Source of the DNA: Iphione sp. A-MEVVRFRX5
Taxonomy: Eukaryota
Direction: 5' to 3'
Assembly: GCA_976226885.1 (NCBI GenBank)
Contig: OZ320321.1
Location: 4,154,001 to 4,218,000, forward strand
Length of the DNA: 64,000 bases
Both the position numbers and the translations under genes were made by a program. Of the stretch, positions 1 to 64,000 are shown one piece after another. Positions within the stretch are counted from its first letter, which is position 1. Every line of letters begins with the position of its first letter. Under the pieces are notes generated by a model. It was given only the letters and a program-made list of their open reading frames with translations. It ran no database searches and was not told the DNA's origin.

Positions 1-1149
1 CTTTAAGGTAAATCAACTTGTATTAATCAATCACAATATAGTTTTTCCTCACCTATTATCAGATCATGTCTGCAATAGTGATGTACTGCTTTTGGTTTTA
101 GAATGCAACAACACCTCCCACCATAATTTGGTTAATTCAGTGAGTGAAAACACATCAATACTTGTTCAAGGTGCATCAGTACATTGGGCCAGGCTTTCCT
201 ACACTTGGTGGACAACTATAATGATGAAGAAACTGCCACATTGACTGATAGATTGTCGGAGGAAATTGACCATTGTAGACCTATTTTTGTATATTTTGTT
301 ATGAATGTAAGACTGACCAATTTGCATAGATTCCATATTACTACAAAATAATCTGAAAAATACCCTTTAATCATGATATGTATACAAATCATTGCAATTC
401 ACATGGATGTAGGATGTTGTTGGCCTTCTTGTAGGATATGAAATGTCATCAGCATATGTAGACGTCATAGGTTTTGTCTTAGGTGCAGGTCCACTGAATT
501 TTGATGAAATGCTTGATAATGAAGAAAACCTCAACACTACTCTGGTCTGTGTCACAGATGATCATCCATTCTTGATATTTTGTTTTTTGTTTGTTAATCG
601 TTTGTTGTCTGAATAAACATCATCATTGGGTTGATAGTACTAGAGACATTTCCTGTGTGTAATTGAATTTTTGAAAGATGCTTATTAAATTACATATATA
701 TAAATGAGACCATTCAAGATCTACGACAGGCTAGTATATTGGTTTCCAGCTTTCCTGAAGTGTGAATGACTAGGCACATGGATGTATAATTTCTCATTGG
801 TGTTTGCAAGTGTAAATGGGTTTTTGTACATTATCCTTTGAATGTTATAGATAATAATTCTTATAAATACCTTGTCAATAGACCTTAATCATAAAAAATA
901 CCCTTTGATTAAAGTTCTCTTGTAAGCTTTTCAAGCACCCTATACGCAAGAGTGCAAGGCGGGTTCCTTAGATGAACTTGAAGTCTTCTGGGATGATCAT
1001 CATGTGTATTGAAGAAATGAGGTCATCTTCTTCTGTTGAGTCCATGTTAGAGTGTGCATGTGTGCTCGGTTCAGCCGGTGTGCTGAAGAAGACTCTTAGA
1101 ACCTTCTTTTTTAACTTAGGCTAATCTGACTATCTTACCTGAATTCCTG

Positions 1150-1175
1150 ATATATATATATATATATATATATAT
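1150..1175. repeat. (TA)n microsatellite; shorter paralogous copy at 4458-4473
   Basis: Direct reading; length differs between the two duplicated copies. Confidence 0.95.
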
Positions 1176-3104
1176 GAGACAAATTAAGATCTACTGTAGT
1201 CCAGTACATTGGTTCCCTGCTTTCCTGAGGAGTGAAAGGCTAGGCACATGGACGTAAAATTTCTCATTGGTGTTTGCAAATGTAAATGGGTTTTTGTGCA
1301 TTATCCTTTTAATTTTTGAGAGAATAATTCTTATAAATGCCTTGTCAATAGACCTTAATTATAAAAATACCCTTTAATCAAAGTTCTCTTTTCAGCTTTT
1401 CAAGCACCCTATATGCAAGGGTACAAGGTGGGCTCCTTAGATGACCTTAAAGTCTTCTGGGATGATCATGTGTGTTCAGGAAATGAGGTCATCTTCTTCT
1501 GTTGAGTCCTTGTTGGAGTGTGCATGTGTGCTTGGTTGGGCCAGTGTGCTGAAGAAGACTCCTAGAACCTTCTATTTCAACTTAGCCTACTCTGACCATC
1601 TTACCTGAATTGCTGAAGTTGGCAGTTTGTCTGAGGTGAATAGTAATTCTAATTTTTTGTGTGTGTAAATTCTCTTTTCAATGCATGAAAGATTAGTCTT
1701 TATAGATTCCTTGTCAACTAAGACTTTATTCTAAAAATACCATTTGATTAGATCACTTATAATGAAAAATGTAAATGGCACAGATGTGGATCTGTAGTAG
1801 GTCTCCTGCTCTGTTTAAAGAGCTAAGCCCATCTCCGGTTTAGCACACCGGTGCCTATGTTAAAAACATACATACTATATCCAACAGAAACCAATCAATA
1901 TGTTCAGAATTTGTGTTAGTACATTGTGTCTAAGCTTCCCTGAAGTGTGAAGAAGTATAAGGATGAAATGTGACATTTAGATTGGTGGATAGTCTGAGAT
2001 GATTGACCATGGTGATTTTGTTTTTGTACATTGTGTTTTAATTACTTGAGAGAGAACTTATTTTCAATTCCTTCTCAATTATACATGAAGCTGACATATA
2101 CCTTTTAATCAAAGTACATAATGTAAATGAACATAATTGACATAGATTTGAAACTGTGCTAGGTCCTTTTGCAGAATTGAAAAGTCCATTACCACTTGCA
2201 GATGTTGCAGGTCTTGTTTCAGCATCACCAGGTCCATTGAATATGAGGATATGTTATGATGATCGGACGAGTAGAGACATTTGTTAGGACTCTATTGTGG
2301 GTGATTATTCAATATAAATTTCCAGCATTCTAGAAGTATTGGCTAATTTTTCATAACTTACAAATAGCACCCAAAAGTACTGTGAAAATATATATAGAAT
2401 TCCATTTGAAAGTATTACAACAGTAAAGTCAGAGAATGACCTAGGTTAACTGGTTTTGGTACAAGCCTGTCAATTCTTGTTCAAATTGGTATAAATATGT
2501 CAGGTCTAAGCTTTCCTCCAATATACCTTATACAAGGGCTGGCATTTTGCCAGAAGTGATTGAACAGAATAGAGATTGCCTTTGTACATATTGTTTTAAA
2601 TGGGATAAAGACTAATTCTCATTGAATCCTCATCAAGTATACATTAATATCACAAATACTGTTACTGTGAAACACTATGATGATCAGAGAAATTGCCACA
2701 TGGATTGATATTTTCAACAGGTGATAATCAATTGTTGATTTTGTATGTGTTGATTGTCTTACAATGATTGCTTAAGCATCAAATTTTTCTTTTCACTAAC
2801 TAGAAATATTAATGCACATTAGTTTTCTCATTGATAGTAAGAAAATAATGTATTCAAAAAGTATATTTCAAAAGCACTGCTAATGATATGAGACCATCCA
2901 ATATTATCTCAAATAAAGTGGTGATGTGGATCGTTGCATTCCAATTGCAGGTAGTTGGTGTGAATTTTAATATTTCTACTGGATGTGGAGTGTTTGTAAA
3001 ATTCATATAACATCCCCTGCTCAAAGTCATCACATAAATTAACATTATAGAAGTACATATAAGCGTCAAATATGAAATATATGCCTGAACTTACCTTAGT
3101 ATGT

Positions 3105-3329
3105 CCAAGTGTTAATTTCCTTTGGGATAACCCAAGTGTTATTTTCCAGTAGGTTAATCCAAGTGTTAATATCCTTCAGGCATCATCCAAGTGTTACTTT
3201 CTTTTGGGGTAAATCCAAGTGTTAACATCCAATTGAGATAATCCAAGTGTTAATATCCAATTGAGATAATCCAAGTGTTAATTTCCTTTAGGGATAATCC
3301 AAGTGTCAATATCCTTTAAGGTAAATCAA
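3105..3329. repeat. Minisatellite, ~28-bp unit (ccaagtgttaatatccaattgagataat-like), about 8 copies
   Basis: CCAAGTGT recurs every 27-28 bp and the intervening bases are homologous. Confidence 0.9.
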
Positions 3330-6300
3330 CTTGTATTAATCAATCACAATATAGTTTTTCCTCACCTATTATCAGATTATGTCTGCAATAGTGATGTACT
3401 GCTTTTGGTTTTAGAATGCAACAACACCTCTCACCATAATTTGGTTAATTCAGTGAGTGAAAACACATCAATACTTGTTCAAGGTGCATCAGAACATTGG
3501 GCCAGGCTTTCCTACACTTGGTGGACAACTATAATGATGAAGAAACTGCCACATCGACTGATAGATTGTCAGAGGAAATTGACCATTGTAGACCTATTTT
3601 TGTATATTTTGTTATGAATGTAAGACTGACCAATTTGCATAGATTCCATATTACTACAAAATAATCTGAAAAATACCCTTTAATCATGATACATATACAA
3701 ATCATTGCAATTCACATGGATGTAGGATGTTGTTGGTCTTCTTGTAGAATATGAAATGTCATCAGCATATGTAGACGTCTTAGGTTTTGTCTTAGGTGCA
3801 GGTCCACTGACGTTTGATGAAATGCTTGATAATGAAGGAAACCTCAACACTACTCTGGTCTGTGTCACAGATGATCATCCATTCTTGATATTTTGTTTGT
3901 TGTTTGTTAATCGTTTGTTGTCTGAATAAACATCATCATTGGGTTGATAGTACTGGAGACATTTCCTGTATGTAATTGATTTTTTGAAGGATGCTTATTA
4001 AATTACATATATATAAATGAGACCATTTAAGATCTACAACAGGCAAGTACATTGGTTTCCCGCTTTCCTGAAGTGTGAATGACTAGGCACATGGATGTAT
4101 AATTTCTCATTGGTGTTTGCAAGTGTAAATGGGTTTTTGTACATTATCCTTTGAATGTTATGGATAATAATTCTTATAAATACCTTGTCAGTAGACCTTA
4201 ATCATAAAATTCCCTTTAATTAAAGTTCTCTTTTCAGCTTTTCAAGCACCCTATACGCAAGAGTGCAAGGCGAGTTCCTTAGATGACCTTGAAGTCTTCT
4301 GGGATGATCATGTGTGTTCAGGAAATGAGGTCTTCTTCTTCTGTTGAGTCCATGTTAGAGTGTGCATGTGTGCTTGGTTCAGCCGGTGTGCTAAAGAAGA
4401 CTCTTAGAACCTTCTTTTTTAACTTAGGCTACTCTGACTATCTTACCTGAATTCCTGATATATATATATATATGAGACAAATCAAGATCTACTGCAGTCC
4501 AGTACATTGGTTCCCTGCTTTCCTGAGGAGTGAAAGGCTAGGCACATGGACGTAAAATTTCTCATTGGTGTTTGCAAATGTAAATTGCTTTTTGTGCATG
4601 ATCCTTTGAATTTTTGAGAGAATAATTCTTATAAATACCTTGCCAATAGACCTTAATCATAAAAATACCCTTTAATCAAAGTTCTCTTTTCAGCTTTTCA
4701 AGAAACCTATATGCAAGAGTGCAAGGCGGGCTCCTTAGATGACCTTGAAGTCTTCTGGGATGATCATGTGTGTTCAGGAAATGAGGTCTTCTTCTTCTGT
4801 TGAGTCCCTGTTGGAGTGTGCATGTGTGCTTGGTTGGGCCAGTGTGCTGAAGAAGACTCCTAGAACCTTCTATTTCAACTTAGGCTACTCTGACCATCTT
4901 ACCTGAATTGCTGAAGTTGGCAGTTTGTCTGAGGTGAATAGTAATTTTAGGTTTTTTTGTGTGTAAATTCTCTTTTCAATGCATGAAAGATTAGTCTTAA
5001 TAGATTCCTTGTCAACTAAAAATTTATTTTAAAAATACCATTTGATTAGATCACTTATAATGAAAAATGTAAATGGCACAGATATGGAGCTGCAGTAGGT
5101 CTCCTGCTCTGTTTAAAGAGCTAAGTCCATCTCCGGTTTAGCACAACAGTGGCTATGTTCAAAACATACATACTATATCCAATAGAAATCATTCAATATG
5201 TTCAGAATTTGTGTTAGTACATTGTGTCTAAGCTTCCCTGAAGTGTCAAGAAGTATAAGGATGAAATGTAACATTTAGATTGGTGGATTGTCTGAGATGA
5301 TTGACTATGGTGATTTTGTTTTTGTACATTGTGTTTTAATTGCTTGAGAGAGAACTTATTGTCAATTCCTTCTCAATTATACAATAAGCTGACATATACC
5401 TTTTAATCAAAGTACATAATGTAAATGAACATAATTGACATAGATTTGAAACTATGCTAGGTCCAATTACTGAATTGAAAAGTCCATTACCACGTGTAAA
5501 TGTTGCAGGTCTTGTTTCAGCATCAGCAGGTCCTTTAAATATGATGATATGTTATGATGATTCGACAAGTAAAGACATTCGTTGGGACTCTATTGTGGGT
5601 AATTACAGAAAGCACAATTGTTCTTAGGCGAAGTCCATCCATGCACAAATGCAATCCTTTATGTAACATATCCTATGCAAGAGGCATAGATAAACCAGAC
5701 TCAGCAAAGCATGGTTTACATATCTCCTTTTTTATCTCTAAGTGCTCCTTAGTTTGATATTATATACATTTGTGATGTTAAACAAAATCCTCATTTAACT
5801 TTACATTTGCATATAAAAGTTTTGAATCTCAAGCAAAAGTCTACTAAAAGGATGTACAATATGTTTGGATGCTAGTTTTTCCTATCATTTGAATATGTCT
5901 GCAATAGGGATGCCCTTCTGAGGGTTTAGAATGCAACAAACCTTCCCACCATCATCGGGTTATTGAAGCCAGTGAAAACACATAAATACTTGTTGAAGTA
6001 GCATTAATACATTTAACCACACTTTCCTGTAGTGTGTGGATAAATATGATTGTGAAGATTCTTGAATATGAACTGACATTTTGTCAGAGGTTATTGACCA
6101 TTTAGATTTTGTTTTTGAACATTGAGCTTTGAATGAACAACTCATTTGCATCGATACCTTCCCAATACACATTCATATAACAAATATAACTGTTACTGAT
6201 AATACATATATGAACCAATGTAATTGGCATGGATTAAGGCTGTTCTAGGTCTTCTTGCAGGATTCGAAATTTCATAAGCATTGACTGATATCTAGGCTAT

Positions 6301-6370
6301 AGGCCTTGCATCAGGTGCAGATCCACTAAAGTAGAATGAAATGCTTTGATAATGAAGGAAATCTCAACAA

Positions 6371-6635
6371 TTTTTTGACTAGTTACCACATACCATATAA
6401 GGTAATTTCTTTGACCTTTGACACAGTTTCATCAATTAACCTTTGACCTTTGACCTTTATTCTGTCCAGAAATTGGTACCTCAGTATCACATTGTCACAG
6501 TTAATCATTAATGCTCCTGAAGAAGGGCCACCATAGGCCACAAAACGTTGAGCTTGTATATAAAAAAGGAATAAAGCCTACACAATCCTGAAGGAATCTG
6601 GCATTGGGTTTTGATTGACTCCTCACAGTAGAATA
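6371..6635 (+). repeat. 5' pseudo-LTR of PLE, containing 68-nt GT-AG intron (6402-6469)
   Basis: Near-identical to 15613-15878; AAG|GTAATT...TTATTCTGTCCAG|. Confidence 0.88.
6513..6553 (+). ncRNA. Hammerhead ribozyme, 5' pLTR copy, core mutated (GAAA to AAAA)
   Basis: Same as the 3' copy but reads ccacaaaacg instead of ccatgaaacg. Confidence 0.65.
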
Positions 6636-7000
6636 ATTTTTCTATCACATCATAGCATCCCTCCATAGGATCCCCATACCAGATTCCACTATCCCACCAT
6701 AGGTATCGTTGAGTCCACCGTATCACACCAGCCACACGGCATATACAGACTCACGCATCTCCAATAAGATCTGATACCCTCTAGGTTATTATTAACCAAC
6801 CCTGGGATCCAAACACGAACCAAGAACCCAAGGCACAACAAGAACAACCCACCACATCGGGTAACGACTGAACAACTGACACCCACCAGACACAAATAAG
6901 AATCCCTGATGAAGCTGTTCCATACTTTAAAATCTGCAGGAAAACGGCACTCAATCCCAGCAAGGCTGAACACAATCACCAATATCTACTCACCTGCTTA

Positions 7001-9176
7001 GTGAACAAGACAACCCCAAAGGGGTTACAAACTAGGGTCCTGGCTCAGATACCAGACCCCTCACCAGAATTCATGATCAAATGGGAACAGGCACACCTAA
7101 GATTCAGCAGGGAACTCACAGGTCTCCTTGCTGAATATTATGAAGAACAAGTGAAACATCTAAACATACTACTTGACCAGCTCAGAAACAACCTGCGACA
7201 AATATGCAGCCCCCAGGAACAAGAACTGATCTCCTCGATAATCACCAGACTAGAAGAGGCACAACAATCCAACCTACTGAACCGAAGAACACGAAAAATA
7301 GATGGTTCAGGAAATACAGCACAAGGAACAGACCCCAAACAGTCTACAACCTCTCCAGATACCAACCCAGCACAACAGAACTAGAAGTCCTGGACCTGGG
7401 ACTCAACTTTGTCCCTACTCCAGGCAAACCAAGCCACATACATACAGAGACACACTATTATTCACCCACAGAATCAAACTCAAACACTTCTTCCAACACC
7501 AAGAAAGCAACCAAACCCCTCCCCTAATCCCTCAAGAGAAAACTGGATGGACCCCACCATCCAACCTATGTGAATACATAGACACCAGCACCAACTATAT
7601 AATTAGACAAATGCTGCCCAAAATATCACAAGTACAGCTCTAACCTAACTATCAACCAAACAGAAGCCATAAAAAATCTGGTAGATAACAGAGACATAAT
7701 AGTGAAACCTGCCAACAAGGGTGGTGCCATAGTAATACTCAACACTGAGGACTACATCACGGAAGCAAACAGACAACTATCAAACACTCAACACTACACC
7801 ACGACAACACATGACACCACATCATCAAGAGCAGACAACATAAAGAGGAGTCTCCTCAAAATGGAAGAGAAGGGCAAAATCCCCTGCGGATCACACAAAC
7901 AATTACTCCCAAAGAATATCAGGACTTCACCCTTCTACCTACTCCCCAAAATCCACAAAGCCAACACACCTGGCAGACCTATAGTGTCTGGCATAGACTC
8001 ACCCACAGATATACTATCACCCACCATAGATCGAGTACTCAAACCCTTGGTCCCACAGATCCCATCACACATTAAAGACACCAAACACTTCATCAACATC
8101 GTTAACCAAATCGGCAACCTACACGAGGATGAATTCCTGGTAACAATCGATGTAACAGCACTGTACACATAAATTCCACATGACGAGGGTATTGAAGCCG
8201 TCAAATTGGCGCTGACCTCCACTCTGTCACCACACCTACATGCGAATACAGCCGCTGAAATCGTTAAAATCATCTTATCAAACAACACCTTCACCTTCAA
8301 TAATGAATACTATCACCAAAGACAAGGAACAGCCATGGGGACAAAAATGGCTCCAAACTATGCTAACATATACATGGGGTCTCTTGAAACAGCTCTACTC
8401 AAAGAAATGAACATCCAACCAACAACCTGGAAACGTTACATTGATGATATATTTGCAATATTTTGATGCAGTGAGGATGAACTACTGGACGAAATGGGGA
8501 TACTCAATAATGCACATCACACAATCAAGTTCACCTACGATTACAGCAGAACTGAAATCAATTTCCTAGACACGACCGCATACAAAGATGACACAGGGAA
8601 ACTGCAAACTAAACTATACAGAAAAAAGACAGACACATACTCATACTTACACTACACATCACATCATCCACGACACCTAAAAGATGCAATAGCCTACAGT
8701 CAAGCAATCAGGATAAGGACCATCTGCAGCATACAATCAGACTTTGAACTAGAAGCAAAAAACCTCCTGAAATACCTGACACTCTGGGGCCACATTCATA
8801 CCAGGGTCAAAGCTGCAATAGACAAAGTGAGGATCATGAACAGAGATGAGTTGCTCAGAATGAAGAAACCGACACCAAAGAAAATGATCCCATTTGTAGT
8901 TGAATTCAACCCCTACCACAATATGACACACAAAATCATTCAACAGGCCCTAAACATGATCCCAACCGATTCCACTAACACTAAATTCAGAGAACACAAG
9001 TGGATCATCACCCACAGAAGAACACAAAACCTGAGGGAAATCCTAACAACATCACAATTCCCTAGGCCCCTCCTGAGTAGAGGGAGCAAACCGTGTAATA
9101 AATTGAGTTGTAAACACTGTGAACAAGTAACCACCACTAACACCATCACTTCCACTACCACTAATCGTACTTTTAA
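7001..9176 (+). pseudogene. PLE polyprotein, N-terminal domain + reverse transcriptase + Cys linker (stops/frameshifts)
   Basis: ORF pieces 7001..7384, 7302..7643, 7702..8172, 8206..8466, 8494..9216. In-frame stops at LYT*IPH and IF*CSE. KPCNKLSCKHC linker lies just before the piggyBac insertion. Confidence 0.9.
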
Positions 9177-9384
9177 CCCTATAAGGACCGTACATAGAGA
9201 TTTCGTTCATATTTGAACGATGGGTTTTCTATGATTTTCTTTTAGTCATTAAAGTGATGTACCGATTATGTTCAATAAAAGTGATATATGAGTAATGAGA
9301 AATGTTGATTTATATTATTTGTTCCATTATGACGTATTAGAATGTGTTCCAAAGCGATCGAATGTTACCATCTCGTAACACATT

Positions 9385-12268
9385 ATGGAGGGACCCATGC
9401 AAACTGCTGCTGAGGCAGTTAAAGAGCTTTTAGAGGAAGACAATGATGAAGAATCATTTGAAAAGGAAAGCAATACAGGAATGTCAAGTGGAGAAGAAGA
9501 TGAGATTGATGATAAGATCAATTGTTGTGAAGAAAGTGCCCAAGAGCAGGATACTGAGGTTGATCAGATTTTTCCTGGCGCAGCTGGTGATGGTTCTGAC
9601 AATGACAGGTAAGCCGATTACACCTTTTTAATTTATTTATGTTATTCAAGTGGTATTAATTGACCCTATGCCTTTTATTTACGATATCAGAAGTATGTAA
9701 TATGGAAAAAAAAGGGTTATATTCACGTCTTTGTAGATGGAAAATACAGACTCTGGTCTGACCCGCCTGGGAATCGAACCCCGGCCCCTCGCATAAAAAG
9801 TAGACATGCTAACCACTGAACCACCAAACCTCTGTTAACAGGGATGGGACTATCATGTGTATATATTGTTTCGTTTTAGGGCATCTTCTTATGCTGACAA
9901 GGATACACGTCCTATACTGCCCCCATATCGGCCAAAGAGACCATCTGGTCCACAGATTGGGGACATGATCACCAGAATAGGAATGAGGTCCTTCACTAGA
10001 GCTATTGACTTTTTCAGTCTCTTCGTGACACACGAGATCCTGCAGGTAATAGATGTTTTTTTTTCTTTTCTCATAAGGAAATAAGTGTAATCTGGACCAG
10101 CGTAGAGAAACTGAAATTCCCAGTATAATAGCATTCTTCCCAGAGATGAGTTCATCACCCTTTCCCGTGTATATCGCTAGGCTATATGCATCCATTGTGA
10201 ATAGTTAAAAAAATGATGGTTATTTATGCATTGCAGCTAATTTGTGCCAACACTAACCTGTATGGCTGGAAGACCATTCTCAACAAACCAACCTATGCTA
10301 CCCCCAGTGGCGGCTGGGATGAGGTTACTACGGAGGAAATGAAATGGTATCTTGGCTTGATAATATTGATGGGATTCATCAGACTGCCCGATATATCCAG
10401 ATATTGGTCCACTGCAAGTCTATATAGAGGTGGATGGTCATGTCGTTTCCTCTCCAGGACAAGGTACGTGATTGATAAAGATTGGCCTCATATGATGTAA
10501 ATGATTGTACATTGTGTGGAATACATTGTATGTTATTCTTGATAGACCTATTTCATATGACTAAGGGTTTGTTGCAATGTAAAATTTTGAATAGTTGTGT
10601 TTGTATTCCAGATTCAAAGCCATTGGTAGTATGCTGCATCTGTGTGATCCATCTGCTGAGGATCCCAAAGATAAACTTACCAAGATAAGGCCTTTTCTGG
10701 ATCACATGCAAACAACATGCTCTTCCCTTTATCAACCGAAGCAGAACCTAAGCATCGATGAGCGCATGGTCAAATCCAAAGGCAGATCAGGCATAAAACA
10801 ATTCATGCCATCCAAACCTGTTCGGTTTGGTTTCAAGGTGTGGTGTCTCTGCGACTCGAGGACAGGGTACACTGTAAATTTCAAGTGAGTAATAAATAAT
10901 TGGTTTGGCCTAATTTGTCATTAGTCGTATGGAGATATCTTTTTGCTATATTTCCATTGCATTACAAAGAGAAGATTGAGGTTGACCATTAAATATTTTT
11001 TTTTCTTATTGCAAGTGTTTATATTGGACGGCGTGCAACACCTTCAAAAAATGGTCTTGGGTTCGACGTGGTTACAGGTCTTGCCAGGGATTACCTTAAT
11101 CAAGGTTACCATATATTTTTCGACAATTTCTTTACTTCGATTGCACTGGTTGAACATCTTTGGTTGAACAAGACACCTGCCTGTGGAACATCTGTAACAA
11201 CGAGGCGTCGTTTCCCCAAAGTAATCATCTTTACTCTCATGAGCAATTCCAAATGACCTACTCACAATAGCACTTCAGCATATCTTATATCATACATTTC
11301 ATGGGAGCAATTCCTTCCGTACTGGTAGTAATTAATATTTTCTAATATTTTATTCTACTTATGATAGTCACTAGGCAGTATTAACGTACTAGTTCAGTTT
11401 CTCCATTTTTTGGGTCGTTTCAGATGCTGCGTGACAAGACCTGGACAAAAAAGGCTCAAAGGGGAGACTACCGATATGTTCGAGACGGACCTATTCTCTG
11501 TCAACAATGGAAGGACAGTTGCCCAGTTTGTGTTGTTAGTACAATGCATGCAGGGCATGAATTTGTCATGGTGAGAAGGCATCAGAAGTTGAAGGATGGA
11601 AGCCACAGGCCGATTATGATCAGGAAACCATTTGCCATCCATGAGTACAACCAATTCATGGGTGGCGTGGACCTTGCTGATCAGTTCTTGGAACGATATA
11701 GCATTCTCCACAAGTGCAGGAAATGGTGGAAGACTCTCTTCTACCATTTGATCGATCTGGCTGTGCTCAACAGCTTCCACCTATTCAAGGAGTGGCAGCT
11801 GTTGCACCCCGAGGTTCCAGAGCTGAGGAGGCCTCCTGGTATGAATCCAAGAAGCATCTGTGATTATGCTAAAAACTTGTGGTTGCTTTTCATATGAAAG
11901 TAATGTGAGACTCATATTCTAATATCCCCCATCTATTCCTACAGGCTATTCGCACTTGGATTATCGAGAGGAATTGTGCAGGCAACTTGCTGGTATATCA
12001 GATGAGGAAATGAGCCCGAACCAACGCCAAACAAACAGGGAAAAAAGGCTACTTCGGTTTTGATGGCGTCCACAGGCCAGGCATCGTTGACCAACGTAAA
12101 AATTGTAAAGTCTGCTATTTTCAGCTTAGGAAAGAATACAAGACAAATTTGATTTGTATGGAGGATGAATGCAATGTACATCTTTGTCTAAACAAAGAAA
12201 GAAATTGCTTTGTATTGTGGCACACAGACGAATTTCAGAAACTCTACAGGGGAGCATGGAAGTACTGA
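9385..12268 (+). pseudogene. piggyBac transposase, 7 exons (9385-9608, 9880-10045, 10237-10463, 10612-10884, 11016-11220, 11424-11838, 11945-12268), one frameshift in last exon
   Basis: All six GT-AG introns join in phase. DDD triad SIDERM, FFDNFF, GGVDLAD. Cys-rich tail CKVC..CMEDECNVHLC..NC needs a +1 shift between ~12011 and 12058. Confidence 0.88.
9754..9825 (-). mobile_element. tRNA-derived SINE-like head in transposase intron 1
   Basis: Minus strand GGTGGTTCAGTGGTTAGC (A box)...GGGTTCGATTCCC (B box)...GGGTCAGACCA. An internal T5 run argues against a functional tRNA. Confidence 0.6.
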
Positions 12269-13903
12269 ACAAAGGCTACACAGGTAGGATATGAAGTACC
12301 ATTTATTCCAGGCAATTCAATGTTCACCATTCATCAATGGGAAGGATAAGTCAGCTGCGCCATGTCCTCCAGAGTAAGGTGGTAGACCTGCAAATGTAGA
12401 ACTATTTTCAGCATAATACAATATTATATGAGTATTTAAATAACAAGATGTTACTATGGGGATTATACACTGTAATGAAAAGTACATAGATATCAACTTA
12501 CGCCAGGCTTTGTTTCATACTGCCTGTCGTAGCATTTCTCTTCCTCATTAGGGAATGCTGCTCTCACGGCACACCTTACTTCCACAGGGAATGTAAATGT
12601 CTTGGTAGATTTAGGGAAATTGCCAGTAAACTGTAATACAAGGGATTAGAATTATTGATGACTGAGATGGTTCGTGTTCATATGTGTTTTACAAGGATAC
12701 GATAAAAAATGTAAAAAAAAGATGCCAAGGATTTTAATGTATAAAGAGGTACAGCATGGGCACCCACCTTTGCCGCAGCCCATAGTCTCTTGTAGACAGA
12801 TTGCTTGTTCTTACCCCGCTGTATTAGTGATATCAGACCTCTTGGTACAGCCAGGCTGATTCCATTTCCAAACGATAGAACATGTAATTAAATAAGAATA
12901 TATTGTAATTTTCAGATTTGCAGACCATAAGTTTACCTTACCTGCTATTTAATCCAATTTCATCATAGACATGATATGTTAATTTCAACAAAAGTGTATA
13001 CGGACTTCACATCTGTACGGTTCAAGGTAGAAACGTCATAGCGGCAGTATCTTCATGTTCTGCATACTCATCCAGATTTCTCAATATGTACAACATTTGT
13101 ATTTCAATTATTCACTACATGACTTCTCCAATACGTATAATCTTTACTCACCCCCTAGCTTGGAAAGAATTCACAAGCTGTTCCATATTAAAGCCTATCT
13201 TTTCGAAATTAGTCGCCCACATACGCTGTCAACTAGTCCGCGCACCTTGCAAATGCGTCTATGACATGCTTTTTACGTATCAACTCAAATCACAATTTAG
13301 AACTACTTTTACAATGTACACCTGAAATAAATCGTTTTATGTGCATTTAATTGGTTGTGAGTTGGTCATCATTATTATTTCTAAGTTTTGACGAAGTTAA
13401 ATTAAATTAGGACGTAACAATTCAAGCCATGCTAGGCCTACTTCAGATGGAGCCACTTAGCAACACAAACACGTCCAGTACATCTGCTGCCACCTGCTGT
13501 TTCACAATTTGAATTTAAACGTTCCAGTAACAAGGTAAGAGATGCATTATTTTTATATGGGACCTCACTTAATAAATAGAGCAAACTCTTCTCTACATTT
13601 GATCCGCATAGACTATTGCCCTATGAACTACCATTTTTATGGTAACAGCCATTTACTTTAAAATCAGCCAGAAAATATGACAGAAATTTAAGGAAAATCT
13701 GCACTTCACAGGGTCCGGCACATTCGAAAAACAATGGGAAATTCATTAAAATGGCATCCTTGCATTGCAAATTTCCTCTACTCAATAAATGTTTATTATT
13801 TTAGTGAATATCTGCCAATCTTATTCCTATAATTACAAATCTAGTGAACATATACGTTTCGCCCTCAGAAAGTCGCTGAAGTGCGCGGTCCTTATAGGGT
13901 TAA

Positions 13904-14222
13904 AGTACTACACAACAACTCTTGCAAGACCCAAGGAGTGGTCTATGTAATTCAATGCCCGGTCTGCCGGCAACAGTACGTCGGACAGACAGGCCGTCAA
14001 GCGGCCCAACTCATCACTGATCACAGATATGACATCAAACACCGCAACCGAACCTCACCGGTTGCAAAACACATGCTAGACCATGACGTACAACCTCATA
14101 ACTTACTTTGCACCATTGTTGAACAATCTCCAAAAGACGAGAACACACCTCTAAGGCTTGAGGAGGCCTGGATCCGAGTGCTTCACACGATGTCTCCGGC
14201 CAGCATCAACCAACAACTGTAA
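13904..14222 (+). pseudogene. PLE GIY-YIG endonuclease (continuation of RT ORF after removal of piggyBac)
   Basis: Excising 9177-13899 plus one TTAA restores TNRTF-KVLHNNSCKTQGVVYVIQCPVCRQQYVGQTGR...EEAWIRVLHT..P.SIN. Confidence 0.92.
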
Positions 14223-14379
14223 CGTCTTGACATATAAGGGTATCCCCTGTGACATAACAATCGGGAAACCGTGGATAAAGCAAACGTGTGACGTAACCTA
14301 AGAACAAAACAAAAAACATCCAGAAAGCAGTACTTCAGTACGGAATCCAGCTGCCTGAACACGCGCATACACCATCAAG

Positions 14380-15550
14380 ATGAACAAATTAACCCAATGC
14401 AGCATCTGTGGGAAATGGATGAGGAACACAGAAAAAGTCCTTATCAACCACCTGAACTCAGAATACAACGATCCGAAAACGTCAACAAAAATCCAGGTTA
14501 AGTACCGGTGTTATTACTGCCCCAAATACTACTCTCACTACTATAGTTTGAGAACACATGTACATACAATACATAACATCAATGACAAAATTGAACTACC
14601 ACCAATGGAAATTATAAGAACAAAATTAACACCAGCCATAAAATGTCGAAAAGGAGTATGTAACCCTACACCGAATAATTTCATGGTTAATATAGTCTAC
14701 CTAACCCCTATCGTCTGTAGGACCGACAGAGCCGGCTGGAGACATAGGTGGGGCTGTAACTACAACCCGCAACAAGACCCTCTTAGACATGCCAGTATTG
14801 AGTGATGATAACACAAGTAACACCATAACAGCAGCCCCAGACAAGCCTTTAAAGAAAACTGGTCCACCAGTGATACCACCTCCGATGTGCGATCCAACAG
14901 TAAGAAAACGCAGACGTGCTGAACATCCCTTATCAAGACTAGTGAAGAAGCACATCAAGAACTCTGGTCAATGCCCACCAACTGTATGCCCCACTGACAG
15001 AGGCCGCAAGTGACTACTAACATCTGATGACAGTGAGGAAGAATCAAGTACATCCAAGAAGGTCGAAGTGAAACCATCAACAAGTAATACCAGTTTCACT
15101 ACCACCCTGCAGGCCGACCTGACCGTCTCAAGTGACGACGACTCAGAAGAAGAGGGAGAGATCAAGGAGAAGACTAGCAAGACATTGAAATCAGTAGTCC
15201 ACAAGCCAGAGAAGCCCACCAAGACAAGCAAGAAAGACTGTAACCCGTGCCATAGCCATTCCAGCAGTACAGTTAAACCGAGTACCAGTAGCACTGATAC
15301 AGACAATAATCCGGTAGAAGAATATATCCCTACTCCAATAGAAAAGCTACCCAGTAATAATAATGCAAATAATAATATGACAAGTGAGATTAACTCAGAT
15401 GTACTCAGAGCGATTCCCTCTGACAAATGGATGTTTGACATGCATTACATTATCAAGAAAGTTGATCAGCATGTGGCGAAAGCAATGGCTAGAGCTATGG
15501 TAGAGCGTAGTCTTGTACCACCAAGGAAAAGATTCAAACTGGACTTATAA
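14380..15550 (+). pseudogene. PLE accessory ORF: two C2H2-type fingers + Ser/Thr/acidic disordered region + C-terminal basic motif
   Basis: CSIC-x13-H (degenerate) and CYYC-x12-HVHTIH. Frame 14705-15550 is open except for one TGA (15011) and ends PPRKRFKLDL. TATAAG at 14233. Lies inside the pLTRs. Confidence 0.62.
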
Positions 15551-15612
15551 GAATTCACATCTGTAGTTGACTAATTGTTGCATTTATCTTTTATATTGTA
15601 TATGTTAAAAAA

Positions 15613-15878
15613 TTTTTTGGACTAGTTACCACATACCATATAAGGTAATTTCATTGACCTTTGACACAGTTTCATCAATTAACCTTTGACCTTTAACCTT
15701 TATTCTGTCCAGAAATTGGTACCTCAGTATCACATTGTCATACTTAATCATTAATGCTCCTGAAGAAGGGCCACCATAGGCCATGAAACGTTGAGCTTGT
15801 ATATAAAAAAGGAATAATGCCTACACAATCCTCAAGGAATCTGGCATTGGGTTTTGATTGACTCCTCACACTAGAATA
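15613..15878 (+). repeat. 3' pseudo-LTR of PLE, containing 68-nt GT-AG intron (15645-15712)
   Basis: Near-identical to 6371-6635. Confidence 0.88.
15756..15796 (+). ncRNA. Minimal type I hammerhead ribozyme (3' pLTR copy, core intact)
   Basis: GCTC-CTGAAGA-AG-GGCC accata GGCC-AT-GAAA-CGTT-GAGC: stem I GCTC/GAGC, stem II GGCC/GGCC, palindromic AACGTT stem III. Such hammerheads are established features of PLE pLTRs. Confidence 0.75.
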
Positions 15879-16254
15879 AAATCTCAAAAATATTGGAATC
15901 TCTGTCACTGATGATCATGCATTCTCTTTTTGTACTTGTTGCATGGTAATCTTTCATTGTTTAGATAAATATTATCATTTTCTCAAGAGTTCTGGAAACA
16001 ACTCCTGCACTTAACTGAATATTTTGAGGATACACGTACTCATTAAATTACTGTGTGAAATTCATATATAAATATTATTAAGCATATTTCTATGGTAATA
16101 ATATATATAATTATGAAACTTTTCATGTTCACTGCAGTAAGTGAAAATGAATCAATATTTATTATAGGTAAACAAATTAATACAATTATAAATGGCGCGT
16201 GAGTAGACGTATGTCATGGTGCTCTCCCGGTATTGAGTCATCCTAACGACGATC

Positions 16255-17925
16255 ATGGGCAGAAAACAACAAAAAACTGACACCAATGGGGCTCGTGTAA
16301 CAAGAAGATCACGCTATAGAAGTATAGATGACTGGATGAGGCAAAGAACGGAAAACTTCACAAGAGAAGTTCGAGTCCCCAAGGCGATGGGCGATAATAC
16401 AGGGACTCTTTCGCCGAGCTGGCTACCAACGGTCACTGTCAAAAGGTTGACAATCGGTGAGATTGAGAGAGCGAGACGATGTGTGGCAAATGATGCAAGC
16501 GTCAAAGGAAATGGAATCACTGATTCGTCCAGACAAGAGCAAGAAATTGCTTCATGTCATGACAGGAACCTGGAAACTCGAGACTTACCGGTGATAGGTG
16601 TCAATCTGGAAGGTGACAGTAGGAGGACAGGTGACACTGTTGATGATGAAGAACCAGGAAACCGTAGTATGGTGAGTGAACATGATGGACACTGTATTCA
16701 CGATGCTAGTACTACGGAACCTGATGTGTGTAAGGATCTTATTCAGGAGATGAAAAATAATCTGAAAGAGATGAAGAAGCAGGTAGAAAATGAACTGTCA
16801 ATAATCAGAAATGAGGTGGCAACCCTGAGACATGAACTTGGAAAGGTGGAAGGGAAGCTGGCAACAACAAGCATGAAGGAAACTATGAACAAGGAAGGGA
16901 TAAATTGTGAGGATCTAGAGGCACAATTGAAGAAGATGGAGGGCACAATTCAGGCCATTGGCACGAAATGCAACAACATTAAGATGGACCTCACTAGGAT
17001 AGAGGTAAAGGACAGATGTAGAAGGCTGATAATTGATGGCGTAAGAGCAGAGCACAGGAAGGGTCTCCGCGATAGGGTGTATCAGATTCTGTCTACAATA
17101 GCAGATGTCAAAGCCACAGAAATTGCAGATTGCAAGGTTTATAGTGAGATGAAAAACAAGCTTCGAGTGGGGGTACTACTCGACTCAGTTGAAGTTAGGA
17201 ATAAGATCCTTAACAAAAAAGGTATACTATCGAAGGAAAGGGACCTGAATCATATTGTCATCAGAGAGGACTTACCTGCTAGTGCGATTGACATCAATGC
17301 ACAACAACGTAGACTGGCGTATAAGGCGAGAGCACATGGAGACAAGGCGAGTGTGCGTGGCTTGGACCTGTACGTGGAAGGCGAGAGATACACCCCGAGC
17401 GACGCGGAATTTCTCCCAGAGTATCTAAAATCCAATGAGGGGAATGTCAATGAAACTGAAGAGGAGTTTTGTTTTGACAGGGACCACAATACGCTATCAC
17501 CCACATGGCTCAGACCGATAATCCTTGAAGGTAAACAATACCGCTCCCCGGAAGTTGCCTTTCATCACCTAAGATCTCGCGCGTTACGAGACCTTGCGCT
17601 GGCGCGAGATATAAACAACTGCGAAATAGCCGCAGAGATACGACGGGCTAACCGAAATCACGCTGAAAAGAACCAAGAATGGGACTTGATTTCACAGGTA
17701 ATGCTTGATAAGGTGATGATAGGTGTCATTGAAAACAACAGGAGGGCCAAGTTGGATTTGATTGCTACGGGTAACAGAAATATCAGATTTCTGGACTGGG
17801 ATGTTGAACTCGGAGACGGTAATGCTAGTCTGAAGCCGAACGACAATGTCGCAGCGGAGGATAGTATTGGGAAAAACTTACTAGGAAAGTCCTTGATGAA
17901 AATCAGGGATACTCTGTTAGTGTAA
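16255..17925 (+). CDS. LINE ORF1p: basic N-terminus, coiled coil, RRM/CTD, C-terminal NADAR (YbiA/DUF1768)-like domain
   Basis: Intact 556 aa. Heptad region ~aa165-255. RRLIIDGV...IVIREDLP...KASVRGLDLYVEGERY (ORF1 RRM/CTD). From ~17467: LEGKQYRSPE.AF...W....VM...NN...L.ATGNR...D...G.G...GKNLLGKSLMKIRDTL. Confidence 0.8.
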   Translation: MGRKQQKTDTNGARVTRRSRYRSIDDWMRQRTENFTREVRVPKAMGDNTGTLSPSWLPTVTVKRLTIGEIERARRCVANDASVKGNGITDSSRQEQEIASCHDRNLETRDLPVIGVNLEGDSRRTGDTVDDEEPGNRSMVSEHDGHCIHDASTTEPDVCKDLIQEMKNNLKEMKKQVENELSIIRNEVATLRHELGKVEGKLATTSMKETMNKEGINCEDLEAQLKKMEGTIQAIGTKCNNIKMDLTRIEVKDRCRRLIIDGVRAEHRKGLRDRVYQILSTIADVKATEIADCKVYSEMKNKLRVGVLLDSVEVRNKILNKKGILSKERDLNHIVIREDLPASAIDINAQQRRLAYKARAHGDKASVRGLDLYVEGERYTPSDAEFLPEYLKSNEGNVNETEEEFCFDRDHNTLSPTWLRPIILEGKQYRSPEVAFHHLRSRALRDLALARDINNCEIAAEIRRANRNHAEKNQEWDLISQVMLDKVMIGVIENNRRAKLDLIATGNRNIRFLDWDVELGDGNASLKPNDNVAAEDSIGKNLLGKSLMKIRDTLLV

Positions 17926-18017
17926 GTCCTTGGTGATTAGCAACATGTGGGTGGAAATGAATTGTTTGGCTGGTGTGACAAACTTTTTTACGATTTTGCT
18001 TATGTTCTGCTGCAGCT

Positions 18018-18713
18018 ATGAAGCTACAACATCCCCCGTTGGGGGAAGTCACTCATCAAACACGGATACTGATAATTGCGGATGAGAGGACAGCGCCTGC
18101 TTTCAAGTCACTAAAGGACTTCCTTCATCTCCTGCCACCGACAAAGTTGTACATAGTCACACTGGAGCGGTGCAGTTATAGACGTGTTGCCAGATGGCTC
18201 TCCTATGCAGATCCGAGGAGGTTCCATCTGGTTATTATTGCAGCTGGAGCTCACGACTGGCTCAGATGGGAGACGGGTCAGTGGTCGGTGAGCACTGGCA
18301 CTCCGGCGGAGTATGCGAGGCTGGTGAGCAAGCGACTGGCCAAGATTGCTCGACGATGCAAGGTTGATGAGGGGGGCCCACACCTGGTCCTATGTGGTTC
18401 CCCTGGAATCGATCTATCTCGGTTCGAACCGGAGATAGATGACGAGACGGAGCAGTACAAACTGGACGCGGCAGTGTATATCAACAACATACACTGTGAA
18501 GCATCGGCCACGTCCATAGGAATCAGTCCATGTCTATTTGCTCCACCAGTGAGCAATAACATCGATGGTGAAATAGTCAACGATTTCCGACTACTAGGTG
18601 AGGGTGGATACACGCCCAAGCCAGTTGTGGTAGGTGAATGGACATTTGCTGCCCAGATGATGATTGCGGAGTATATAAGGGAGTACGGTCATCTTCACCT
18701 GTCGACTGACTAG
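18018..18713 (+). CDS. SGNH/GDSL esterase-fold-like protein, catalytic Ser apparently lost
   Basis: Intact 231 aa; RILIIADER (block I GDS position), HLVIIAAGAHD (block III G.ND position). Esterase domains are known in CR1/L2 ORF1 proteins. Confidence 0.5.
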   Translation: MKLQHPPLGEVTHQTRILIIADERTAPAFKSLKDFLHLLPPTKLYIVTLERCSYRRVARWLSYADPRRFHLVIIAAGAHDWLRWETGQWSVSTGTPAEYARLVSKRLAKIARRCKVDEGGPHLVLCGSPGIDLSRFEPEIDDETEQYKLDAAVYINNIHCEASATSIGISPCLFAPPVSNNIDGEIVNDFRLLGEGGYTPKPVVVGEWTFAAQMMIAEYIREYGHLHLSTD

Positions 18714-20141
18714 CCTAAGATGGACAATGAGTGAACGGTCTGTCAGGACTAGTAATGAGGGGGTATAACCCACTCTCCTCCTGCCAAACAGAGTTGAAGA
18801 AAGGCTTTATATCAAAACTTTTGAAGGACCATTAAGGTATTGTTATGATCATATTCCAGAGTTGGCTCAGCCGGGGGAGCACCTATAAATCTGGATTCAA
18901 AGACTAACCTTGAACATTGATCGGACGAATAATACTCGCATTGGTACGAATATTGAATGTAAATAGCTTTGATATCAAGGAAATTAATTTTTTTTTGACC
19001 ATCTGCAAAATAGTAACAGAACCAATCTGCATTATATAACACACTGCCTTTTTACTATAGACAGTCGTCAATGGTCGGACATTATGACACACTGTGATAT
19101 ATAAGTTTATTGACATTTCTAGACATCTATGTAAATCAAGTATTTCACTATCATCAATCTAAGACGGGTAGAAGAAAAATTTATTGCATCTGCTAATATA
19201 TAGATTGTTACTGATTATTCTATCATAACTGACTTGCAGAAGACTAAACTCATTTTTTTGTTCCCTTTTTGCAATCGTCTACTGTGATACAGTTTATTAG
19301 TACATTGCCAGTTAAATAATCCCTGTCATTTACATTTATTTACACTACTCAAGGAGTTAACTGAAATGTCATGTTGAAGAGTGTTAATATCTATTGACAA
19401 TCAGCCATCTTGAACTGTTATCCAAGGATATGCCAGTAAGAATCCAAGACAGGATTGGTGGGTGTGTGACCAGAACTGCATGAACAATCCTGATAATTGG
19501 TCTATAACAGGGTCCCAATCTTTTGGGAAATTCGGTTGAGGTTGGCCTATGCACAATTAAAACTAAAATTTAATTAATAGTATAATTTCACTAATACCAT
19601 AATCATAAAATCCTGACTTTCTATATTATTACACTGTATCAAGCCATGTAAAACTTACTCTGACCATGGTTCAGATGGCCAAAAATTGAATTGTGCATAG
19701 GCATAGCCGTACGCTGACTATACATTAATCAAGAAAAATATCTGTGATATCTAACCCACCTACATGTTACTTTTGGCTGCTACTTATAATCAAAACTTCC
19801 TCATGTATAGTATTCCAGTGTGTTTGCATATATGTAAATGCAATACAAAAGTGAAACTGTAACAATGAATGTTGTGTGACTTGCTTCATTAGCTGATTGA
19901 TACGGTTACACCAGTACATGTCCTGTTAAATTATAGTAAGACAATAACAGCGTCACATTTGAGAACTTCGTACACGCCGGGTGTGTAGCATAACTGGTCA
20001 GGGCTAATGACAGCAATCAGACTAATGCATCCGCACCGCATAAAGGTTGTTAGTTAATAATCACACTACCCGTATAATGGTATATTACTGGCCACAGGGT
20101 GCAGGCGTTCATTACAACTCATAGTCCAAGTACCTATTTGG

Positions 20142-22939
20142 ATGGGAAAGATGGTTGGTTTAAAGTTAGCTGTATGGAATGTACGTAGCATTATAAGGAA
20201 GGTCTCAACGGTGGGTGACTTCCTCAGGAGGGAGGGGGCGCACGTTGCGTGCATAACAGAGAGTTGGTTAAACCCAAGTGTAAATGATGGTGAAATAAGC
20301 ATCCAGGGGTTTAAATTTACAAGACTGGACAGGCAGTTAACTGGGAAAAAGAGGGGAGGAGGAATACTGCTTTATTACAGGGAGGACTTTGATGTACTGA
20401 AAACGGAAAGGATTAACATTGAAGGATCTTGTAGTGACATACTGGGAGTGAGTTTGAAATGTGGAAACAGGCGTCCCACGACATAATTAGCGTCTACCGA
20501 CCTCCGGATGAGAAATTCGATATGACTAGTCGATTGTTGTCACATGCATGCAACACCTTCTTTAGAAAGGGGCGCAGGGACAGAATTGTAATGGGTGATC
20601 TAAATTTTGACCATAAGGCACCAGGGAGGGTGGGTAATTGGATTAATGGTTTCTTGACGGGGCATGGATTTAACCAGGTTGTCCAGGAACCGACTATGGT
20701 TGATAGTTCGCACATTTTGGACCAGATCTGGATAAAATCGAAGGGATGGCATGAAACCAGGACTCATGCAGAATGTGTCAGTGATCACTTACCAGTCACT
20801 ATGATCGTGAAAAAGGGGGTTCCACCTGTCAAACGTAAATCATACATCTGTAGGAGATGGGGGGATGTAGATATTGATGAAGCAGAAAGAAGGATAAGGG
20901 AGAAGGATGTCCTTAAAATGGAAGGAGATCATGAAGAAGCCTGGGATAGGTTCATTGAGTCAACAAAAGACATACTAGATGGGATGTGTCCGGAAACCAC
21001 AAAAACAGTAAGACAGAGAAGTGATGGCTTTACGCTTTCACATGCTACAAGGAAGCTCCGCAGGGAGAGGGATTCTGTTTTTAGTGAATGGAAACAGACA
21101 GGTAGTGAGGACAGCAAAAACATCTACAAATTCTTAGCGAAGAAAGTAACAAAGGCTATAAAGCATGAGAAGAAAATCTTTTGGGGTGGGAAACTAAGTG
21201 CAGCAGGTCAAGACCAGGGGAAAAGATGGGAACTACTCAACAACATTCTCTGTCGTAATGCATCAACCCCTAACCTACCTAAACGAGATATGTCCGGGAA
21301 TGACTCAGGGATGGCAGAAGGCTTCAACCACTTCTTTATCCATGAGGTTGAGAAGCTATCAAAGGGTAGAGCAATACAGGACACTCCAAGTGGGAAAATG
21401 AGGGAAGGCTTACCAAATGGTGAAGACCTATTTGAACTAACTGCTCCAACTCCTATAGGTGTAGCAGACCTGATCAAGAAAGTGAAGACAAATAAGTCGT
21501 CAGGTATCCAGGGGGTTCCAACAATAATACTCAAACCTCTGCTGTTAAGAGTGGCGGACTTTGTGGCTTGGTTGTTTAGTGAGACATTTAGAACGGGAAA
21601 ATATCCGGATAGTTGGAAGGTGGCAAGGGTTACTCCGGTCTACAAGAAAGGGGATATCAACACTCTGGGCAACTACAGGCCGGTTTCAATCCTGCCACTG
21701 CCAAGTAAAGTATGTGAAACCTGGTTCACCAATCAACTGGTTGAACATGTCGAGAAGAATGGAATGCTAAGCAAAAACCAACACGGATTTCGTAAGGGAA
21801 GAGGGACAGCGACAGCTTATGCTCAATTGGTTAGCAACATCTTTGAGAACCTCAACAAGAAGCATTACCTATGTCTTGTAACGTTCGATTTGCAAAAAGC
21901 TTTTGATCTTGTCCCACATGAGAGTGTTCTGGCAGCAATGGGAAGGTATGGGGTGGGACCGAAGACAACTTCCATGATTAAAAGCTACTTTACCAACAGA
22001 GGGCAATTTGTAAAATGTGAGGATCAAATCTCATCGGTAAAACCACTCAAATGTGGTGTGCCGCAAGGATCTGTCTTCGGTCCCACAGCATTCTCATGGG
22101 TGTTTGACAAGGTGGTTAATGACTTACCAAGGGGTGCTGAAGCGGTCATGTACGCAGATGACCTCTCTGTCCTAGCATCGGGCAGAAGTCAACTAGAACT
22201 TAGGGAAATGTGTGTACTGGTGATACAAGCAGTGATGAACTGGTGTGAAAGATCGGGATTTGTTCTGAGTGAGAAGAAGTGCACTTATACAACATTGGGT
22301 AAAGCACGTGGCATGGAACTGAACCTTTGCATCAATGAAAATCCCCTACAGCATGTTGACAAACTAAAACTACTTGGTTTCTTCATTGAGTCAAACTTGG
22401 GGACAAAAACAGCCTTAAATCATGTTGTAAAAGTGATGTGGTTATCTGCAAGAAAGATAGCGAGAGTGAAATGCTATCTGCCGGTCAACTTGCGGTGTCA
22501 ACTGTTCAATTCCCTTGTGTTGTCTCACTTAAAATATCATCTACCTTCGCTGTACTCACTAGGATCTGGGGGACGAGTGAGATTGCAGATACATGTAAAT
22601 CGTTGCGCCAGGGCCTGCATTCAAACAGGGGTACATCTGACATCTGTGAGGCTACATGAGAGGTTCAGGGTTCCGAGGGTGGACGACTTGATCAACAGTA
22701 AAGGTATTCAGTTGGTGCATCGATTAATCCATCTAGGCTTGCTGGATGAGGAGGAAAAATCAAACACAAGGGGGGGCTCCGGAGTAAGAGCCAGGGTGTC
22801 AATTCCTAGAACGGCCCAGTATGCCAAATCCATTCGGTACAGAGGTGTGTGTGGCTGGAATCGGTTGCCTGAGTGTGTGAAAGTGAGATGGATGCTTCCA
22901 AAAGAGGCTGTATGCAAACAGGCGAGTTGTGACATCTAG
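20142..22939 (+). pseudogene. LINE ORF2: APE endonuclease + reverse transcriptase, one frameshift near 20470
   Basis: WNVRSI, ITESWL, KRGGGILLY, VYRPP, MGDLNFD, ILDQIW, SDHLPV (APE); NYRPVSIL, FDLQKAFDLVPH, GVPQGSVFGP, MYADDL (RT). Confidence 0.93.
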
Positions 22940-23209
22940 TGAGAATCTAAGTAGGGCAAGCTGACTCAAACTCTGAAGAATCTAGAGGGCTAAAATGACT
23001 GTGAGCAAAAATTGTTAATGTCTACATGTCCTCAGGGATTGGGGGGAAGGACTGTTCATTCTGGTAAGAGGAGGAACATCATGAAGACATGTTGAAATAA
23101 GTCTTACTCACAACACCTTTTGGGAGGAAAGTTGCCTATTAAAAGGGGGGCAGTGTCGATCTGAGTAATACTATAAATCGAACCGAAGGGAGAAATGGAT
23201 TTTTGTTAT

Positions 23210-23984
23210 GATATGAATGGTATCGCAGTCAAACCAGCTCATTGAGCAATACCAAATGCCATGTTTTAATACTCTATGTATTTCAAACAATTGGGTTCAT
23301 ATACATTTCCCTGAGTTAATTTCTAACATGTTAACATATCTACTAGTTCACCTGAATACATTCTCTATGCAGTGCTTCTAATTACACTACAGATGCTATC
23401 TGGGTTAATTCAAAATGTATTACATGACTAAAAATTGTGAATGTCACTAAAATGATGCTTATGAATTTGTATCTTTCAATATCGAAATTCACCTCTACAC
23501 TCATATCCAATTGTCATATATTCATTGTTTGATCCTATTTTTAGCCATATATCATGTAACATAAACCAATCTATTGGGTAAACTCCTGTCAATCAATTTA
23601 TACTCATGTACATCAATTACCTTGACTAATTTGTAATGACTATGCTCATGAAGTCTTCCTTACGTGTTACTGAATTATGCTCTCCTAGCACTGACAGTTA
23701 TGGCATGCTGCTTTAAGCCAAATGTAATGATATACGTATTCCTCAATTGAATTATTGTGTTATTTCTATCTTATATTACTTTGTCAACTGTATTATGTTA
23801 CTTTCATCCTCCATTATTCCTCAATTGATGTATTGTGTTATTTCTTTCTTATATTATTTTGTCAACTGTATTGCGTTATTCTCACATATCTTTTCTCTTC
23901 GTATTAGTTTAAATGAATTGTCAATGATATCTCTGTACATGTGCGATGGAGACGACAATAAACAAATCTCAAATCAAATCAAAT
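23210..23984 (+). mobile_element. Highly decayed 3' end of a second LINE with (AAATC)n tail
   Basis: AATAAA at 23957 followed by caaatctcaaatcaaatcaaat; AT-rich 3'UTR with a short internal duplication. Confidence 0.4.
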
Positions 23985-25134
23985 ATCTCTCAATGTTGCA
24001 TCAGGACATCAAGTTTGATCTCTCCTCCGGTGTGTAAAGAAGTATGATGATGAAAAACCTAGTACATGGACTAGCAGTTTGGCAGAGGTGATTGAATATT
24101 GAAAAGTTTCTTTTGTACATTGTATCTTAATTTTCATGGTATCCTTAGTTAACTATATATTATTCTCCAAAATACTAAAAATCAACATATATCCATTAAC
24201 AAGTGTAAGTGGTACATGAGGATGTGAGGATGTCCTGGCTGCAATTGCTGAATGAAAAGTTCCATCACCACTTGTAGCTGTTGCAGGGTTTCTTTTAAGC
24301 CCAGTTGTTTTGAATCATTGTGAAATGCTATGATGATCCATGGGTAATAATCCATTGTTGTATTATTGCATTTCCACTGTATAAGGAGAGTATGTATTTA
24401 TGCATATCACAGTAAATATTTGAGAAACTTCATCACATATGATAGGCTGGCAATTTCTCACAGGTTATCGAACACTGTAGAGTTTGTCTTTCTTCATTGT
24501 GTTTTGAGTGGAAGATAGACTAATTCTGTCTAACCTACTTGTCAATTATACATTAATTTCACAAAACTAATACCATTTCATGTATATATATATAATATAT
24601 CAAGTAATTTAATTGGAGTATATGTGTAACTGTCCCAGGTCTACTGCAGGGTGTGAAAATCAATTAACACTTGTAGATCTCAAAGCTGTTCTGTTAAATT
24701 TAGGTCTATTTAAGAATGGTTGACAGGTATGATGTTTAGGTGATCATCCTGGGAAGATTTGTTGTATGTTTGGGTTTTTTTTAATCTGTTGATTAAATTT
24801 GTCATAAGTTTGTTAATTTGACTTCCCAAATTATGTTTTCCTACAGAGGAATAGAACAATTTACTGCGCTTGAGACTATTTCTTATTGACACTTCAAACA
24901 TGATATTTTTAACCTGAAAGTATTTAGAGCATTCAGGTTATTTATTGTTGGGCTCTGCCTTCAGTGGAGTTTGCTTGCATTACCAGAGTTGAAGTGGGGC
25001 TCCCCCCGGAGTGACAGTTTTGTATAAATAGTGGGTTGGGCAGAGTTTCTTTGTCATCAGTGTTCTACATCTTCAGAAATAAACTTCATTAAAGTTACTC
25101 AGCTAGTTATGTCTCTTTCATTGGGGTGTACAAT

Positions 25135-25152
25135 TAGTGGCAGTGGTGGGAT
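25135..25152 (+). other. Primer-binding site of Gypsy A, tRNA-Leu-like
   Basis: TAGTGGCAGTGGTGGGAT resembles TGGTGGCAGCGGTGGGAT and lies 2 nt after the LTR end. Confidence 0.7.
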
Positions 25153-25168
25153 CTTCTCTCCAGAAACT

Positions 25169-26392
25169 ATGGTGGAGGAGGCGGCAGATTCAACCAAAGC
25201 ACGGGTGGAGTCAGCCAAGCTGGCGGAGTGCGGCAAAGGGGCAGAGCTCGCCATGGGTTGGCTGGAGCCTGCCCAACTCTGGCCGGAGCCCATCTCATTC
25301 TGCTGGTCCACAGACAACGGGGACTGCCACTCCCCTGGAGGCGAGGACACCCCCCAAGATAGGGAAGCAGAGGCAGAGAGGGGCACGGAGGAGTTGCCCC
25401 TAGCTCCTAGCCCTGCTCCCCATGCCCTGATAGGAACTGGTCAGGACACTAATGACCCAGTCCCCGGTGAAAGCGGTGGGAAGGAGGAGGCGGAGGCAGC
25501 TGCCTCGCCCTCTTTATGGACAGGCTTTGTGGAAGAACTGTGTTCCGCTCTCTTGAGGCACTCAGAAGAGTCAGGTGAAACCTGATACCTACGATGGCAG
25601 CATCCCTCTTCGAGACTTCCTCCAGCACTTCGAGCTGGTGGCGTTGGCCAACCACTGGACTGATACAGACAAAGCTATACAGCTGGGCAGCACACTATGG
25701 AAATCGGTGCGAGCAGTCCTGCGAGGCACGGGAGTCGACATGAAAGGGGCCAGGGCACATCAGCAGCTGGTGAGTGACCTTACTGAGTGTTTTCAGTTGA
25801 AACTCCAGACGGATGTCTACATCCAGCAGTTGAAGGGGCGTCGGCAGGAGAAGTTGGAAGTACTGGCGAACCTAGCAGACGAGATAGAGGGCCTGGTGCA
25901 ACTGGCATACCCTGAGGCCAAGGGTACCTGGAAAGACCATATGTGCAGGGAGTACTATGTGGGGGCATTGGGTAATTGATTTGGAAGTTGGTGACACAGG
26001 CTCTGGTCTCCACCTTTCGAGAGGCCCTCTTTGCTTCACAGGTGGCAGAATCGTACCAGAATAAGATGGATCAAGGGGCCCCTAAGAAGGTGCACAAGCT
26101 TGAGGTAGTGGGGCAGGTTCCGGCTCCGTTGGGACCACCCATGAAGAAGGAGGCCCCGCCTGCCGTATGGGAGCAACTAGGACAACTACTGCAACAGCTG
26201 GTGACTGGACAGGGAGAAGCCAATAAGGAGAACAGGCACCCAGTGAACAAGAAGTGTTTCAACTGCCGGAGCTTGGATACTTTCAGCAGAGTTGCCTGCA
26301 TCCCCCCAAGGAGCAGCCATCAGAAAACGGGGGCACGGCTGCCCCTCAGCAGTAGGGTCGGCGGCCAAAGAAGATTCAACGGAGAGGGGTAA
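25169..26392 (+). pseudogene. gag: Gypsy A gag
   Basis: KPDTYDG..LRDFLQHFELVALANHW..DKA.QL, LANLADEIEGLVQLAYP; degenerate knuckle CFNC; frameshifts. Confidence 0.82.
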
Positions 26393-29300
26393 TGGACTGG
26401 AGGAACATCTACGGATGTTGGGCCTGGAGGCCAGGAGAGGGGTGATCCTGGAGGGAGAGGACAACCCGGCCATGAACATAATGCTCCCCAGTGAGATGGC
26501 TGGACTCCAAGTCCCGTGATTGGTGGAAAAGGGGGCCTCCCTCATGTTGCTATCAAAGGATGTGGCAGTCGCCCTTCTCCTGGGGGAGTTGGAGCAGGCG
26601 GTAGGCCAGATATTATGCACCGACGGGAAGCCCCTCCAAGTGCGGGGGCGGACCCAACTACAAGTAAGGTTCACCGGAGTGGACCTCAAAGTCAAGGCTT
26701 AGGTGGCCCGGATAGATTGCCCCACAATACTGGGGCTGGATATGCTATGCTGCTGGAGAGTGCAGGTGGACACAGAGGGGGCCGCACTCCTGGTGCGAGT
26801 CCCCGAGGATGACAGTACGGAAGGGTGCCGGGCCATGTTGGCTGGAGACTACCAGCTAGATGGGCGGAGTGCAGTACAGGCCCATGTTCGCTGGGAGGAG
26901 CCGGATGGTTGAGATCGGCCGGTGTTGGTAGAGGCTTCCCCTGAGTGGGAGGGACGCTCTGGTATGATGCTGGTGTGTACAGTGTGCCCAGCAGGCAGTT
27001 GGATAGGAGCTGTGGAGATTACCAAACTAGGGTCCCAGGGGCATCGCTTGCGCCAAGGCATGGTCCAGCTGGTTGACGGGGCAAGCGAACCGGAACAGGA
27101 GGGGGAAGCCGGGGCAGAGGTGGCCCCTGGACTTTGACCCACCCAGCGAGGCCTGCTAGAGCAACTATCCGGGGAGCTGAGCCAGGTCTGGTGGACAGAC
27201 ATGAAGTGGATGTTGCAGCGGAACATTGACTGCTTCCAAGAGGAGGGTGCAGCTCTAGGGAGGACCGAGGTGGTACAGCATAGGATTGACACCCAGGGAC
27301 ACAGGCTGATATGACAGAGAGTTTGGTGCCTGCCACCTGCCAAGAAGGCCTTGGTCCTGCACAAAGTGGACAAGATGGTGCGGCAGGGGGTGCTAGAGCC
27401 ATCGACGAGTCCTTGGGCATCTCCGGTGGTGCTGCTAAGCAAGAAGGACCAGAGTTGGCAGTTCTGCATAGACTATCGGGTGCTCAACAGACTGATGCAT
27501 ACCCCCTGCTGTGGATCGACAAGACTCCTGATGTGCTCCAAGGGGAGCTCTACTTTTCGGTGATCAACCTGGCCAGTGGCTACTGGCAGGTGGGAATGAG
27601 GCTGGAGGACAGAGAGAAGACGGCTGTATGCACACCTGGAGGGCTCTACCAGTTTCGCGTTATGCCCTTTTGGCTGTGTAATTCACCATCAACATTCAAA
27701 CGGCTGATGGAGGCAGTGCTGCAAGGGCTCGTAGGGCAGACATACTTGATTTATTTTGATGATGTGATAGTCATTGGCCGGACGGTCAAAGCGCTGACAC
27801 AGTGGCTGGATGAAGTCTTCGGCTGGTTATGAGGGGCCAGTCTTAAAGTCAAGCTGCAGAAGTGCCAGCTGTTCCAAGAGAGAGTGGTGTACCTGGTGCA
27901 CCAGGTGTCTGCAGAAGGCGTGGGGCCCGACCCGAAAAAGATCAAGTCTGTGCAGGCCTGGCCAGTACCCTGCTGCATCACAGAGCTCAGGAGCTTCATT
28001 GGTTTATGCTCATACTACCAGAGTTTCCTTGAAGGCTTTGCTGCATTGGCCGCCCTCTTGCATGAACTGTTGGAGGCCAGGAGTACCAGTGGACTCAGGA
28101 CTGCCAGCAGGCCTTCTACAGCTTGAAGGTGAGGCTGGTCTCCGCCCTGGTATTGGCCTATCTTAGGCTGGAGGGACAGATGACATTGGATACAGATGCT
28201 TCCACAGCTGGACTGGGGGCGATGCTCTCACAGGAACAAGACGGGAAGGAGCGAGTGTTGGTGTACGTGAGTTGTAGCCTGACCCGGCCAGAGAACAACT
28301 ACTGTGTGACTTGAAAGGAGTTATTAGCAGTGGTGTTCAGCTTACGCAAGTTCCATTCCTATGTAAGGGGTCAGAAGCTAGTGATACGCAAGGATCACAG
28401 CTCACTATGCTGGCTCTGCAATTTCAAGGTTCTGAAGGCCAGCTTTCACGCTGGCTGGAAGAAGTGCACTGTTATGATATGGAGATCATCCACCACCCAG
28501 GTCAGAAGCACAATTTAGATAGCTTCTCCTGGAAGAAGTGCCCCCAGTGCGGAAGGGAGCCGGCAGAGGAGCCGGACGTGCTTGGGCAAGTCGTGGCTGT
28601 GGCAGTGGCTCCTGCAGAAGAGGACACTGTGGAGTACGCCCAGAAGCAGGATGCCCGAGTGGGACCCGTTCTGCAGGCACTGGAGGTAGCGGGGACGGTG
28701 CCCTCACTAAGTGGGAGTGAAGACTGAGAGGAGCACTGGCTGAAGGGAGAAGGACCTATGATGGAGATGAGAGATGGGCTCCTATGCCACCGATGGGAGA
28801 CCGAAGATGGTGCGGTGTGGCATCTGGCCTACATTCCTGAAGGGCAATGATTCGTGGTGTGACAGGAGCTGCACACTGGAGTTCTAGGGGGACACCTGGG
28901 TGCTGAGAAGACCGAAGGGGCCCTGCAGCAGAACTATTGCTGGCCCAGATTGGCACGAGACGTCCAGCAATGGGGGAGAGCATGCCTCGCCTGTCAGAAG
29001 AAGCAGGATCCAGCCAGGCGGCATCAAGCCCAGCTACAGCTAGAAGTAGCCCTGGCACCTTGGGAGTTTGTTGCAGTGGATGTGTGTGGCCCCTTCCCTG
29101 AGACTGCAAGAGGCAACACGTACATCCTAGTAGTGGCGGACCTTTTGACCGAGTGGACTGAAGCCTTCCTGGCCCCAGAGGTGACAGCGACGATCATAGG
29201 GCAGATCCTACTATGGGAGGTCAGCTGTAGATTTGGCCCTCCCTGGATCTTTTATTCCAATCAGGGGAGGAACTTCAAAGCAGCGGTCGTCCAGGAGCTG

Positions 29301-29880
29301 TTACAGATGCTTGGGATCCAGTGTTCCCATACCACCCTGTATCATCCCCAGAGCAACAGGGTGGTAGAGAGATTCAACCGGACCCTCCTGGGGATGTTAG
29401 CCTGTAAGGTCTTGTAGGAGGATCAGTCTAACGAGAAGATCCCCTTCATTCTTGCTGCATAACGGCTACACCTCATGGCTCACCTTGCAATGCGAGACTA
29501 CCCTGCCCTTGGAGCTGATGGTGGGGGCTCCCCAGGGAGAACCCAAGTCTGTGTTTCAGTTTGTACAGGAGGTCCACCACCATTATGTGGATGTCCACGG
29601 GATAGTCCGGAGGCACCTGCAGAGAGCTGCAGAGTGGCAGAAGGATTGGTTTGATTGCAAAGTACAAGCCCAAGAATTTGACGTTGGAGATCAAGTGTGG
29701 GTCTACAGTCTGATCAAGAAGAAGGGGTGCTCCCCTAAGCTACAGAGCTGTTGGCAAGGACCGTGGATAGTCCAAGTGAGATTGAGCGCCATTGTCTACC
29801 GAATTAAACAAGGCCACTAAGACAGAGTAGTACACGCCAACCTCTTAAAGAGAGCATTCAGGTGTACCGAGGAAGAAGAG
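26393..29880 (+). pseudogene. pol: Gypsy A pol (PR, RT, RNase H, integrase), many frameshifts
   Basis: SPWASPVVL..KKD..WQFCIDYR.LN, YFDDVIV, TLDTDAS..GLGA.LSQ, CLAC, VAVDVCGPFP, YHPQSN.VVERFNRTL, GPY/F-like WQGPW. Confidence 0.9.
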
Positions 29881-30362
29881 GAAGCCATGCTCGGACTTGT
29901 CAGAGTTTTGAGGTCAGAGCCCGGTGAAGTGGGCCACCTGGATACCGGTGTTCAGCCGCCACTAGCCCCAACCGGCTGGTATAGGTGCCGCCAAGGGCGG
30001 CACCCTGAGCAGACCAAGCTGTCGCCGCCGCATTCTCCTCATGCTGCAATGCCCCCCTCCCGGGGACTTCCACCTTTAAAGTGGATTCCCCAGGGGTGGG
30101 TGGACCTGGTAGCTCTGGAACTACGTGTACTTAGTGATCGGACCTGTCAAGTTCTTCAGCCCCTCCCCTCTCGGTTACTACAACACCGGGAGGGAGAGCT
30201 GTCCTGTCCTCCCAAAAGATTTCACTGGATAATGTGGAGATTGAAGGGCTTGAGGGAGACGCTGCAGCAGCACTATAGGCGGCGAGCCACTGACCACCTG
30301 ATCCAAGTCCTCCGCCCAGAGCCAACCACAGCCTGGCGGAGCACGCCCAGTCAACCCGCTCT

Positions 30363-30467
30363 GGGCGGAGGTTATACCGCACTCTGCCTGTCCCCAGCCA
30401 ATCAGAATCGAGTGCGGGAACATTAAGCCAATCAGTGACTGGCAAAGCTCTGTGCCGGAGGATATAA
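30363..30467 (+). promoter_or_regulatory. Candidate internal Pol II promoter in Gypsy A (GC box, two CCAAT boxes, TATA)
   Basis: GGGCGG 30363, CCAAT 30398 and 30428, TATAA 30463; Kozak-context ATG at 30732. Confidence 0.55.
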
Positions 30468-30731
30468 GGAGGTGGCGTTGCAGGAGGCGGTTCATGGCCG
30501 AACTCTGCCATGTCACCACAGCTTTCCCAGAGTCCAGCCGGAGGTTGCCCAAGCCATCCAGTGGAGAGAGTAGGGTTGTTCTGCCCACTGGAGGTCACCC
30601 CAGCTGCTGGAGCCTGCCAACCCCTCCTGCTGGAGCTCGCTTGACCCACCCGAGCCCGCCGACAGTCTCCGCCAGAGTAAGCTCAACCCACCGGAGCCTG
30701 CATTGCCAGAGTACCTATCGGCGAGCCTGAC

Positions 30732-32440
30732 ATGGCATCGAAGTATGAGGCATGCCTCTGCTGCCATTGTGGGTGCGCCTCCGACAATGAGTACAACTTC
30801 AAGCGCCATGTGAAAAAGCATTCGTGACAGGGCTTCATGAGGTGTGTCCTATACCCCGCCTCAAGGGGGCACAGTTCAGCCATCTGGACAATGTCCGGCG
30901 GAACCTCGAGAAACAACACACCAAGGAGGCGGACTGGTCGTTGGAGTTGGGGCAGTCCGTCGACGTGGTACACATGGACCTTGCCTCAGGGGAGATCATC
31001 CCCATTCCCCCTGACCTGGAAACGGAGTACGAGTGACAGAAACAAGTTGAGGCCTACGACAAGCAGAAGGAGATGGCCATGAGCCAGAGGGAAGCCCTGC
31101 TCCCCCGGCCCAAGTTGGGCTGACGTCCCCCTGTGGGTTGAGGGGCCTCTGCTGCTTCCGGCTGGCCCCTGGCTGGAGAGTCCGATGAGAAGGAAGAAGA
31201 GGAAGGGGAGGAGGTTACTGAAACACGCCAGCTCCAGCCCAGACTGGGGAGAGGGGCCCAGGTCTCCTCAACAGTGTCTACGCCAGGGACCTCTAAGGCA
31301 CCAGCCACCCCAGCCTCTACAGTGTCCATAGAGGCTCAACTCTTTGGGCTGGACACGTCACCAGAAGTCCAGCCCCAGAAGATATTTCAGCGGGCACCTT
31401 CCACCTCTCAGGGCCCAGCAGCAGCAGCTCCCCTGTCCACAGCTGGAGCCGCTCAGGTCCAAGAGATGCCCCCGAGTCAGGCAAGAGGAGTGGCACCACC
31501 AGCAGAGGAAGACCCGATTACCCCCAGCCATGGTTGGGACTTGGCTGCCATAGGGAGGAAGCCCAGGAGAAGTGGAAATACCAGTCCCAGACCAGCCCCA
31601 TCACACTGGCCATCACGACCATGTCCCCTCTTCACTGCACCTTGGTCTCAGCCAGGATCAAGGGGTAGGGGCACATTCCCCAGTCCACCCCAGGCTCTGT
31701 CGGGTCCTCCTCATACAGCACGGCAGTCCGGGTGTTGGACGAGCACCTGGGGGGGGCTGGGAAAACGTGGAGCATTCTGAGCAGCCGAGAAATGTGGTCG
31801 TGAAAGGCTCATAGCCAGAGTCGGAGGATGAAGGTGCTGGCCCCAAGACGTGACAGTGCCTTCCAGTACTCTGGCTAAGCAGGGTGCTAGCCCTGGAGGG
31901 ACCTGTGGCAGGGTCCGCTATGCCTGTCTGGAACTGGCGGGGGGCATTCCTGGTGTAGCTCAAGAATCTGAGGAGGGCTTAGCAATTGAAGAAGAGGCCG
32001 CCGCCACCCTGGCGGAGCTCAGCGGTAGCTATCCCTCTGCTCTCACGATGGAGTCGGAGCAGCAGCCGGGCCCCAGTGACCTCCAGCTGGAGGAAGAAGT
32101 CGAGCGGGAACCAGATGTCCCCCCGGCACTCCTGGGATGGCAAGAGGAGGGGAGGCAGTCAACTAACTCCCCTCCAGCTGACCAGGAGGTCTTCTCCCCG
32201 GCACTCCCGGGACAGTGGGAGGAGGGAGCCAGTTACCAGTCTCCCCTCCCGCGAACCAGGAGGTTCTACCCCGGCACCCCCGGGATGGCAACATGATGGG
32301 GAGGCTTCAGCCCTGGAGCCTCCCAAGGACCAGGAGGTCCTCACACCGGCACTCCCAGGATGTTGACCCGATGGGGAGGCCCCGACCCAGGCGCCTCCCC
32401 TGGACCTGGAGGTCCTCCCCCCGGCACCCCCCGGGACATC
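30732..32440 (+). pseudogene. Gypsy A 3' accessory ORF: two C2H2 fingers + long Pro/Glu/Ser-rich repetitive tail
   Basis: MASKYEACLCCHC-x12-HVKKH, then after a 1-nt shift CPIP..KGAQFSHLDNVRR.LEKQH. ORFs 30824, 31274 and 31850 share a frame separated by TGA stops. The end is approximate. Confidence 0.6.
32105..32440 (+). repeat. Degenerate coding tandem repeat, about 5 units (gaccaggaggt...ccggcactcccggga; DQEV.xPALPG)
   Basis: Core motif at ~32109, 32179, 32254, 32328 and 32402. Confidence 0.75.
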
Positions 32441-33037
32441 TAGATGAGGCAGGGAAGGACCATCGCAGGGGGGGGCCGAGCCAACCCTCCCCTGGCTACC
32501 AGCACCCCAGCTCCAGCTGGACCCTCCCGACCGGGGATAAGGATGGGCCCGACCGTGGACTTAACCAAGAAGGCAGGGGCCAAACCTGGCGCCTCCAGGC
32601 AACTACAAATGAACCCGACTGAGGTGCCTGGGCTGGTCGTCCACTGGGCTTAGGCCCGGGTGGTCACTCCTCTCATCACTCCCCCTGCTGGATGGTGGTT
32701 ACTCACCACTAGAGGGACAGCCACCGTCACCCCTCAGGTGAACAGTACGTTGGTGTGGATCTGGCAGGGGGTGGCTACAGGAGCAGGGGCGCGAGGAGCC
32801 CTGAGTGCATCCCGTGTGAGTGTTTTCCGAACTTACCATGCATGTTCCTGAAGTAGACCAACTGGACTTATCACTTGACAAAGAATTTCAAGTGACATTG
32901 GATAAGCCTAGGGGGGACCATTAGAGGTCCCCAAATAGATAAATCTTAAATAAGTAAGGTCATATTCTCTTTATTCATGCTGTTGTGGTTGACAATGTTG
33001 GCTCAGGGACTGAGCCAACTTGGGCGGAGTTCGCTCG

Positions 33038-34500
33038 TGTGACGTTCTACACTCCCCTTTTGGAGGAGTTTTTAGATTTTTTTTTTTTTGGGAGGATGTC
33101 ACTTTCCTGAGGGATCGATAGGGTGGGTATTGTGGAGCAAAGCACCTCCTACCTTGGGGTTTTCTTCTCGAATCCTGGATTCCTTTCTTCTTCTGTGGTC
33201 CAGGGCGGCCTCCAGTCCTGGATCTTTTAGTCTTGAATCTGATGTTTTCTTTTTCCAGCAGGAATTAATAAAGTTTTGTGTTCATACACCTGACCTGTGT
33301 TGGTTGATTTTGGTTTTGAAGAGGCTTAAGATTATCACCCTCACAGAGTAATGTAGAAGATGAAATAGAGGAACGAGGACCCTGAGTGTAGGGTTTCGAG
33401 GGCTTTATTCCGAGTACATCAGTTGGATGATATGCTTTTCCCCTCTGACAGTAGAGCTAAGCTGGCAGACGTGTGGCAGGATGAACTTACATTTGGTGTC
33501 AGGTTCGGGACTTACGAGGCAGACCAGAGCCTGTGGATTCAAGTCCTGGGCAGGAGGGTTGGAGTCCTTCTTAGTCGGGAGTCCTCCCGACTGGGCAGCT
33601 GCCAGTAAAAGACCGGAGGATAGGTGGTTCCTCCAGCAGGGCTCTGGCCTGGTCTCGGCCACTCAAAAATGCTGGGTACTGAATCTCTTATTTCGCAACC
33701 CTAACTGATTTTAAAACTCTCTCTCCTCTGGGGAAGATGTGCAGCCTCTTTATATACGTCCCTGGTCCCAGGCTCTCCCTTCGCATTGGCTGAAAAGGGG
33801 CTATTCTGATTGGACGGTTGGGGGAGAGAACTGCTCTGATTGGCTCACATAAGTAAGCACCCCACGTTGAGGCCCAAGAGATCAAAGGGATTCCAGGTAA
33901 AGACAGATGGGGGCCCTAGAAATTGCACAATCCGTTGGTGAAGACTAATGAGGGCCATAAACGTCAGTTTAAGCTAAAAGTGTACCAGAATTCTCATAAA
34001 GTTTGTACTCAGGGCCATAACGCCTGTCAGTGGCTAGGAAAGATAATTGGATGGGTGATGAGGCAGGAGTCCAGATCCTTTGGAAAGGCAGACATCCGGG
34101 TCTAGCTCATTCAAGGGAGGAACTCGGACCGGAGTCACAAAGACAGGAATTTGTTGAGTATGCTGGACACCCAGAAGTAAGGAGAAAATATTCTTCACCT
34201 GTCAGATTCCTATCAAGTTGAGTTATTAGGAGATAGGAATCTCTTTTGATCTGGTGACTACCCTTCAGATGAGTTGCGAAAGAGAGGGATTACTCACACC
34301 TGCTTAGATTCCTTTGAGTTGCATCATAAAATGTTGGGAATCTGCTGACTGTCTTTTTTGAAGGGAACATTGGTGTCCCTTGAGTGGGAAAGGGTGGGAC
34401 GGGTATATAGTAAATGCTGAGTCGGCACAGAAGGCTCAGATGAGGTTGAATTTGCCTTCCCACAATGGAGTCGATGTTTAAGGGAGTTGTTGATCTAACA
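33038..34500 (-). repeat. 3' LTR of element B (~1.46 kb)
   Basis: Colinear with 57493-58961. On the minus strand: three CCAAT boxes (~33785-33843), TATAAA (~33750-33757), AATAAA (~33404-33409). Confidence 0.95.
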
Positions 34501-34519
34501 CCCTCCCAAGCACTGAAAA
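34501..34519 (-). other. Polypurine tract region of element B
   Basis: Minus strand TTTTCAGTGCTTGGGAGGG abuts the TG of the 3' LTR. Confidence 0.6.
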
Positions 34520-35703
34520 AGCCGTGTTGCCATTACACGGGAAGATATGTCTGAATTGACTACTGTCAGAGAGGAGAGTCATCCAAGACACAGTCACATC
34601 AAGTTTAAAAAAGGGTACAAGTTACATTAAACAATCCGGTAAACAATTTACACACAGATTGATTGCTACAATCTCTGAGATAAAAAAAATCATCATTCAA
34701 TCACTGCCAAGGATAAGCACACAAGCTTCGGTCACCGGTGGTTGTTTATTGTTGCCCAAGATTTTTACCTTCTTGCGCCGGTCGACCTCCACCTGGGTGG
34801 ATCTTGGGGAGTGTCCAGAAACTACACAGCAAACCTAGGTAAGTAACCATTTTCTATGCAATGTGTACTCTGCAGGAAAGACCTCATTAATAAAATAAGA
34901 ACACTCAAGTAGAAACAAATAACTGAACATTTATGGTACTCATCGTGATAGTAAATTACAACATAACCCTAGAAGTGAACTTAGATCAATCCGGTATCAA
35001 GAAGATATTTCCCGTGCGCCGTGTAAGTGATTGTTGACCTTTTACTCATACAGAGGTGTATAATTTCAGGGCTCAGTTTCAATGTTGAAGACCCTTGCGG
35101 TCTTTTTACACATAGTCGTTGGAGGCCAGACTCTCAGTGGAGCTGGCATACGGGAAATGGAACAGCTTGACAATAGGATTCGGTTTTGGAGGCGGGGAGG
35201 TAGCATCTGCGGATGCCGCCTCTTCAACAACATCACTCATGTCCAATCTCGCCAGCAGCTCATGGTAAGTTGGTGGGGAGGAGGCGACAGATTCCGCTTG
35301 GGGAGGAGCATTATTAGGTTTAGGATTTTTCGATTCGATTGGGGGAGAAGAGGGGGTTAGGGGTAGTTTAGGATAAGGTCCATTTTGAAGGAGGTAAGCC
35401 TGTCCCTGCTGTCCAAGGATAAGGGCCTGGGATGGGAGGTCCTGGATGGTGAGCACAAGGGGCTGGATATGCCTACCCTTCCAAAGAGGGACACAGACCG
35501 CCCTTGGGAGAATAACCTTACGAGTAGAGATGGAGTCTGATTGGTACAGGGGGTTGGAATACGTAAGCCGAACCAGATAAGTAAAACATTGTCGCTCAAC
35601 CTGAATGGTGAGAACCTTGGGGACCAGAAAAGTAATAGTAGGGAGGGCATTCGTCCGAAACTCATGGAGGAGAAGGGTAGCATGATCTTTTGGGGACCCA
35701 ATT

Positions 35704-37752
35704 TTAAGCAGGATCTGGAATCCCGAGGGAGAAGGTACAGGGCCCGTTTCTGTAGATTTCGCTTTGCAGTATCTTTTGGATGGCGTCTACATGATCAAGG
35801 AGCTCATTGTCCTTGGGAGGCAAGGTGGGCCCAGGTCTATGTGTCGCTCCCAGCAGGACCGGTGTTGCCCTTGCTGCCGGTGCTAGGGCAAGGGACAAGG
35901 TAAGGGTGTTTATCTTTTGAAAGAGGTGGATAAGGCCAAAGAGAAGGAGGAGGGTCACTGCAGAGTGAATAGAGTTCCATGCCCACATAATGGGGGTAGC
36001 CACAGTTCGGGCTTGACTGGAAGTCCAGTTTGGCCAGTATGCCATTTCCTTCTCCTGTCTTATCCTGATCTGTCGAGATTGTTCTATTTTGCGGGCTATT
36101 TTGTCAAGGTCTACGCCTGTGTGATCGGGGAGGGACTGCGACAAGTTAAATAAGGAAGAGGAATTAGATGTGAATATCAAACAGGAAGAAGTCCTTGAAA
36201 GTAGCAGAGGCAGTGAAATTTGGTAGGGAGAGATTGAAGGCTGTGGCAGCTGCTAAATTGATGCCGTTGACTGGCATGATTGCTCGTTCTTTGGTACAGA
36301 ACGCTGATGGAGGCATGTTGTAGGGTCCCACAGTGAGTGAGCAGTTGCACGGGGGTTTATATGTACAGAGAGGACAGTGAACATTAGTGGTTTTTCCTAT
36401 CAGAGTGTCTTCACCGGGTGTGGACCCGCTGATATATTTACTGTATCGTTTAGCCTTTTAAGGTAGGGTGGCATAGTGTCATTGGGGTGAACTGTAAACT
36501 GGCACCGGTGTCTTACAAGATCATGTCTATCATAGAAGAGGCCAAAGAGCAAGTCTGGGTTGCTTAGACATTAATAGGGGGTAGGGTTGTACAGGTGAGG
36601 ACATCATGTCCTTCACAGAAGGATAAGTCATATGGTTCGAGCTCTATAAAGGCAGACTGAAGAGGGCAGACTGCCATGTAGGCTGGCATGCATTGGATCT
36701 TAGTATATCCATGTGTTGTGGTAGTGGGGAGGGGTGTGTTAAAAGTATGAACATGATAAAGGTCAAACTGATCGCCGGGAGTACCTATTGGTACTGAAAC
36801 ATGAAGGAATACGTAATGATTGGAGTACATGAACTTGGTAAGCACGTGTTAGTAAAAAAAACCTCGGTCTGAAATCATTATATTTTCGCAGCCTTTTAGC
36901 TTAATGTTAATTTTTGCTAATCCCCTAGTGAGTTGTGCTGGAGAAATTAGACTGCCAGGAAGTCGCCCTATGCATAAGTCGTTAATCGCCAAGCAGTAAT
37001 GCAAGTACTGCTGTTTTGCTTGATGGAGAGTGTTGATTTTTAGTAGGAGAGTGGAGAAATAGTGAGTTGCCTCTGTTACTGCGTCTATAAGGCTTGATTG
37101 ATTTTGGAGAAGGTGTTCAGTTTGCTTTGCTATCTGGTCAGCCTGGTGAATTATGTTGGTTATGGCCTGATCATGGCGGTGTGTCTGTTGGAGAATTGCT
37201 TGGACGGTAGTGGCGGTACTGTTGGATAGTTGTGCCAGTTGGTCCTGCAGCTCTCCAAAGCGAATTTGGCTGTTTACAGCATCTAGGGTGTCAATTCATT
37301 TAGCCAGAGCATGAATATCATCCATGGTTGCCGTTCCAAATATGTACTTGGATAGAGTTCCCATGAAGCCAAATGGTGCTCTTGGCTGTTTTCGCGTATC
37401 GTATGTAGTTGGAGCAACCAAAAGGTTCTGGAACTGCTGGTTTTCATCCACCGTTTCCGCGAAAACAGACATATATTTTATGAGTCCTGCATATGAAAAC
37501 TTCCAATCTGGAACATGCCGCGTGCCATGAGCAAGGTAAAGGTTTGATGGGAGGCTTGATGAGCTTATGGTGCGGAAAGGGGGCTGGTCTTGGTATGACA
37601 AAAAGGAGATCCACGCTTCTCGTGTTGACGAGGATTGGAGTTGACATCTTTTCGTAGAGGACGCCAAAGTTTTGTCTTAATATATATTTAGATCATGCTG
37701 CTGGTGTTAAGACAGCGACGAGTAGAAAAATGACTTGCGTCACGATAGTAAC
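35704..37752 (-). pseudogene. env: env-like class I fusion glycoprotein (errantivirus env / baculovirus F-like)
   Basis: Signal-like VIFLLVAVLTPAA; RQNFGVLYEK; basic cleavage site RKQPR followed by APFGFMGTLSKYIFGTATMDD; heptad region; Cys-rich ectodomain; TM-like AVTLLLLFGLIHLF; stops/frameshifts. Confidence 0.82.
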
Positions 37753-40700
37753 CTGGAAAGAAATATTTCATTGTCTCTATGCCTTCAGATTGTTTTTTTT
37801 TTTTGTATCCGTCTTAAATGACTGCGGTGGTTCCTTGAGGTGTTATTATGCCTTGAAGTGGTGTTGTCCTAAGTGACTAATGTAGTGCCACCCAAGCACT
37901 GAAAATTCAAGTTCTACCACTGAGCTTTGAGGAGAAATAAACTCTAACGCTTTGTGAGTATATTTTCGGAGAGTGCTTCATTTGACTGAAGGCAAGAAAG
38001 GGTGCAGGGGGGGGGGTGTGTAGGTGAAATTGAGTTTTGGGGCAGTAATGGGGTTCTTATAGATCTTCTTCAAGATTAAAGAGAGTTTGTGCTGCCACTT
38101 CTTCAAGGGCTTGCTGGGCTGCTCTATAGTTCTTGAAAGGGCCATGATGGCCTGTTTGTGCACGTAGTGCCAAACAACAAAGATAGTCCCAATAGGGGAT
38201 GTCATTCGGAGCGTAGTTTGGAGCACGTTCAGTGTCCAGATATCGGACGAGGTCTTCACGAGTGCGTGCTGCAATGTTTGGTTTAAAGACATCTAAAGTC
38301 AGGGTGTCCGTCAAGTTGAGGGCTCGGCCCGTTAAGGCATCCCTGTAGAGGGTGGAATTACGGCTTTTACGACGGAGGAGATTTCTGTGATGAGTGTCAG
38401 TAGTGTAGTCTCGCTGGATGGTAGGCCAGGAGATAGGGGGGGTAATATCAGGCGGGCATTCGTCAGTGAAGAAGTGGATGCCTTCACATGCAGATTCCTC
38501 TACGGCTCATTTCTCATGCCACATGAGCCCGATATGCGGCTTGAGCTTCTTCCTGGAGAAATGGTCTGTCCAGAAATTCGGTAGAGAAGACTCTTTTCAC
38601 TTTGGCGTGGGGAAGTGTTGGATGAGGGGGAGGGAAATAATTTGTGAAATGGTAGCCTGGGCGGTATGATAGGGGAATAACATAGGTAGGTTCAGGTGGG
38701 GTGGGAGAGGTTGCGCTAGAGGATGGGGGTGTGGGGGATGCAGTGGGAGAAGGCGAAGTACTAGTATCATGTGAGGCATCCGTGCCATTGGAAGGGGTTG
38801 GTCAGAAAGGTTCCGAGGCTGAACGAGGTGGGTAAGAGTGATTTTCAGAAGGGGGCCAGGTAGATTCAAGGGAGTGCGACTGAAAGGTAGGTCCTGGCAT
38901 TGGGTCTGGAGAGGGGGAGGCGGGGGTTGAGGGGAGGCTTGGGTTGTATGACGTAGATATGGGTGCCGAATTGAGGGATGAAAGAGGGGTAGAATGATTG
39001 GAGAGCGAAGAAGTGGGAGCGGGGATTGAAAGGTGGAGGGTGCCGTTCAAAACAGAGGAAGACGGGTAGATTGGGAGGGAGAATGAGGAAGTCTGCATGG
39101 ATGCTGGCTAAGGGAGGGCAAATCGTGGCAGGGGAAGGTCCAGAGGGCTAGAATGGGGGTGGGGTAAATGGGGATGGAGAGGGGGAACTATAGCAAGGTT
39201 ACGGGGAGGGCGAGGGTCTGGGAGAGTGGTTTCAAGGTGGGCCTGCTCGTGTGAAAGGGGGAGAACGGGTGTATGAGAGGGTCGAGTGACTGAGCGGGGG
39301 GATAGCATTAGTCGTGTTCTTCCCCCATGAGGGTGTCTAGTCGCCAGATATCGGTTAAATTCGTTGAAGAAAACGTTGAGCAAATCGTCAGATGGTTGAA
39401 AGTCCCTAAAAACAGAGAGGATATGTGGTAGTTCCGGTCTGAATCATTTAGTTGTAGATTCAAGATCAGGAAATATGTTTTTGGGTGGGTGATGGGAGTG
39501 TATGGGGGCAGGACAGTCTCTTAGGGAAATCGGAGAGGTCTTACATTGAGTTGGGGGCGTTGACTGGTGAGGGGATGGGTGCCTTTGGGGGGGGAGGGTA
39601 ACTGTAAGGAAAAAGGAAGGGGGGGTCAGGCAAGGTGGATCGGGGACTGATAGAGGTAGGTTCCAGGTGGTATCCACAAAAGAGTAAGGCCTACCTCAAA
39701 GCCATGATGGTTGTTGGTGATTGAGGTGTTTGTTGATTTGATGGAGATTTAGCCTGGGTTGATACGTGAAGAATGTGTTCCGTAATTCCTGGTTTTAAAG
39801 TGAGCATGAAGGGTGACTCGAGGAGGAGGGCGTTGGTTGACGCAATTGATATAGAGCGCTAAGGCCGAGAATATGGATTGAGAAATCCAAAATTCTGAGT
39901 TCCAAAAAGGCTGGATGCAAAGGTTTGAGTGGTGTCGGGCAGTTTTCACGACAAAGCTTATATACTTATCGCTAGGGGATAGTCCAGGATAGGGGAAGGA
40001 GTGTCCATTGTAACAGGGGTGAGAGGTGCACTTGGTACTAGCGAGAGTGAAGATGTTTTATGGTAATGAGCATGAGATAAAAAGACGATTAAAAGGGAGT
40101 GATATAGTATACCTAAGTCAGTGAAAAAGGTGGGGGAACCATAGATCTGTGGTCGCGAGTCGCCAAGGAACACGGCGGTAGGGGGAGGTTGTCATAACAG
40201 GTGGTAACGTGTTGTGAGAGGGGGAGATAGCAGATAATGAGCAGGAGGACTGTGTTGGTCGGGCAGTAAAAAGGCAAGGGGAGGGAGAAAAATAGTCTTG
40301 AAAGAAGTATAGTTTGTTCTCGACCCGGGATAAAGGAACCTACAACGATCATATGGATGGACGAGAGAAGGGAACAGGTGAGTGTCGAACAGGTGTAAAG
40401 CCGGGATGAGAATGGGAAACAATTATGCTGTACCCATGACAGTAGGTAAGGGGCTAAGTATTCTCTTGGGGTGGGTGAGAGACGGGGGTATCGGGGGAGG
40501 GGGCATAGTAAACGGGACAGATTGACCTGATTGGGATGGGAGTGAGGCTACATTTGTACATTGGATCGTTGGAGCTGTGAAGGAGTAGCTCACGGGTCAA
40601 GAGAACGCATAATGGACACGCTAAGAAATGCTCTGCGACAGGTGTGGGTGTTTGCCCGGAGCGTTGGGGTGCTCCTGGGTCTAGTCGGAGAGGGGGGCTT

Positions 40701-41930
40701 AGCGCCCCCAACTGCACTGAAAGGTGAGTGGTAATTTCTTATTTGAGGCAGGAAAGGGTTGGAGTTGGTTACATGGGGGGAGGAGGGAGGAAGGGAAGGG
40801 GCTGGGGCTACTTATCGGTACACAAGTTTTTGTGGTTGAAAAAAAAGGGGGGGGGGGAAACGGTTTCGAGAGGGAGTCTATGAGTTTCTTAATTTTATGT
40901 ATATGCTTAAAGTGTGGAAGAAATAACTCTTTGTTTGGGTAATGACCTAAGTGGATAGGAAACTGAGATTAATCGCTAATCAGGGGGGTTCAAGGATGGT
41001 TTTTCTGATGCTGACGGAGGATCGCTGTGAACTATGAGGGCAGGTCGCAAGGTCAGCATTATCAGGATGCCTCACAAACTGAGCTAATCTTGGGGCGAAA
41101 TCCCTGCAGCGGGAAACACATCATTTGGCCTTTAGGACCGTCTGATTCCTAGGATGGTAAATCAGAGCCATTTGGGAGTTTAACGTGTTCACAGACGATC
41201 GTGTTGCAAGACTTTAGTTTGTTTTTGTTTATAGGATTCCTTGGTGTCAAGTATGCATGATAGGGAGAGGAGGGGGTTCGTCGCAGCTTGATAGTTAAAA
41301 GGCAAGCAAAGAGAATTAAGGGGTCACAGGAAACCTCAAGAGATCATGGCGACAAAAGTGGAATTGAACTGTCGGCATACTAATATATCAGAAGGGTGGG
41401 GGAGGGTTTGGAGGTTGTAGCCGGGAAGACCACGGTTTTAATGGTGAATGCAAGTAAATCAAGTGAAATGGTTGTAAGGAAGGGTCCTGCAATTGGGAGT
41501 TCTGATCGCTGATATCACGACTCGGACTTATTGCCATTTCCAGTAAGTAGAGACAAGATTCAACAGGGGAACAGGCTGGGAGTGCGGGTGAGTGATGACA
41601 ATTCAAAAGGGCGGTTCTTGTGGTTGAAGTCTATAAAATTTTATACCGAAAACGAAAGAAGTGGGGGAAAGGAAATAATGCCGTGGGGTTGGGAAATAAT
41701 TGCAGTATGGTTTACTACAATTCCGTCCGTAAGGAAGGGTTGTGTGCCATAAGTAAAGTAGAGGGAAGGAAAAGAAGGAGTATAGGGGTGTCATTATTGC
41801 CCTTGTAATAGGTTTTCCGGCCTTTCGTGAAGAAAATTATCTGGTTTCAAGGCAATTAATTGTATTGGAGATGGGAATACTCCGATGTGTACGCCTGCAG
41901 TGCAATTTGTTTAAAAGATAAGAAAGTGGC

Positions 41931-42285
41931 AAAAGCCGTTCTCCGTAGTGCGCGACAGGTACTTCCTCCTTTTGGGGAGGACTGCCTCTTTTTCAAAGGA
42001 GGCTTCAGGCATGGGGGTATGGCACTTGCTGCTTGCCCTATGGAGGGGGCCAGCGGGAGAGAGACTTGAGCGACCGTGTCGAAGCCTGGCTGAAGGTTCT
42101 ACTGGGTAAACCTTGTCAGCATGTCCCGAGAGGTATGGCACTCGTTCATCGAACGAGGCAGACAATTATTTCCTTGGTTTAACTCTCCCGTTCTGCACCA
42201 GCTGGTCTGGGTTTCGAACCCTCTCGCCCCTGGCATTCATACGCGGGGAGGAAACGTCCTAACCGCTACACCACGGAGATCGGCT
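41931..42285 (-). ncRNA. Pol III-type RNA unit 1 (~355 nt, VA/EBER-like architecture)
   Basis: A box TGGTGTAGCGG, B box GGTTCGAAACC; 17-bp terminal stem AGCCGATCTCCGTGGTG / CACTACGGAGAACGGCT running into TTTT. Confidence 0.72.
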
Positions 42286-42794
42286 GACAGGTGTAGTGTA
42301 AAACTTAGAGCCAATTGTGCATCTAGGACGTAAATAAATCATGAGATGGCACATCAGTGGCGCGCGCGTGGTGACGTCACGATTCGGACCCGGTTACAGG
42401 GCGATTTTAACTGGGTCAAGTATGGTTCACCGCTAAGTCTGAGGAGGGCGCCGCAATGTAGGCCCAGTATCCACGTAGGGGAACACATGTAACTGTAGAT
42501 ATGATGAGGGCGAATGTATGTTTTGAAGGTTACCTATAGCTAATTCAATAATGAAATGGTATAATAGTGGCGTGGAGTCAGATGTTTTGCAAGTTGTAGA
42601 GAGTAAAAGAGTAAGTATTTTCAGGCCTTGGTTATGTGGAAAGGAGGAGGGGAAGGGTGACGGGAGTGCTTTGCCGACCTGTGTTGTAAACTGTTGTGTG
42701 TGTGTATGGAGGGTGATAACGGCGGTAACGTGGCAGATCAGAGCCCAGTGGAGGGTTGGTGATTCGACATTATTTTTTGGTGGTAGGAGAAGAC

Positions 42795-43225
42795 AAAAAT
42801 GCCTTTGGTCCCCATGACAGACACCTGTCTTGGGTAAGTCTTTCAGTGCTTCTCTTCTTTCCTTGGGGAGGATCTGGTGGGTGTACACGCGCATACATGG
42901 CCACTTGGAAGGAGGCAACTCCCTCTCTCAACGAAATCTGTGAGTGCTCTGGACTTACAGCACTGGAGCTGACGCAGGCCTGCAGCTGAAGCTTCTACCA
43001 GCAGTAGTGATGAGGAGGTGGTGTGGAGTACACCTGGGTGGGTCTTTTCTGACTGTCATCTGCTACTAGACCCACTTCTTTATCCATGCCCATCGTGGCT
43101 GTGTCGCTGTTCGACGGAGGAGAGGCAGTCCTTGGGAGAGGCCGGCCGTGGGACTCGAACCCACATCTGGCTATGCTGCACGCATCAGGTGGAGTGCCCT
43201 GCGTTCTGAACCATGGGGACCGGCT
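42795..43225 (-). ncRNA. Pol III-type RNA unit 2 (~430 nt, tRNA-like head, terminal stem, T5 terminator)
   Basis: 5' AGCC-GGTCCCCATG pairs with 3' CATGGGGACC-AAA-GGCA followed by TTTTT; T-arm GTGGG TTCGAGT CCCAC. Confidence 0.65.
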
Positions 43226-44479
43226 GAGGTAGGAATGCCACATGCTTAGGGTGAATACGTGCGGGGGGGTAGTTCTCTTTCGAGCTGCTGGGAGGCAGCA
43301 CTGAAAGGCAATGAGGCCAGGTCAGTTGGTCGGTCCATTTTTAAGGAGGTCAGCAGCAGTTTCGCGGCCCAGGGTAGGCAAAAATGGTTGGAAAAGAGTA
43401 ATTTTTATGGCCTACAGAGGATAAAAACTCAGCCGAATCCGTAGGAACTCGTGCCGGCCTGAACTGGGGGGTTGCATGGTGAAGACACCTTTCGCAAGGG
43501 CTTGAGAGATGAGTATGGACAAGACAATGGGGGTGAATCTCCAACTCGAAGTGCCATATGGCCAGCTGAGTATGTTTGAATAGGGTGCAGTTAAAGGCCC
43601 CCGAGAGAATCCGAAACCTGGTTGACGGTTCTCTTGGGTAAGTCTTTTCCGTTGTCACCATAGACCCCCTTTGTGGTCCCCATTGCAAATCAAAGAAAAT
43701 TTCCCGCTCTTCCGTCATCCTTTACCCGTTCAAGATGGGTTAGTTCCTTTCCACAGTCCACGCTCTAGGCAGTGGTAAGGTGCGTCCAGTCGGCGGCCAG
43801 TTAGCGGCCAGTTATAGCAGTGCAGGGGTCTACCCTATTCCTAGGTGTCATAAATCTGTCATAATCCTGGAGGGTACAAGGGAGATAGTGCACTGAGAGG
43901 TTGGCTTAGTGCAGGTAGACGGCATATAGGGAGATGGAATGTCTTTCCACCTGAAATGCTAAGTGGCCAGTAGGAGAGTATATAGTCCGGGTGCAAGAGA
44001 GTAACAGTAGTACAGGAGAAGGAGCTGAGGCCACTTGAGAGGGAATGAGGTGAGTGTTAAGCGTGAAGGTAGGTTCTACAAGAAGGGGTATGAGGATAGT
44101 AGATGTAGAATGTAAGTCAGAGGCAGGTAGCCAGAGAGATTCAATAGAAGCCGTGCGTAGAGAGAGGGGTGTGTCACGGTGACGCCGGAACGTGCGGGCA
44201 AATATATTCAGGCTGATTGGTAGCTGAGCCTAGTCAATGTTGAGAGATGCGGGGTCTGGCTTGGGTCGGAATTGCGCCATTCGGTTCTAAGTTAAAGTAA
44301 ATATTTCGAGCGTGCGAGGTTTTATCTTATGCTTAATCTTAACCTCAGATATGGCGTAAAGAGGGGTTTTTGTAATTTTTTGCTTTTATTTATTTTTTTG
44401 GCGGGGACTTCTCAGAAGCCACAGTCCTTTTTGTTTTCTTTTTTGTTTAGGAACGAGGGGAGGGGGTGTCATTAGTGTT

Positions 44480-45772
44480 CATTTTTTTGTTGTTGAGACA
44501 ATAGAGAAAGGCGGGTCGGGGGGCAGTATACAAATGTCGATTTCCTTATTGGGCGGGATCCTCTTCCTCCAGGTCGCGGAGGTCCTCCATGCTGAGGGGA
44601 CGGTTGACTGTCGTGGACACCGCCCGGAATTGCTGCCTGGGGAGTACCCGCATGTCGTTAAGCAGCCTGTGTCGCCAGGTCAAGAAGAACATCCAACTCC
44701 TGCTGGTCAAGGGTGCGGCGGCGAGCTTGGTGCCGGAGGGTTTCTATGTGGAGGATGGTGGTGTTGTGTGCGGAGAGCTCGTCCTCCTCGCGCAGGTTCC
44801 AGTCAGCGGGGGTTCCTGGGCGTTGGGCCCCCGACAAGAGAAAGTAAGGCCTATCCCTAAGGGGCCCTAAAGTGTCTGCGGTTATCGTCTGCCCAGTAGA
44901 TATGGCCTCAACGGTCGCCAGGCTGAGGGAGGCGATGTTTCTCTGCTGCTGGGACCAGGCTCGCCAGTCTGGGGTAATGTTGATACGTACGGGTCGAGTA
45001 GGCGGGTATCGTGCCAGACCAACATAAGGGCGCACAGTCCCTTCAGCAATGGCCTGAAGCCACTGGTCAAACAGGGTGACAGGGTGGTTGGCATCCTGGG
45101 GTGGTGGGACAGGTCCTTCGGCAGGCTGATCCCTCCGAGTCATCGTCAGAATCTAACCGTCATCGTTGTCGGGGAGGGGAGCCCGGGGGTGGCGCAGCTT
45201 GAGCTCTAGACGGTCCAGGTTGTGGTTCTTCATCACTCCTCCTCCTCCTGCCTCTGCTGACGCCCTCTGCGTCTCCTGGTGTTTCTCTGTCGCAGAGGAA
45301 CAGGGTCTCCCTCTCGACCCCACCAGGCGTTCATGAGGTTGCGAACCTCCATGCGTGCAGCCTTGGGTGCCCTTTGGGCCGGCAACCTCCACCCCGCTGA
45401 GTCCAGCCCAAAAAGATGGTGAAGGTTGGGCACACACAAGTGTGCCGCTGACACATGAAAGCTGTGGACATGGCTCTCCCAAGCCGTGTAGTCCCTCAAA
45501 TAAGCTTTGCCCTCGCACCACAGGCATGCCATATATTGCCACATTCTGGTTCCTCATACAGGCAAATGGTGCACCCTTCGGAGATGACGGTTGAGGTTTG
45601 ACTGGGTGTTAAATAGTTTGTGCTGGCAATGAGTGCAGCGGAGTCCTTTCGCCATTACAGATGAAGAGACGCTGTTAAGTGGGTTTACGTTCCAGTTCAA
45701 GGGTTGCTGGGAGTGAGATAAGTTTGTGTGACGTGGGAAATTCAAACTCGAGACGTACGTGGTTCGAGACAT
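44480..45772 (-). pseudogene. Element B accessory ORF: two C2H2 fingers followed by an unknown domain
   Basis: CTHC-x13-HLRRVH, an in-frame TGA, then CLWC-x13-HVHSFH. A frameshift leads to NLDRLELKLRHP, which is in frame (one stop) with ORF 44658..45143. Confidence 0.6.
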
Positions 45773-45967
45773 ATGTGGAGACTTTCGGTCTCGTGACGGT
45801 TGTCATTTGATTGTGTTTTGTTTTGGAAGGGAAGTTCGTTGTGGACTCCACAGGGGTTCCATAGTCGTGCGTGAGCTCCCCTAAGAGGTGATGTGCTATG
45901 TTCTGTGTCATATCCTGGGCGAACTCGCTGGGGTGTTGGTGAACCTCATTTCTTTGGCGGTGTCTTT

Positions 45968-46063
45968 GAGACCGACGGGGAGACTCGATCCATTACAGGA
46001 TGAAGATCTACGTCTATAGCATAATGCTCTTACCACTGGGCCACTGGGCCGCTGGGGCCGGCT
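45968..46063 (-). ncRNA. tRNA-like Pol III-type unit 3
   Basis: Starts AGCCG; A box TGGCCCAGTGG; B box GATCGAGTC; GTTTTAC 12 nt upstream as in unit 1. Confidence 0.5.
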
Positions 46064-46691
46064 GGCGAAGGGAGGGTAAAACTCAGAGTGGCTTTAGAGG
46101 CCAAGTATGGTAGGTCATGGAAAGTAGGGCAGTTGTTACGTCAGAGCGGTGTCGGTGGGTGTACGAGTATAGGGACAGAGTCAGAGAGGCATTAAAGGGG
46201 GCGCCAGAGGCAGTAAATACCGTGGTCACAGTTCAAATGTTATGGGCCTGGCCTGAGATGCGTTAGCGAGGTAAAGTATTATGCTGATGGGGAAAGTGGC
46301 CTGAAATGAGGTAATCTTCTTAAAGGAGGGGGGGGGGACGAAGTCAGGAGAAGGTGACTGGGGGGTGGTGAGGTAAACACCATTTCTATGTGTGAATCCG
46401 TAGATTAAGTACCAGTTATGGTATCTCAATTAAATATTTTAATCCTGACCACAGGTTATGCGTGGTCGGGTGTATATAAATAGAGTGCACCTGAAGGGCG
46501 GTGGTATGGCCAAAGCTTAATCACTAGACTTCCTGGGAGAACTCTCTTGAGTGCCAGTCGGCCCTCATCGGGGTCACATATGAATATTCAAACTCTGGGT
46601 CTTGCTTCCTAATTGTAGTTGCAAGACAGCACATATAGTCTTTTGATTTTAGGGCATAAGGGGAAGTTCGCGTAGACGGCGACGTTGTTGT

Positions 46692-47042
46692 TTATTGTAG
46701 ATTGTATTCACGGCCTTCATGCAAATACTCTATAAGGAGGGCTACTAAGCATATTTGTAATAGTGGAGATTCCAAGTTAAAGAATAATCCCGCTGGATGA
46801 TAGTCGTAAAGTCTCCAATGAGATATGTAATCAGAGAGCCTGAGAATCATCCTATACCGCATATAGGTTGTAATGTCAGGGTGTCGCAGGCCTGTTCCTA
46901 CCTTGTAAAAATGTCGGAGGAGAGCCAATACACAGTCTGATAGGACAGGGGCTCCTCCATACTGAAGGTGTTGTTTCCTCTGCATATATTGCCTAAGGTT
47001 AAGAGATCTGAAGAGGACCGGATATCTCATCTGAGGCCACAT
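46692..47042 (-). CDS. Accessory ORF P3 (116 aa from MWPQMR, unknown family, shorter)
   Basis: APVLSDC...GLRHP...FFNLESPLLQ; splice acceptor 2 nt before ATG at 47042. Confidence 0.66.
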   Translation of the reverse strand: MWPQMRYPVLFRSLNLRQYMQRKQHLQYGGAPVLSDCVLALLRHFYKVGTGLRHPDITTYMRYRMILRLSDYISHWRLYDYHPAGLFFNLESPLLQICLVALLIEYLHEGREYNLQ

Positions 47043-48527
47043 ACCTAAAAAGGGAGGGATCGGGGGATATGCACAGTGATCCGTGTTGATAGTGTACATG
47101 AGTGAAAGAGTCGTGTATCCTTTCAGGGGCTGGGGTCGGCAGAGAGGAAAAAGGAGGGGGGGGGGGAAACAGATGATGAAAACCGGGCTGGTGGTTGGTT
47201 TTCATTAGGGTATTACTTGTCATAGAATTTGTATATGTTGCTTTTAAATGCTTGTCGGTCTTACGCCCGATTGTTTGATGTCATTCCCTTTTTTTTTTTT
47301 TCTCTGAGGTCGTAATCGGGGCTGCCTGGAGCCCTGATGAGGCAGGGGCCACTTGGCCTGAGGCAGAGGAGGGGCGCTTAACAGGTAAGTAAGAAAGGTT
47401 ACATGACTGTGGTAGCTTTAACGTAATTATCCTCTTGGTCCATTATTCTGGAATGTCGTTTATGGTGAGGAAGGCAGAGGTCATATTATTAAAGGTGGGG
47501 GGGGGGGGCAAGGGTGATCCTTCATATTGGTGCTTTTTAATGTTCTGTCTTTCACCCTTCTTCTAGAAGTCATGGTGGAGGAGGCACTACCATCTCCCGG
47601 AGAGAGCCTCCCTGAGATGGAAGGGGTGGGGCTCCCCAGACAAGAAGTGGGGGCCCTGCGGCTGGCGTGGGTTCTCCACAGCGGTGAGTGGACAGTTTCT
47701 TGTTTTTGGTTGTTTGCCGATTCCATTTCCTTTTCGCATAGGTTGGGTTCACAAAAAGGAAAGGGGAGCCAATTTTGGAAGGAGCGGGGGGGGGGGGTGG
47801 GGGGAAGGAGAAGTAGGGGGGGATGTTATCCCACCAAAAGGGAAGGGGTAGCCTCCGTTGTTTTGTTTTGGGTAGAGTAACGTTATGCTACAAAAAGGGG
47901 GGGGGCATAGGATATCATGTGTGATCCTGGTGCTAATATTTTTATTTCTGTATGTCTTTTACAGGAGTCACAGTCATGCGGGAACACCCAGAGGAGGGAG
48001 AGCGGGGGCTATGTCAGCGGCGACGCCCGGCAAGAGAAGAGCTCCCCTGCTAAAAGATTCATCATTTTGCTTGAAGTAGATGGGAGTAGGTTTTAGTAGG
48101 GGGAAAGGGGGGGAATATTCATTTTAGTTCAAGGGGTATTTTCATAATCATCCTTGTAGTGCATTGTCAGATCCTTTATATTTATTTTTGTACTTTTTTC
48201 CTACATATATATTTTTATCATTAAACCTTCCTTATTGTTCTTAATCCTGCTTGCGTTTTTGTGTGATGCCTCCTGACTGACGTCCCTCTCCATTCATCTG
48301 ATGTGAGTTTGCAGTGGAGCCTTCATGTTTTTAGGATAGTTTTATAAAACTCGAACTGCAGTAAAGGAGGTTGCATTTTTTTTTATAGTATACGGGTGTT
48401 AGTTCCTTGAGATGTCCATGACTATTAGGAAGTACCCTCGGCATGTTTTCTATATCTCCCCTTTATTACGTACTCCTTTATCAATAATGTGCAATATAAG
48501 CATGCCTCAGAATCATTCCCTAGGACT

Positions 48528-49079
48528 TTACGGCATGGTAGAGAATGTTAGCATATGGGGGGGGGGGCATGGTGAGGAGAACAGAGTACCAACAAGAAAG
48601 CGGGGTTGTGTGGGGTAAGTGGAGAACCTATTCCTATAGATGAGCACCACTCGTACAGCTGCTTCGCGGATGGGGTTGTTGGATTTTATATAACAGAACG
48701 CCGAAAATTGTTTGTGAAGTGCAAGCATAATCAGGGTATCCCACGAAGGCAGAAAGTGTCGCGGGAGCCGAGGCTTGTTATAAGTACGGAGATAGTGTTC
48801 TATGAGAGTAGACAAGGGGATCTGAACCAGAGTAAGGTCCAGGTTGAAGAAGGAAGATCGCCAAGAGGTCAGTTGGTCAGAGACCGATGCAAAATTGTCA
48901 CACGCAAGGTGTTCCAGCAGAAGATGACGGCCCATAGAAGAGAGTGAGGGGTGTCGCAGGCCCGTATGAGTTTGAAACAAAGCCCTGACAAGTTCATAGA
49001 TGCAATCTCTCAACGCAGGTTGTTTCCCTTTGCATAGCTGATCTGCCCTATGTTGCAGGCGCCCTCGACATCTGGACAT
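48528..49079 (-). CDS. Accessory ORF P2 (183 aa, unknown family)
   Basis: Intact; QPALRDC...GLRHP...FFNLDLTLVQ...PSWDTLIMLAL; splice acceptor 2 nt before ATG. Confidence 0.72.
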   Translation of the reverse strand: MSRCRGRLQHRADQLCKGKQPALRDCIYELVRALFQTHTGLRHPSLSSMGRHLLLEHLACDNFASVSDQLTSWRSSFFNLDLTLVQIPLSTLIEHYLRTYNKPRLPRHFLPSWDTLIMLALHKQFSAFCYIKSNNPIREAAVRVVLIYRNRFSTYPTQPRFLVGTLFSSPCPPPHMLTFSTMP

Positions 49080-49206
49080 ATCTAAAAAGAGGAGAACCCG
49101 ATTGTTGGCTCTATAAAATAGTGTAATGGGGGTTAGGTGGAGTCATTCTTTTGTCCTTTTTCCTAAGGGAAATTCATCTTTATGTAACCTAAGTCAATGA
49201 CTAACC

Positions 49207-49758
49207 CTAACTTTCTGTTCTTACTACTTTGCAGGAGGGCCAGGCAAGGGTTTCCCATTCATCCGCGGAGACAGGGTTTCGCCTAAACAAGCCTGCAGTG
49301 CAGGATTTCGGGGTTGGAGATCCTGTTCCCTTAAGATAGGTCTCAATTGCCTTGATAGCAGCTTGGTTCCTCCAGGAAGGGCCATAGGGAACCTGACATC
49401 GTTCTTCACAAAGAGCCAACATGATGAGAGTGTCCCATGTCGGAAAGAATATTGGGGGTAAGTGCGGTTCTATTCCATGTTCCAGGTATGTTTGTATATT
49501 CCGCCTTAAAGCCAGCTGTACAAGAGGTAGCTCAAGCTTGAAAAAGTGGGAGTTTCGGTCAATACCGGCCATGTCTGGTTTGTTAACACACAAAGTGAGT
49601 CTGCATAGGAAGTCCCTTCTTTCTACAGAGGAGATGCAGGGGTGTCGCAACCCCTGGGTTGGTCTGAATAGAAGAAAAGAGAGGTGTGGAATGCAGTCTT
49701 TCAGTGTAGGAAGTCTACCATTTCTTAGGACGCGCTCTCGACTGTAGATGGAGGCCAT
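49207..49758 (-). CDS. Accessory ORF P1 (183 aa, unknown family, paralog of P2/P3)
   Basis: Intact; motif LP.L.DC...GLRHP...FF.LEL.LVQ..L...PTWDTLIMLAL; splice acceptor 3 nt before ATG. Confidence 0.72.
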   Translation of the reverse strand: MASIYSRERVLRNGRLPTLKDCIPHLSFLLFRPTQGLRHPCISSVERRDFLCRLTLCVNKPDMAGIDRNSHFFKLELPLVQLALRRNIQTYLEHGIEPHLPPIFFPTWDTLIMLALCEERCQVPYGPSWRNQAAIKAIETYLKGTGSPTPKSCTAGLFRRNPVSADEWETLAWPSCKVVRTES

Positions 49759-50658
49759 AGCCTACAGATTAAATCAAATCAAAACAGAACTCATAAGGAG
49801 AATACACGAAGGCATGGTAAGGGGGTATATGGCTAGAGGGACCTAGTCTGGGGGCGTAAATTAGTAATGTATACTTGGCTTGGACTCGAGCTCCTTGGCT
49901 GAGTTCGCAGCGTGTGGGCTCTACTTGGCTCCAGCCTTCGTATATGGCAGTAGGGCGATGGGGAAATGCGCTGGAGGGAGGCGAGGAGGTAGCTAAGCTC
50001 CAAGTCTCCCCCGGTGGTGGTCGGTGCCCTTCTGCATGTGAATGGCTTATGACCGCTGTGTTACGCACTCAGGTAGGAGGCATGGCAAAGAGAGAGAGCA
50101 CACGAGTAAGACAGAGCGAGGCAAGGAGACGAAGTAGCGAGAGATCCACCCGGATCTCTGCCAATTAACCTTTTCCTTTCTAATGACTTGTTGATTTGTG
50201 TGCACTGTTCTAATGACCTGTCTTCTCCCTACTTTCTTGTTGCATCATGGTAGCATGGTTACAACTTCTCAGCATTGTTCATGGTGTTACTTAACTAGAG
50301 TTTTCCTGGTCTTCCCTGACGTAGGAGGCGAGGATTTCCCTCTTAGGGGGCGTGACCCCTTCCCTATATCCTGGGGTGCTCACCCGGTAAGGGGGCACTC
50401 CTTTTCCTTCTTTTCCTTGGATGCGTAGAATGTTCGGCTGATCTACGAGGGGATAATCTTTTATCTCCTGTGCAGTGTCTTTGCGACGCTCCTATAAGTA
50501 GTCTACATGTACTCCTCCTTCCACCACATCTCCAAAGAGAGTGGATTTACGATAAAGTGGGGTGAACTTATAAAGACTGACAAATATTAAAAAAGAACTG
50601 TGACAGTAATAAAGGGAGTCCGCTTCTAGGAAAAAAAGGGGGTATAAGAACCTCTTCA

Positions 50659-53600
50659 TCAGTGTCCCTTTTTAACGAATAATTTCCGAGCAAGAGACTT
50701 CCATCGAGATGTAACCAACTGAGCAGGGGGAGAGGCTTGAGGAGTTGATTTTGTGGCCAGAGTATGGACAGAGGACCAAAGGCGACGACTGCATCTTAGA
50801 TTCAATGCAGGGGGCGGGCTCAGAGGTGTTCCAGAGGAGGGTGACTCAACCTTGGAGGTCTGGGGGCCTGGGGGTCCAGGATAAATAAAGGGGTCATTCC
50901 CCTCAGGATCCTCTTTGGGGTTCTTCCAAACAATTATCTTCTTTGTTCCCGGAGGAATGGTGAATTTCTCAAGTTTGACTACAGGATTCATGTCGTGCAG
51001 TTGATTGGCCTCACTAGGGGAGGGCGATTTACGAGTTCGTTCCATAAAGCGAATCACACCCTCATCTTTTTCTGTATCGGAATCCTGAGTGTCAGGGGAA
51101 GAAGAATCAGAGGAAGTCTGTTCCTCTACCTGTGTATTTGAGGGAGACTCCTCCTCTTCCTGTTCCAACCCGGGCAAGCCAAATCCGACATCAAAGTCCT
51201 CAGGATCAAGTGGTTTATCCTCCGTCACAAATTTGTCAGGGACAGCCACTTTAGTGGATTCGGGGGAGGCTGGCAGATCCTCTTCTCCCAGGGAAATTAG
51301 AATTGCCAGAGAAGGGTCTTCTTCTGGGCTGGTGCGCATAGGAGTTTTCAAGGGGGGTAATAACTGCGTCCTCCTGGGAGGAAATAGGGCTGACTGAGCC
51401 ACATAGTCCCGTGGATTGGGGACTGTCCGGGGGTAGGTCTTCGTGGGAAAGATTCTCATTATGTATTTCTTTGTTAATCATAGGCCCCACAGTCCTGTTC
51501 ATTTCAGGCGGCTGGTGGTGACTGGTCGAGAGAGATGACGGTTTGTCTGGAGACATTTCAGATAAACCGTAGAGGGGGTGTGGAATTCTGTAATGGCATA
51601 GGGCCCATGATAGACTCGGGCCAGCTTCAGCTTGAGGAAAGGATCCCTAAGCTGTGGCATGTAAAGCCAAACCATGTCTCCCTTCTTTAGTTCAGGGCTA
51701 TAGGCCCTGTCATCAAATTGGTCCTTCATGACGACAGAGTATTTCTCTGCAGTCTCCTCAGCAGCCAAATTAGCCTGATGTTGGGTATGGAGATGCTCCC
51801 CCAACCTTTCCTGGACCGACATTGGTTCATCCTCAGGAAGAGGAACTGAATCCATTTCTGGACGGCACGGCTCATAGCCATTCAGAAGAAGGTAGGGGCT
51901 CTGACCGGTTCTAGGGGCCTTAGTGGTGTTTAATGCAAAGCAGATAGATGGAAGACAAACGTCCCAATTGTTCTGATTTTTACTTACGTAATTTCGAAGG
52001 ACTGTCAGAAAGGAGCGGTTAGCCCTTTCCACTAACCCTGAGGTTTTGGGGTGACCTGCTGTAGTGAACTTTTGTTTCATTCCATTTTGTCGGCAGTAGT
52101 TCATAAAGCGGTCCGATATGAAAGCTGAGCCGTTGTCCGATACTATAGTGTTGACGGTGCCAAAACAGTAGACAACATGTTCTTTAAATTTGGAAATGAG
52201 AGTGTCTGCCCGTAAGTCCGGTTGGGCCTTTTCCTGTTGATGGCAATCCCTCAATGGCATCCATACTTATGGTGTTCCAAGGAGTGGGAGCGGGGTCTTG
52301 GAGAGTGAGGGGGGGCCTAATCGGCCTGGTCATTCGTGTTGTTTGACAACACCTCACGCAGGTGGCATAGTAGTCATGTACATCCTCACTCATTCCTGTC
52401 CAAAACAAGGTCTCCCTCATTTTAGATAGCATTTTCACCAGACCTAGGTGGCCTGCATGGGGGGTGTCATGGTTTTGCTGAAGAAACTTTTCTCTAAGAA
52501 GACATTTTGAACAGAACACTTTGATAGAGGAAGAAATCTTCCTCTCTGAGAAGCACCCAAGCACCGTTTTGTCATCAAGAGGCTACCATACTTGATGAAT
52601 GAAACGGTTTGTTTACAAAAGGCATCGTTCCTTTGGGCTTCCAGAATCTCTGATAAAGGGATATGGGAAGATTTGAGAAGCCTTTCTGCTCCCGATTGAA
52701 GGACAAACTGTCTCTCTCTCCTCTTTCGATTGTTAGGCCCCTTCTTGGCAAGGAGGGGGTCCGTAGGTTTATCTTCAGAGGTGCCGGGATCCGGCATCAC
52801 TTCCACTGCTCCAGTGGGAAGAGGGGAGGGGGAGGATTTGGAGGCTTCCAGGGATATTTGTGACATGGGGGTGCGGTCTTTCTTGATGGGAACATTGAGC
52901 CTGGACAATGCATCAGGTACTGCATTGGAGGCACCTGGGACATTGGACTGTATAATTGAAGGGCTGAAGGAATTCCATCCAGCGAATCACCCTTGTGTCC
53001 TTGTGCTCCAAGGACTTGGTTACAAGAATGTGAACTAAGGGGTTGTGGTCCGTTTGTATACAGAACTTTGCGCCCTCGAGATAGACCTTCCAGTGCTTTA
53101 CGGCATAGAAAACAGCAGCCATCTCCTTGTCTGTGGTCGAGTAATTGAGCTGCACTCCCTGAAATGCTTTTGCCCGAAAGGCAACAGGTTGGATATTCCC
53201 TGAGTTGTCTCTCTGGGACAGGCTGGCGCCCATGCCGTAGTTACTGGCGTCCATGGCGAGAAAGAATTCTCGACCAAAATCAGGGTAGACGAGGAGTTGG
53301 TCGTCCATACATGCTTGCTTGAGTGTTTGAAATGCCTCCTCCTGGGTTGGGCCCCAGAGAAATGGAACATGTTTTCTAGTTAGGTCGTAAAGGGGCTTAG
53401 CCTTCAGGCCGTATTTTGGGATAAACTTTCGGTAGTACCCTGTCATTCTCAAGAATCGTCGCACCTGTCAGACAGTTACTGGCATCTTCATGTCCTGTAT
53501 TTTGGCAATGTTGTCGGGTGCTGGTCTGATTCCATCAGTCATGATAATGTGACCTAAAAATTTGACTTCTGCACGACTGATTTCACATTTAGAAGGTTTT

Positions 53601-54942
53601 AATTTAAGCCCGGCTGCAATAAGTCTGTCCAAAACCTGACCAAGATCTCTCATATGTCTCTCAAAAGTGGGAGAGAAGACAACGATATCATCCATATAGG
53701 CAAGGCAGATTTTGTACTTAAGACCGGACAGAACCATGTCCACAATGCTCTAGAAAGATGCAGGGGAGTTTTTGAGTCCCATAGGCATGGTCTTATAACG
53801 GTATTTGCCGGTGGGAGGCAGAAAGGCAGTCTTATCTCTATCCTCATCTCGAATGGGAATCTGGTGGAAGCCCTTTTCTAAATCCATTACCGAAAGGAAT
53901 TGAGGTTTGCCGTTGCCGACGGCATCAATTATGTCGTCAACTCGAGGAATGGTGAACATCTGGATGACTGTCTGAGTGTTTAAGTTCCAGTAGTCCACAA
54001 CTAACCGAAACTTACCATTTGGTTTAAGAACTAGAAACCTCCTGCCTTTTCTAATATTCCTTTGCTTTCCTAGTCGGAGACAATGCGATGAAGCTCATCT
54101 CTCATCATTGGCAACATACGAAAAGGTTGGGCTTGGGTGGGGGTACAGTCAGGGGTAAGCTCAATACGGTGTTGGACTAAGGAGGTCCTTCCAACCGTTC
54201 CATCAAGGGAAAAAGCCTCCCATCTGGAGTGAAGGAGCTGTTGGCAGATCTCTCTCTGCCTAGGAGTGAAATTAGACTCAGAAAGATCTACAGGGATGTC
54301 AGGGGGGGTTGGATGGGGTCTAACGGGGGGTGTTTTGTGTGAGAGCAGAAACGTCATAAGGAACTCCTTCAGTGAACAACCCAACTCGAAGACCTCTTCA
54401 CAAGCTTTGAGGCTTCTGAGAGTAGTTAAGAAGGGAGATGGGTACCCGGTTATTGTGGACTCTGACTAGGGTTTCCTTGTTGGAGACGACCGGCCTAGGG
54501 GTAGCTTTTAGAGTGTCCCTATACATTCCTTCCTCAGAGTCAAATGACTCCCCATTTCCCAGTATCAGTGCCCACACCAAGGTCTCAGACCTGGGCTGGA
54601 GCAAAATATCCACTGGCAGGATGACAGCGAAGGTCTCTTGAGGTTGGGGGGTGAAGAAAAGGTTGATAGAGAACTGGTGTAAAAAGGTTTGTCCCAAAAT
54701 GATGTCATAAGACAAGTTGTTAAGGACATGGAGTTGGACCGGATAAAGGAAATTGTCAATAGGGATTTAGATGTGAACGATATTGGTGGTTTTTGACACA
54801 GTGCCATTCGCCATAATACACTCAGCGTTTGTTGGAACAACCTTTAGGTCAACATTTTCTTTTCGCAGCCGCTCGAAGGCAACTTGACTCAAGCAACATC
54901 TCTGAGTGCCTGTGTCGATTAATGCTCTGAACAAGGCACCTC
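50659..54942 (-). pseudogene. pol: Element B pol (PR, RT, RNase H, integrase, long acidic/Pro tail)
   Basis: ALIDTG, YDIILG, VMDLEKGFHQI, MPMGLKNSPASF, LAYMDDIVV, MDASNYGMGA, HDTPHAGHLG..CVRC, VSDNGSAF, HPKTSGLVERAN, YHGPY, tail with LRCSRRL. Confidence 0.93.
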
Positions 54943-55832
54943 CTAGTTTAAGTTCACTGGTACAATCAGGTGTGAAGGGGTGGCAAACGACTTCCGATCA
55001 GGAGCACTACTAGTTCTAGTCATATGGACCACCCTTTTTGTATTATGGCCCTTTACGGTCTCTGTTTTTGAGACTATTCCCAGAATTTCCTGGAGTTTGG
55101 GAGGGAGTTTGAAATCCGAAAAGAGCTGATGGTGATGAATCTCGTCGGGAAGCATAAAATGTTCGCCACCTGTAGGACAAGCTGGAATCCTCCCACACCT
55201 TGGCTTGAGTGTTTTTCGTGTAATCTTTGTACTCCAGAAAGTTACAGCATCATGGACACAAGTTTCCATGAACTCACAGTCAGGTCTACATTCACCCTGT
55301 TTGTGCTTGATGATAGATGACTGTATCAACATGAGAATGTGGTACTCAAGGCTATTAATACAATGGCACAATCACATTTCAACAAAACATTACCCTCCGG
55401 GTCTAACTCGGAAAGGCAAATACAATGATTAGGACAGTGTGAACAGTCAAAACAGAAGGATCATTTGTCAGCAATGATCGGGTTATTGTCCAGTACCTTA
55501 GTTCTACTCTGCTTGTGGGAAAACCTTCTAGGGCAGAGAGGGTGTGATTTTACAGTATGATACCGGAGGCTCTTAACCCATCCCAACCTTTCTTCTGGCT
55601 GCCGTGTCAAGGGTCGGGTCAGGATCAAGAGAAACCCTTTTTTATCACAGTCTGGGGGAAAAGGGGGGTTAAATGGGCTATCAGGGGAAGGACAAGGATG
55701 GTGGGGGCTTGACGGACAGGGGTTATGAGGGGTTTCACAATTCAGGTGAAAATGGGCCAGCATATCTTTCATTGCTTCATCCCATGGGTCACCAGTGTGG
55801 GACTCCCAACACTTGGGCTCGTTAGGAGCCAC
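54943..55832 (-). pseudogene. Cys/His-rich region between gag and protease
   Basis: ORFs 55461..55832 and 54943..55371; the latter is in frame with ALIDTG (protease) after one stop. Confidence 0.45.
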
Positions 55833-55834
55833 AC

Positions 55835-57434
55835 CTAGTTTCCCGCTTCTGGTGTTTTATTCTTAGCCAGGTGATCAATTTCCCTCTTTATCTGGTCCAT
55901 GATATGCTCCATCGCCATGATCTGGCCATTTCGAGGGTCAGGGTTGTATTGATCCAATGAAAGGGGGTAACGGTCAAAGTAAGGGAGGGTAGGGGAGTTC
56001 TGGTAAGTTGAAGGGTATGAGTTAAAGGGAAGACAAGGGCAGTATTGACAGGGATTAGGGCCGTGAGGACGGTAACCCCCGCGTGGTCGGCCCTCAAAAT
56101 GGGGTTTGGGGGCCACTACCTCTTTCCAAATCTCTCTTCTTAGTGTTACATTCTGGCGCAAAGTGCCCTGGATTGTGGCAGTAGTAACAAATCACAGTGG
56201 AATTGTCTGGAGGCAGAGGAAAGCCCACTGGAGTCCCTTGAGGAGGAGCAGTAGGGACCGGGACTGGTCTTTGAGCGGTTGGGGTGGGGCCTGTACCTGA
56301 GCATTTGAGGGGTGAAGGACAGGCGCCGGAGTGGCTGGGGATGTTCCTCCCAGAGTCTTAAGAGCATAGGTCATTATTTCGCCCGACAAGTCCTGCATAA
56401 TTTCTTTCGTGAGGGCGTTGACGATAGACTCCATGTCGGAAAGTCTCTTGCGTAAACCTCCCTGATGCCGCCAACGCTTGCAGACATCTTGCACAGCATG
56501 ATGAAAGGAAGGGACATCCCTATGGTCCATCATTTCTCTAAGCTTGGGGAGGATGTTTTCCATAAATATTCTCCCAGCCTTCTCATCACTGTCCTGGCCC
56601 ACTGCTATGCACACCCTCATGAGCCTATCCGCAAACTCACTGGGTGTCTCATCCCTTCGTTGCTTACAGCCTCGCAACCTTTCCGAAATTTCAGAACCTG
56701 AGGGACCCTTTTCTTTTAAAAGGAATGCTTTAAGAGTTTCCCAGTATCAGTGGCAGGCAATGTGAATGTGAAGAGTTCGGGGACAGAAGGCGCTTATCTT
56801 CTTGAAACACCTATGGATATAGGCGGGCCGGCGGGCATTTCCCTCTCCCTCTAACTGGGTACCATAAACAGCCTTCATATAGTCCTCATCATTGGGGAAA
56901 ATTAGGGAACATACCCAGCTTTCTTGGCTTAACAGTCAGTCTTTTGGTTAGAGCCTCTATTATATCACCTTCTGCCATTCTATCATGCGTACGCCTAGTT
57001 CCCACAGAAACAGCAGGGTTAGAACTTACTGATGGTCTGAAAGCAGGCAAATGAATCGGTGCTTGTGTCGAGCGTGGCTGCCTCGATGGTCCGGGCTGAG
57101 GGGAAGTACTTCGTGGCGTAATGAAGATCTGTCGACGGCTGGTAAAGGGGACTGTGGTTGTCGACTTAGGAGTTGATGTCTTTTGACGACAAGGGAAGGA
57201 AATTTCACCGGAGGAATCGTCACGAGATGCTGACTGTCCGGAAGACGAAGAGGAGGAGCGCCTGGTGTGGGTGTGCAGTAGATGGGGCCCCAATGGAATC
57301 TGAGGGCTGTCTGATGGGGAAGGAGAAAGAGTGGTGCGGCCTCTGGTCGAGGAGCAACTGCGCCATTCGCTAGCTGGGATGTGTGGTTTCCCGGAGGTGA
57401 CGCTCCTAGTGACAGGCGGGGAGCTGTCTGCCAT
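55835..57434 (-). pseudogene. gag: Element B gag
   Basis: Ser/Pro/Arg-rich N-terminus; capsid-like CKQRRDETPSEFADRL...IFMENILPKLR; RGG-rich end; frameshifts; no canonical CCHC seen. Confidence 0.75.
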
Positions 57435-57472
57435 GCATAGAACTCCATCAGGAGGGGCTTCAATTAGTTTCT

Positions 57473-57491
57473 GTGCCCGGGTTCTCCACCA
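57473..57491 (-). other. Primer-binding site of element B (tRNA-Ala-like)
   Basis: Minus strand TGGTGGAGAACCCGGGCAC, 1 nt inside the 5' LTR; complementary to a ...TCTCCACCA tRNA end. Confidence 0.7.
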
Positions 57492-57492
57492 G

Positions 57493-58961
57493 TGTGACGT
57501 TCTACACTCTGATCTTGGAGGAGTTCTTAGATTTTTTTTTTTTTTTTGAGGATGTCACTTTCCTCAGGGATCAATAGGGTGGGTATTGTGCAGGAAAGCA
57601 TCTCCGGGTTTTCTTCTCGAATCCTGGATTCCTTTCTTCTTCCGTGGTCAAGGGCGGCCTCCAGTCCTGGATCTTTTAGTCTTGAATCTGATGTTTTCTT
57701 TTTCCAGCAGGAATTAATAAAGTTTTGTGTTCATACACCTAACCTGTGTTGGTTGATTTTAGTTTTGAAGAGGCTTAAGATTATCACCTTCACAGAGTGA
57801 TGAAGAAGATGAAATAGAGGAACGAGGACCCTGAGTGTAGGGTTTCGAGGGCTTTATTCCGAGTACATCAGTGGGACGATACTCTTTTCCCCTCTGACAG
57901 TAAAGCTAAGCTGGCAGACGTGTGGCAGGATGAACTTACATTTGGTGGTGGGTTCAGGACTTACGAGGCAGACCAGAGCCTGTGGATCCAAGTCCGTGGC
58001 AGGAGGGTTGGAGTCCTTCTTAGTCGGGAGTCTTCCCGACTGGGCAGCTGCCAGTAAAAGACCAGAGGATAGGTGGCTCCTACAGCAGGGCTCTGGCCTG
58101 GTCTCGGCCACTCAAAAATGCTGGGTACTGAATCTCATATTTCGCAACCCTAACTGATTTTAAAACTCTCTCTCCTCTGGGGAAGATGTGCAGCCTCTTT
58201 ATATACGTCCCTGGTCCCAGGCTCTCCCTTCTTACTGGCTGAAAAGGGGCTATTCTGATTGGATGGTTGGGAGAGAGAACTGCTCTGATTGGCTCACATA
58301 AGTAAGCACCCCAAAGTGAGGCCCAAGATATCAAAGGGATTCCAGGTAAAGACAGATGGGGGCCCTAGAAATTGCACAATCCATTGGTGAAGACTAATGA
58401 GGGCCATAAACGTCAGTTTAAGCTAAAAGTGTACCAGAATTCTCATAAAGTTTGTACTCAGGGCCATAACGCCTGTCAGTAGCTAGGAAAGATAATTGGA
58501 TGGGTGATGAGGCAGGAGTCCAGGTCCTTTGGAAAGGCCGACATCCGGGTCTAGCTCATTCGAGGGAGGAACTCGGGCTGGAGTCACAAAGACAGGAATT
58601 TGTTGAGTATGCTGGACACCCAGAAGTAGGGCCATAAAGAAGGAGAAAATATTCTTCACCTGTCGGATTCCTATCGAGTTGAGTTATTAGGAGATAGGAA
58701 TCTCTTTTGATCTGGTGACTACCCTTCAGATGGGTTGCGAAAGAAAGGGATTACTCACACCTGCTTAGATTGCTTTGAGTTGCATCATAAAATGTTGGGA
58801 ATCTGCTGACTGTCTTTTTTGAAGGGAACGTTGGTGTCCCTGGAGTGGGAAAGGGTGGGACAGGTATATAGTAAATGCCGAGTCGGCATGGAAGGCTCAG
58901 ATGAGGTCGAATTCGCCTTCCCACAATGGAGTCGATGTTTAAGAGAGTTGTTGATCTAACA
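57493..58961 (-). repeat. 5' LTR of element B
   Basis: Colinear with 33038-34500, with scattered, mostly transition, differences. Confidence 0.95.
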
Positions 58962-59879
58962 CTCGCATTACTGGAGTTGAAGTCAGGCTCCGCACGGAGT
59001 GACAGTTTTGTATAAATAGTGGGCCAGGCAGTGCTTCCTAGTCATTAGTGTTCTACATCTTCAGAAATAAACTGCATCAAAGTTACTCAGCTAGTTGTGT
59101 CTCTTGGATCAGGGCATACATTATCAACTAGGTATTGTTATAGGTCTGAGAGAGGTCTAGCCTCTTCTGCTAGTGATAAAAACTAATCAATAATTGTTTA
59201 TGTTGCAAAAGTACATCAAGTCCCATCTTAGTGCAGTGTGAAGAAGTATGATGATGAATGACATTGGAACATTGATTGGAAGTTCATCAAAGATAATTGG
59301 CTCTTGTAGATTTTAATTTTGTATATAGGTCGAAGTTAAGACACACCAACAACACACTGAAGTACAGTTTTAGGCAGCTTTATTCAATCCCATTTTATTT
59401 TTGTACATAGAGTTTTGAATATAAGTTAGACTTATTCGAAAAGATACTTAGAAGTACATACATAAATCAGATGTTGCAGATGTTTCTAGTGTGGTATGTG
59501 ATTTCTTACAATGTATTCTATTGGTATTACAAATGATTGGATTATCTTGCAAGCACCTTCAAATTTTCAAGGAAAGAATAATTATAACATGAAGGGAACA
59601 ACTGACTTCACAACTCAGTCTCATTGAAACTATTGTTGCAAAGAAAAATGTCCAATAATATGGTATTCTGTATTGTAAATGATATATGATAATCAAGTAA
59701 ATAACTCTTTGTAATGCTTGAATGTTCTTCATATATACCTGTTGTATCTAGGATCATTTGATGATAACAAATAATGACAGTCTCACAAAGGAAATAAATT
59801 TCTTTTGCAATTTCCTTGTATACTGGTTAGCAAAGTGTGTTTGAAAATTCTGCAATCCAAGTGGGAATCAAACTTCCAT

Positions 59880-60940
59880 TGATAGATTGAAAAAGGTTGT
59901 GGGTTAAGGGTACATACCCAATAATTGATTGTCTTGTAGATATTACCACTCTTTCAAAGAATGATTCACTGATGCATCTTCATGTAGGTGGATGTAGCCC
60001 CTGTGGATGCTTCACATAATCCAATTAATCCCTGTGGAAGTTGTAAAACTGTGTTGTACTTTATCTATATTTGCTTTATAAATGGAACATTGATTTCAAA
60101 GGTACGATAAAATTATACTGACCTTATATGAAAATAATCATAGCAGATGTTTATTTGCTCCAAGTACACTCCAGTGTGAGATGAGACATTATGATTGACA
60201 AAATCAGAAAGTGGCTAGGTTTCTGAAAGCAGATTGAATATTCTGGTCCTGTTTTATATTCTTCATCTACTTATATGGATGATCCAGTTTACATAATAAT
60301 CTTATAAGTACTTACAAAATTTTGTGAAGTAAAAAATCTAATTGTCATAGAAAAGTGACATATGTCTTATGTCAAGTCCAGAGGTAATAGTGATGTCCAG
60401 CTCAGTATTGTTGAGCACAGCGATAAAAGAATAAATAATTAATGGCTTATTAAACAATTGACTATCAGAACCCATTGGTAATCAATTGCAAATGTATGAA
60501 GATGTGTTCTACGAAATTGCTATATCAAGCATGATGTGACAATTGAAAGTCTAAAGAAGTTGTCAGTAGACTTCGCTTATAAAAGACCCATTGATTTTGA
60601 TTAAAAAAATTATCCTGAAAATAGATTTAAGATACTTACTTGAATAGTACTTACCTGATGCAGGAAGGTTGTTTATGTATAACTGCTGTATCAAAGAATA
60701 TCACTATGGCATTTGCTCTTGAGAAAGTTGTGAAGAACAAACTCACATTTAATTTGTGAGAAAATTGTCTCGGAAATATATGAGACAAATCATTGAATAA
60801 TGATACTTACCTGATGGTGAAATCCCAAGTAGATATTTCCGGTTTCCAATTTAACTGGTGCATCTTCATAAGTGAGCCTTGCAGTTGGATGTAGACCAAA
60901 CAACAATCAGATTGGATGATTCACATAATCAATGAATACT
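59880..60940 (-). other. Decayed paralogous exon-like blocks with GTAAGT/GTATGT donors
   Basis: Minus-strand CAG|GTAAGT at ~60655 and ~60810. Blocks ~59930-60030 and ~60810-60940 share gattatgtgaa.catcca...tgaagatgca.cag...gg.aatatctac. Confidence 0.3.
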
Positions 60941-61329
60941 TGTAGAGGTAACAGAACTTGCTTGATATACTTATACTTCCTTCATAAATAAAACATTTAA
61001 ATTACACTAAATATATACTGCCCTTGAATTAAAATTATTGTAGTAAATGTTACATTATCCAAGTTATAGGTCAGTGTATTGAGAAGCAAGGTGAATGAAT
61101 GAAAATCAAAATTTTGTGAAGTCAAAGAAGGCTTATTGTCATAGTAAAATGGCAGCCCTATGTCTAGCACAGTGTAAAAAGAAAAATGATGATTGACAAG
61201 TTCACATATGTTTGAGGGAACAAATCATAATCAAAACTCAGTATTGCTCAATCTTCTATTATAATTACTATCATGTGCATTCATAATATAAAGAAGTTTG
61301 CAGAAGACGAGACTAATCAAAGAGACACT

Positions 61330-64000
61330 TGTATTATATTATGATATAACTGTGTTGTATTATGGTTTGTTCCTTGATATAAATGACATTGGATAATAGG
61401 GTAGATAATACTTGCCTAATGTTGGAATGTCCTTTATATTGTTGGGTGGAGGATACTTTAGCAGAGGGTGAATAAGCTGAGTACAAAATTCTGGAGGGGT
61501 TATCAGCGGAGGTAGGAAAGTCAGTAATAATGGAGGGAGGAAACACTGTATGAATATATACTCATGTTGGAGTTTGTTGTACTTGCCCTTCATCCTTGTT
61601 TGAATAAACACCGTTCAAGTTGCATTCCAGGTTGTCGTTATACTAGTGGAAGCCAACATTGTTGTTAGAAGTGGGATGTGAAGGGGGCTTCTGGGCCACC
61701 TCCTTGGGCCCAAAGCTGGGAACAGATGCCCTCCACAACCCCACAAGAGATCGGCTGCCAAACCAGGGACATAGAGGGTCACATGTAGCACACATGTGAA
61801 GGATGCTGAAGGGAGAGATGTTCAGCAGCTGCCACCTGAAAGGCTATGCCTGGGATGCACTCCCTTCAGCTTATGGTTAGGAGGTGAGGTATCAGAGTGG
61901 AAGGAGGCAACCCCTTCTGAATGCAGGGATAGAGGCTCCATGGAAAAGATCACACATAGGGCCAGGAGACAGCACATTAACCCCACCCAGAGGAACCCCT
62001 ACCCTATCAGTAGGGGCTGGAAGTACAGGATAAGAAGGGGAGGAGAAACCAGAGCAGGAGTCAGAGGAAGAGGAGGGGCCTGCTTGGCATCCAAAAGGAA
62101 TGAAGGCCAAACCTGTGCCCTATGATGCTGGCCAGGACCTTGACAATTACCTTCATCACTTTGGTCTCTTGGCTATAGCCAACAAGTGAACCAATAAGAA
62201 TAAAGCAATAAACATTGGCATTAGTGTTCATAAAATTGGTGGAGGCCCTGCTTGGGTACTTCATTTTGCTTGATCAGGTGGATCTATACAGACAACAATT
62301 TAAGACGTAAAAGCAAGGATATGCCAAAATATTGCAGCTGACAGATGATATAAAAAACCTGGTGCAGAGGGCTTACACTGAGCACTAGGTAGATGAATTC
62401 TGTAAAGAGGGGTTCATCAAGGGCAATCTGAGATGAGAAGGTCTGGAAGTGGGTGGTCCAGAAGATGGTCAGTAATTTCAGAGCATTAATATCAGAGTCC
62501 CTCTTCGGAGAGGCCTGCCATCATGGCTGGAAGGAGTGTGAGCCTGCCCCAATGAAGGCCCCCTCGCAACAGAGCTGCCATGCCCTGTTGACCATGGGCA
62601 GGTCAGACAAGAGAAAGACAGAGGATGATCTACCATTGTTCTTGGCCAAGATACTAAACATCTCAAAAAGCGTTTGGCCTGAAGTGAGCACCTGTGTGGA
62701 CTGGGAGAGGCGGTGGAGGTGTCCATCTCCATGTAAAAATTAAATCAATGGCCGAGGTAGAGGAGGACATGGAACCTTCAACTGTAGGAAGCTGGACCAT
62801 TGTCCTGATGGGTCAGGTAGAACCCATCACAGGGGCTCTCAGTGTCCAGGGGAAGGTGATGGGACAGGTGGTTACTTGGCTAGTGGACACCAAGGCCTCT
62901 ATCATCTTTGTGGTATGGACCACATAGACCCTGGGGCTGCTGGTGATGGCCCTCCCAGGACAGAAGATCATCGCTGCAGATAAAAGCCCCTTCCCCTGCA
63001 TGGGAAAGACTTGTGTGATGGCCAAGTTTGGAGGAACTGGATGGATGATGGCGGCATTTGTCACCGATGTGGAGCATGCAGCCATCCCGAGTATGGACGG
63101 CCACTGCCTATGAGGGGGAGTGGTTGCCACTGCAGCTGGTACCATATATTTGTGAACCAATAGAGGAGAAATGGATAAGGTCTATCTTCCTGAGGATACC
63201 CAGCTTGAGGGGAAGACCAAGGCTCTAGTGTCAGTAACGATGAGCAGGCTTTGAAGGGCACCTAGATCTTGGAGGGAAAGAACAACAAGAAGACACTAGG
63301 TATATCCAGATTTTGGAGAGGCTGATGAGGATAATAACTTCATCTAGTAGCCCCAGTGAGTGACACTTGGTGTGGGAGGTCTTGGGGTAGCATTGAAGCT
63401 CATTCAACAGGCAGCCAGAAGACCTGGGAAGGACAAACCTGGTGGAGCAAAAAGTACACACTGTGATCAAGCACCCCTACAGCAGCATTTTCTAAGGTTA
63501 CCCCCACATAAGAAGAGCATTCCTGAGGCAGAGGTGTAGAAAGCGATTTACCAGAGAGGCCTTGAGCCCTCCAGCAGCCTGTGGGTTTCACTTGTAGTGC
63601 TAGTTAAGAAACACAGTGCAGAGTGGCACTTCTGCATCAATTTCCGGAGGTTGAATGAGTGTACCTGCAAGAATGCTTACCAGTTACTTAGGGTAGATGA
63701 CACCATGTATGCCCTACCCAGGACCCATTACTTCAAGGTCATTGATCTTGCCTCCTGGCAGGTGCCTCAAGACTGCCCCCCAAGACTGTGCTCTGTAACC
63801 CCTCTGGTCTCTACCAGTTCTGCACAATGCCCTTTGGGCTCTGCAATGCCTTATCTAGATTCAACTGGCTCATGGATGTGGTACTCCAAGGGCTGGTAGA
63901 GGAGGCTTTCCTTGTGTACCTTTACCATGTGATATAGTTATAACAACCATGGTGTCAGAGATGCGCAAGCAACTTGAGGAGGTTCTGGAGTGCCTGGAAG
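61330..64000 (+). mobile_element. Decayed Gypsy element C (same gag type as A), truncated by window end
   Basis: LTR end ...gccaaca (61658). PBS TGTTGTTAGAAGTGGGAT (61660-61677, tRNA-Leu-like). gag KPVPYDAG.DL.NYLHHF.LLAIANK (~62100). PR WLVDTKAS (~62880). RT LVKKH..EWHFCINFRRLN (~63600). The left LTR boundary is uncertain. Confidence 0.78.

Follow-up and report, generated by a model that had tools for sequence, protein, structure and literature searches.

A 24-29 kb Ty3/gypsy element family in Iphione sp. with an F-type env and a conserved, likely spliced accessory gene set

In the genome of Iphione sp. A-MEVVRFRX5 (GCA_976226885.1), we analysed a stretch of 64,000 nt (OZ320321.1:4,154,001-4,218,000, forward strand), referred to here as the window, in which an element at positions 33038..58961 lies on the minus strand, its LTR pair enclosing gag, pol, an accessory block and env. 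The question raised by this locus is whether the block of about 16 kb is a gene set belonging to the element or a collection of fragments that it carries passively. The window copy is a decayed member of an abundant family of 24-29 kb, and other copies therefore enter the argument throughout.

LTRs, gag and pol

The outer parts of the element are as follows.

57493..58961, minus strand: 5' LTR, from the LTR pair comparison, with a TATA near 58206 and AATAAA at 57858
33038..34500, minus strand: 3' LTR, from the LTR pair comparison
58962..58965 and 33034..33037, no strand: TSD, reading CTCG on the plus strand at both sides
57474..57491, minus strand: PBS, an 18-nt complement of the 3' end of host tRNA-Ala(AGC), including CCA
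34501..34515, minus strand: polypurine-tract region adjoining the 3' LTR, identical in 15 of 18 copies
55838..57434, minus strand: gag, with one CCHC knuckle and a candidate splice donor at 57029; broken in the window copy
55838..55844, minus strand: slippery heptamer of the type X XXY YYZ, directly before the gag stop
50662..55856, minus strand: pol, from Pfam domains and omega; broken in the window copy

The two LTRs (1.5 kb each, around an interior of 23 kb) have TG...CA ends and 94.2% identity counting gaps; their divergence is 4.5%, that is, 66 substitutions in 1456 aligned bases. The AATAAA at 57858 is kept in all 26 aligned LTRs. The PBS has 21 genomic matches, and ARAGORN called tRNA-Ala(AGC) at five of the six loci fetched. 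TG...CA ends, a PBS, a polypurine tract and a TSD within 4-6 bp are all features of Metaviridae (Ty3/gypsy) elements. A reading of the letters alone (the sequence-only reading) had described a single LTR pair with a 4-bp TSD and no internal LTRs or TIRs. Both statements held, and a self-comparison of window positions 5900-64000 at E 1e-5 gave no LTR or TIR pairs inside the element.

The gag and pol genes predicted between the LTRs were also confirmed: zf-CCHC was found in gag, and pol has the Pfam order gag-asp_proteas, RVT_1, RT_RNaseH/_2, Integrase_H2C2 and rve, which is the Ty3/gypsy order, with an integrase of the HHCC type. In the window copy gag, protease, RT, RNase H and integrase all contain stops or frameshifts. 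In an unbroken sister-family copy, gag (552 aa), pol (1781 aa) and env (899 aa) are separate frames, and the gag and pol frames overlap at -1; Gag-Pol would be made by a -1 frameshift at the slippery heptamer. Pol consists of a Cys-rich extension of about 290 aa (omega 0.12-0.30), protease, RT (YMDD), a single RNase H of the Ty3/gypsy Pfam type, integrase and an acidic tail of about 270 aa (omega 0.37); a bridge region of about 170 aa is also present. A quick RT tree of 47 rows, built without named reference elements, groups the element with 21 unnamed pol proteins (SH-aLRT 99), and the best pol relatives are 53-54% identical. Retroviral Pol is marked by a tether and a second RNase H. No retroviral protein is named among the best 120 RT matches, most of which are unnamed, and the RT tree included no retroviral references.

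Accessory genes, Env and the non-coding middle

Between pol and the 3' LTR the following features are found.

49210..49758, minus strand: A1 (A domain), omega 0.38, p 9e-8; acceptor-like AG at 49763, kept in 19 of 19
48531..49079, minus strand: A2 (A domain), omega 0.27, p 9e-19; acceptor-like AG at 49083, kept in 18 of 20
46652..47042, minus strand: A3 (A domain), omega 0.08, p 4e-22; acceptor-like AG at 47046, kept in 6 of 6
45970..46060, minus strand: tRNA-like unit U1, with an A box and a variant B box; kept in the sister family too
44549..45655, minus strand: Z, omega 0.08 and 0.17; a deletion of about 270 bp at 45130 in the window copy; acceptor-like AG at 45708
43141..43224, minus strand: tRNA-like unit U2, with acceptor stem, A box and T arm/B box; at the same place in diverged subfamilies
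42200..42284, minus strand: tRNA-like unit U3, with A box and B box
39450..44500, minus strand: non-coding middle, shared within the family and replaced in the sister family
38060..39405, minus strand: D, omega 0.15-0.41; phase-1 acceptor-like AG at 39407, kept in 15 of 16
35109..37743, minus strand: env, omega 0.08, broken in the window copy; acceptor-like AG at 37754

The accessory block is colinear with pol and env in many independent insertions with different flanks and their own TSDs, as the sequence-only reading had expected if the block belonged to the element. Five copies, the window copy among them, have perfect 4-bp TSDs. The length of full copies is 24-29 kb, and young ones, with LTRs 98.7-99.9% identical, measure 26-29 kb. 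The nearest copy (C19:3329653-3355907) shares both flanks with the window copy and was discarded as independent evidence, being a segmental duplicate. Across subfamilies the genes always follow each other as A, (Z), D, env. In codon-level tests the five accessory genes (A1, A2, A3, Z and D), env and the tail of env proved to be under purifying selection: omega is 0.08-0.41 in the accessory frames and 0.66-1.3 in the 12 frames used as controls. The colinear block and this selection support the proposal of an endogenised virus-like lineage with its own accessory genes. The idea of further degenerate ORFs survived in part: D is a real gene, but coding constraint is absent in all 12 other stop-to-stop frames that were tested (all p at least 0.046), and a middle of about 5 kb is non-coding.

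The composition of the block varies. Besides its non-coding 5 kb, the presence of Z, the number of A genes and the env ectodomain differ between copies. Because a young sister family lacks Z and some copies lack the ectodomain, neither is essential.

The three paralogous ORFs noticed at the outset are indeed related (tblastx; 30-42% identity). In the window copy a deletion has shortened A3, whose frames in other copies are 210 aa long. Of 4726 A3 candidates, the best 150 have 96-100% identity to a young copy, and 145 of these 150 are stop-free. D has a short conserved N-terminal block, a Pro/Ser-rich linker, a CX2CX3HX5C motif and a C-terminal A domain. By hhalign it matches the A family at 95.4% (E 1.7e-8; controls 0.9% and 1.7%), and on this profile comparison D is a distant fourth member.

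A 37-sequence A-family profile, with D not included, gave no homologue at E<=0.001 among 1.84 billion representatives; the best Atlas score was 0.84, no Pfam family rose above noise and a PDB sequence search was empty. The predicted fold is all-helical and confident (pLDDT 81.6; a first model at pLDDT 45 was unusable), and Foldseek searches of PDB and BFVD gave nothing at E<=0.001; none of the solved folds, including cyclins, matches it clearly. The best VIA matches, Sec7-type helical bundles (Z 4.0, rmsd 4.5, 119 residues), were set aside as a common helical arrangement. In the libraries searched the A domain thus has no counterpart by sequence or by fold, which does not in itself prove a new fold. 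By analogy, these variable, duplicating proteins are likely to serve as adaptors or to antagonise host defence.

Z is 480 aa long in unbroken copies, with two C2H2-like fingers, an acidic/Pro-rich linker and a C-terminal domain. The zinc-finger ORF of the sequence-only reading stands as a C2H2 lead, with a Pfam signal that stays under the cut-off (E<=0.1 for 9 of 26 members). Of 5335 Z candidates, 150 were scored. By analogy again, Z likely regulates transcription.

The predicted env proved to be of the F type: unbroken natural frames from other copies reach Baculo_F above the cut-off (E 8e-7 and 1e-10), and env has an Atlas score of 0.94 to Baculo_F/Gypsy clusters. A signal peptide, seen with a membrane anchor in hydropathy, is followed by the F-type ectodomain, a membrane segment, a second hydrophobic segment and a tail of about 290 aa with a PPxY motif; there is no clear multibasic furin site ahead of the fusion-peptide-like stretch. 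Word-indexed searches, which are weak evidence here, gave no relatives of env or its tail. The tail has omega 0.10. Env and its membrane-anchored PPxY tail may drive fusion and budding, with the tail giving late-domain function.

The proposed Pol III-type RNA units fared less evenly. Three A-box/B-box units exist, but neither ARAGORN nor Rfam calls U1-U3. U2 has the features of a type-2 Pol III unit (A box, B box, acceptor stem, T arm), and its pairing holds in 90-93% of cells against 30-53% when slid, U3 and U1 being weaker. No oligo-T terminator lies nearby, the first TTTT being 265-551 nt downstream. Covariation in the units is not significant, and their within-family conservation of 0.77-0.87 shows no excess over the median of 0.83 for neighbouring non-coding sequence. 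All seven distant loci fetched around a U2-type unit fall inside copies of this lineage, and U2 as a free SINE head is unsupported at the loci checked. The units may be internal promoters for Pol III or signals for RNA processing.

Expression and nature of the element

An acceptor-like AG is conserved at the start of every accessory gene and env. At five genes 93-100% of copies retain it and at A2 90% do, where the background median is 72%; the sites were chosen by eye close to the gene starts. A filter requiring conservation of at least 0.9 and a pyrimidine share of at least 0.72 passes four of the six sites and nine of 339 background AGs. Four sites are kept in a sister family of about 73% identity, and a strong start context stands right behind the env acceptor in most copies. 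Because such a site is conserved at each of these starts, subgenomic splicing is the likely route by which the accessory genes and env are expressed. Each subgenomic mRNA would use the acceptor ahead of its gene, and D, which has no conserved start codon of its own, would be initiated in an exon further upstream. The copies compared share no conspicuously strong donor, and the gag donor is in phase 0, whereas D requires phase 1.

We therefore weighed several readings. The one we consider probable, judged from sequence comparisons, is a Ty3/gypsy LTR retroelement that carries an F-type env together with a conserved accessory set, likely expressed through spliced LTR transcripts, so that it would likely work as an invertebrate counterpart of a complex retrovirus. 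A bolder version, which we judge somewhat less likely than not, is an infectious "complex metavirus" lineage of invertebrate Gypsy elements, with Z as a spliced transactivator, A1-A3 and D as an expanding family of host antagonists of an undescribed helical fold, tRNA-like non-coding RNAs and an Env with a matrix/budding tail. Such a lineage would have evolved the whole complex-retrovirus toolkit independently, would still be amplifying, and would have escaped surveys owing to the 13 kb that separate env from pol. Env would here be an F-type polyprotein, its second membrane segment and PPxY tail serving as a matrix/budding protein.

The accessory genes could instead be real but form internal transcription units, each served by a promoter and a poly(A) site of its own and perhaps driven or punctuated by the tRNA-like units. 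Foamy viruses use an internal promoter, and this reading draws on the lack of a strong shared donor, on the Pol III-type boxes inside the block, on an AATAAA conserved 3' of Z in 13 copies and another near 34750, and on AT-rich spacers behind A2 and Z. We nevertheless regard it as unlikely, as acceptor-like AGs lie 2-9 nt before the starts of A1, A2, A3 and env and are kept across families, and D has no conserved start codon of its own. An intracellular retrotransposon whose selected cargo serves germline survival (for example, anti-silencing), with env a relic or used only from cell to cell and no extracellular phase, seems improbable to us. Purifying selection is silent on what the genes do, one sublineage has deleted the F ectodomain and kept D and part of the tail (the LTR parts of one such copy are 98.7% identical), and an internally deleted copy of 10.5 kb is bounded by an LTR pair of its own; on the other hand, the ectodomain is as constrained as pol (omega 0.05-0.14) and several young copies have an uninterrupted env frame of 899 aa.

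That the block consists of nested or captured fragments carried passively is largely refuted, and we give it very little credence. The middle is replaced between families, and that of the sister family does hold nested LINE pieces and poly(A) tracts; however, the fixed gene order, the strong selection, the lack of internal termini or TSDs and the confinement of U2-type units to the lineage at the seven loci all argue against it. The inspection behind this covered a small share of the genomic matches; A, Z or D with their own termini outside LTR copies would revive the reading.

Accessory sets of several genes are usually associated with the complex retroviruses of vertebrates. With five such genes under selection, turnover of the A genes and a size of 26-29 kb, an F-env Gypsy lineage would show that such sets also arose independently in Metaviridae, and would push up the size ceiling for elements whose gag, pol and env are organised in the conventional way. 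Because an orphan, confidently modelled domain recurs in four paralogues and young copies are many, splicing, Pol III use and host antagonism are open to RNA data and single-gene assays.

Comparison with known systems

No relatives of the element were found in viral contigs, and a metagenome scan gave only distant Gypsy loci (best segments 26-41%). A description of this architecture is absent from the literature searched, which excluded Repbase, subscription journals and the supplements of PMC13524379 (these could list elements of the host). Troyka elements, described with CG...CG ends and a 3-bp TSD (PMC12440569), are excluded by the TG...CA ends and 4-bp TSD seen here.

Complex retroviruses resemble the element in having several accessory genes, duplicated paralogues, likely splicing, possible Pol III RNAs and a long Env tail with sorting motifs. 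Epsilonretroviruses have duplicated accessory genes, and BLV and foamy viruses have Pol III RNA cassettes. The element differs from them in its Ty3/gypsy-type Pol, its F-type env and the placement of its accessory genes between pol and env. In size, fish foamy-like ERVs reach 17 kb (PMC6431247).

Among giant Gypsy elements, Burro/GYPSM1 of planarians, with an internal region of up to 25 kb, is alike in size, Gypsy Pol, env homology and accessory ORFs, but is described as one polyprotein of about 4,900 aa with host-derived domains and env between gag and pol (PMC6431247). The present element has a conventional gag, pol and env, and its additional ORFs are orphan genes in their own right that occupy the stretch from pol to env; neither a giant polyprotein nor matches to Burro-type BIR, MATH, ankyrin or SMC domains were found in it. 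Ogre elements of plants, 16-25 kb long with extra ORFs of unknown function, are reported to owe their length mostly to long LTRs around an interior of 11-13 kb (PMC6431247), whereas the present LTRs are short, the interior long and env present. The Drosophila MDG1 group with sORF2 is likewise a group of Metaviridae with accessory ORFs, which serve transmission; as PMC11952523 describes them, these elements have one or two short ORFs and no env.

The closest comparison is with the "ancient errantiviruses", invertebrate Ty3/gypsy elements carrying an F-type env (PMC13524379). Shared features are the gag-pol-env order, a Ty3/gypsy Pol with one canonical RNase H, the F-type env, LTRs, a tRNA primer site and multiple copies. 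In the ancient errantiviruses a "mini" domain follows RNase H in the bridge region, which in the present element measures about 170 aa. Unlike them, the present element of 24-29 kb has its env about 13 kb behind pol (pol end 50662, env start 37743) after five accessory genes, and this env has a second membrane segment, a tail of about 290 aa and no clear furin site. It thus departs from the operational definition of env directly behind pol in at most 10 kb, and because the non-insect filter, as stated in that survey, admits a POL-ENV gap of at most 1000 nt and regions up to 10 kb (PMC13524379), its architecture would fall outside. The family thereby exposes a blind spot of surveys of env-carrying retrotransposons that demand env adjacent to pol.

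Anatomy of the element and the block in other copies

The element runs from 58961 to 33038 on the minus strand of the window. The two LTRs, of 1469 and 1463 bp, have TG...CA ends and show 66 differences over 1456 aligned bases, and CTCG stands on both sides of the pair, which bears out the earlier claim of one LTR pair with a 4-bp TSD. After the 5' LTR lies an 18-nt primer site, the exact complement of the 3' end of host tRNA-Ala(AGC); its pattern has 21 genomic matches, with ARAGORN tRNA-Ala genes at five of six fetched loci. The coding order gag, PR, RT, RNase H and IN is that of Ty3/gypsy. A canonical slippery heptamer lies immediately upstream of the gag stop, and the gag and pol frames overlap at -1 in an unbroken copy of the sister family (related, ~73% identical). 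Ahead of the protease, a Cys/His-rich extension of ~290 aa (54958-55856) is under purifying selection (omega 0.12-0.30), and a Pfam search with it returned no match. In the window copy, decay has left gag, pol, A3, Z, D and env interrupted by stops, frameshifts and deletions. Its insertion target was an older GC-rich Gypsy element, which it entered at the LTR-like end (58962-59105 against 24974-25117, 87.5%).

Other features of the window
24974-33037 and 58962-59120: older GC-rich Gypsy host element, RT/IN remnants on +
32118-32431: 75-bp tandem array inside that element
16237-22939, +: LINE-like element with ORF1-like, 244-aa middle and RT ORFs; sister-family copies carry relatives of the middle ORF as nested inserts, antisense, within their middle region
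6366-15879: 271-bp direct repeat (96%) flanking 9.5 kb
7603-9216: presumably a Penelope-like RT/GIY-YIG region, named by its motifs
9760-9822: tRNA-like sequence between the 271-bp repeats
11385-11897: putatively piggyBac-like ORF, again named by its motifs
1-6100: higher-order tandem repeat of about 3.3 kb, built of diverged 360-540 bp subunits
3104-3318: 28-bp array inside that repeat region

The block, ~16 kb of extra sequence between pol and the 3' LTR (34501-50658), is an integral part of the element, as the sequence-only reading had proposed, naming colinearity in other copies as the check. Among 15 + 29 genomic regions fetched from search matches, most contain parts of the block (65-92% identity) whose order with respect to pol and env is unchanged, and their 5' flanks differ. 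Because these regions were chosen from match lists, they establish heritability of the architecture but not its frequency. The nearest second copy was rejected as independent evidence, being only a segmental duplicate.

Examples of LTR-to-LTR copies
C1:144768519-144794127: 25.6 kb, LTRs 97.1%, TSD ACTG
C13:100908300-100938158: TSD ATAT, nested inserts present
C2:9982229-10008442: 26.2 kb
C5:1025166 onward: 24.2 kb
Four younger copies: 26.2, 26.2, 27.0 and 28.8 kb, LTR identity 99.5, 98.7, 99.9 and 99.8%, respectively

The lineage is abundant: the best 150 of 4726 A3 candidates, those that were scored, share 96-100% identity with a young copy; for Z, scoring covered 150 of 5335 candidates. Contig ends and small contigs (C1, C4, C5, C6, C17, C23), as well as C4:16-27 Mb, hold clusters of many copies, often nested within each other. 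A non-autonomous, internally deleted derivative of 10.5 kb (C10:48720237-48730745; LTRs 97% identical) still has a portion of gag-PR and the greater part of env. The TSD is perfect in five copies and ambiguous in two; at three further 5' junctions (C10:48730745, C2:10008442, C17:51900768) its first two bases are followed by GG, without a full 4-bp TSD. GG is the terminal dinucleotide of the polypurine tract, which may have been left unremoved and retained at integration.

Accessory genes and env

Coding was tested by a simple count of synonymous and non-synonymous variants shared by two or more copies, assuming a transition bias of 2.5, over 44 projected rows left after removal of 11 duplicate or overlapping region sets. 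A six-frame scan found constraint at gag, pol, A1, A2, A3, Z, D and env; the stretches 50600-49750, 46690-45800 and most of 44300-39600 show none. Omega is 0.38 in A1, 0.27 in A2, 0.08 in A3, 0.08 and 0.17 in Z, 0.15-0.41 in D, 0.08 in env and 0.10 in the env tail, against 0.66-1.3 in 12 other stop-to-stop frames; this gives a total of five accessory genes, with a non-coding middle of about 5 kb. Of the further degenerate ORFs once suspected, D is a constrained gene, and no coding constraint was seen in the 12 other frames.

The three paralogous ORFs claimed earlier are confirmed as A1-A3 (mutual identity 30-42%), and D contributes a fourth member through its C-terminal domain (hhalign probability 95.4%, E 1.7e-8; controls with Z, 0.9% and 1.7%). 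Once D and sister-family rows were added, the model of this A domain, all-helical and about 150 residues long, rose from pLDDT 45 to 81.6 (pTM 0.79). No relatives were found among 1.84 billion representatives or in Atlas, Pfam and PDB, and structure searches gave no clear fold match. The number of A genes is not constant: A2 and A3 are the only ones in some subfamilies, another subfamily carries an additional A3-like gene, and a single copy shows a tandem duplication of A1 and A2. By analogy, the A proteins may act in host interaction. Z, likewise by analogy a putative transcriptional regulator, combines two C2H2-like fingers (below the Pfam cut-off) with an acidic linker and, at its C-terminus, a conserved domain; it is missing in the sister family. 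Far more divergent Z genes (L068:9123-9596 and C2:131456000-131458000; 34-42% identity) point to further subfamilies.

The env predicted within the block is indeed there and is F-type (Baculo_F E 1e-10; Atlas 0.94). Beyond its ectodomain the order is membrane segment, signal-peptide-like stretch, second hydrophobic segment and then a conserved tail, which finishes with PPxY and a fixed C-terminus. Because one sublineage has dropped the F ectodomain but retains pol and D along with the C-terminal portion of this tail, the tail would seem to be a separable module; the PPxY motif suggests a role in budding.

Loci of the ectodomain-less sublineage
C2:131428001-131452000
C17:86736001-86759000
C4:26152000-26173000

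tRNA-like units and splice-acceptor-like sites

Of the Pol III-type RNA units reported in the block, the A- and B-box motifs stand in all three (U1-U3), and the fold of U2 has an acceptor stem and a T arm; no terminator lies near them, and their function is putative. Within the family their conservation does not exceed that of the surroundings, and covariation is not significant. In diverged subfamilies with flanks that can no longer be aligned to the window, the interval between the A genes and D again contains a U2-type unit (7/7 fetched loci, from 21 pattern matches selected for the motif, which inflates the apparent conservation); this recurrence counts in favour of the putative function.

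A pyrimidine-preceded AG lies 2-9 nt upstream of the A1, A2, A3 and env starts, about 50 nt upstream of Z and, for D, at the first conserved codon. The AG is retained in 19/19 copies for A1, 18/20 for A2, 6/6 for A3, 15/15 for env, 14/15 for Z and 15/16 for D, against a median background AG retention of 72%, and four of the sites persist in the sister family. Splicing of the accessory genes and env from these sites is only likely, because they were hand-picked, 9/339 background AGs pass the same filter as 4/6 of them, and no dominant donor emerged.

Comparison with known elements

Pol is of Ty3/gypsy type; a quick tree, built without named references, places it in a group with 21 unnamed proteins, of which the best are 53-54% identical. 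According to PMC13524379, F-env Gypsy elements are widespread in invertebrates; its filter takes env at most 1 kb from pol and regions below 10 kb. The papers listed by literature searches, with Repbase outside their scope, include no description of such an architecture. The lineage is real, and still amplifying or recently amplified. Burro, Ogre and the 17-kb foamy-like ERVs, as described in PMC6431247, are each organised unlike the element in the window, which represents a new complex-genome variant of the env-carrying Metaviridae with extra genes of putative roles.

Follow-up and report, generated by a model that had tools for sequence, protein, structure and literature searches.

The 64,000-nucleotide stretch of DNA analysed here (the window) holds a 25.9-kb element that is a decayed Ty3/gypsy retrotransposon with an F-type env, in which the acceptor-like sites just ahead of three accessory genes, P1, P2, and P3, exceed chance. 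Judged from the sequence, functional acceptors at these genes, with spliced subgenomic mRNAs, are the best reading, and splicing like that of complex retroviruses is probable for this gypsy element, which has an env and is of unusual size. The copy in the window is probably silent as a coding unit, and the expression programme set out below would be that of an active ancestor.

The hallmarks of Ty3/gypsy elements (Metaviridae) are in place (Table 1): a TG...CA LTR pair, a target-site duplication, a primer-binding site (PBS), a polypurine tract, and a pol with the order PR-RT-RH-IN. The LTRs are 95.5% identical across 1458 columns (K2P 0.047), and the PBS has one mismatch against a PBS labelled Ala in the supplement of PMC13524379. 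Pfam places RVT_1, RT_RNaseH, Integrase_H2C2, and rve in that order in pol, the protease region being recognized through alignment to P0002, a relative on a 468-kb contig with 65% identity in RT-RH, and the pol homologs carry gypsy-type domain sets; by both measures, pol is not of the retroviral type that defines Retroviridae. The element may work like a complex retrovirus, yet it is no member of that family. The gag frame is open for 181 codons from its probable start, and the gag region matched no gag family in Pfam. As in Errantivirus, env is F-type with a furin site, a fusion peptide, and a membrane anchor (motifs read from the sequence); it scores 38.7 bits for Baculo_F against a cut-off of 24.1, and its sole named relative is from a scallop. 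The compact gag-pol-env layout of Errantivirus, with env beside pol, is not found here: 12.9 kb and several ORFs part the two genes, and we therefore file the element as a variant rather than a typical errantivirus.

Table 1. Features of the element and candidate splice sites (slashes mark exon-intron boundaries)
Feature	Position	Strand	Remarks
Target-site duplication, left copy	58962..58965	-	4 bp; same bases at both outer LTR ends
5' LTR	57493..58961	-	TG...CA, 1469 bp
TATA box, CCAAT motifs upstream	58199..58205	-	In both LTRs
Candidate donor D1	57959..57964	-	CTC/GTAAGT; forms no ATG at junctions; 3' LTR counterpart 33515
Candidate donor D2	57934..57939	-	AAT/GTAAGT; 3' LTR counterpart 33490
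AATAAA poly(A) signal	57853..57858	-	3' LTR counterpart 33409
Competing U5 donor	57738..57743	-	CAG/GTTAGG
Primer-binding site	57480..57491	-	tRNA-Ala-like
gag, broken	55835..57434	-	Probable start 57434; assigned by position and CCHC-like motif
Candidate donor D3, inside gag	57024..57029	-	405 nt (135 codons, phase 0) past gag ATG
pol PR-RT-RH-IN with tail, broken	50659..55856	-	6 stops; 10 segments in three frames against P0002
Strong acceptor-like site, candidate	50626..50642	-	Rank 4 of 1291; 33 nt past end of pol tail
P1 acceptor	49762..49778	-	3 nt ahead of ATG
P1	49207..49758	-	183 aa, orphan helical protein
P2 acceptor	49082..49096	-	2 nt ahead of ATG
P2	48528..49079	-	183 aa, 36% identical to P1
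P3 acceptor	47045..47056	-	2 nt ahead of ATG
P3	46692..47042	-	116 aa up to a stop; family similarity runs on to about 46530
Zinc-finger "acceptor"	45707..45717	-	Rank 108, background level
C2H2-like ORF with acidic and C-terminal segments after it, broken	44658..45655	-	zf-C2H2_4 E 0.004, below cut-off
Extra acceptor candidate 44287	44280..44300	-	Rank 77; local shuffle P 0.015/0.006
Extra acceptor 39406 and Pro/Ser-rich frame	38514..39420	-	Rank 5; 296 codons, 2 stops
P4, fourth paralog-like region	38057..38524	-	hhalign E 3e-4, probability 39%, 52 columns
env acceptor	37753..37763	-	Rank 44 of 1291
F-type env, broken	35704..37752	-	Furin-like site, fusion-peptide-like and membrane-anchor-like stretches
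Polypurine tract	34501..34509	-	
3' LTR	33038..34500	-	1463 bp
Target-site duplication, right copy	33034-33037		

Viral contigs gave no match to A1, the RNase H piece, or an LTR 20-mer, and two matches at 33% to P0002; in metagenome contigs, 77 loci matched, with 47% identity in the best segment, and none belonged to this element's family. ARAGORN and Rfam found no tRNA and no RNA family. None of 17 candidate relatives of P1 proved to be one, and the single match to a P1–P3 profile, a tandem-repeat protein, was judged spurious. No accessory ORF that was tried reached the cut-off of a Pfam family or matched a PHROG, and the best hit in a PDB sequence search stood at E 0.86. A HEPN assignment (HEPN_DZIP3/DUF4559) appeared as an atlas lead of 0.88 for P2 only, with the families on 11–38% of members, and was not named for P1. 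Fold models of two accessory proteins were of low confidence (pLDDT 38 and 48); searched with them, the best match had Z 6.0 (rmsd 4.4, 88 aligned, TetR-like helices), HEPN was not listed, and there was no viral match at E <= 0.001.

The preliminary description had placed a splice acceptor directly ahead of each accessory gene and of env, and all five strings can be located on the minus strand, at 49762, 49082, 47045, 45707, and 37753. We scored AG sites with a hand-set weight matrix, whose frequencies are approximate and not trained on the host; of the 1291 AG sites in the internal region, it ranked P2 9th, P1 16th, P3 17th, env 44th, and the zinc finger 108th. An AG scoring at least 4.5 lies within 3 nt of only 3 of 378 ATGs, those of P1, P2, and P3, with the threshold set after the scores were seen (at least 4 gives 4/378, and at least 3 gives 5/378). 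When the 100 nt upstream were shuffled with dinucleotides preserved, an equal AG within 10 nt arose with P = 0.012, 0.007, and 0.0025 for P1, P2, and P3, respectively. The upstream AG-free zones span 27, 26, and 74 nt. Pyrimidines fill 9, 11, and 11 of 13 tract positions, counts reached by 24%, 5%, and 5% of 611 YAG sites, a cruder measure that lends weaker support than the matrix score. Sites scoring at least 4 are not enriched overall on the sense strand (23 vs 52 on the antisense strand), and eight AG sites score above the P1–P3 acceptors with no ATG close behind. The P3 tract could itself be coding, since the P3 frame runs open through the 53 codons upstream and has an in-frame ATG there, at 47099.

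The claim of an acceptor before every accessory gene stands for P1, P2, and P3 and is not borne out for two others. The zinc-finger AG lies 51 nt from its ATG and is not significant (P 0.12–0.23), and at P4 the best AG within 90 nt ranks only 148 of 1290, which is no strong acceptor. Further sites came to light elsewhere. The candidate at 44287 is 6 nt ahead of an ATG from which a long, broken ORF region extends to about 42433. The site at 39406 opens a frame that stays free of stops for 98 codons in phase 1 (P 0.02 for the scarcity of stops) and does not begin with its own ATG, and it is the only one scoring above 4 among the 15 frame-opening AG/G sites (of 374). Reading the 39406 frame, or 41104, as the start of a further P paralog is unsupported (E 0.6; z -0.8).

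That env has no ATG of its own holds in this copy, where the env frame becomes open 5 codons ahead of the AG; an ATG at 37771 nearby is in a different frame. The acceptor is followed in phase 0 by 19 hydrophobic, signal-like codons (mean hydropathy 2.2), and its tract has 8 of 13 pyrimidines, reached by 40% of the 611 YAG sites.

The two GTAAGT donors described in the 5' LTR are indeed present on the minus strand downstream of the TATA box, at 57964 (D1) and 57939 (D2). Two GTAAGT motifs fall within the 346 nt from TATA to AATAAA in both LTRs, against a shuffle mean of 0.05 (P about 0.001), a test for which motif and region were picked after the fact and in which the two LTRs are not independent. 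Both donors match poorly on the exon side, and their pairing with U1 is weaker than that of 57743 or 33152 (duplex energies of -5.7 and -5.4 kcal/mol for D1 and D2, vs -8.8 for 57743). The top-scoring donor of all, at 54015, was set aside as coding constraint, as it sits in a conserved RT motif common with P0002. The exon at D2 ends in AT, and any acceptor followed by G therefore gives an ATG at the junction; this is in frame at 39406 and out of frame ahead of P1, P3, and env. Scarcity of ATGs in the leader is not significant (P 0.26 and 0.08). Neither D1 nor D2 brings env into frame or to an open upstream ATG in this copy, and D3 in gag matches, donor and acceptor both being in phase 0, a match with a 1-in-3 prior in an element copy that has many frame breaks.

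The preliminary description went on to propose alternative splicing from one shared LTR leader. Subgenomic mRNAs for P1–P3 are the part we would keep. A single leader for all five genes is unsupported, because the zinc-finger site is at background and P4 lacks an acceptor, because the ATG from D2 would be in the wrong frame for P1, P3, and env, because neither D1 nor D2 supplies env with an open upstream ATG, and because donors with stronger U1 pairing lie downstream in U5.

Real acceptors could instead be fed by internal promoters with local introns or by donors outside a shared leader, which we consider unlikely. Oikopleura Tor3b/4b make env from an internal promoter (PMC4402516), and the AT-rich spacers of our element hold TATA-like motifs (48387, 48346, and 48211) and AATAAA (48467 and 44394). 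The RNAs from the Tor internal promoter, however, lacked splicing (PMC4402516). In our element, these putative signals fall in A-rich runs, none of the top 40 donors lies between 48.5 and 47.1 kb, and the P2 spacer is just 125 nt.

Alternatively, there may have been no splicing, the AG serving as the purine at -3 of the start context within pyrimidine-rich spacers, with reinitiation or internal entry downstream and an env that formerly had its own start. A G does stand at -3 of P1, P2, and P3 in the unspliced RNA, the strand is rich in C, the P1 ATG has a stop 8 nt ahead of it, and the other-frame ATG at 37771 is near env. Against this, P stays at or below 0.012 for each of the three in shuffles that keep local composition, the T-rich tracts and AG-free zones are not accounted for by start context, and P2 and P3 have no stop-start coupling. 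P3 (1.5 kb from the preceding ORF) and env (12.9 kb from pol) are probably too distant for reinitiation. We regard this explanation as quite improbable.

The three acceptors might also be one historical accident, in which a host gene was captured with the end of its last intron and duplicated, and the sites were never used by the element. P1–P3 are paralogs (30–36% identity) and their sites are therefore not independent; taken together as one occurrence, they have a chance of about 6 in 378. The upstream flanks are unrelated (z 0.2, -0.1, and -0.3) whereas the coding DNA is related (z 10.6, 3.9, and 1.8), and the N-termini are unequal in length, which suggests that the motif was retained as the sequence around it diverged. 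Such persistence after flank similarity was wholly lost would require selection, and we give this account very little credence. Spliced-leader trans-splicing of a polycistronic RNA, a reading that fits the unpaired acceptor 2–3 nt ahead of the ATG usual in trans-spliced genes, and that motif data alone cannot tell from cis-splicing, is similarly improbable given that cis donors exist and are enriched in R.

Returning to cis-splicing, we propose that in the active ancestor, an env-bearing Ty3/gypsy element, the genes after pol were expressed in the fashion of a complex retrovirus. A single LTR-driven transcript would serve as genome and gag-pol mRNA, and alternative 3' splice sites just ahead of P1, P2, and P3 would give each of these genes a subgenomic mRNA of its own in which it comes first; 44287, 39406, and env were probably further 3' splice sites. 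Several donors were probably in use. Genes with their own ATG would take a short, ATG-poor leader ending at D1 (or the U5 donor), the ATG-less 39406 frame would gain its start codon from the AT of D2 and the G of the acceptor, and env would be joined through D3 to a leader encoding the Gag N-terminus. The R-region donors, with the AATAAA 81–106 nt downstream of D2/D1, may also keep U1 snRNP near the 5' poly(A) signal. Splicing, the pairing of donors with acceptors, and the poly(A) role are all inferred, and we hold the multi-donor, multi-acceptor programme as a whole to be somewhat favoured. More tentatively, and with rather less than even confidence, the element could be a "complex errantivirus": a Ty3/gypsy element with an independently evolved lentivirus- or foamy-like programme of five or more alternatively spliced mRNAs, with a tandem pair of R donors (one neutral and one forming start codons) that would also protect the 5' poly(A) site, and with a further donor inside gag, expressing an orphan, serially duplicated accessory family and env.

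Splicing accessory genes through several acceptors is characteristic of complex vertebrate retroviruses, and the retrotransposon cases compared below use one spliced mRNA or a polyprotein. If our reading is true, such complexity arose separately in gypsy elements, and elements of such size escape surveys capped at 10–14 kb. The element would also have to export a roughly 24-kb, intron-rich genome RNA, a need that makes P1–P4 and the zinc-finger ORF candidate regulators or host-defence antagonists.

Drosophila errantiviruses (gypsy/springer, ZAM, and idefix) share with the element a Ty3/gypsy pol and an F-type env without its own start, and to make env, the springer clade splices from an AU dinucleotide and the idefix clade from a site inside gag (PMC12992720). 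Exon 1 of the idefix clade is the first 340–400 nt of gag (PMC12992720 supplement), against 405 nt for D3. The Drosophila entries compared are about 7–8.5 kb; each has one spliced mRNA, and the donor follows the LTR (PMC12992720), whereas our element has 25.9 kb, 12.9 kb of extra ORFs from pol to env, several candidate acceptors, and candidate donors within the LTR. The "ancient" metazoan errantiviruses likewise combine gypsy pol with F-type env in non-insect animals, and an Ala-type PBS recurs in their annelid, mollusc, cnidarian, and Daphnia entries (PMC13524379). That survey capped regions at 10 kb and the distance between paired LTRs at 14 kb, limits that put the architecture described here outside its filters, and neither "splic" nor "accessory" occurs in its main text (PMC13524379).

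Complex retroviruses belong to Retroviridae and carry accessory genes mostly after env, whereas here pol is gypsy-type and these genes come before env. Orf a and orf b of walleye dermal sarcoma virus are duplicates. That virus (PMC3185748) and foamy viruses (PMC3694450) express accessory genes through spliced subgenomic RNAs, as is proposed for our element, and the major donor of foamy virus lies upstream of the LTR poly(A) signal (PMC3694450), like the candidate R donors here. Among LTR retrotransposons, Cer1 of C. elegans makes the accessory protein CERV from a spliced mRNA with acceptors conserved across species, but it has one accessory protein and no env, against three or four paralogs plus others here (PMC10309623). 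The giant gypsy elements Burro (planarian) and Ogre (plant) also exceed 20 kb and have extra coding capacity, with env-F homology in Burro; Burro, however, carries its extra domains and env in a polyprotein of roughly 5000 aa, and the separate ORFs of our element would be the opposite answer to the same expression problem (PMC6431247).

The window is AT-rich eukaryotic DNA crowded with retroelements, one of which is the env-bearing Ty3/gypsy element considered here. Its LTRs (1469 and 1463 bp) start with TG and finish with CA, a 4-bp duplication lies at both outer flanks, the PBS adjoins the inner end of the 5' LTR, and just before the 3' LTR stands a purine tract. The LTR pair is 95.5% identical (K2P 0.047), which would make the insertion ~2-12 million years old if a rate between 2e-9 and 1e-8 per site per year is assumed. 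The host site is the 3' LTR of another gypsy element, whose LTR piece is 87% identical across the insertion.

Pol domains occur in gypsy order. The nearest Pol relative, P0002 (1932 aa), is 65% identical across the RNase H piece, and aligning this copy to it reveals 6 stops and a break-up into 10 segments spread over three frames; the copy is therefore decayed. P0002 itself is an intact Pol on a 468-kb contig, and a Cys-rich region preceding the protease is common to both. The gene order ends with an F-type env (Baculo_F, 38.7 bits; cut-off 24.1), for which 1228 candidates yielded one relative, a Pecten maximus protein of 26% identity. The 12.9-kb gap between pol and env holds the paralogous accessory ORFs P1, P2 and P3 (P2 and P3 30-36% identical to P1), a C2H2-like ORF, other ORFs that are broken, and P4, a fourth region resembling the paralogs.

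Features of the element and of the surrounding window
Feature	Position	Strand	Remark
LTR element	58961 to 33038	minus	25.9 kb
Candidate donors D1, D2 (LTR)	57964, 57939	minus	GTAAGT
Candidate U5 donor	57743	minus
Candidate donor D3 (in gag)	57029	minus	GTAAGT
Start-stop unit	57941-57936, 33492-33487	minus
Strong donor-like site	33152	minus	3' LTR only
Candidate acceptor	50626	minus	rank 4
Possible additional ORF	50294-50659	minus	122 codons, one stop
P1; acceptor	49207..49758; 49762	minus	rank 16
P2; acceptor	48528..49079; 49082	minus	rank 9
P3; acceptor	46692..47042; 47045	minus	rank 17
Zinc-finger site	45707	minus	rank 108
Candidate acceptor	44287	minus	rank 77
Long broken ORF regions	42433-44280, 39749-41750	minus	no family match
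tRNA-like stretch	42205-42282	minus
Candidate acceptor	39406	minus	rank 5
P4	38057..38524	minus	best nearby AG rank 148/1290
Env acceptor	37753	minus	rank 44
Internal AATAAA	48467, 48186, 47946, 46696, 44394	minus	A-rich spacers
GC-rich gypsy element (host site)	24974-33033 + 58962-59105	plus	RT/RH/IN similarity at 27.2-29.4 kb
LINE-type endonuclease-RT ORF	20438-22939	plus	833 aa open
ORF upstream of LINE ORF	16237-17925	plus	562 aa; coiled-coil-like part, NADAR domain (36.8 vs cut-off 35.1 bits)
Direct repeat	6366-6636 / 15609-15879		271 nt, 96% identity, 9.2 kb apart; possibly ends of another element
Layered tandem repeat	1-6100		periods 3.3-kb, about 460-bp, 28-bp
Gypsy RT fragment	63474-63934	plus	window end

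The preliminary description placed a splice acceptor directly before each accessory gene, and every motif was located exactly as stated there. A hand-set, untrained matrix was used to score each of the 1291 AG sites in the element's internal region. Eight sites score above all of the P1-P3 acceptors, and sites scoring at least 4 number 52 on the antisense strand vs 23 on the sense strand. Rank alone is a modest signal; position relative to ATGs is the notable one. An AG scoring at least 4.5 lies within 3 nt of just three of the 378 ATGs, exactly those of P1, P2 and P3, and with 10 nt allowed between AG and ATG all three fall in the top 6. No other ATG-started ORF between pol and env is as long as P1 or P2, which were therefore not chosen for an acceptor motif. 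Shuffling the 100 nt upstream gave P values of 0.012 (P1), 0.007 (P2) and 0.0025 (P3), which are not independent because the genes are paralogous.

The upstream flanks of the three genes have no detectable similarity (z about 0), whereas their coding DNA is similar (z 10.6, 3.9 and 1.8), and their N-termini differ in length. Retention of the acceptors by selection is the simplest reading; a rival is a captured intron end, unused by the element. Two points count against the sites: a plain pyrimidine count gives a weaker signal, and the P3 frame stays open ahead of its start, where it includes another ATG, at 47099. The P1-P3 acceptors are likely to have been functional in some form. The claim does not extend to each accessory gene, since the zinc-finger site is at background level (P 0.12-0.23) and P4 has no good acceptor, so that the earlier observation is confirmed in part. 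Three further candidates emerged, at 50626, 39406 and 44287 (local P 0.015 for the last).

Two GTAAGT motifs lie between the TATA (58205) and AATAAA (57858) in both LTRs (shuffle expectation 0.05, post hoc P about 0.001). Their exon sides match weakly, and U1 pairing is poorer at D1 and D2 (-5.7 and -5.4 kcal/mol) than at 57743 (-8.8) and 33152 (-9.2), the latter in a place where the 5' LTR is missing about 10 nt. The D2 exon ends in AT and thus creates a start codon wherever the acceptor it joins has a G next to it. In this copy the new start codon does not match the frame of P1, P3 or env, but it does match the 98 codons open behind 39406, a frame that lacks its own start. Frames of this kind lie behind 15 of the 374 AG|G sites, among which 39406 is the sole one scoring above 4. 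Neither LTR donor gives env an open upstream ATG, but D3, 405 nt inside gag, and the env acceptor are both in phase 0; 19 hydrophobic codons follow that acceptor. Both phase matches are suggestive only, because chance alone gives a match one time in three and the copy is broken. Given an ATG at 37771, near env in another frame, env may once have had its own start. In unspliced RNA, an ATG overlapping D2 is followed immediately by TAA; in the 3' LTR this is the earliest ATG past the TATA box.

The reading we favor is cis-splicing of the LTR transcript, which would draw on several acceptors and two or more donors. Alternative splicing from a shared leader, as first proposed, is partly supported: the P1-P3 acceptors favor spliced messages, but the frames behind D2 and env speak against a single leader. 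As rivals, internal promoters could feed the downstream genes, as in Tor elements (PMC4402516), trans-splicing could act at the P1-P3 acceptors, or the genes could be coupled at the level of translation.

The accessory ORFs gave no family match in the Pfam, PHROG, relative, profile and PDB sequence searches tried. An atlas lead connected P2 to HEPN_DZIP3/DUF4559-containing clusters (0.88, below the tool's 0.9 line) and was not repeated with P1; the predicted folds were too poor to bear on it. The ATG of the possible additional ORF, which has no Pfam match, overlaps the pol-tail stop. Counting the long broken ORF regions, the element may carry seven or more accessory genes. Two of the internal AATAAA motifs lie right behind accessory ORFs. 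The tRNA-like stretch has an A-box/B-box look but was not called by ARAGORN or Rfam; candidate identities are the head of a SINE and a Pol III unit inside the element.

Spliced env, accessory genes and giant gypsy elements are each known. In the published articles searched (few subscription journals among them, so descriptions may exist elsewhere), we found neither a gypsy element with several accessory acceptors nor one that combines spliced env, accessory genes and giant size, as this single decayed copy apparently does. Env-F gypsy elements occur across animals in a survey that filters at 10-14 kb (PMC13524379). PMC12992720 reports three upstream partners for spliced env, namely a short exon, an AU dinucleotide and a position within gag; for four idefix-clade elements its supplement lets exon 1 span the initial 340, 355, 394 and 400 nt of gag, each marked 'Q' (not seen). 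The D1 and D2 candidates lie upstream of the poly(A) signal, reminiscent of foamy viruses, whose 5' poly(A) site is kept inactive by U1 binding to the major donor (PMC3694450); by analogy, the LTR donors might have such a dual role. Among other systems, Burro uses a polyprotein strategy (PMC6431247), Cer1 makes one accessory protein via splicing (PMC10309623), spliced messages are said to be the source of rotifer ORF3s (PMC5408684), and the accessory RNAs of WDSV are multiply spliced (PMC3185748).

Follow-up and report, generated by a model that had tools for sequence, protein, structure and literature searches.

The window, by which we mean the whole 64,000-nt stretch of DNA analysed, contains a decayed Ty3/gypsy LTR element of 25.9 kb that carries, between pol and env, two tandem genes (unit 1 and unit 2), each with a Pol III-type promoter, a terminal stem and a T-run (Table 1). 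Judged from the sequence of one genome, these two Pol III-type RNA genes of a giant, env-carrying retrotransposon are genuine and under selection, and it is highly probable that they are transcribed as Pol III genes. In addition, both units carry a short segment that matches, and changes together with, a site at the end of an antisense coding exon upstream of unit 2. We tentatively interpret the Pol III RNAs as trans guides acting on the element's own antisense transcript, an interpretation that we credit nearly as much as we doubt.

Table 1. Positions in the window of the two RNA genes, the antisense exon and the landmarks of the host element
Feature	Position	Strand	Remarks
5′ LTR	57493-58961	minus	TG...CA; 4-bp target duplication CTCG; 94% identical to 3′ LTR
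Primer-binding site	57476-57491	minus	16 nt complementary to host tRNA-Ala(AGC) 3′ end plus CCA, compared by eye
Broken pol pieces	51499-54766	minus	Ty3/gypsy order RT-RNase H-integrase
Second small conserved hairpin, beyond target	43663-43678	not assigned	
Conserved co-varying hairpin, putative target	43593-43647	plus	3′ arm with donor-like junction TTGG/GTAAGT, GT at 43638-43639
Antisense first coding exon	43558-43637	plus	Family peptide starts MAKRV..NR.RL; stop at codon 4 in window copy
Conserved box about 75 nt before antisense ATG	43481-43492	plus	TATAAAA in clade S; degenerate in window
Unit 2, putative Pol III RNA gene	43225-42795	minus	431 nt, AGCCG start to first T-run
Terminal stem of unit 2, 5′ strand	43224-43212	minus	GCC plus GGTCCCCATG, the latter at 43221-43212
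A box	43213-43203	minus	1 mismatch to TRGYNNARNNG, the consensus quoted in PMC6315926
ATGC/GCAT hairpin	43185-43173	minus	Present in window copy
T-arm hairpin GTGGG/TTCGAGT/CCCAC	43164-43148	minus	B box inside at 43162-43151; tRNA-Leu-like in related clades
Guide-like segment of unit 2	42843-42828	minus	16 nt, same as upstream site 43647-43632; complementary to plus strand 43632-43647
Terminal stem of unit 2, 3′ strand	42816-42801	minus	CATGGGGACC at 42816-42807; invariant AAA bulge at 42806-42804
T5 run, putative Pol III terminator	42799-42795	minus	First T-run; conservation at shuffled level beyond
Unit 1, paralogous Pol III-type gene	42285-41931	minus	355 nt; own terminal stem and T4
Longer guide-like segment in unit 1	42114-42085	minus	About 30-35 nt
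Broken env-like region	35106-38000	minus	Related copies match Baculo_F
3′ LTR	33038-34500	minus	94% identical to 5′ LTR

A preliminary description of unit 2 had named an AGCCG start, a T-arm and a T5 run about 430 nt from the head, giving no strand. All three are found on the minus strand at that distance, and the T-arm is preserved in the family through wobble changes. The 5′ end had been said to pair perfectly with the sequence immediately before the T5 run; the perfect 10-bp helix GGTCCCCATG/CATGGGGACC is indeed present, but seven nucleotides (AAAGGCA) separate it from the T-run, and their GGC adds three base pairs past the AAA bulge. In dinucleotide shuffles of unit 2, the first 20 nt find a Watson-Crick partner of at least 10 bp among the last 25 nt in only 2 of 10,000 cases, placing the complement next to the first T-run above chance, as had been proposed as a check; among 1,673 control starts of the element this happens once, that one probably being unit 2 itself. 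The fold of the whole unit is no more stable than that of shuffles (z −1.03). Rfam gave no match at gathering score in the 64-kb window, nor at E up to 5 in 41700-44000, and ARAGORN called no tRNA in the window. The variable-arm-like ATGC/GCAT hairpin of the same description exists in the window copy, but an exact ATGC/GCAT is present in just 1 of 117 distinct heads, which rules it out as a family feature.

The unit belongs to a large family in this genome, with 904 exact matches to 17-nt heads and 899 to 18-nt tails, against none for the reversed controls. Four clades were sampled in depth: window-like (units of about 415-640 nt), young (618-801 nt), the short clade (a 283-nt unit plus a 255-nt unit 1) and clade S (a single unit of 227-272 nt), giving an overall range of 227-801 nt. 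Among clades W, Y, T and L216, identity is 83% in the first 90 nt and 80% in the last 45 nt, as compared with 37% in the body and 53-55% in the flanks, where shuffled controls reach 35% and 51-52%, respectively. Like type 2 Pol III genes, the units have internal A and B boxes 30-60 nt apart and a first run of four or more T at the 3′ boundary of conservation. Specifically, among 117 distinct heads, pre-selected by head and loose B-box patterns, the A box has at most one mismatch in 109 and the B box in 105, with a spacing of 40-45 nt in 113 of 115. The end stem is paired in 890 of 910 cells over 70 distinct unit-2 copies selected by head and tail motifs; 12 of its pairs are nearly invariant and thus uninformative, while one varies in compensatory fashion (G-C 34, A-T 23, G-T 6, non-pairing 7). 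Of the 61 head/tail types, 49 form a better stem from the sense strand than from its complement. An internal T4 occurs in 4 of 88 unit copies and an A4 in 63, but this T4 avoidance is weak evidence, since low T content alone predicts the absence for each unit (P 0.46-0.84).

The bodies, in contrast to the ends, cannot be aligned. Their best single 70-nt hairpins range from −13 to −27 kcal/mol, no conserved pre-miRNA hairpin was found in them, and most are long, with folds of ordinary stability (z +0.3 to −5.9 across units). A coding role of the body is ruled out by indels that are out of frame and by the lack of a conserved frame. An internally deleted, 240-nt unit that retains both ends was observed at three loci (L051/52/55).

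The origin of the head in a tRNA is visible in part of the family: against 102 distinct host tRNAs, an incomplete set, heads of four loci (L062, L115, L119, L126) match tRNA-Leu above the shuffled maxima, while the window head does no better than shuffles (41.5 versus 40.0). ARAGORN recognises none of the 117 heads at default; at -ps90 it makes 26 calls, which are of mixed type. A GCCGG/CCGGC helix could form locally, but has a probability of 0.0 in the window copy. A tRNA-derived head and about 900 copies are also what an inserted tRNA-derived SINE, a neutral cargo, would display. However, all of the first 30 heads sampled are preceded by element-derived sequence, and the units are therefore not a free SINE; independent dispersed insertions were not seen, the alignments show no poly(A) tail or target duplication, and the body turns over faster than the ends, so that we consider a SINE origin largely refuted. 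Of 20 loci selected by RT, 6 yielded no unit within 8-kb stretches, and of 20 chosen by a diverged antisense ORF, 11 yielded none within 5.1-kb stretches; the cassette may thus be confined to part of the lineage. Copies of clades T and S are concentrated near host contig ends (C4, C7, C16, C23, C1) and on small contigs, which hints at a subtelomeric preference. Extra B-box-like motifs (GGTTCGA/TTCGAACCC), some on the opposite strand, lie near clade T and S units (L062:5500-6270, L063, L067, L218) and are possibly further tRNA relics. The host assembly itself has two quite different tRNA gene sets per amino acid (L140-L177), one of them dense on small contigs C27/C78/C83, as well as tRNA-like genes bearing inserts of 170-220 nt (L140-L177). 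The host is probably an invertebrate bilaterian, having mir-133 and a tRNA set unlike that of vertebrates; look-alikes from Mollusca and Annelida in a protein-cluster atlas point weakly in the same direction.

Nucleotides 1-10 of the host miR-133 3′ arm find a complement in the tail GGGGACCAAA, raising the idea of a miR-133 sponge that would account for the invariant AAA bulge. Host mir-133 is detected over the cut-off, the 10-nt match is perfect, and GGACCAAA is present in 30 of 33 distinct tails; but 7 of the 10 bases are buried in the end stem, the second unit of L216 retains the bulge without the site, the site is missing from unit 1 and clade S, and the match was spotted post hoc. Such a sponge is, in our estimation, very improbable.

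Unit 1 was said to differ in body while keeping the same design. The bodies do differ overall, but the two units have upstream sequence, head and 3′ motifs in common and, on this sequence evidence, are paralogs from an old tandem duplication. The fold of unit 1 exceeds that of shuffles in stability (z −3.58). The head-to-tail pairing is maintained between the paralogs as it is within unit 2: unit 1 types carry the compensatory pairs TCTCCGT/ACGGAGA and TCTCAGC/GCTGAGA, and L216 carries CTCC/GGAG, so that covariation across element copies adds to the one variable pair of the unit-2 stem. Because boxes, stem and T-run are conserved, bodies are unalignable and pairs change in compensatory fashion, we conclude that selection acts on the head-to-tail helix of tandem Pol III-type genes. 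The selection and the tandem arrangement that had been claimed for a VA-I/VA-II-like pair thus stand, but the likeness to VA is one of layout only. Just upstream of unit 1, at 42350-42400, a block of GTGACGTCA...GCGCGCG is kept between the window-like and young clades and resembles a CRE/ATF site. At one locus (L081), unit 2 is itself tandemly duplicated, 569 nt apart.

The host element combines the domain order of Ty3/gypsy pol with LTRs, a primer-binding site and, in related copies, an F-type env; a protease was found in a related copy. The window env is broken, but both of the two related env frames scanned match Baculo_F (E 1e-9 to 1e-11), and for this reason the element is, by its sequence, errantivirus-like in the sense of PMC13524379. 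The errantiviruses with F-type env in that study likewise have a Ty3/gypsy pol, but the survey left out LTR spacings above 14 kb, whereas the host element spans 26 kb. Between pol and the RNA genes, at 44658-49761 on the minus strand, lie three paralogous 'LRHP' accessory frames without a Pfam match, together with a frame for C2H2 zinc fingers that is 508 aa long in L070.

Upstream of unit 2, a short coding exon is conserved on the opposite strand. Over 13 codons and 6 representatives, it has 68 synonymous versus 33 non-synonymous codon differences, the best of the six frames (next 43:56), which shows purifying selection at the sequence level. The distance from the antisense ATG to the unit start is 326-337 nt in four clades and 347 and 381 nt in two far clades, and is shorter in five deleted window-type copies; predicted beforehand for two further loci, it was 329 and 330 nt, correct at both. 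A constant spacing of this kind would also suit a reading in which no free RNA matters, the A and B boxes being TFIIIC sites (an insulator, or a promoter helper of the antisense gene) and the stems acting in cis in the genomic RNA. The failure of default ARAGORN to recognise a cloverleaf in any head and the weakness of T4 avoidance fit it as well. However, in units ranging from 227 to 801 nt, the two ends are brought together by the long-range stem precisely at the first T-run, and conservation ends there; a DNA element would require neither, and this reading appears quite improbable to us.

The exon junction is GT in 17, GC in 5 and AC in 6 of 28 copies (GT or GC in 22), and the AC copies rule out a universal U1 mimic or a universal splice donor. 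In clades T and S, an antisense SGNH/GDSL-like frame follows downstream of the exon (L062:2509-3219 in element orientation; L068), and all 12 copies listed have a phase-1 acceptor in front of it. The donor is in phase 1 in the young clade and clade S and in phase 2 in the window-like and T clades; the window copy and the young clade have no SGNH/GDSL-like exon. The frame occurs in at least 150 genomic copies of 51-100% identity, mostly open. It has no Pfam match, while in a protein-cluster atlas GDSL families are found on 21-30% of members in the clusters that resemble it. Relatives of the antisense ORF were found neither in viral contigs nor by word search of public proteins, and two weak partial matches appeared among representatives; a search for the 19-nt tail in metagenomes gave 9 matches, none with a head within 1 kb, and an integrase search for relatives elsewhere gave 1 match. 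With no head-bearing match and no close antisense-ORF relative from these searches, all the evidence comes from one genome. Extra ORFs that are antisense or GDSL-like are already known from LTR elements: Retand has antisense ORFs (PMC11963269) and rotifer LTR elements a GDSL ORF3 (PMC5408684), likewise in a long region from pol to the LTR. The Arg/Lys-rich peptide of the antisense exon stops after 21-48 codons, depending on the clade, and in clade S an ATG lies 3 nt beyond the stop and shortly ahead of the donor, an arrangement resembling a uORF.

In every clade, a segment of 13-35 nt within the units copies a site 414-421 nt upstream of unit 2. The segment is 16 nt long in unit 2 and about 35 nt in unit 1 and clade S, and the young clade carries three tandem copies of it. 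On the other strand, the site is the end of the conserved antisense exon, mostly at the GT/GC donor. In at least five lineages the segment has changed in step with the site, with matched variants CCCAAG in L001/L003, AGCTTACC in L021 and the young clade, TTGTCC in parts of clade S, GTT(T)GCCC in L216 and AATACCC in L208. The segment has sense sequence and is therefore complementary to the antisense transcript; no complement was found on the sense strand of the element. The segment may resemble miR-10 and the loop of a retroviral transport element, a likeness that carries no weight here.

Where segment and site differ in the core, the differences are mostly wobble-compatible with the antisense RNA (29:9, p 0.0008, from 55 of 58 rows, leaving out one mis-assigned upstream site and two internal look-alikes). 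Collapsed to four clades, the ratio is 21:9 (p 0.02), and in later-fetched clades it is 7:2 (p 0.09); distal columns are unbiased (27:23), and p rises to 0.14 when all columns are counted with clades collapsed. Wobble sites are predicted to be paired inside the unit in 21 of 27 cases, as compared with 161 of 291 identical sites, and in these models internal unit structure may explain part of the bias. The isolated duplex with the antisense site is predicted at −26.5 kcal/mol for unit 2 and −45.7 kcal/mol for unit 1, against −10.3 kcal/mol for host U1. At equilibrium, however, co-folding gains only −0.6 kcal/mol in the window copy and 0 to −14.7 kcal/mol in 12 other units, which does not exceed the gain of control segments; as the 3′ arm of a stable hairpin, the site leaves almost nothing to gain. 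The guide-like segment pairs best with the site of its own subfamily in 6 of 10 cases; clade S segments prefer their own subfamily in 0 of 6, yet all six prefer clade S sites. Better folding of the target hairpin on the antisense strand (15 of 15) was dropped as evidence, as 79% of 675 control windows do likewise.

The same data can be read with the segment acting in its sense orientation, as a protein-binding motif of a sense-RNA hairpin; the unit RNAs would then be decoys or scaffolds that titrate or deliver a protein acting in export, packaging or host restriction. Read in the sense direction, the segment has the same sequence as the 5′ arm of the co-varying hairpin, the three tandem copies of the segment in the young clade would suit such a role, antisense binding nets nothing at equilibrium, and a sense motif would serve equally at sites without a donor. 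However, the units do not contain the 3′ arm of the hairpin, so that its fold is not mimicked, the segment/site differences are skewed to wobble-compatible ones, and the coding signal of the upstream site lies on the antisense strand and not the sense strand. We regard this possibility, including the suggested roles of the bound protein, as unlikely.

A further reading is that only the end stem matters and that the units are generic, VA-like decoys of host RNA defence (Dicer, Exportin-5, dsRNA sensors), the shared segment being a relic of tandem duplication, homogenised by template switching during reverse transcription. VA RNAs act in this way (PMC4378190), the most conserved parts of the units are end stem, promoter and terminator, and tandem duplications and deletions of units do occur (L081, L051). 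Nevertheless, the segment outlives complete turnover of the body in every clade and tracks single-base changes of the site, conversion would yield neither a wobble bias nor three copies, and long bodies of ordinary stability are not what such decoys would call for. We hold this reading to be improbable.

We favour pairing in trans with the antisense RNA because the segment is complementary to it, the core differences show the wobble bias and the isolated duplex is strong. In the mechanism that we propose, unit 2 is an internal-promoter (A/B box) Pol III gene of an env-bearing Ty3/gypsy element, would derive from a tRNA head, probably Leu, and would have yielded unit 1 by duplication. Its RNA would be closed by a 13-bp end-to-end stem before the U tail, and any body of 227-801 nt would be tolerated. 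The sequence-specific part would be the 13-35 nt segment near the 3′ end, which would pair in trans with an antisense Pol II transcript predicted to start back-to-back with unit 2. Paired in this way, the segment would mask the end of the antisense first coding exon and the splice donor and would tune, most likely dampen, splicing or translation of the antisense gene. Since the site is locked in a stable hairpin and the co-folding gain is minimal, the hairpin would have to be opened, either by a helper or by a ribosome translating the short ORF. That minimal gain, the absence of bias in distal columns, the AC junctions at 6 of 28 sites and the lack of an SGNH exon in the window copy and the young clade all speak against a guide function. 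A more specific form, in which giant errantivirus-like elements encode trans-acting Pol III guides that out-compete U1 at the antisense exon junction, or refold it, and co-evolve with it, is possible but more doubted than believed by us. If true, it would be an RNA-only autoregulatory circuit operating over hundreds of copies; such circuits are known in herpesviruses and bacterial plasmids, but our literature searches found none for LTR retrotransposons.

Several viral RNAs offer points of comparison. Adenovirus VA RNAs close with an end-to-end stem before the oligo-U tail, as the units here do, and we know of no VA counterpart to a segment complementary to the element's own transcript. VA RNAI and RNAII are likewise tandem A/B-box Pol III genes, but about 160 nt long (PMC4378190), whereas the units here, of 227-801 nt, have no fixed size and no conserved central domain. 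With their length, their place in a retroelement and no Rfam match, the units are not adenovirus VA RNAs. EBER1 and EBER2 of EBV are also a tandem pair of diverged viral Pol III RNAs, and EBER2 recognises a nascent transcript of the same virus by base-pairing in trans (PMC4378190, PMC6315926). The EBERs, however, are about 180 nt and herpesviral, as opposed to units of 227-801 nt in a retrotransposon; the predicted partner here is an antisense exon/donor hairpin, and no PAX5-like factor is known here. Size, a non-herpesviral setting and the lack of an Rfam match place the units outside the EBER family. In BLV, sense-strand Pol III small-RNA genes of a retroviral genome likewise face the virus's own antisense transcripts (AS1/AS2), with the miRNAs acting on AS1-L (PMC4855707), as is predicted here; the BLV miRNAs overlap their target and come from pre-miRNA hairpins, whereas here the target lies 400-1,500 nt off and is matched by a duplicated segment. 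By analogy, the co-varying segment points more to an EBER2-like or BLV-like role than to a VA-like one.

In MHV-68 TMERs, too, a tRNA-like head serves as the Pol III promoter, with cargo and oligo-T behind it (PMC6315926, PMC4378190), but the units here have no intact cloverleaf at default ARAGORN and their 5′ strand pairs with the far 3′ end; nor do pre-miRNA hairpins follow the tRNA part, so the units are not TMERs. The TRIMp3 elements Cassandra, Helenus and Ajax are also LTR elements with Pol III promoters derived from small RNAs (PMC10886601). They are short and non-autonomous, with the promoter in the LTR making template RNA, in contrast to the internal, terminated genes of a 26-kb coding element seen here, and this position and element size exclude TRIMp3 membership. 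The available main text of PMC13524379 contains none of the terms 'polymerase iii', 'non-coding' and 'antisense', and no errantivirus with internal Pol III RNA genes turned up in our searches of openly accessible articles.

According to PMC4378190, viral Pol III RNAs are few; those described come from vertebrate viruses. VA/EBER-style genes here, under selection in many subfamilies of an invertebrate element, would bring a 'complex virus' trait to Ty3/gypsy elements and extend it to the 26-kb size class that was filtered out of the survey in PMC13524379. By analogy, the element may regulate itself by RNA as some herpesviruses do. Were the units to act as guides, the family would constitute a natural series of co-evolved RNA guide/target pairs, bearing on how retroelements control their own antisense transcription, a question open for HTLV/BLV and plant Retand.

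Elsewhere in the window, a separate element at 16237-22939 on the plus strand carries a 562-aa NADAR-domain frame, then one of 244 aa that shares 30% identity with the antisense SGNH-like protein, and then an endonuclease-RT (LINE-like) frame. An isolated tRNA-like A/B-box sequence at 9760-9860 on the minus strand is probably a SINE. The first 6,350 nt (1-6350) comprise an AT-rich 3.3-kb tandem duplication with nested repeats, and a 27-28-nt tandem array and a 75-nt GC-rich array lie at 3104-3342 and 32105-32434, in that order.

Follow-up and report, generated by a model that had tools for sequence, protein, structure and literature searches.

In complex retroviruses, genes of the vif, vpr and vpu type occupy the stretch from pol to env, and a separate 3′ splice site precedes each of them. 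Metazoan env-carrying Ty3/gypsy errantiviruses, as surveyed by Chary and Hayashi (PMC13524379), have the layout LTR-gag-pol-env, a Pol ordered PR-RT-RH-INT and an F-type-like env, and occur in invertebrate hosts as many near-identical copies. Elements were admitted to their survey if POL and ENV were no more than 1000 nt apart and the total length did not exceed 10 kb (PMC13524379). Telomeric retroelements are described as non-LTR or Penelope-like, except for Ty5 and the secondary targeting of Ty1 to silent chromatin (PMC4700185, PMC10088271), and centromeric LTR elements are the subject of PMC11541908.

The elements described here share the errantivirus traits listed above, the F-type env as a probable one, but they are 21-34 kb long and have 9-20 kb between pol and env. 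The 1000-nt pol-env limit places them outside the errantivirus survey, and assignment to errantiviruses by the working criterion of an env within ~1 kb of pol was rejected on the 9-20 kb gap (PMC13524379). The strings ‘telomer’, ‘splice’ and ‘accessory’ are absent from the main text of that paper. Literature searches, with Repbase and closed journals outside their scope, found no earlier account of such elements, and we consider it probable that they are undescribed. We lean towards reading them as a previously undescribed clade of enveloped gypsy elements, 20-35 kb in length, with spliced accessory genes of a new fold and with docking motifs replacing the chromodomain (PxVxL for HP1, plus FPLYP in a telomere subfamily).

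The window, meaning the whole stretch of 64,000 nucleotides that was analysed, contains a 25,926-bp env-bearing Ty3/gypsy element on its minus strand, host to three genes here called P1, P2 and P3. The order along that strand is gag, pol, P1, P2, P3, a spacer of ~7 kb, a Pro-rich pre-env ORF and env. The features are as follows.

33033..33036, with the second copy at 58963-58966, no strand: 4-bp target-site duplication of non-telomeric sequence
57492..58962, minus: 5′ LTR with TG...CA ends, 94.2% identical to the 3′ LTR
57473..57490, minus: likely primer-binding site, one base past the 5′ LTR
55838..57434, minus: gag, broken
50659..55847, minus: pol, broken, with Cys/His-rich leader, PR, RT, RNase H, integrase and a long low-complexity tail
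50971..50985, minus: PxVxL motif within the integrase tail (FPLYP is absent from the window copy)
49207..49758, minus: P1, 183 aa, with an acceptor-like YAG 3 nt upstream of its ATG and an acidic-Trp tail
48528..49079, minus: P2, 183 aa, with YAG 2 nt upstream of its ATG and no acidic-Trp tail
46548..47042, minus: P3, open for 116 aa (46692-47042), with an in-frame stop at 46692-46694
44658-45152 and 45233-45553, minus: two spacer ORFs (164 and 106 aa), no Pfam match
38057..39410, minus: pre-env ORF, broken, with a Pro-rich region, a CxxC..C knuckle and a distant P-family domain (38060-38506)
35109..37743, minus: env, broken, with a weak Baculo_F match (E 0.04); 899 aa in sister copies
33037..34501, minus: 3′ LTR, with a polypurine tract just before it

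Membership of Ty3/gypsy (Metaviridae) is indicated by the TG...CA LTRs, target-site duplication, primer-binding site, polypurine tract and PR-RT-RH-INT order. Pfam finds RVT_1, RT_RNaseH, rve and a weak SH3_Tf2-1 in the window pol, and sequence comparison gives matches to gypsy Pol proteins. The 899-aa env ORF of sister copies has N-terminal and internal hydrophobic segments; env is a probable F-type protein on the strength of its weak Baculo_F match. The element is nested inside an older gypsy element, broken and GC-rich, that is seen at 25000-33000 and 63800 of the window. Since its duplication is non-telomeric, the window copy is not inserted in telomere repeats.

Several other features were noted. 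A Cys/His-rich domain upstream of the Pol protease is present in the window (54958-55847), in L029 (6773-8362) and in the outside Pol proteins P0001, P0002 and P0004; a Pfam search with the window fragment gave no match. The spacer ORFs have relatives of 37-45% identity in L184 and L185, and in L185 one family occurs twice. Positions 1-5605 of the window hold a tandem duplication of 3.3 kb, in which sub-repeats of 456 bp and 28 bp occur, and the ORFs at 6872-9213, 11385-11894 and 20061-22936 resemble an RT of Penelope type, a transposase of piggyBac type and an endonuclease-RT LINE. Elsewhere in the genome, at G000:C4:89642397-89642808, lie nuclear COX1 fragments, likely a NUMT. The COX1 of this genome reads in the invertebrate mitochondrial code (AGA/AGG in frame, AAA at conserved Lys, ATA at conserved Met) and appears annelid-like.

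The original prediction, made from the letters of the window, was of three diverged paralogs forming an expanded accessory gene family. The named motifs do align, across 24 invariant columns, with identities to P1 of 35% for P2 and 30% for P3. For P3 the paralogy held and the size of 116 aa did not: similarity extends beyond the in-frame stop to ~46548, sister subfamilies encode 210 aa with an Arg-rich tail, and the window P3 is a broken copy of that protein. A fourth, distant member of the family was found in the pre-env ORF at 38060-38506 (HHalign 96%).

The original prediction also set the unbroken P1 and P2 against gag, pol and env with their many stops. The observation is correct for the window copy, where gag, pol and env have 24 in-frame stops inside HSPs plus frame changes, and where the pre-env ORF and P3 are likewise broken. 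At this break density the probability of no breaks in both P1 and P2 is 0.025-0.068, for a comparison picked in hindsight. Of 19 sister copies, seven have an unbroken P1 core, three an unbroken P2 core and one has both. The intact pair in the decayed window copy is thus probably due to chance, and the contrast counts for little, the copy being in neutral decay.

The genome comprises 1.18 Gb and includes 11 contigs of 56-179 Mb. Searching it with P1 gave 150 scored matches out of 4889 candidates, and one LTR start of the clade has 2170 matches. P genes sit between pol and env in every element read, numbering, with the pre-env member excluded, one in the C type, three in the window type (W), T2 and B, and four in T1 and L087. 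Supported paralog clades common to several subfamilies appear in a tree of 40 natural P members, as expected from the proposal of an expanded family. All fetched members with enough flank lie inside these elements. Two loci, L080 and L089, have P-family ORFs with no pol match in the 10 kb fetched, and may be derivatives that suffered deletions or are non-autonomous.

In subfamily pairs with an estimable dS, P genes have dN/dS values of 0.04-0.34, and integrase plus RNase H values of 0.01-0.07; many other between-subfamily dS values were saturated. Within T1 (T1a versus T1b) the ratios were 0.46 for P1, 0.16 for P2, 0.05 for P3 and 0.01 for integrase. Against its closest sister, L002, the window copy gave 1.06 for P1 and 0.77 for P2, and against other W copies 0.25-0.62. 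No subfamily pair exceeded 1 in whole-gene comparison. Low ratios between subfamilies, with values near 1 against the closest sister, suggest that P genes are kept in replicating lineages and decay after insertion. By these estimates the family is under purifying selection between subfamilies, though less than the integrase; a ratio near 1, which had been named as fatal to the accessory-gene proposal, was not found for the family. The P family is a set of real, selected accessory genes of an env-bearing gypsy variant, with no database match.

YAG lies 2-3 nt before the ATG at 40/40 P starts examined, and 29 of these also pass a cut of at least 70% pyrimidines over a 14-nt tract. The control rate is 161/2104 sense ATGs in 13 loci (7.7%), or 23/407 in the window element. 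P members are related, which limits the independence of this statistic, although intergenic DNA differs widely between paralog clades. A splice donor fitting a strict pattern was found only in the T2 LTR and not in W, T1 or B. With an acceptor-like YAG before every P start, each gene likely stands first among the ORFs of a spliced RNA of its own, and splicing of P RNAs is, judged by sequence signals, very probable. There is a likeness to complex retroviruses in the small genes between pol and env with an acceptor or acceptor-like sequence before each; the present case differs in its Ty3/gypsy Pol, in having no sequence or fold match and in that its genes are paralogs of one family.

The proteins themselves have a helical core and a variable tail. 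AlphaFold2 gives confident models: that of P1 (pLDDT 84.6) has helices only, and that of the pre-env P domain (pLDDT 84.9) is helical. No significant sequence or fold match was found in Pfam, PDB or BFVD, libraries that under-sample animal transposon proteins; the original prediction had not recognised the family either, and the known host family it had named as an alternative source did not appear in the searches run. Hydropathy over 19 residues peaks at 1.64 in full-length members, which have no long hydrophobic or membrane segment; the majority of cores are basic. The invariant residues D, H, Q, W and D could be part of an unrecognised active site. Within the last 22 residues, an acidic-Trp pattern occurs in 27/40 P members and 6/430 other ORFs, counts to be read knowing that the pattern was drawn up after the sequences were seen and that P members are related. 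It is missing from 13/40, including window P2 and the P3 and P4 clades. In three Q1 proteins it is still terminal after 110-170 extra low-complexity residues. By clade, the tails are acidic-Trp in P1 and most others, Arg-rich in P3, Arg/Ser/Pro-rich in Q1, and none of these in P2 and P4.

Arp2/3 binds an acidic motif, and a wide range of other receptors recognises acidic-Trp motifs. Kinesin light chain is bound by W-acidic motifs, that of vaccinia A36 included (PMC6214655). The explanation that we tentatively prefer, at somewhat under even odds as a whole, is that P genes are selected accessory genes with their own spliced RNAs whose products are adaptors recruiting a host factor. Each P protein would be made from its own spliced RNA; the helical core would bind an element component; the short variable tail would recruit a host factor, likeliest transport machinery (kinesin-1 or Arp2/3, via acidic-Trp); and gene duplication would let tails specialise. 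Taken singly, a core-plus-tail adaptor is fairly probable from the sequences, and a partner in transport or cytoskeletal machinery such as kinesin-1 or Arp2/3 is possible but doubtful. The earlier suggestion of host interaction fits the conserved acidic-Trp tail at the level of a motif.

Alternatively, P proteins could be exporters like Rev or CERV that carry 20-35 kb unspliced genomic RNA out of the nucleus, a need that the many acceptors in that RNA would create. In favour are the basic charge of most cores, the Arg run that closes P3 and the Cys knuckle of the pre-env paralog; moreover, Cer1 of C. elegans, also an LTR retrotransposon, employs for export an accessory protein, CERV, from a spliced RNA (PMC10309623), as is predicted here. 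CERV, however, is a single multi-exon protein of 517 aa with different domains and with exons in common with gag (PMC10309623), whereas the P proteins are several single-ORF paralogs of 170-350 aa downstream of pol. One exporter would suffice, yet elements carry up to five P members, and the Arg run is limited to P3 and Q1; we regard export as unlikely. Equally improbable is counter-defence, the anti-defence role raised in the original prediction, for which nothing specific speaks; here P proteins would interfere with piRNA or chromatin silencing or target a restriction factor for degradation. Paralogs gained and lost, P genes that evolve faster than pol, the absence of any database match and the very large size of the clade (those 2170 matches to one LTR start) would suit such a role, but no subfamily pair has a whole-gene dN/dS above 1 and the fold searches gave no known suppressor fold. 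Recruitment of a host factor by adaptors remains the explanation we favour.

The P1 search also drew attention to chromosome ends, since many matches cluster at contig ends at a spacing of 30-40 kb. Stretches on C13, C1 and C8 contain related elements with (CCCTAA)n tracts between them. Telomeric junctions share a single register, CTAA/TTAG, whichever way the element is oriented. Arrays of 21-34 kb T1 and T2 elements in TTAGGG tracts are seen, for example, at L021-L040 and L124-L143. Among the 100 of 141 T1 LTR-start matches listed, 55 follow a polypurine tract and 45 have host flanks, of which, counted by eye, 40 are telomeric (25 exact, 15 variants) and five are not. For T2, 6/10 host flanks are telomeric; for window-type LTR starts, among 100 of 282 matches listed, 0/77 are. 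The LTR-start patterns drop flanks with G eight bases upstream, a slight bias towards telomeric flanks in these counts. T1-like DNA was found in the last 10 kb of 16/21 chromosome ends fetched (two with under 1.5 kb), and the other five have no telomere repeats either. Terminal TTAGGG tracts of up to 5.8 kb persist.

Insertion of T1 and T2 into telomere repeats at a fixed register is a preference, not absolute, and targeting of the repeats is itself very probable. LTR pairs within telomeric elements are 99.7-100% identical and the LTRs of two neighbours 94.7%, which suggests that they integrated recently and separately. Most window-type LTR starts are solo or have host flanks (77 host, 23 polypurine tract, among matches listed); T1 has no such excess (45 and 55), as expected for a young subfamily. 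Host flanks ending in GG beside the LTR number 16/77 for W and 13/45 for T1 (by eye, among matches listed), with the duplicated site changed; the GG at 5′ LTR junctions is possibly a polypurine-derived terminal dinucleotide kept in repair. At L189-L192 (C11:91-148 kb), four near-identical T1 5′ halves alternate in orientation ~19 kb apart, and these inverted copies may be duplications or assembly artefacts. At L166-L170 (C1:108-196 kb), non-telomeric sister elements are nested in a telomere array, inserted outside the repeats.

Integrase tails were compared across the clade. PxVxL followed by E[KR] is present in 77 tails read, in every subfamily read and doubled in the C type, although most tails were located by means of this very pattern and losses would be missed. 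The sequence around it is poorly conserved. PxVxL binds the HP1 chromoshadow domain (PMC8834555). Classification as a chromovirus was tried and rejected: there is no chromodomain after the integrase, the tails in 20 loci, followed as far as the stop codon, are low-complexity with PxVxL, and the window tail has no Pfam match. In the closest outside Pol proteins, P0001-P0007, the terminal segment resembles a chromodomain (Atlas 0.86-0.89, no more than a lead). Unlike gypsy integrases that bear a chromodomain, this clade has a low-complexity PxVxL tail in its place.

FPLYP is confined to the telomere clade. It is found in 29/77 tails, and in a test of 25 cores those with the motif group together as a single clade (support 86), so that its association with the target is one event. 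Among 20 stretches beside telomere-flanked LTRs, 15 have a readable tail and 14 of these have FPLYP. L195 and a B element on C13 are telomeric without it, and four FPLYP elements have non-telomeric flanks. The motif fits the FxLxP TRFH-docking motif (PMC6767372, PMC5309834). We nevertheless give little credence to shelterin docking through FPLYP as the cause of telomere targeting, because the TRFH docking pocket is reported only in vertebrates (PMC8653790). A Pfam search for host TRF gave none, and this blank is uninformative.

P gene content does not track insertion target, and the integrase tail tracks it better. This bears on a third alternative, that P proteins tether the integration complex to telomeres. 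The telomere-inserting T1 does have an extra paralog, P4, but T2, whose three paralogs are those of the window type (0/77 listed), is telomeric (6/10 flanks), and the non-telomeric sister element L167 also carries P1 and P3; a targeting cofactor is very unlikely. One further reading, that P genes are a captured host fragment, neutral filler or a host-domesticated copy, could appeal to the intact P1 and P2 of the decayed window copy (P 0.025-0.068). It is largely refuted and scarcely credible: every fetched member with sufficient flank lies inside an element (L080 and L089 without pol within 10 kb), purifying selection acts between subfamilies and not after insertion (window versus L002 1.06 and 0.77), and no host family matched.

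Of all that was added to the original prediction, the sister subfamily that targets telomere repeats is both the most surprising and the best supported. If the reading is correct, an FPLYP subfamily integrates into TTAGGG and builds arrays of 100-300 kb on most chromosome ends, which would make it an LTR element that targets telomere repeats through its integrase in an animal whose telomeres are canonical. The elements would also bring the splice-controlled accessory layout of complex retroviruses (with splicing predicted) to an animal gypsy element, from an unmatched family. Within one genome, sister subfamilies with integrases 85-87% identical are dispersed (0/77) or telomeric (40/45) among the flanks listed, a contrast that makes integrase target choice and the host cost of 30-kb telomere inserts directly testable.

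In Ty5 of Saccharomyces an integrase-tail motif steers an LTR element to chromosome ends (PMC4700185). The present case is alike in being an LTR element at chromosome ends with a short integrase-tail motif, here in a candidate role; Ty5 differs in being copia-type, without env, directed to silent chromatin via Sir4 and with no fixed repeat register (PMC4700185). TRAS/SART, HeT-A/TART/TAHRE, MoTeR and Athena likewise form retroelement arrays in, or replacing, telomere repeats, but they are non-LTR or Penelope-like (PMC4700185, PMC10088271), whereas the insertions described here have integrase-made 4-bp duplications and occur in both orientations.
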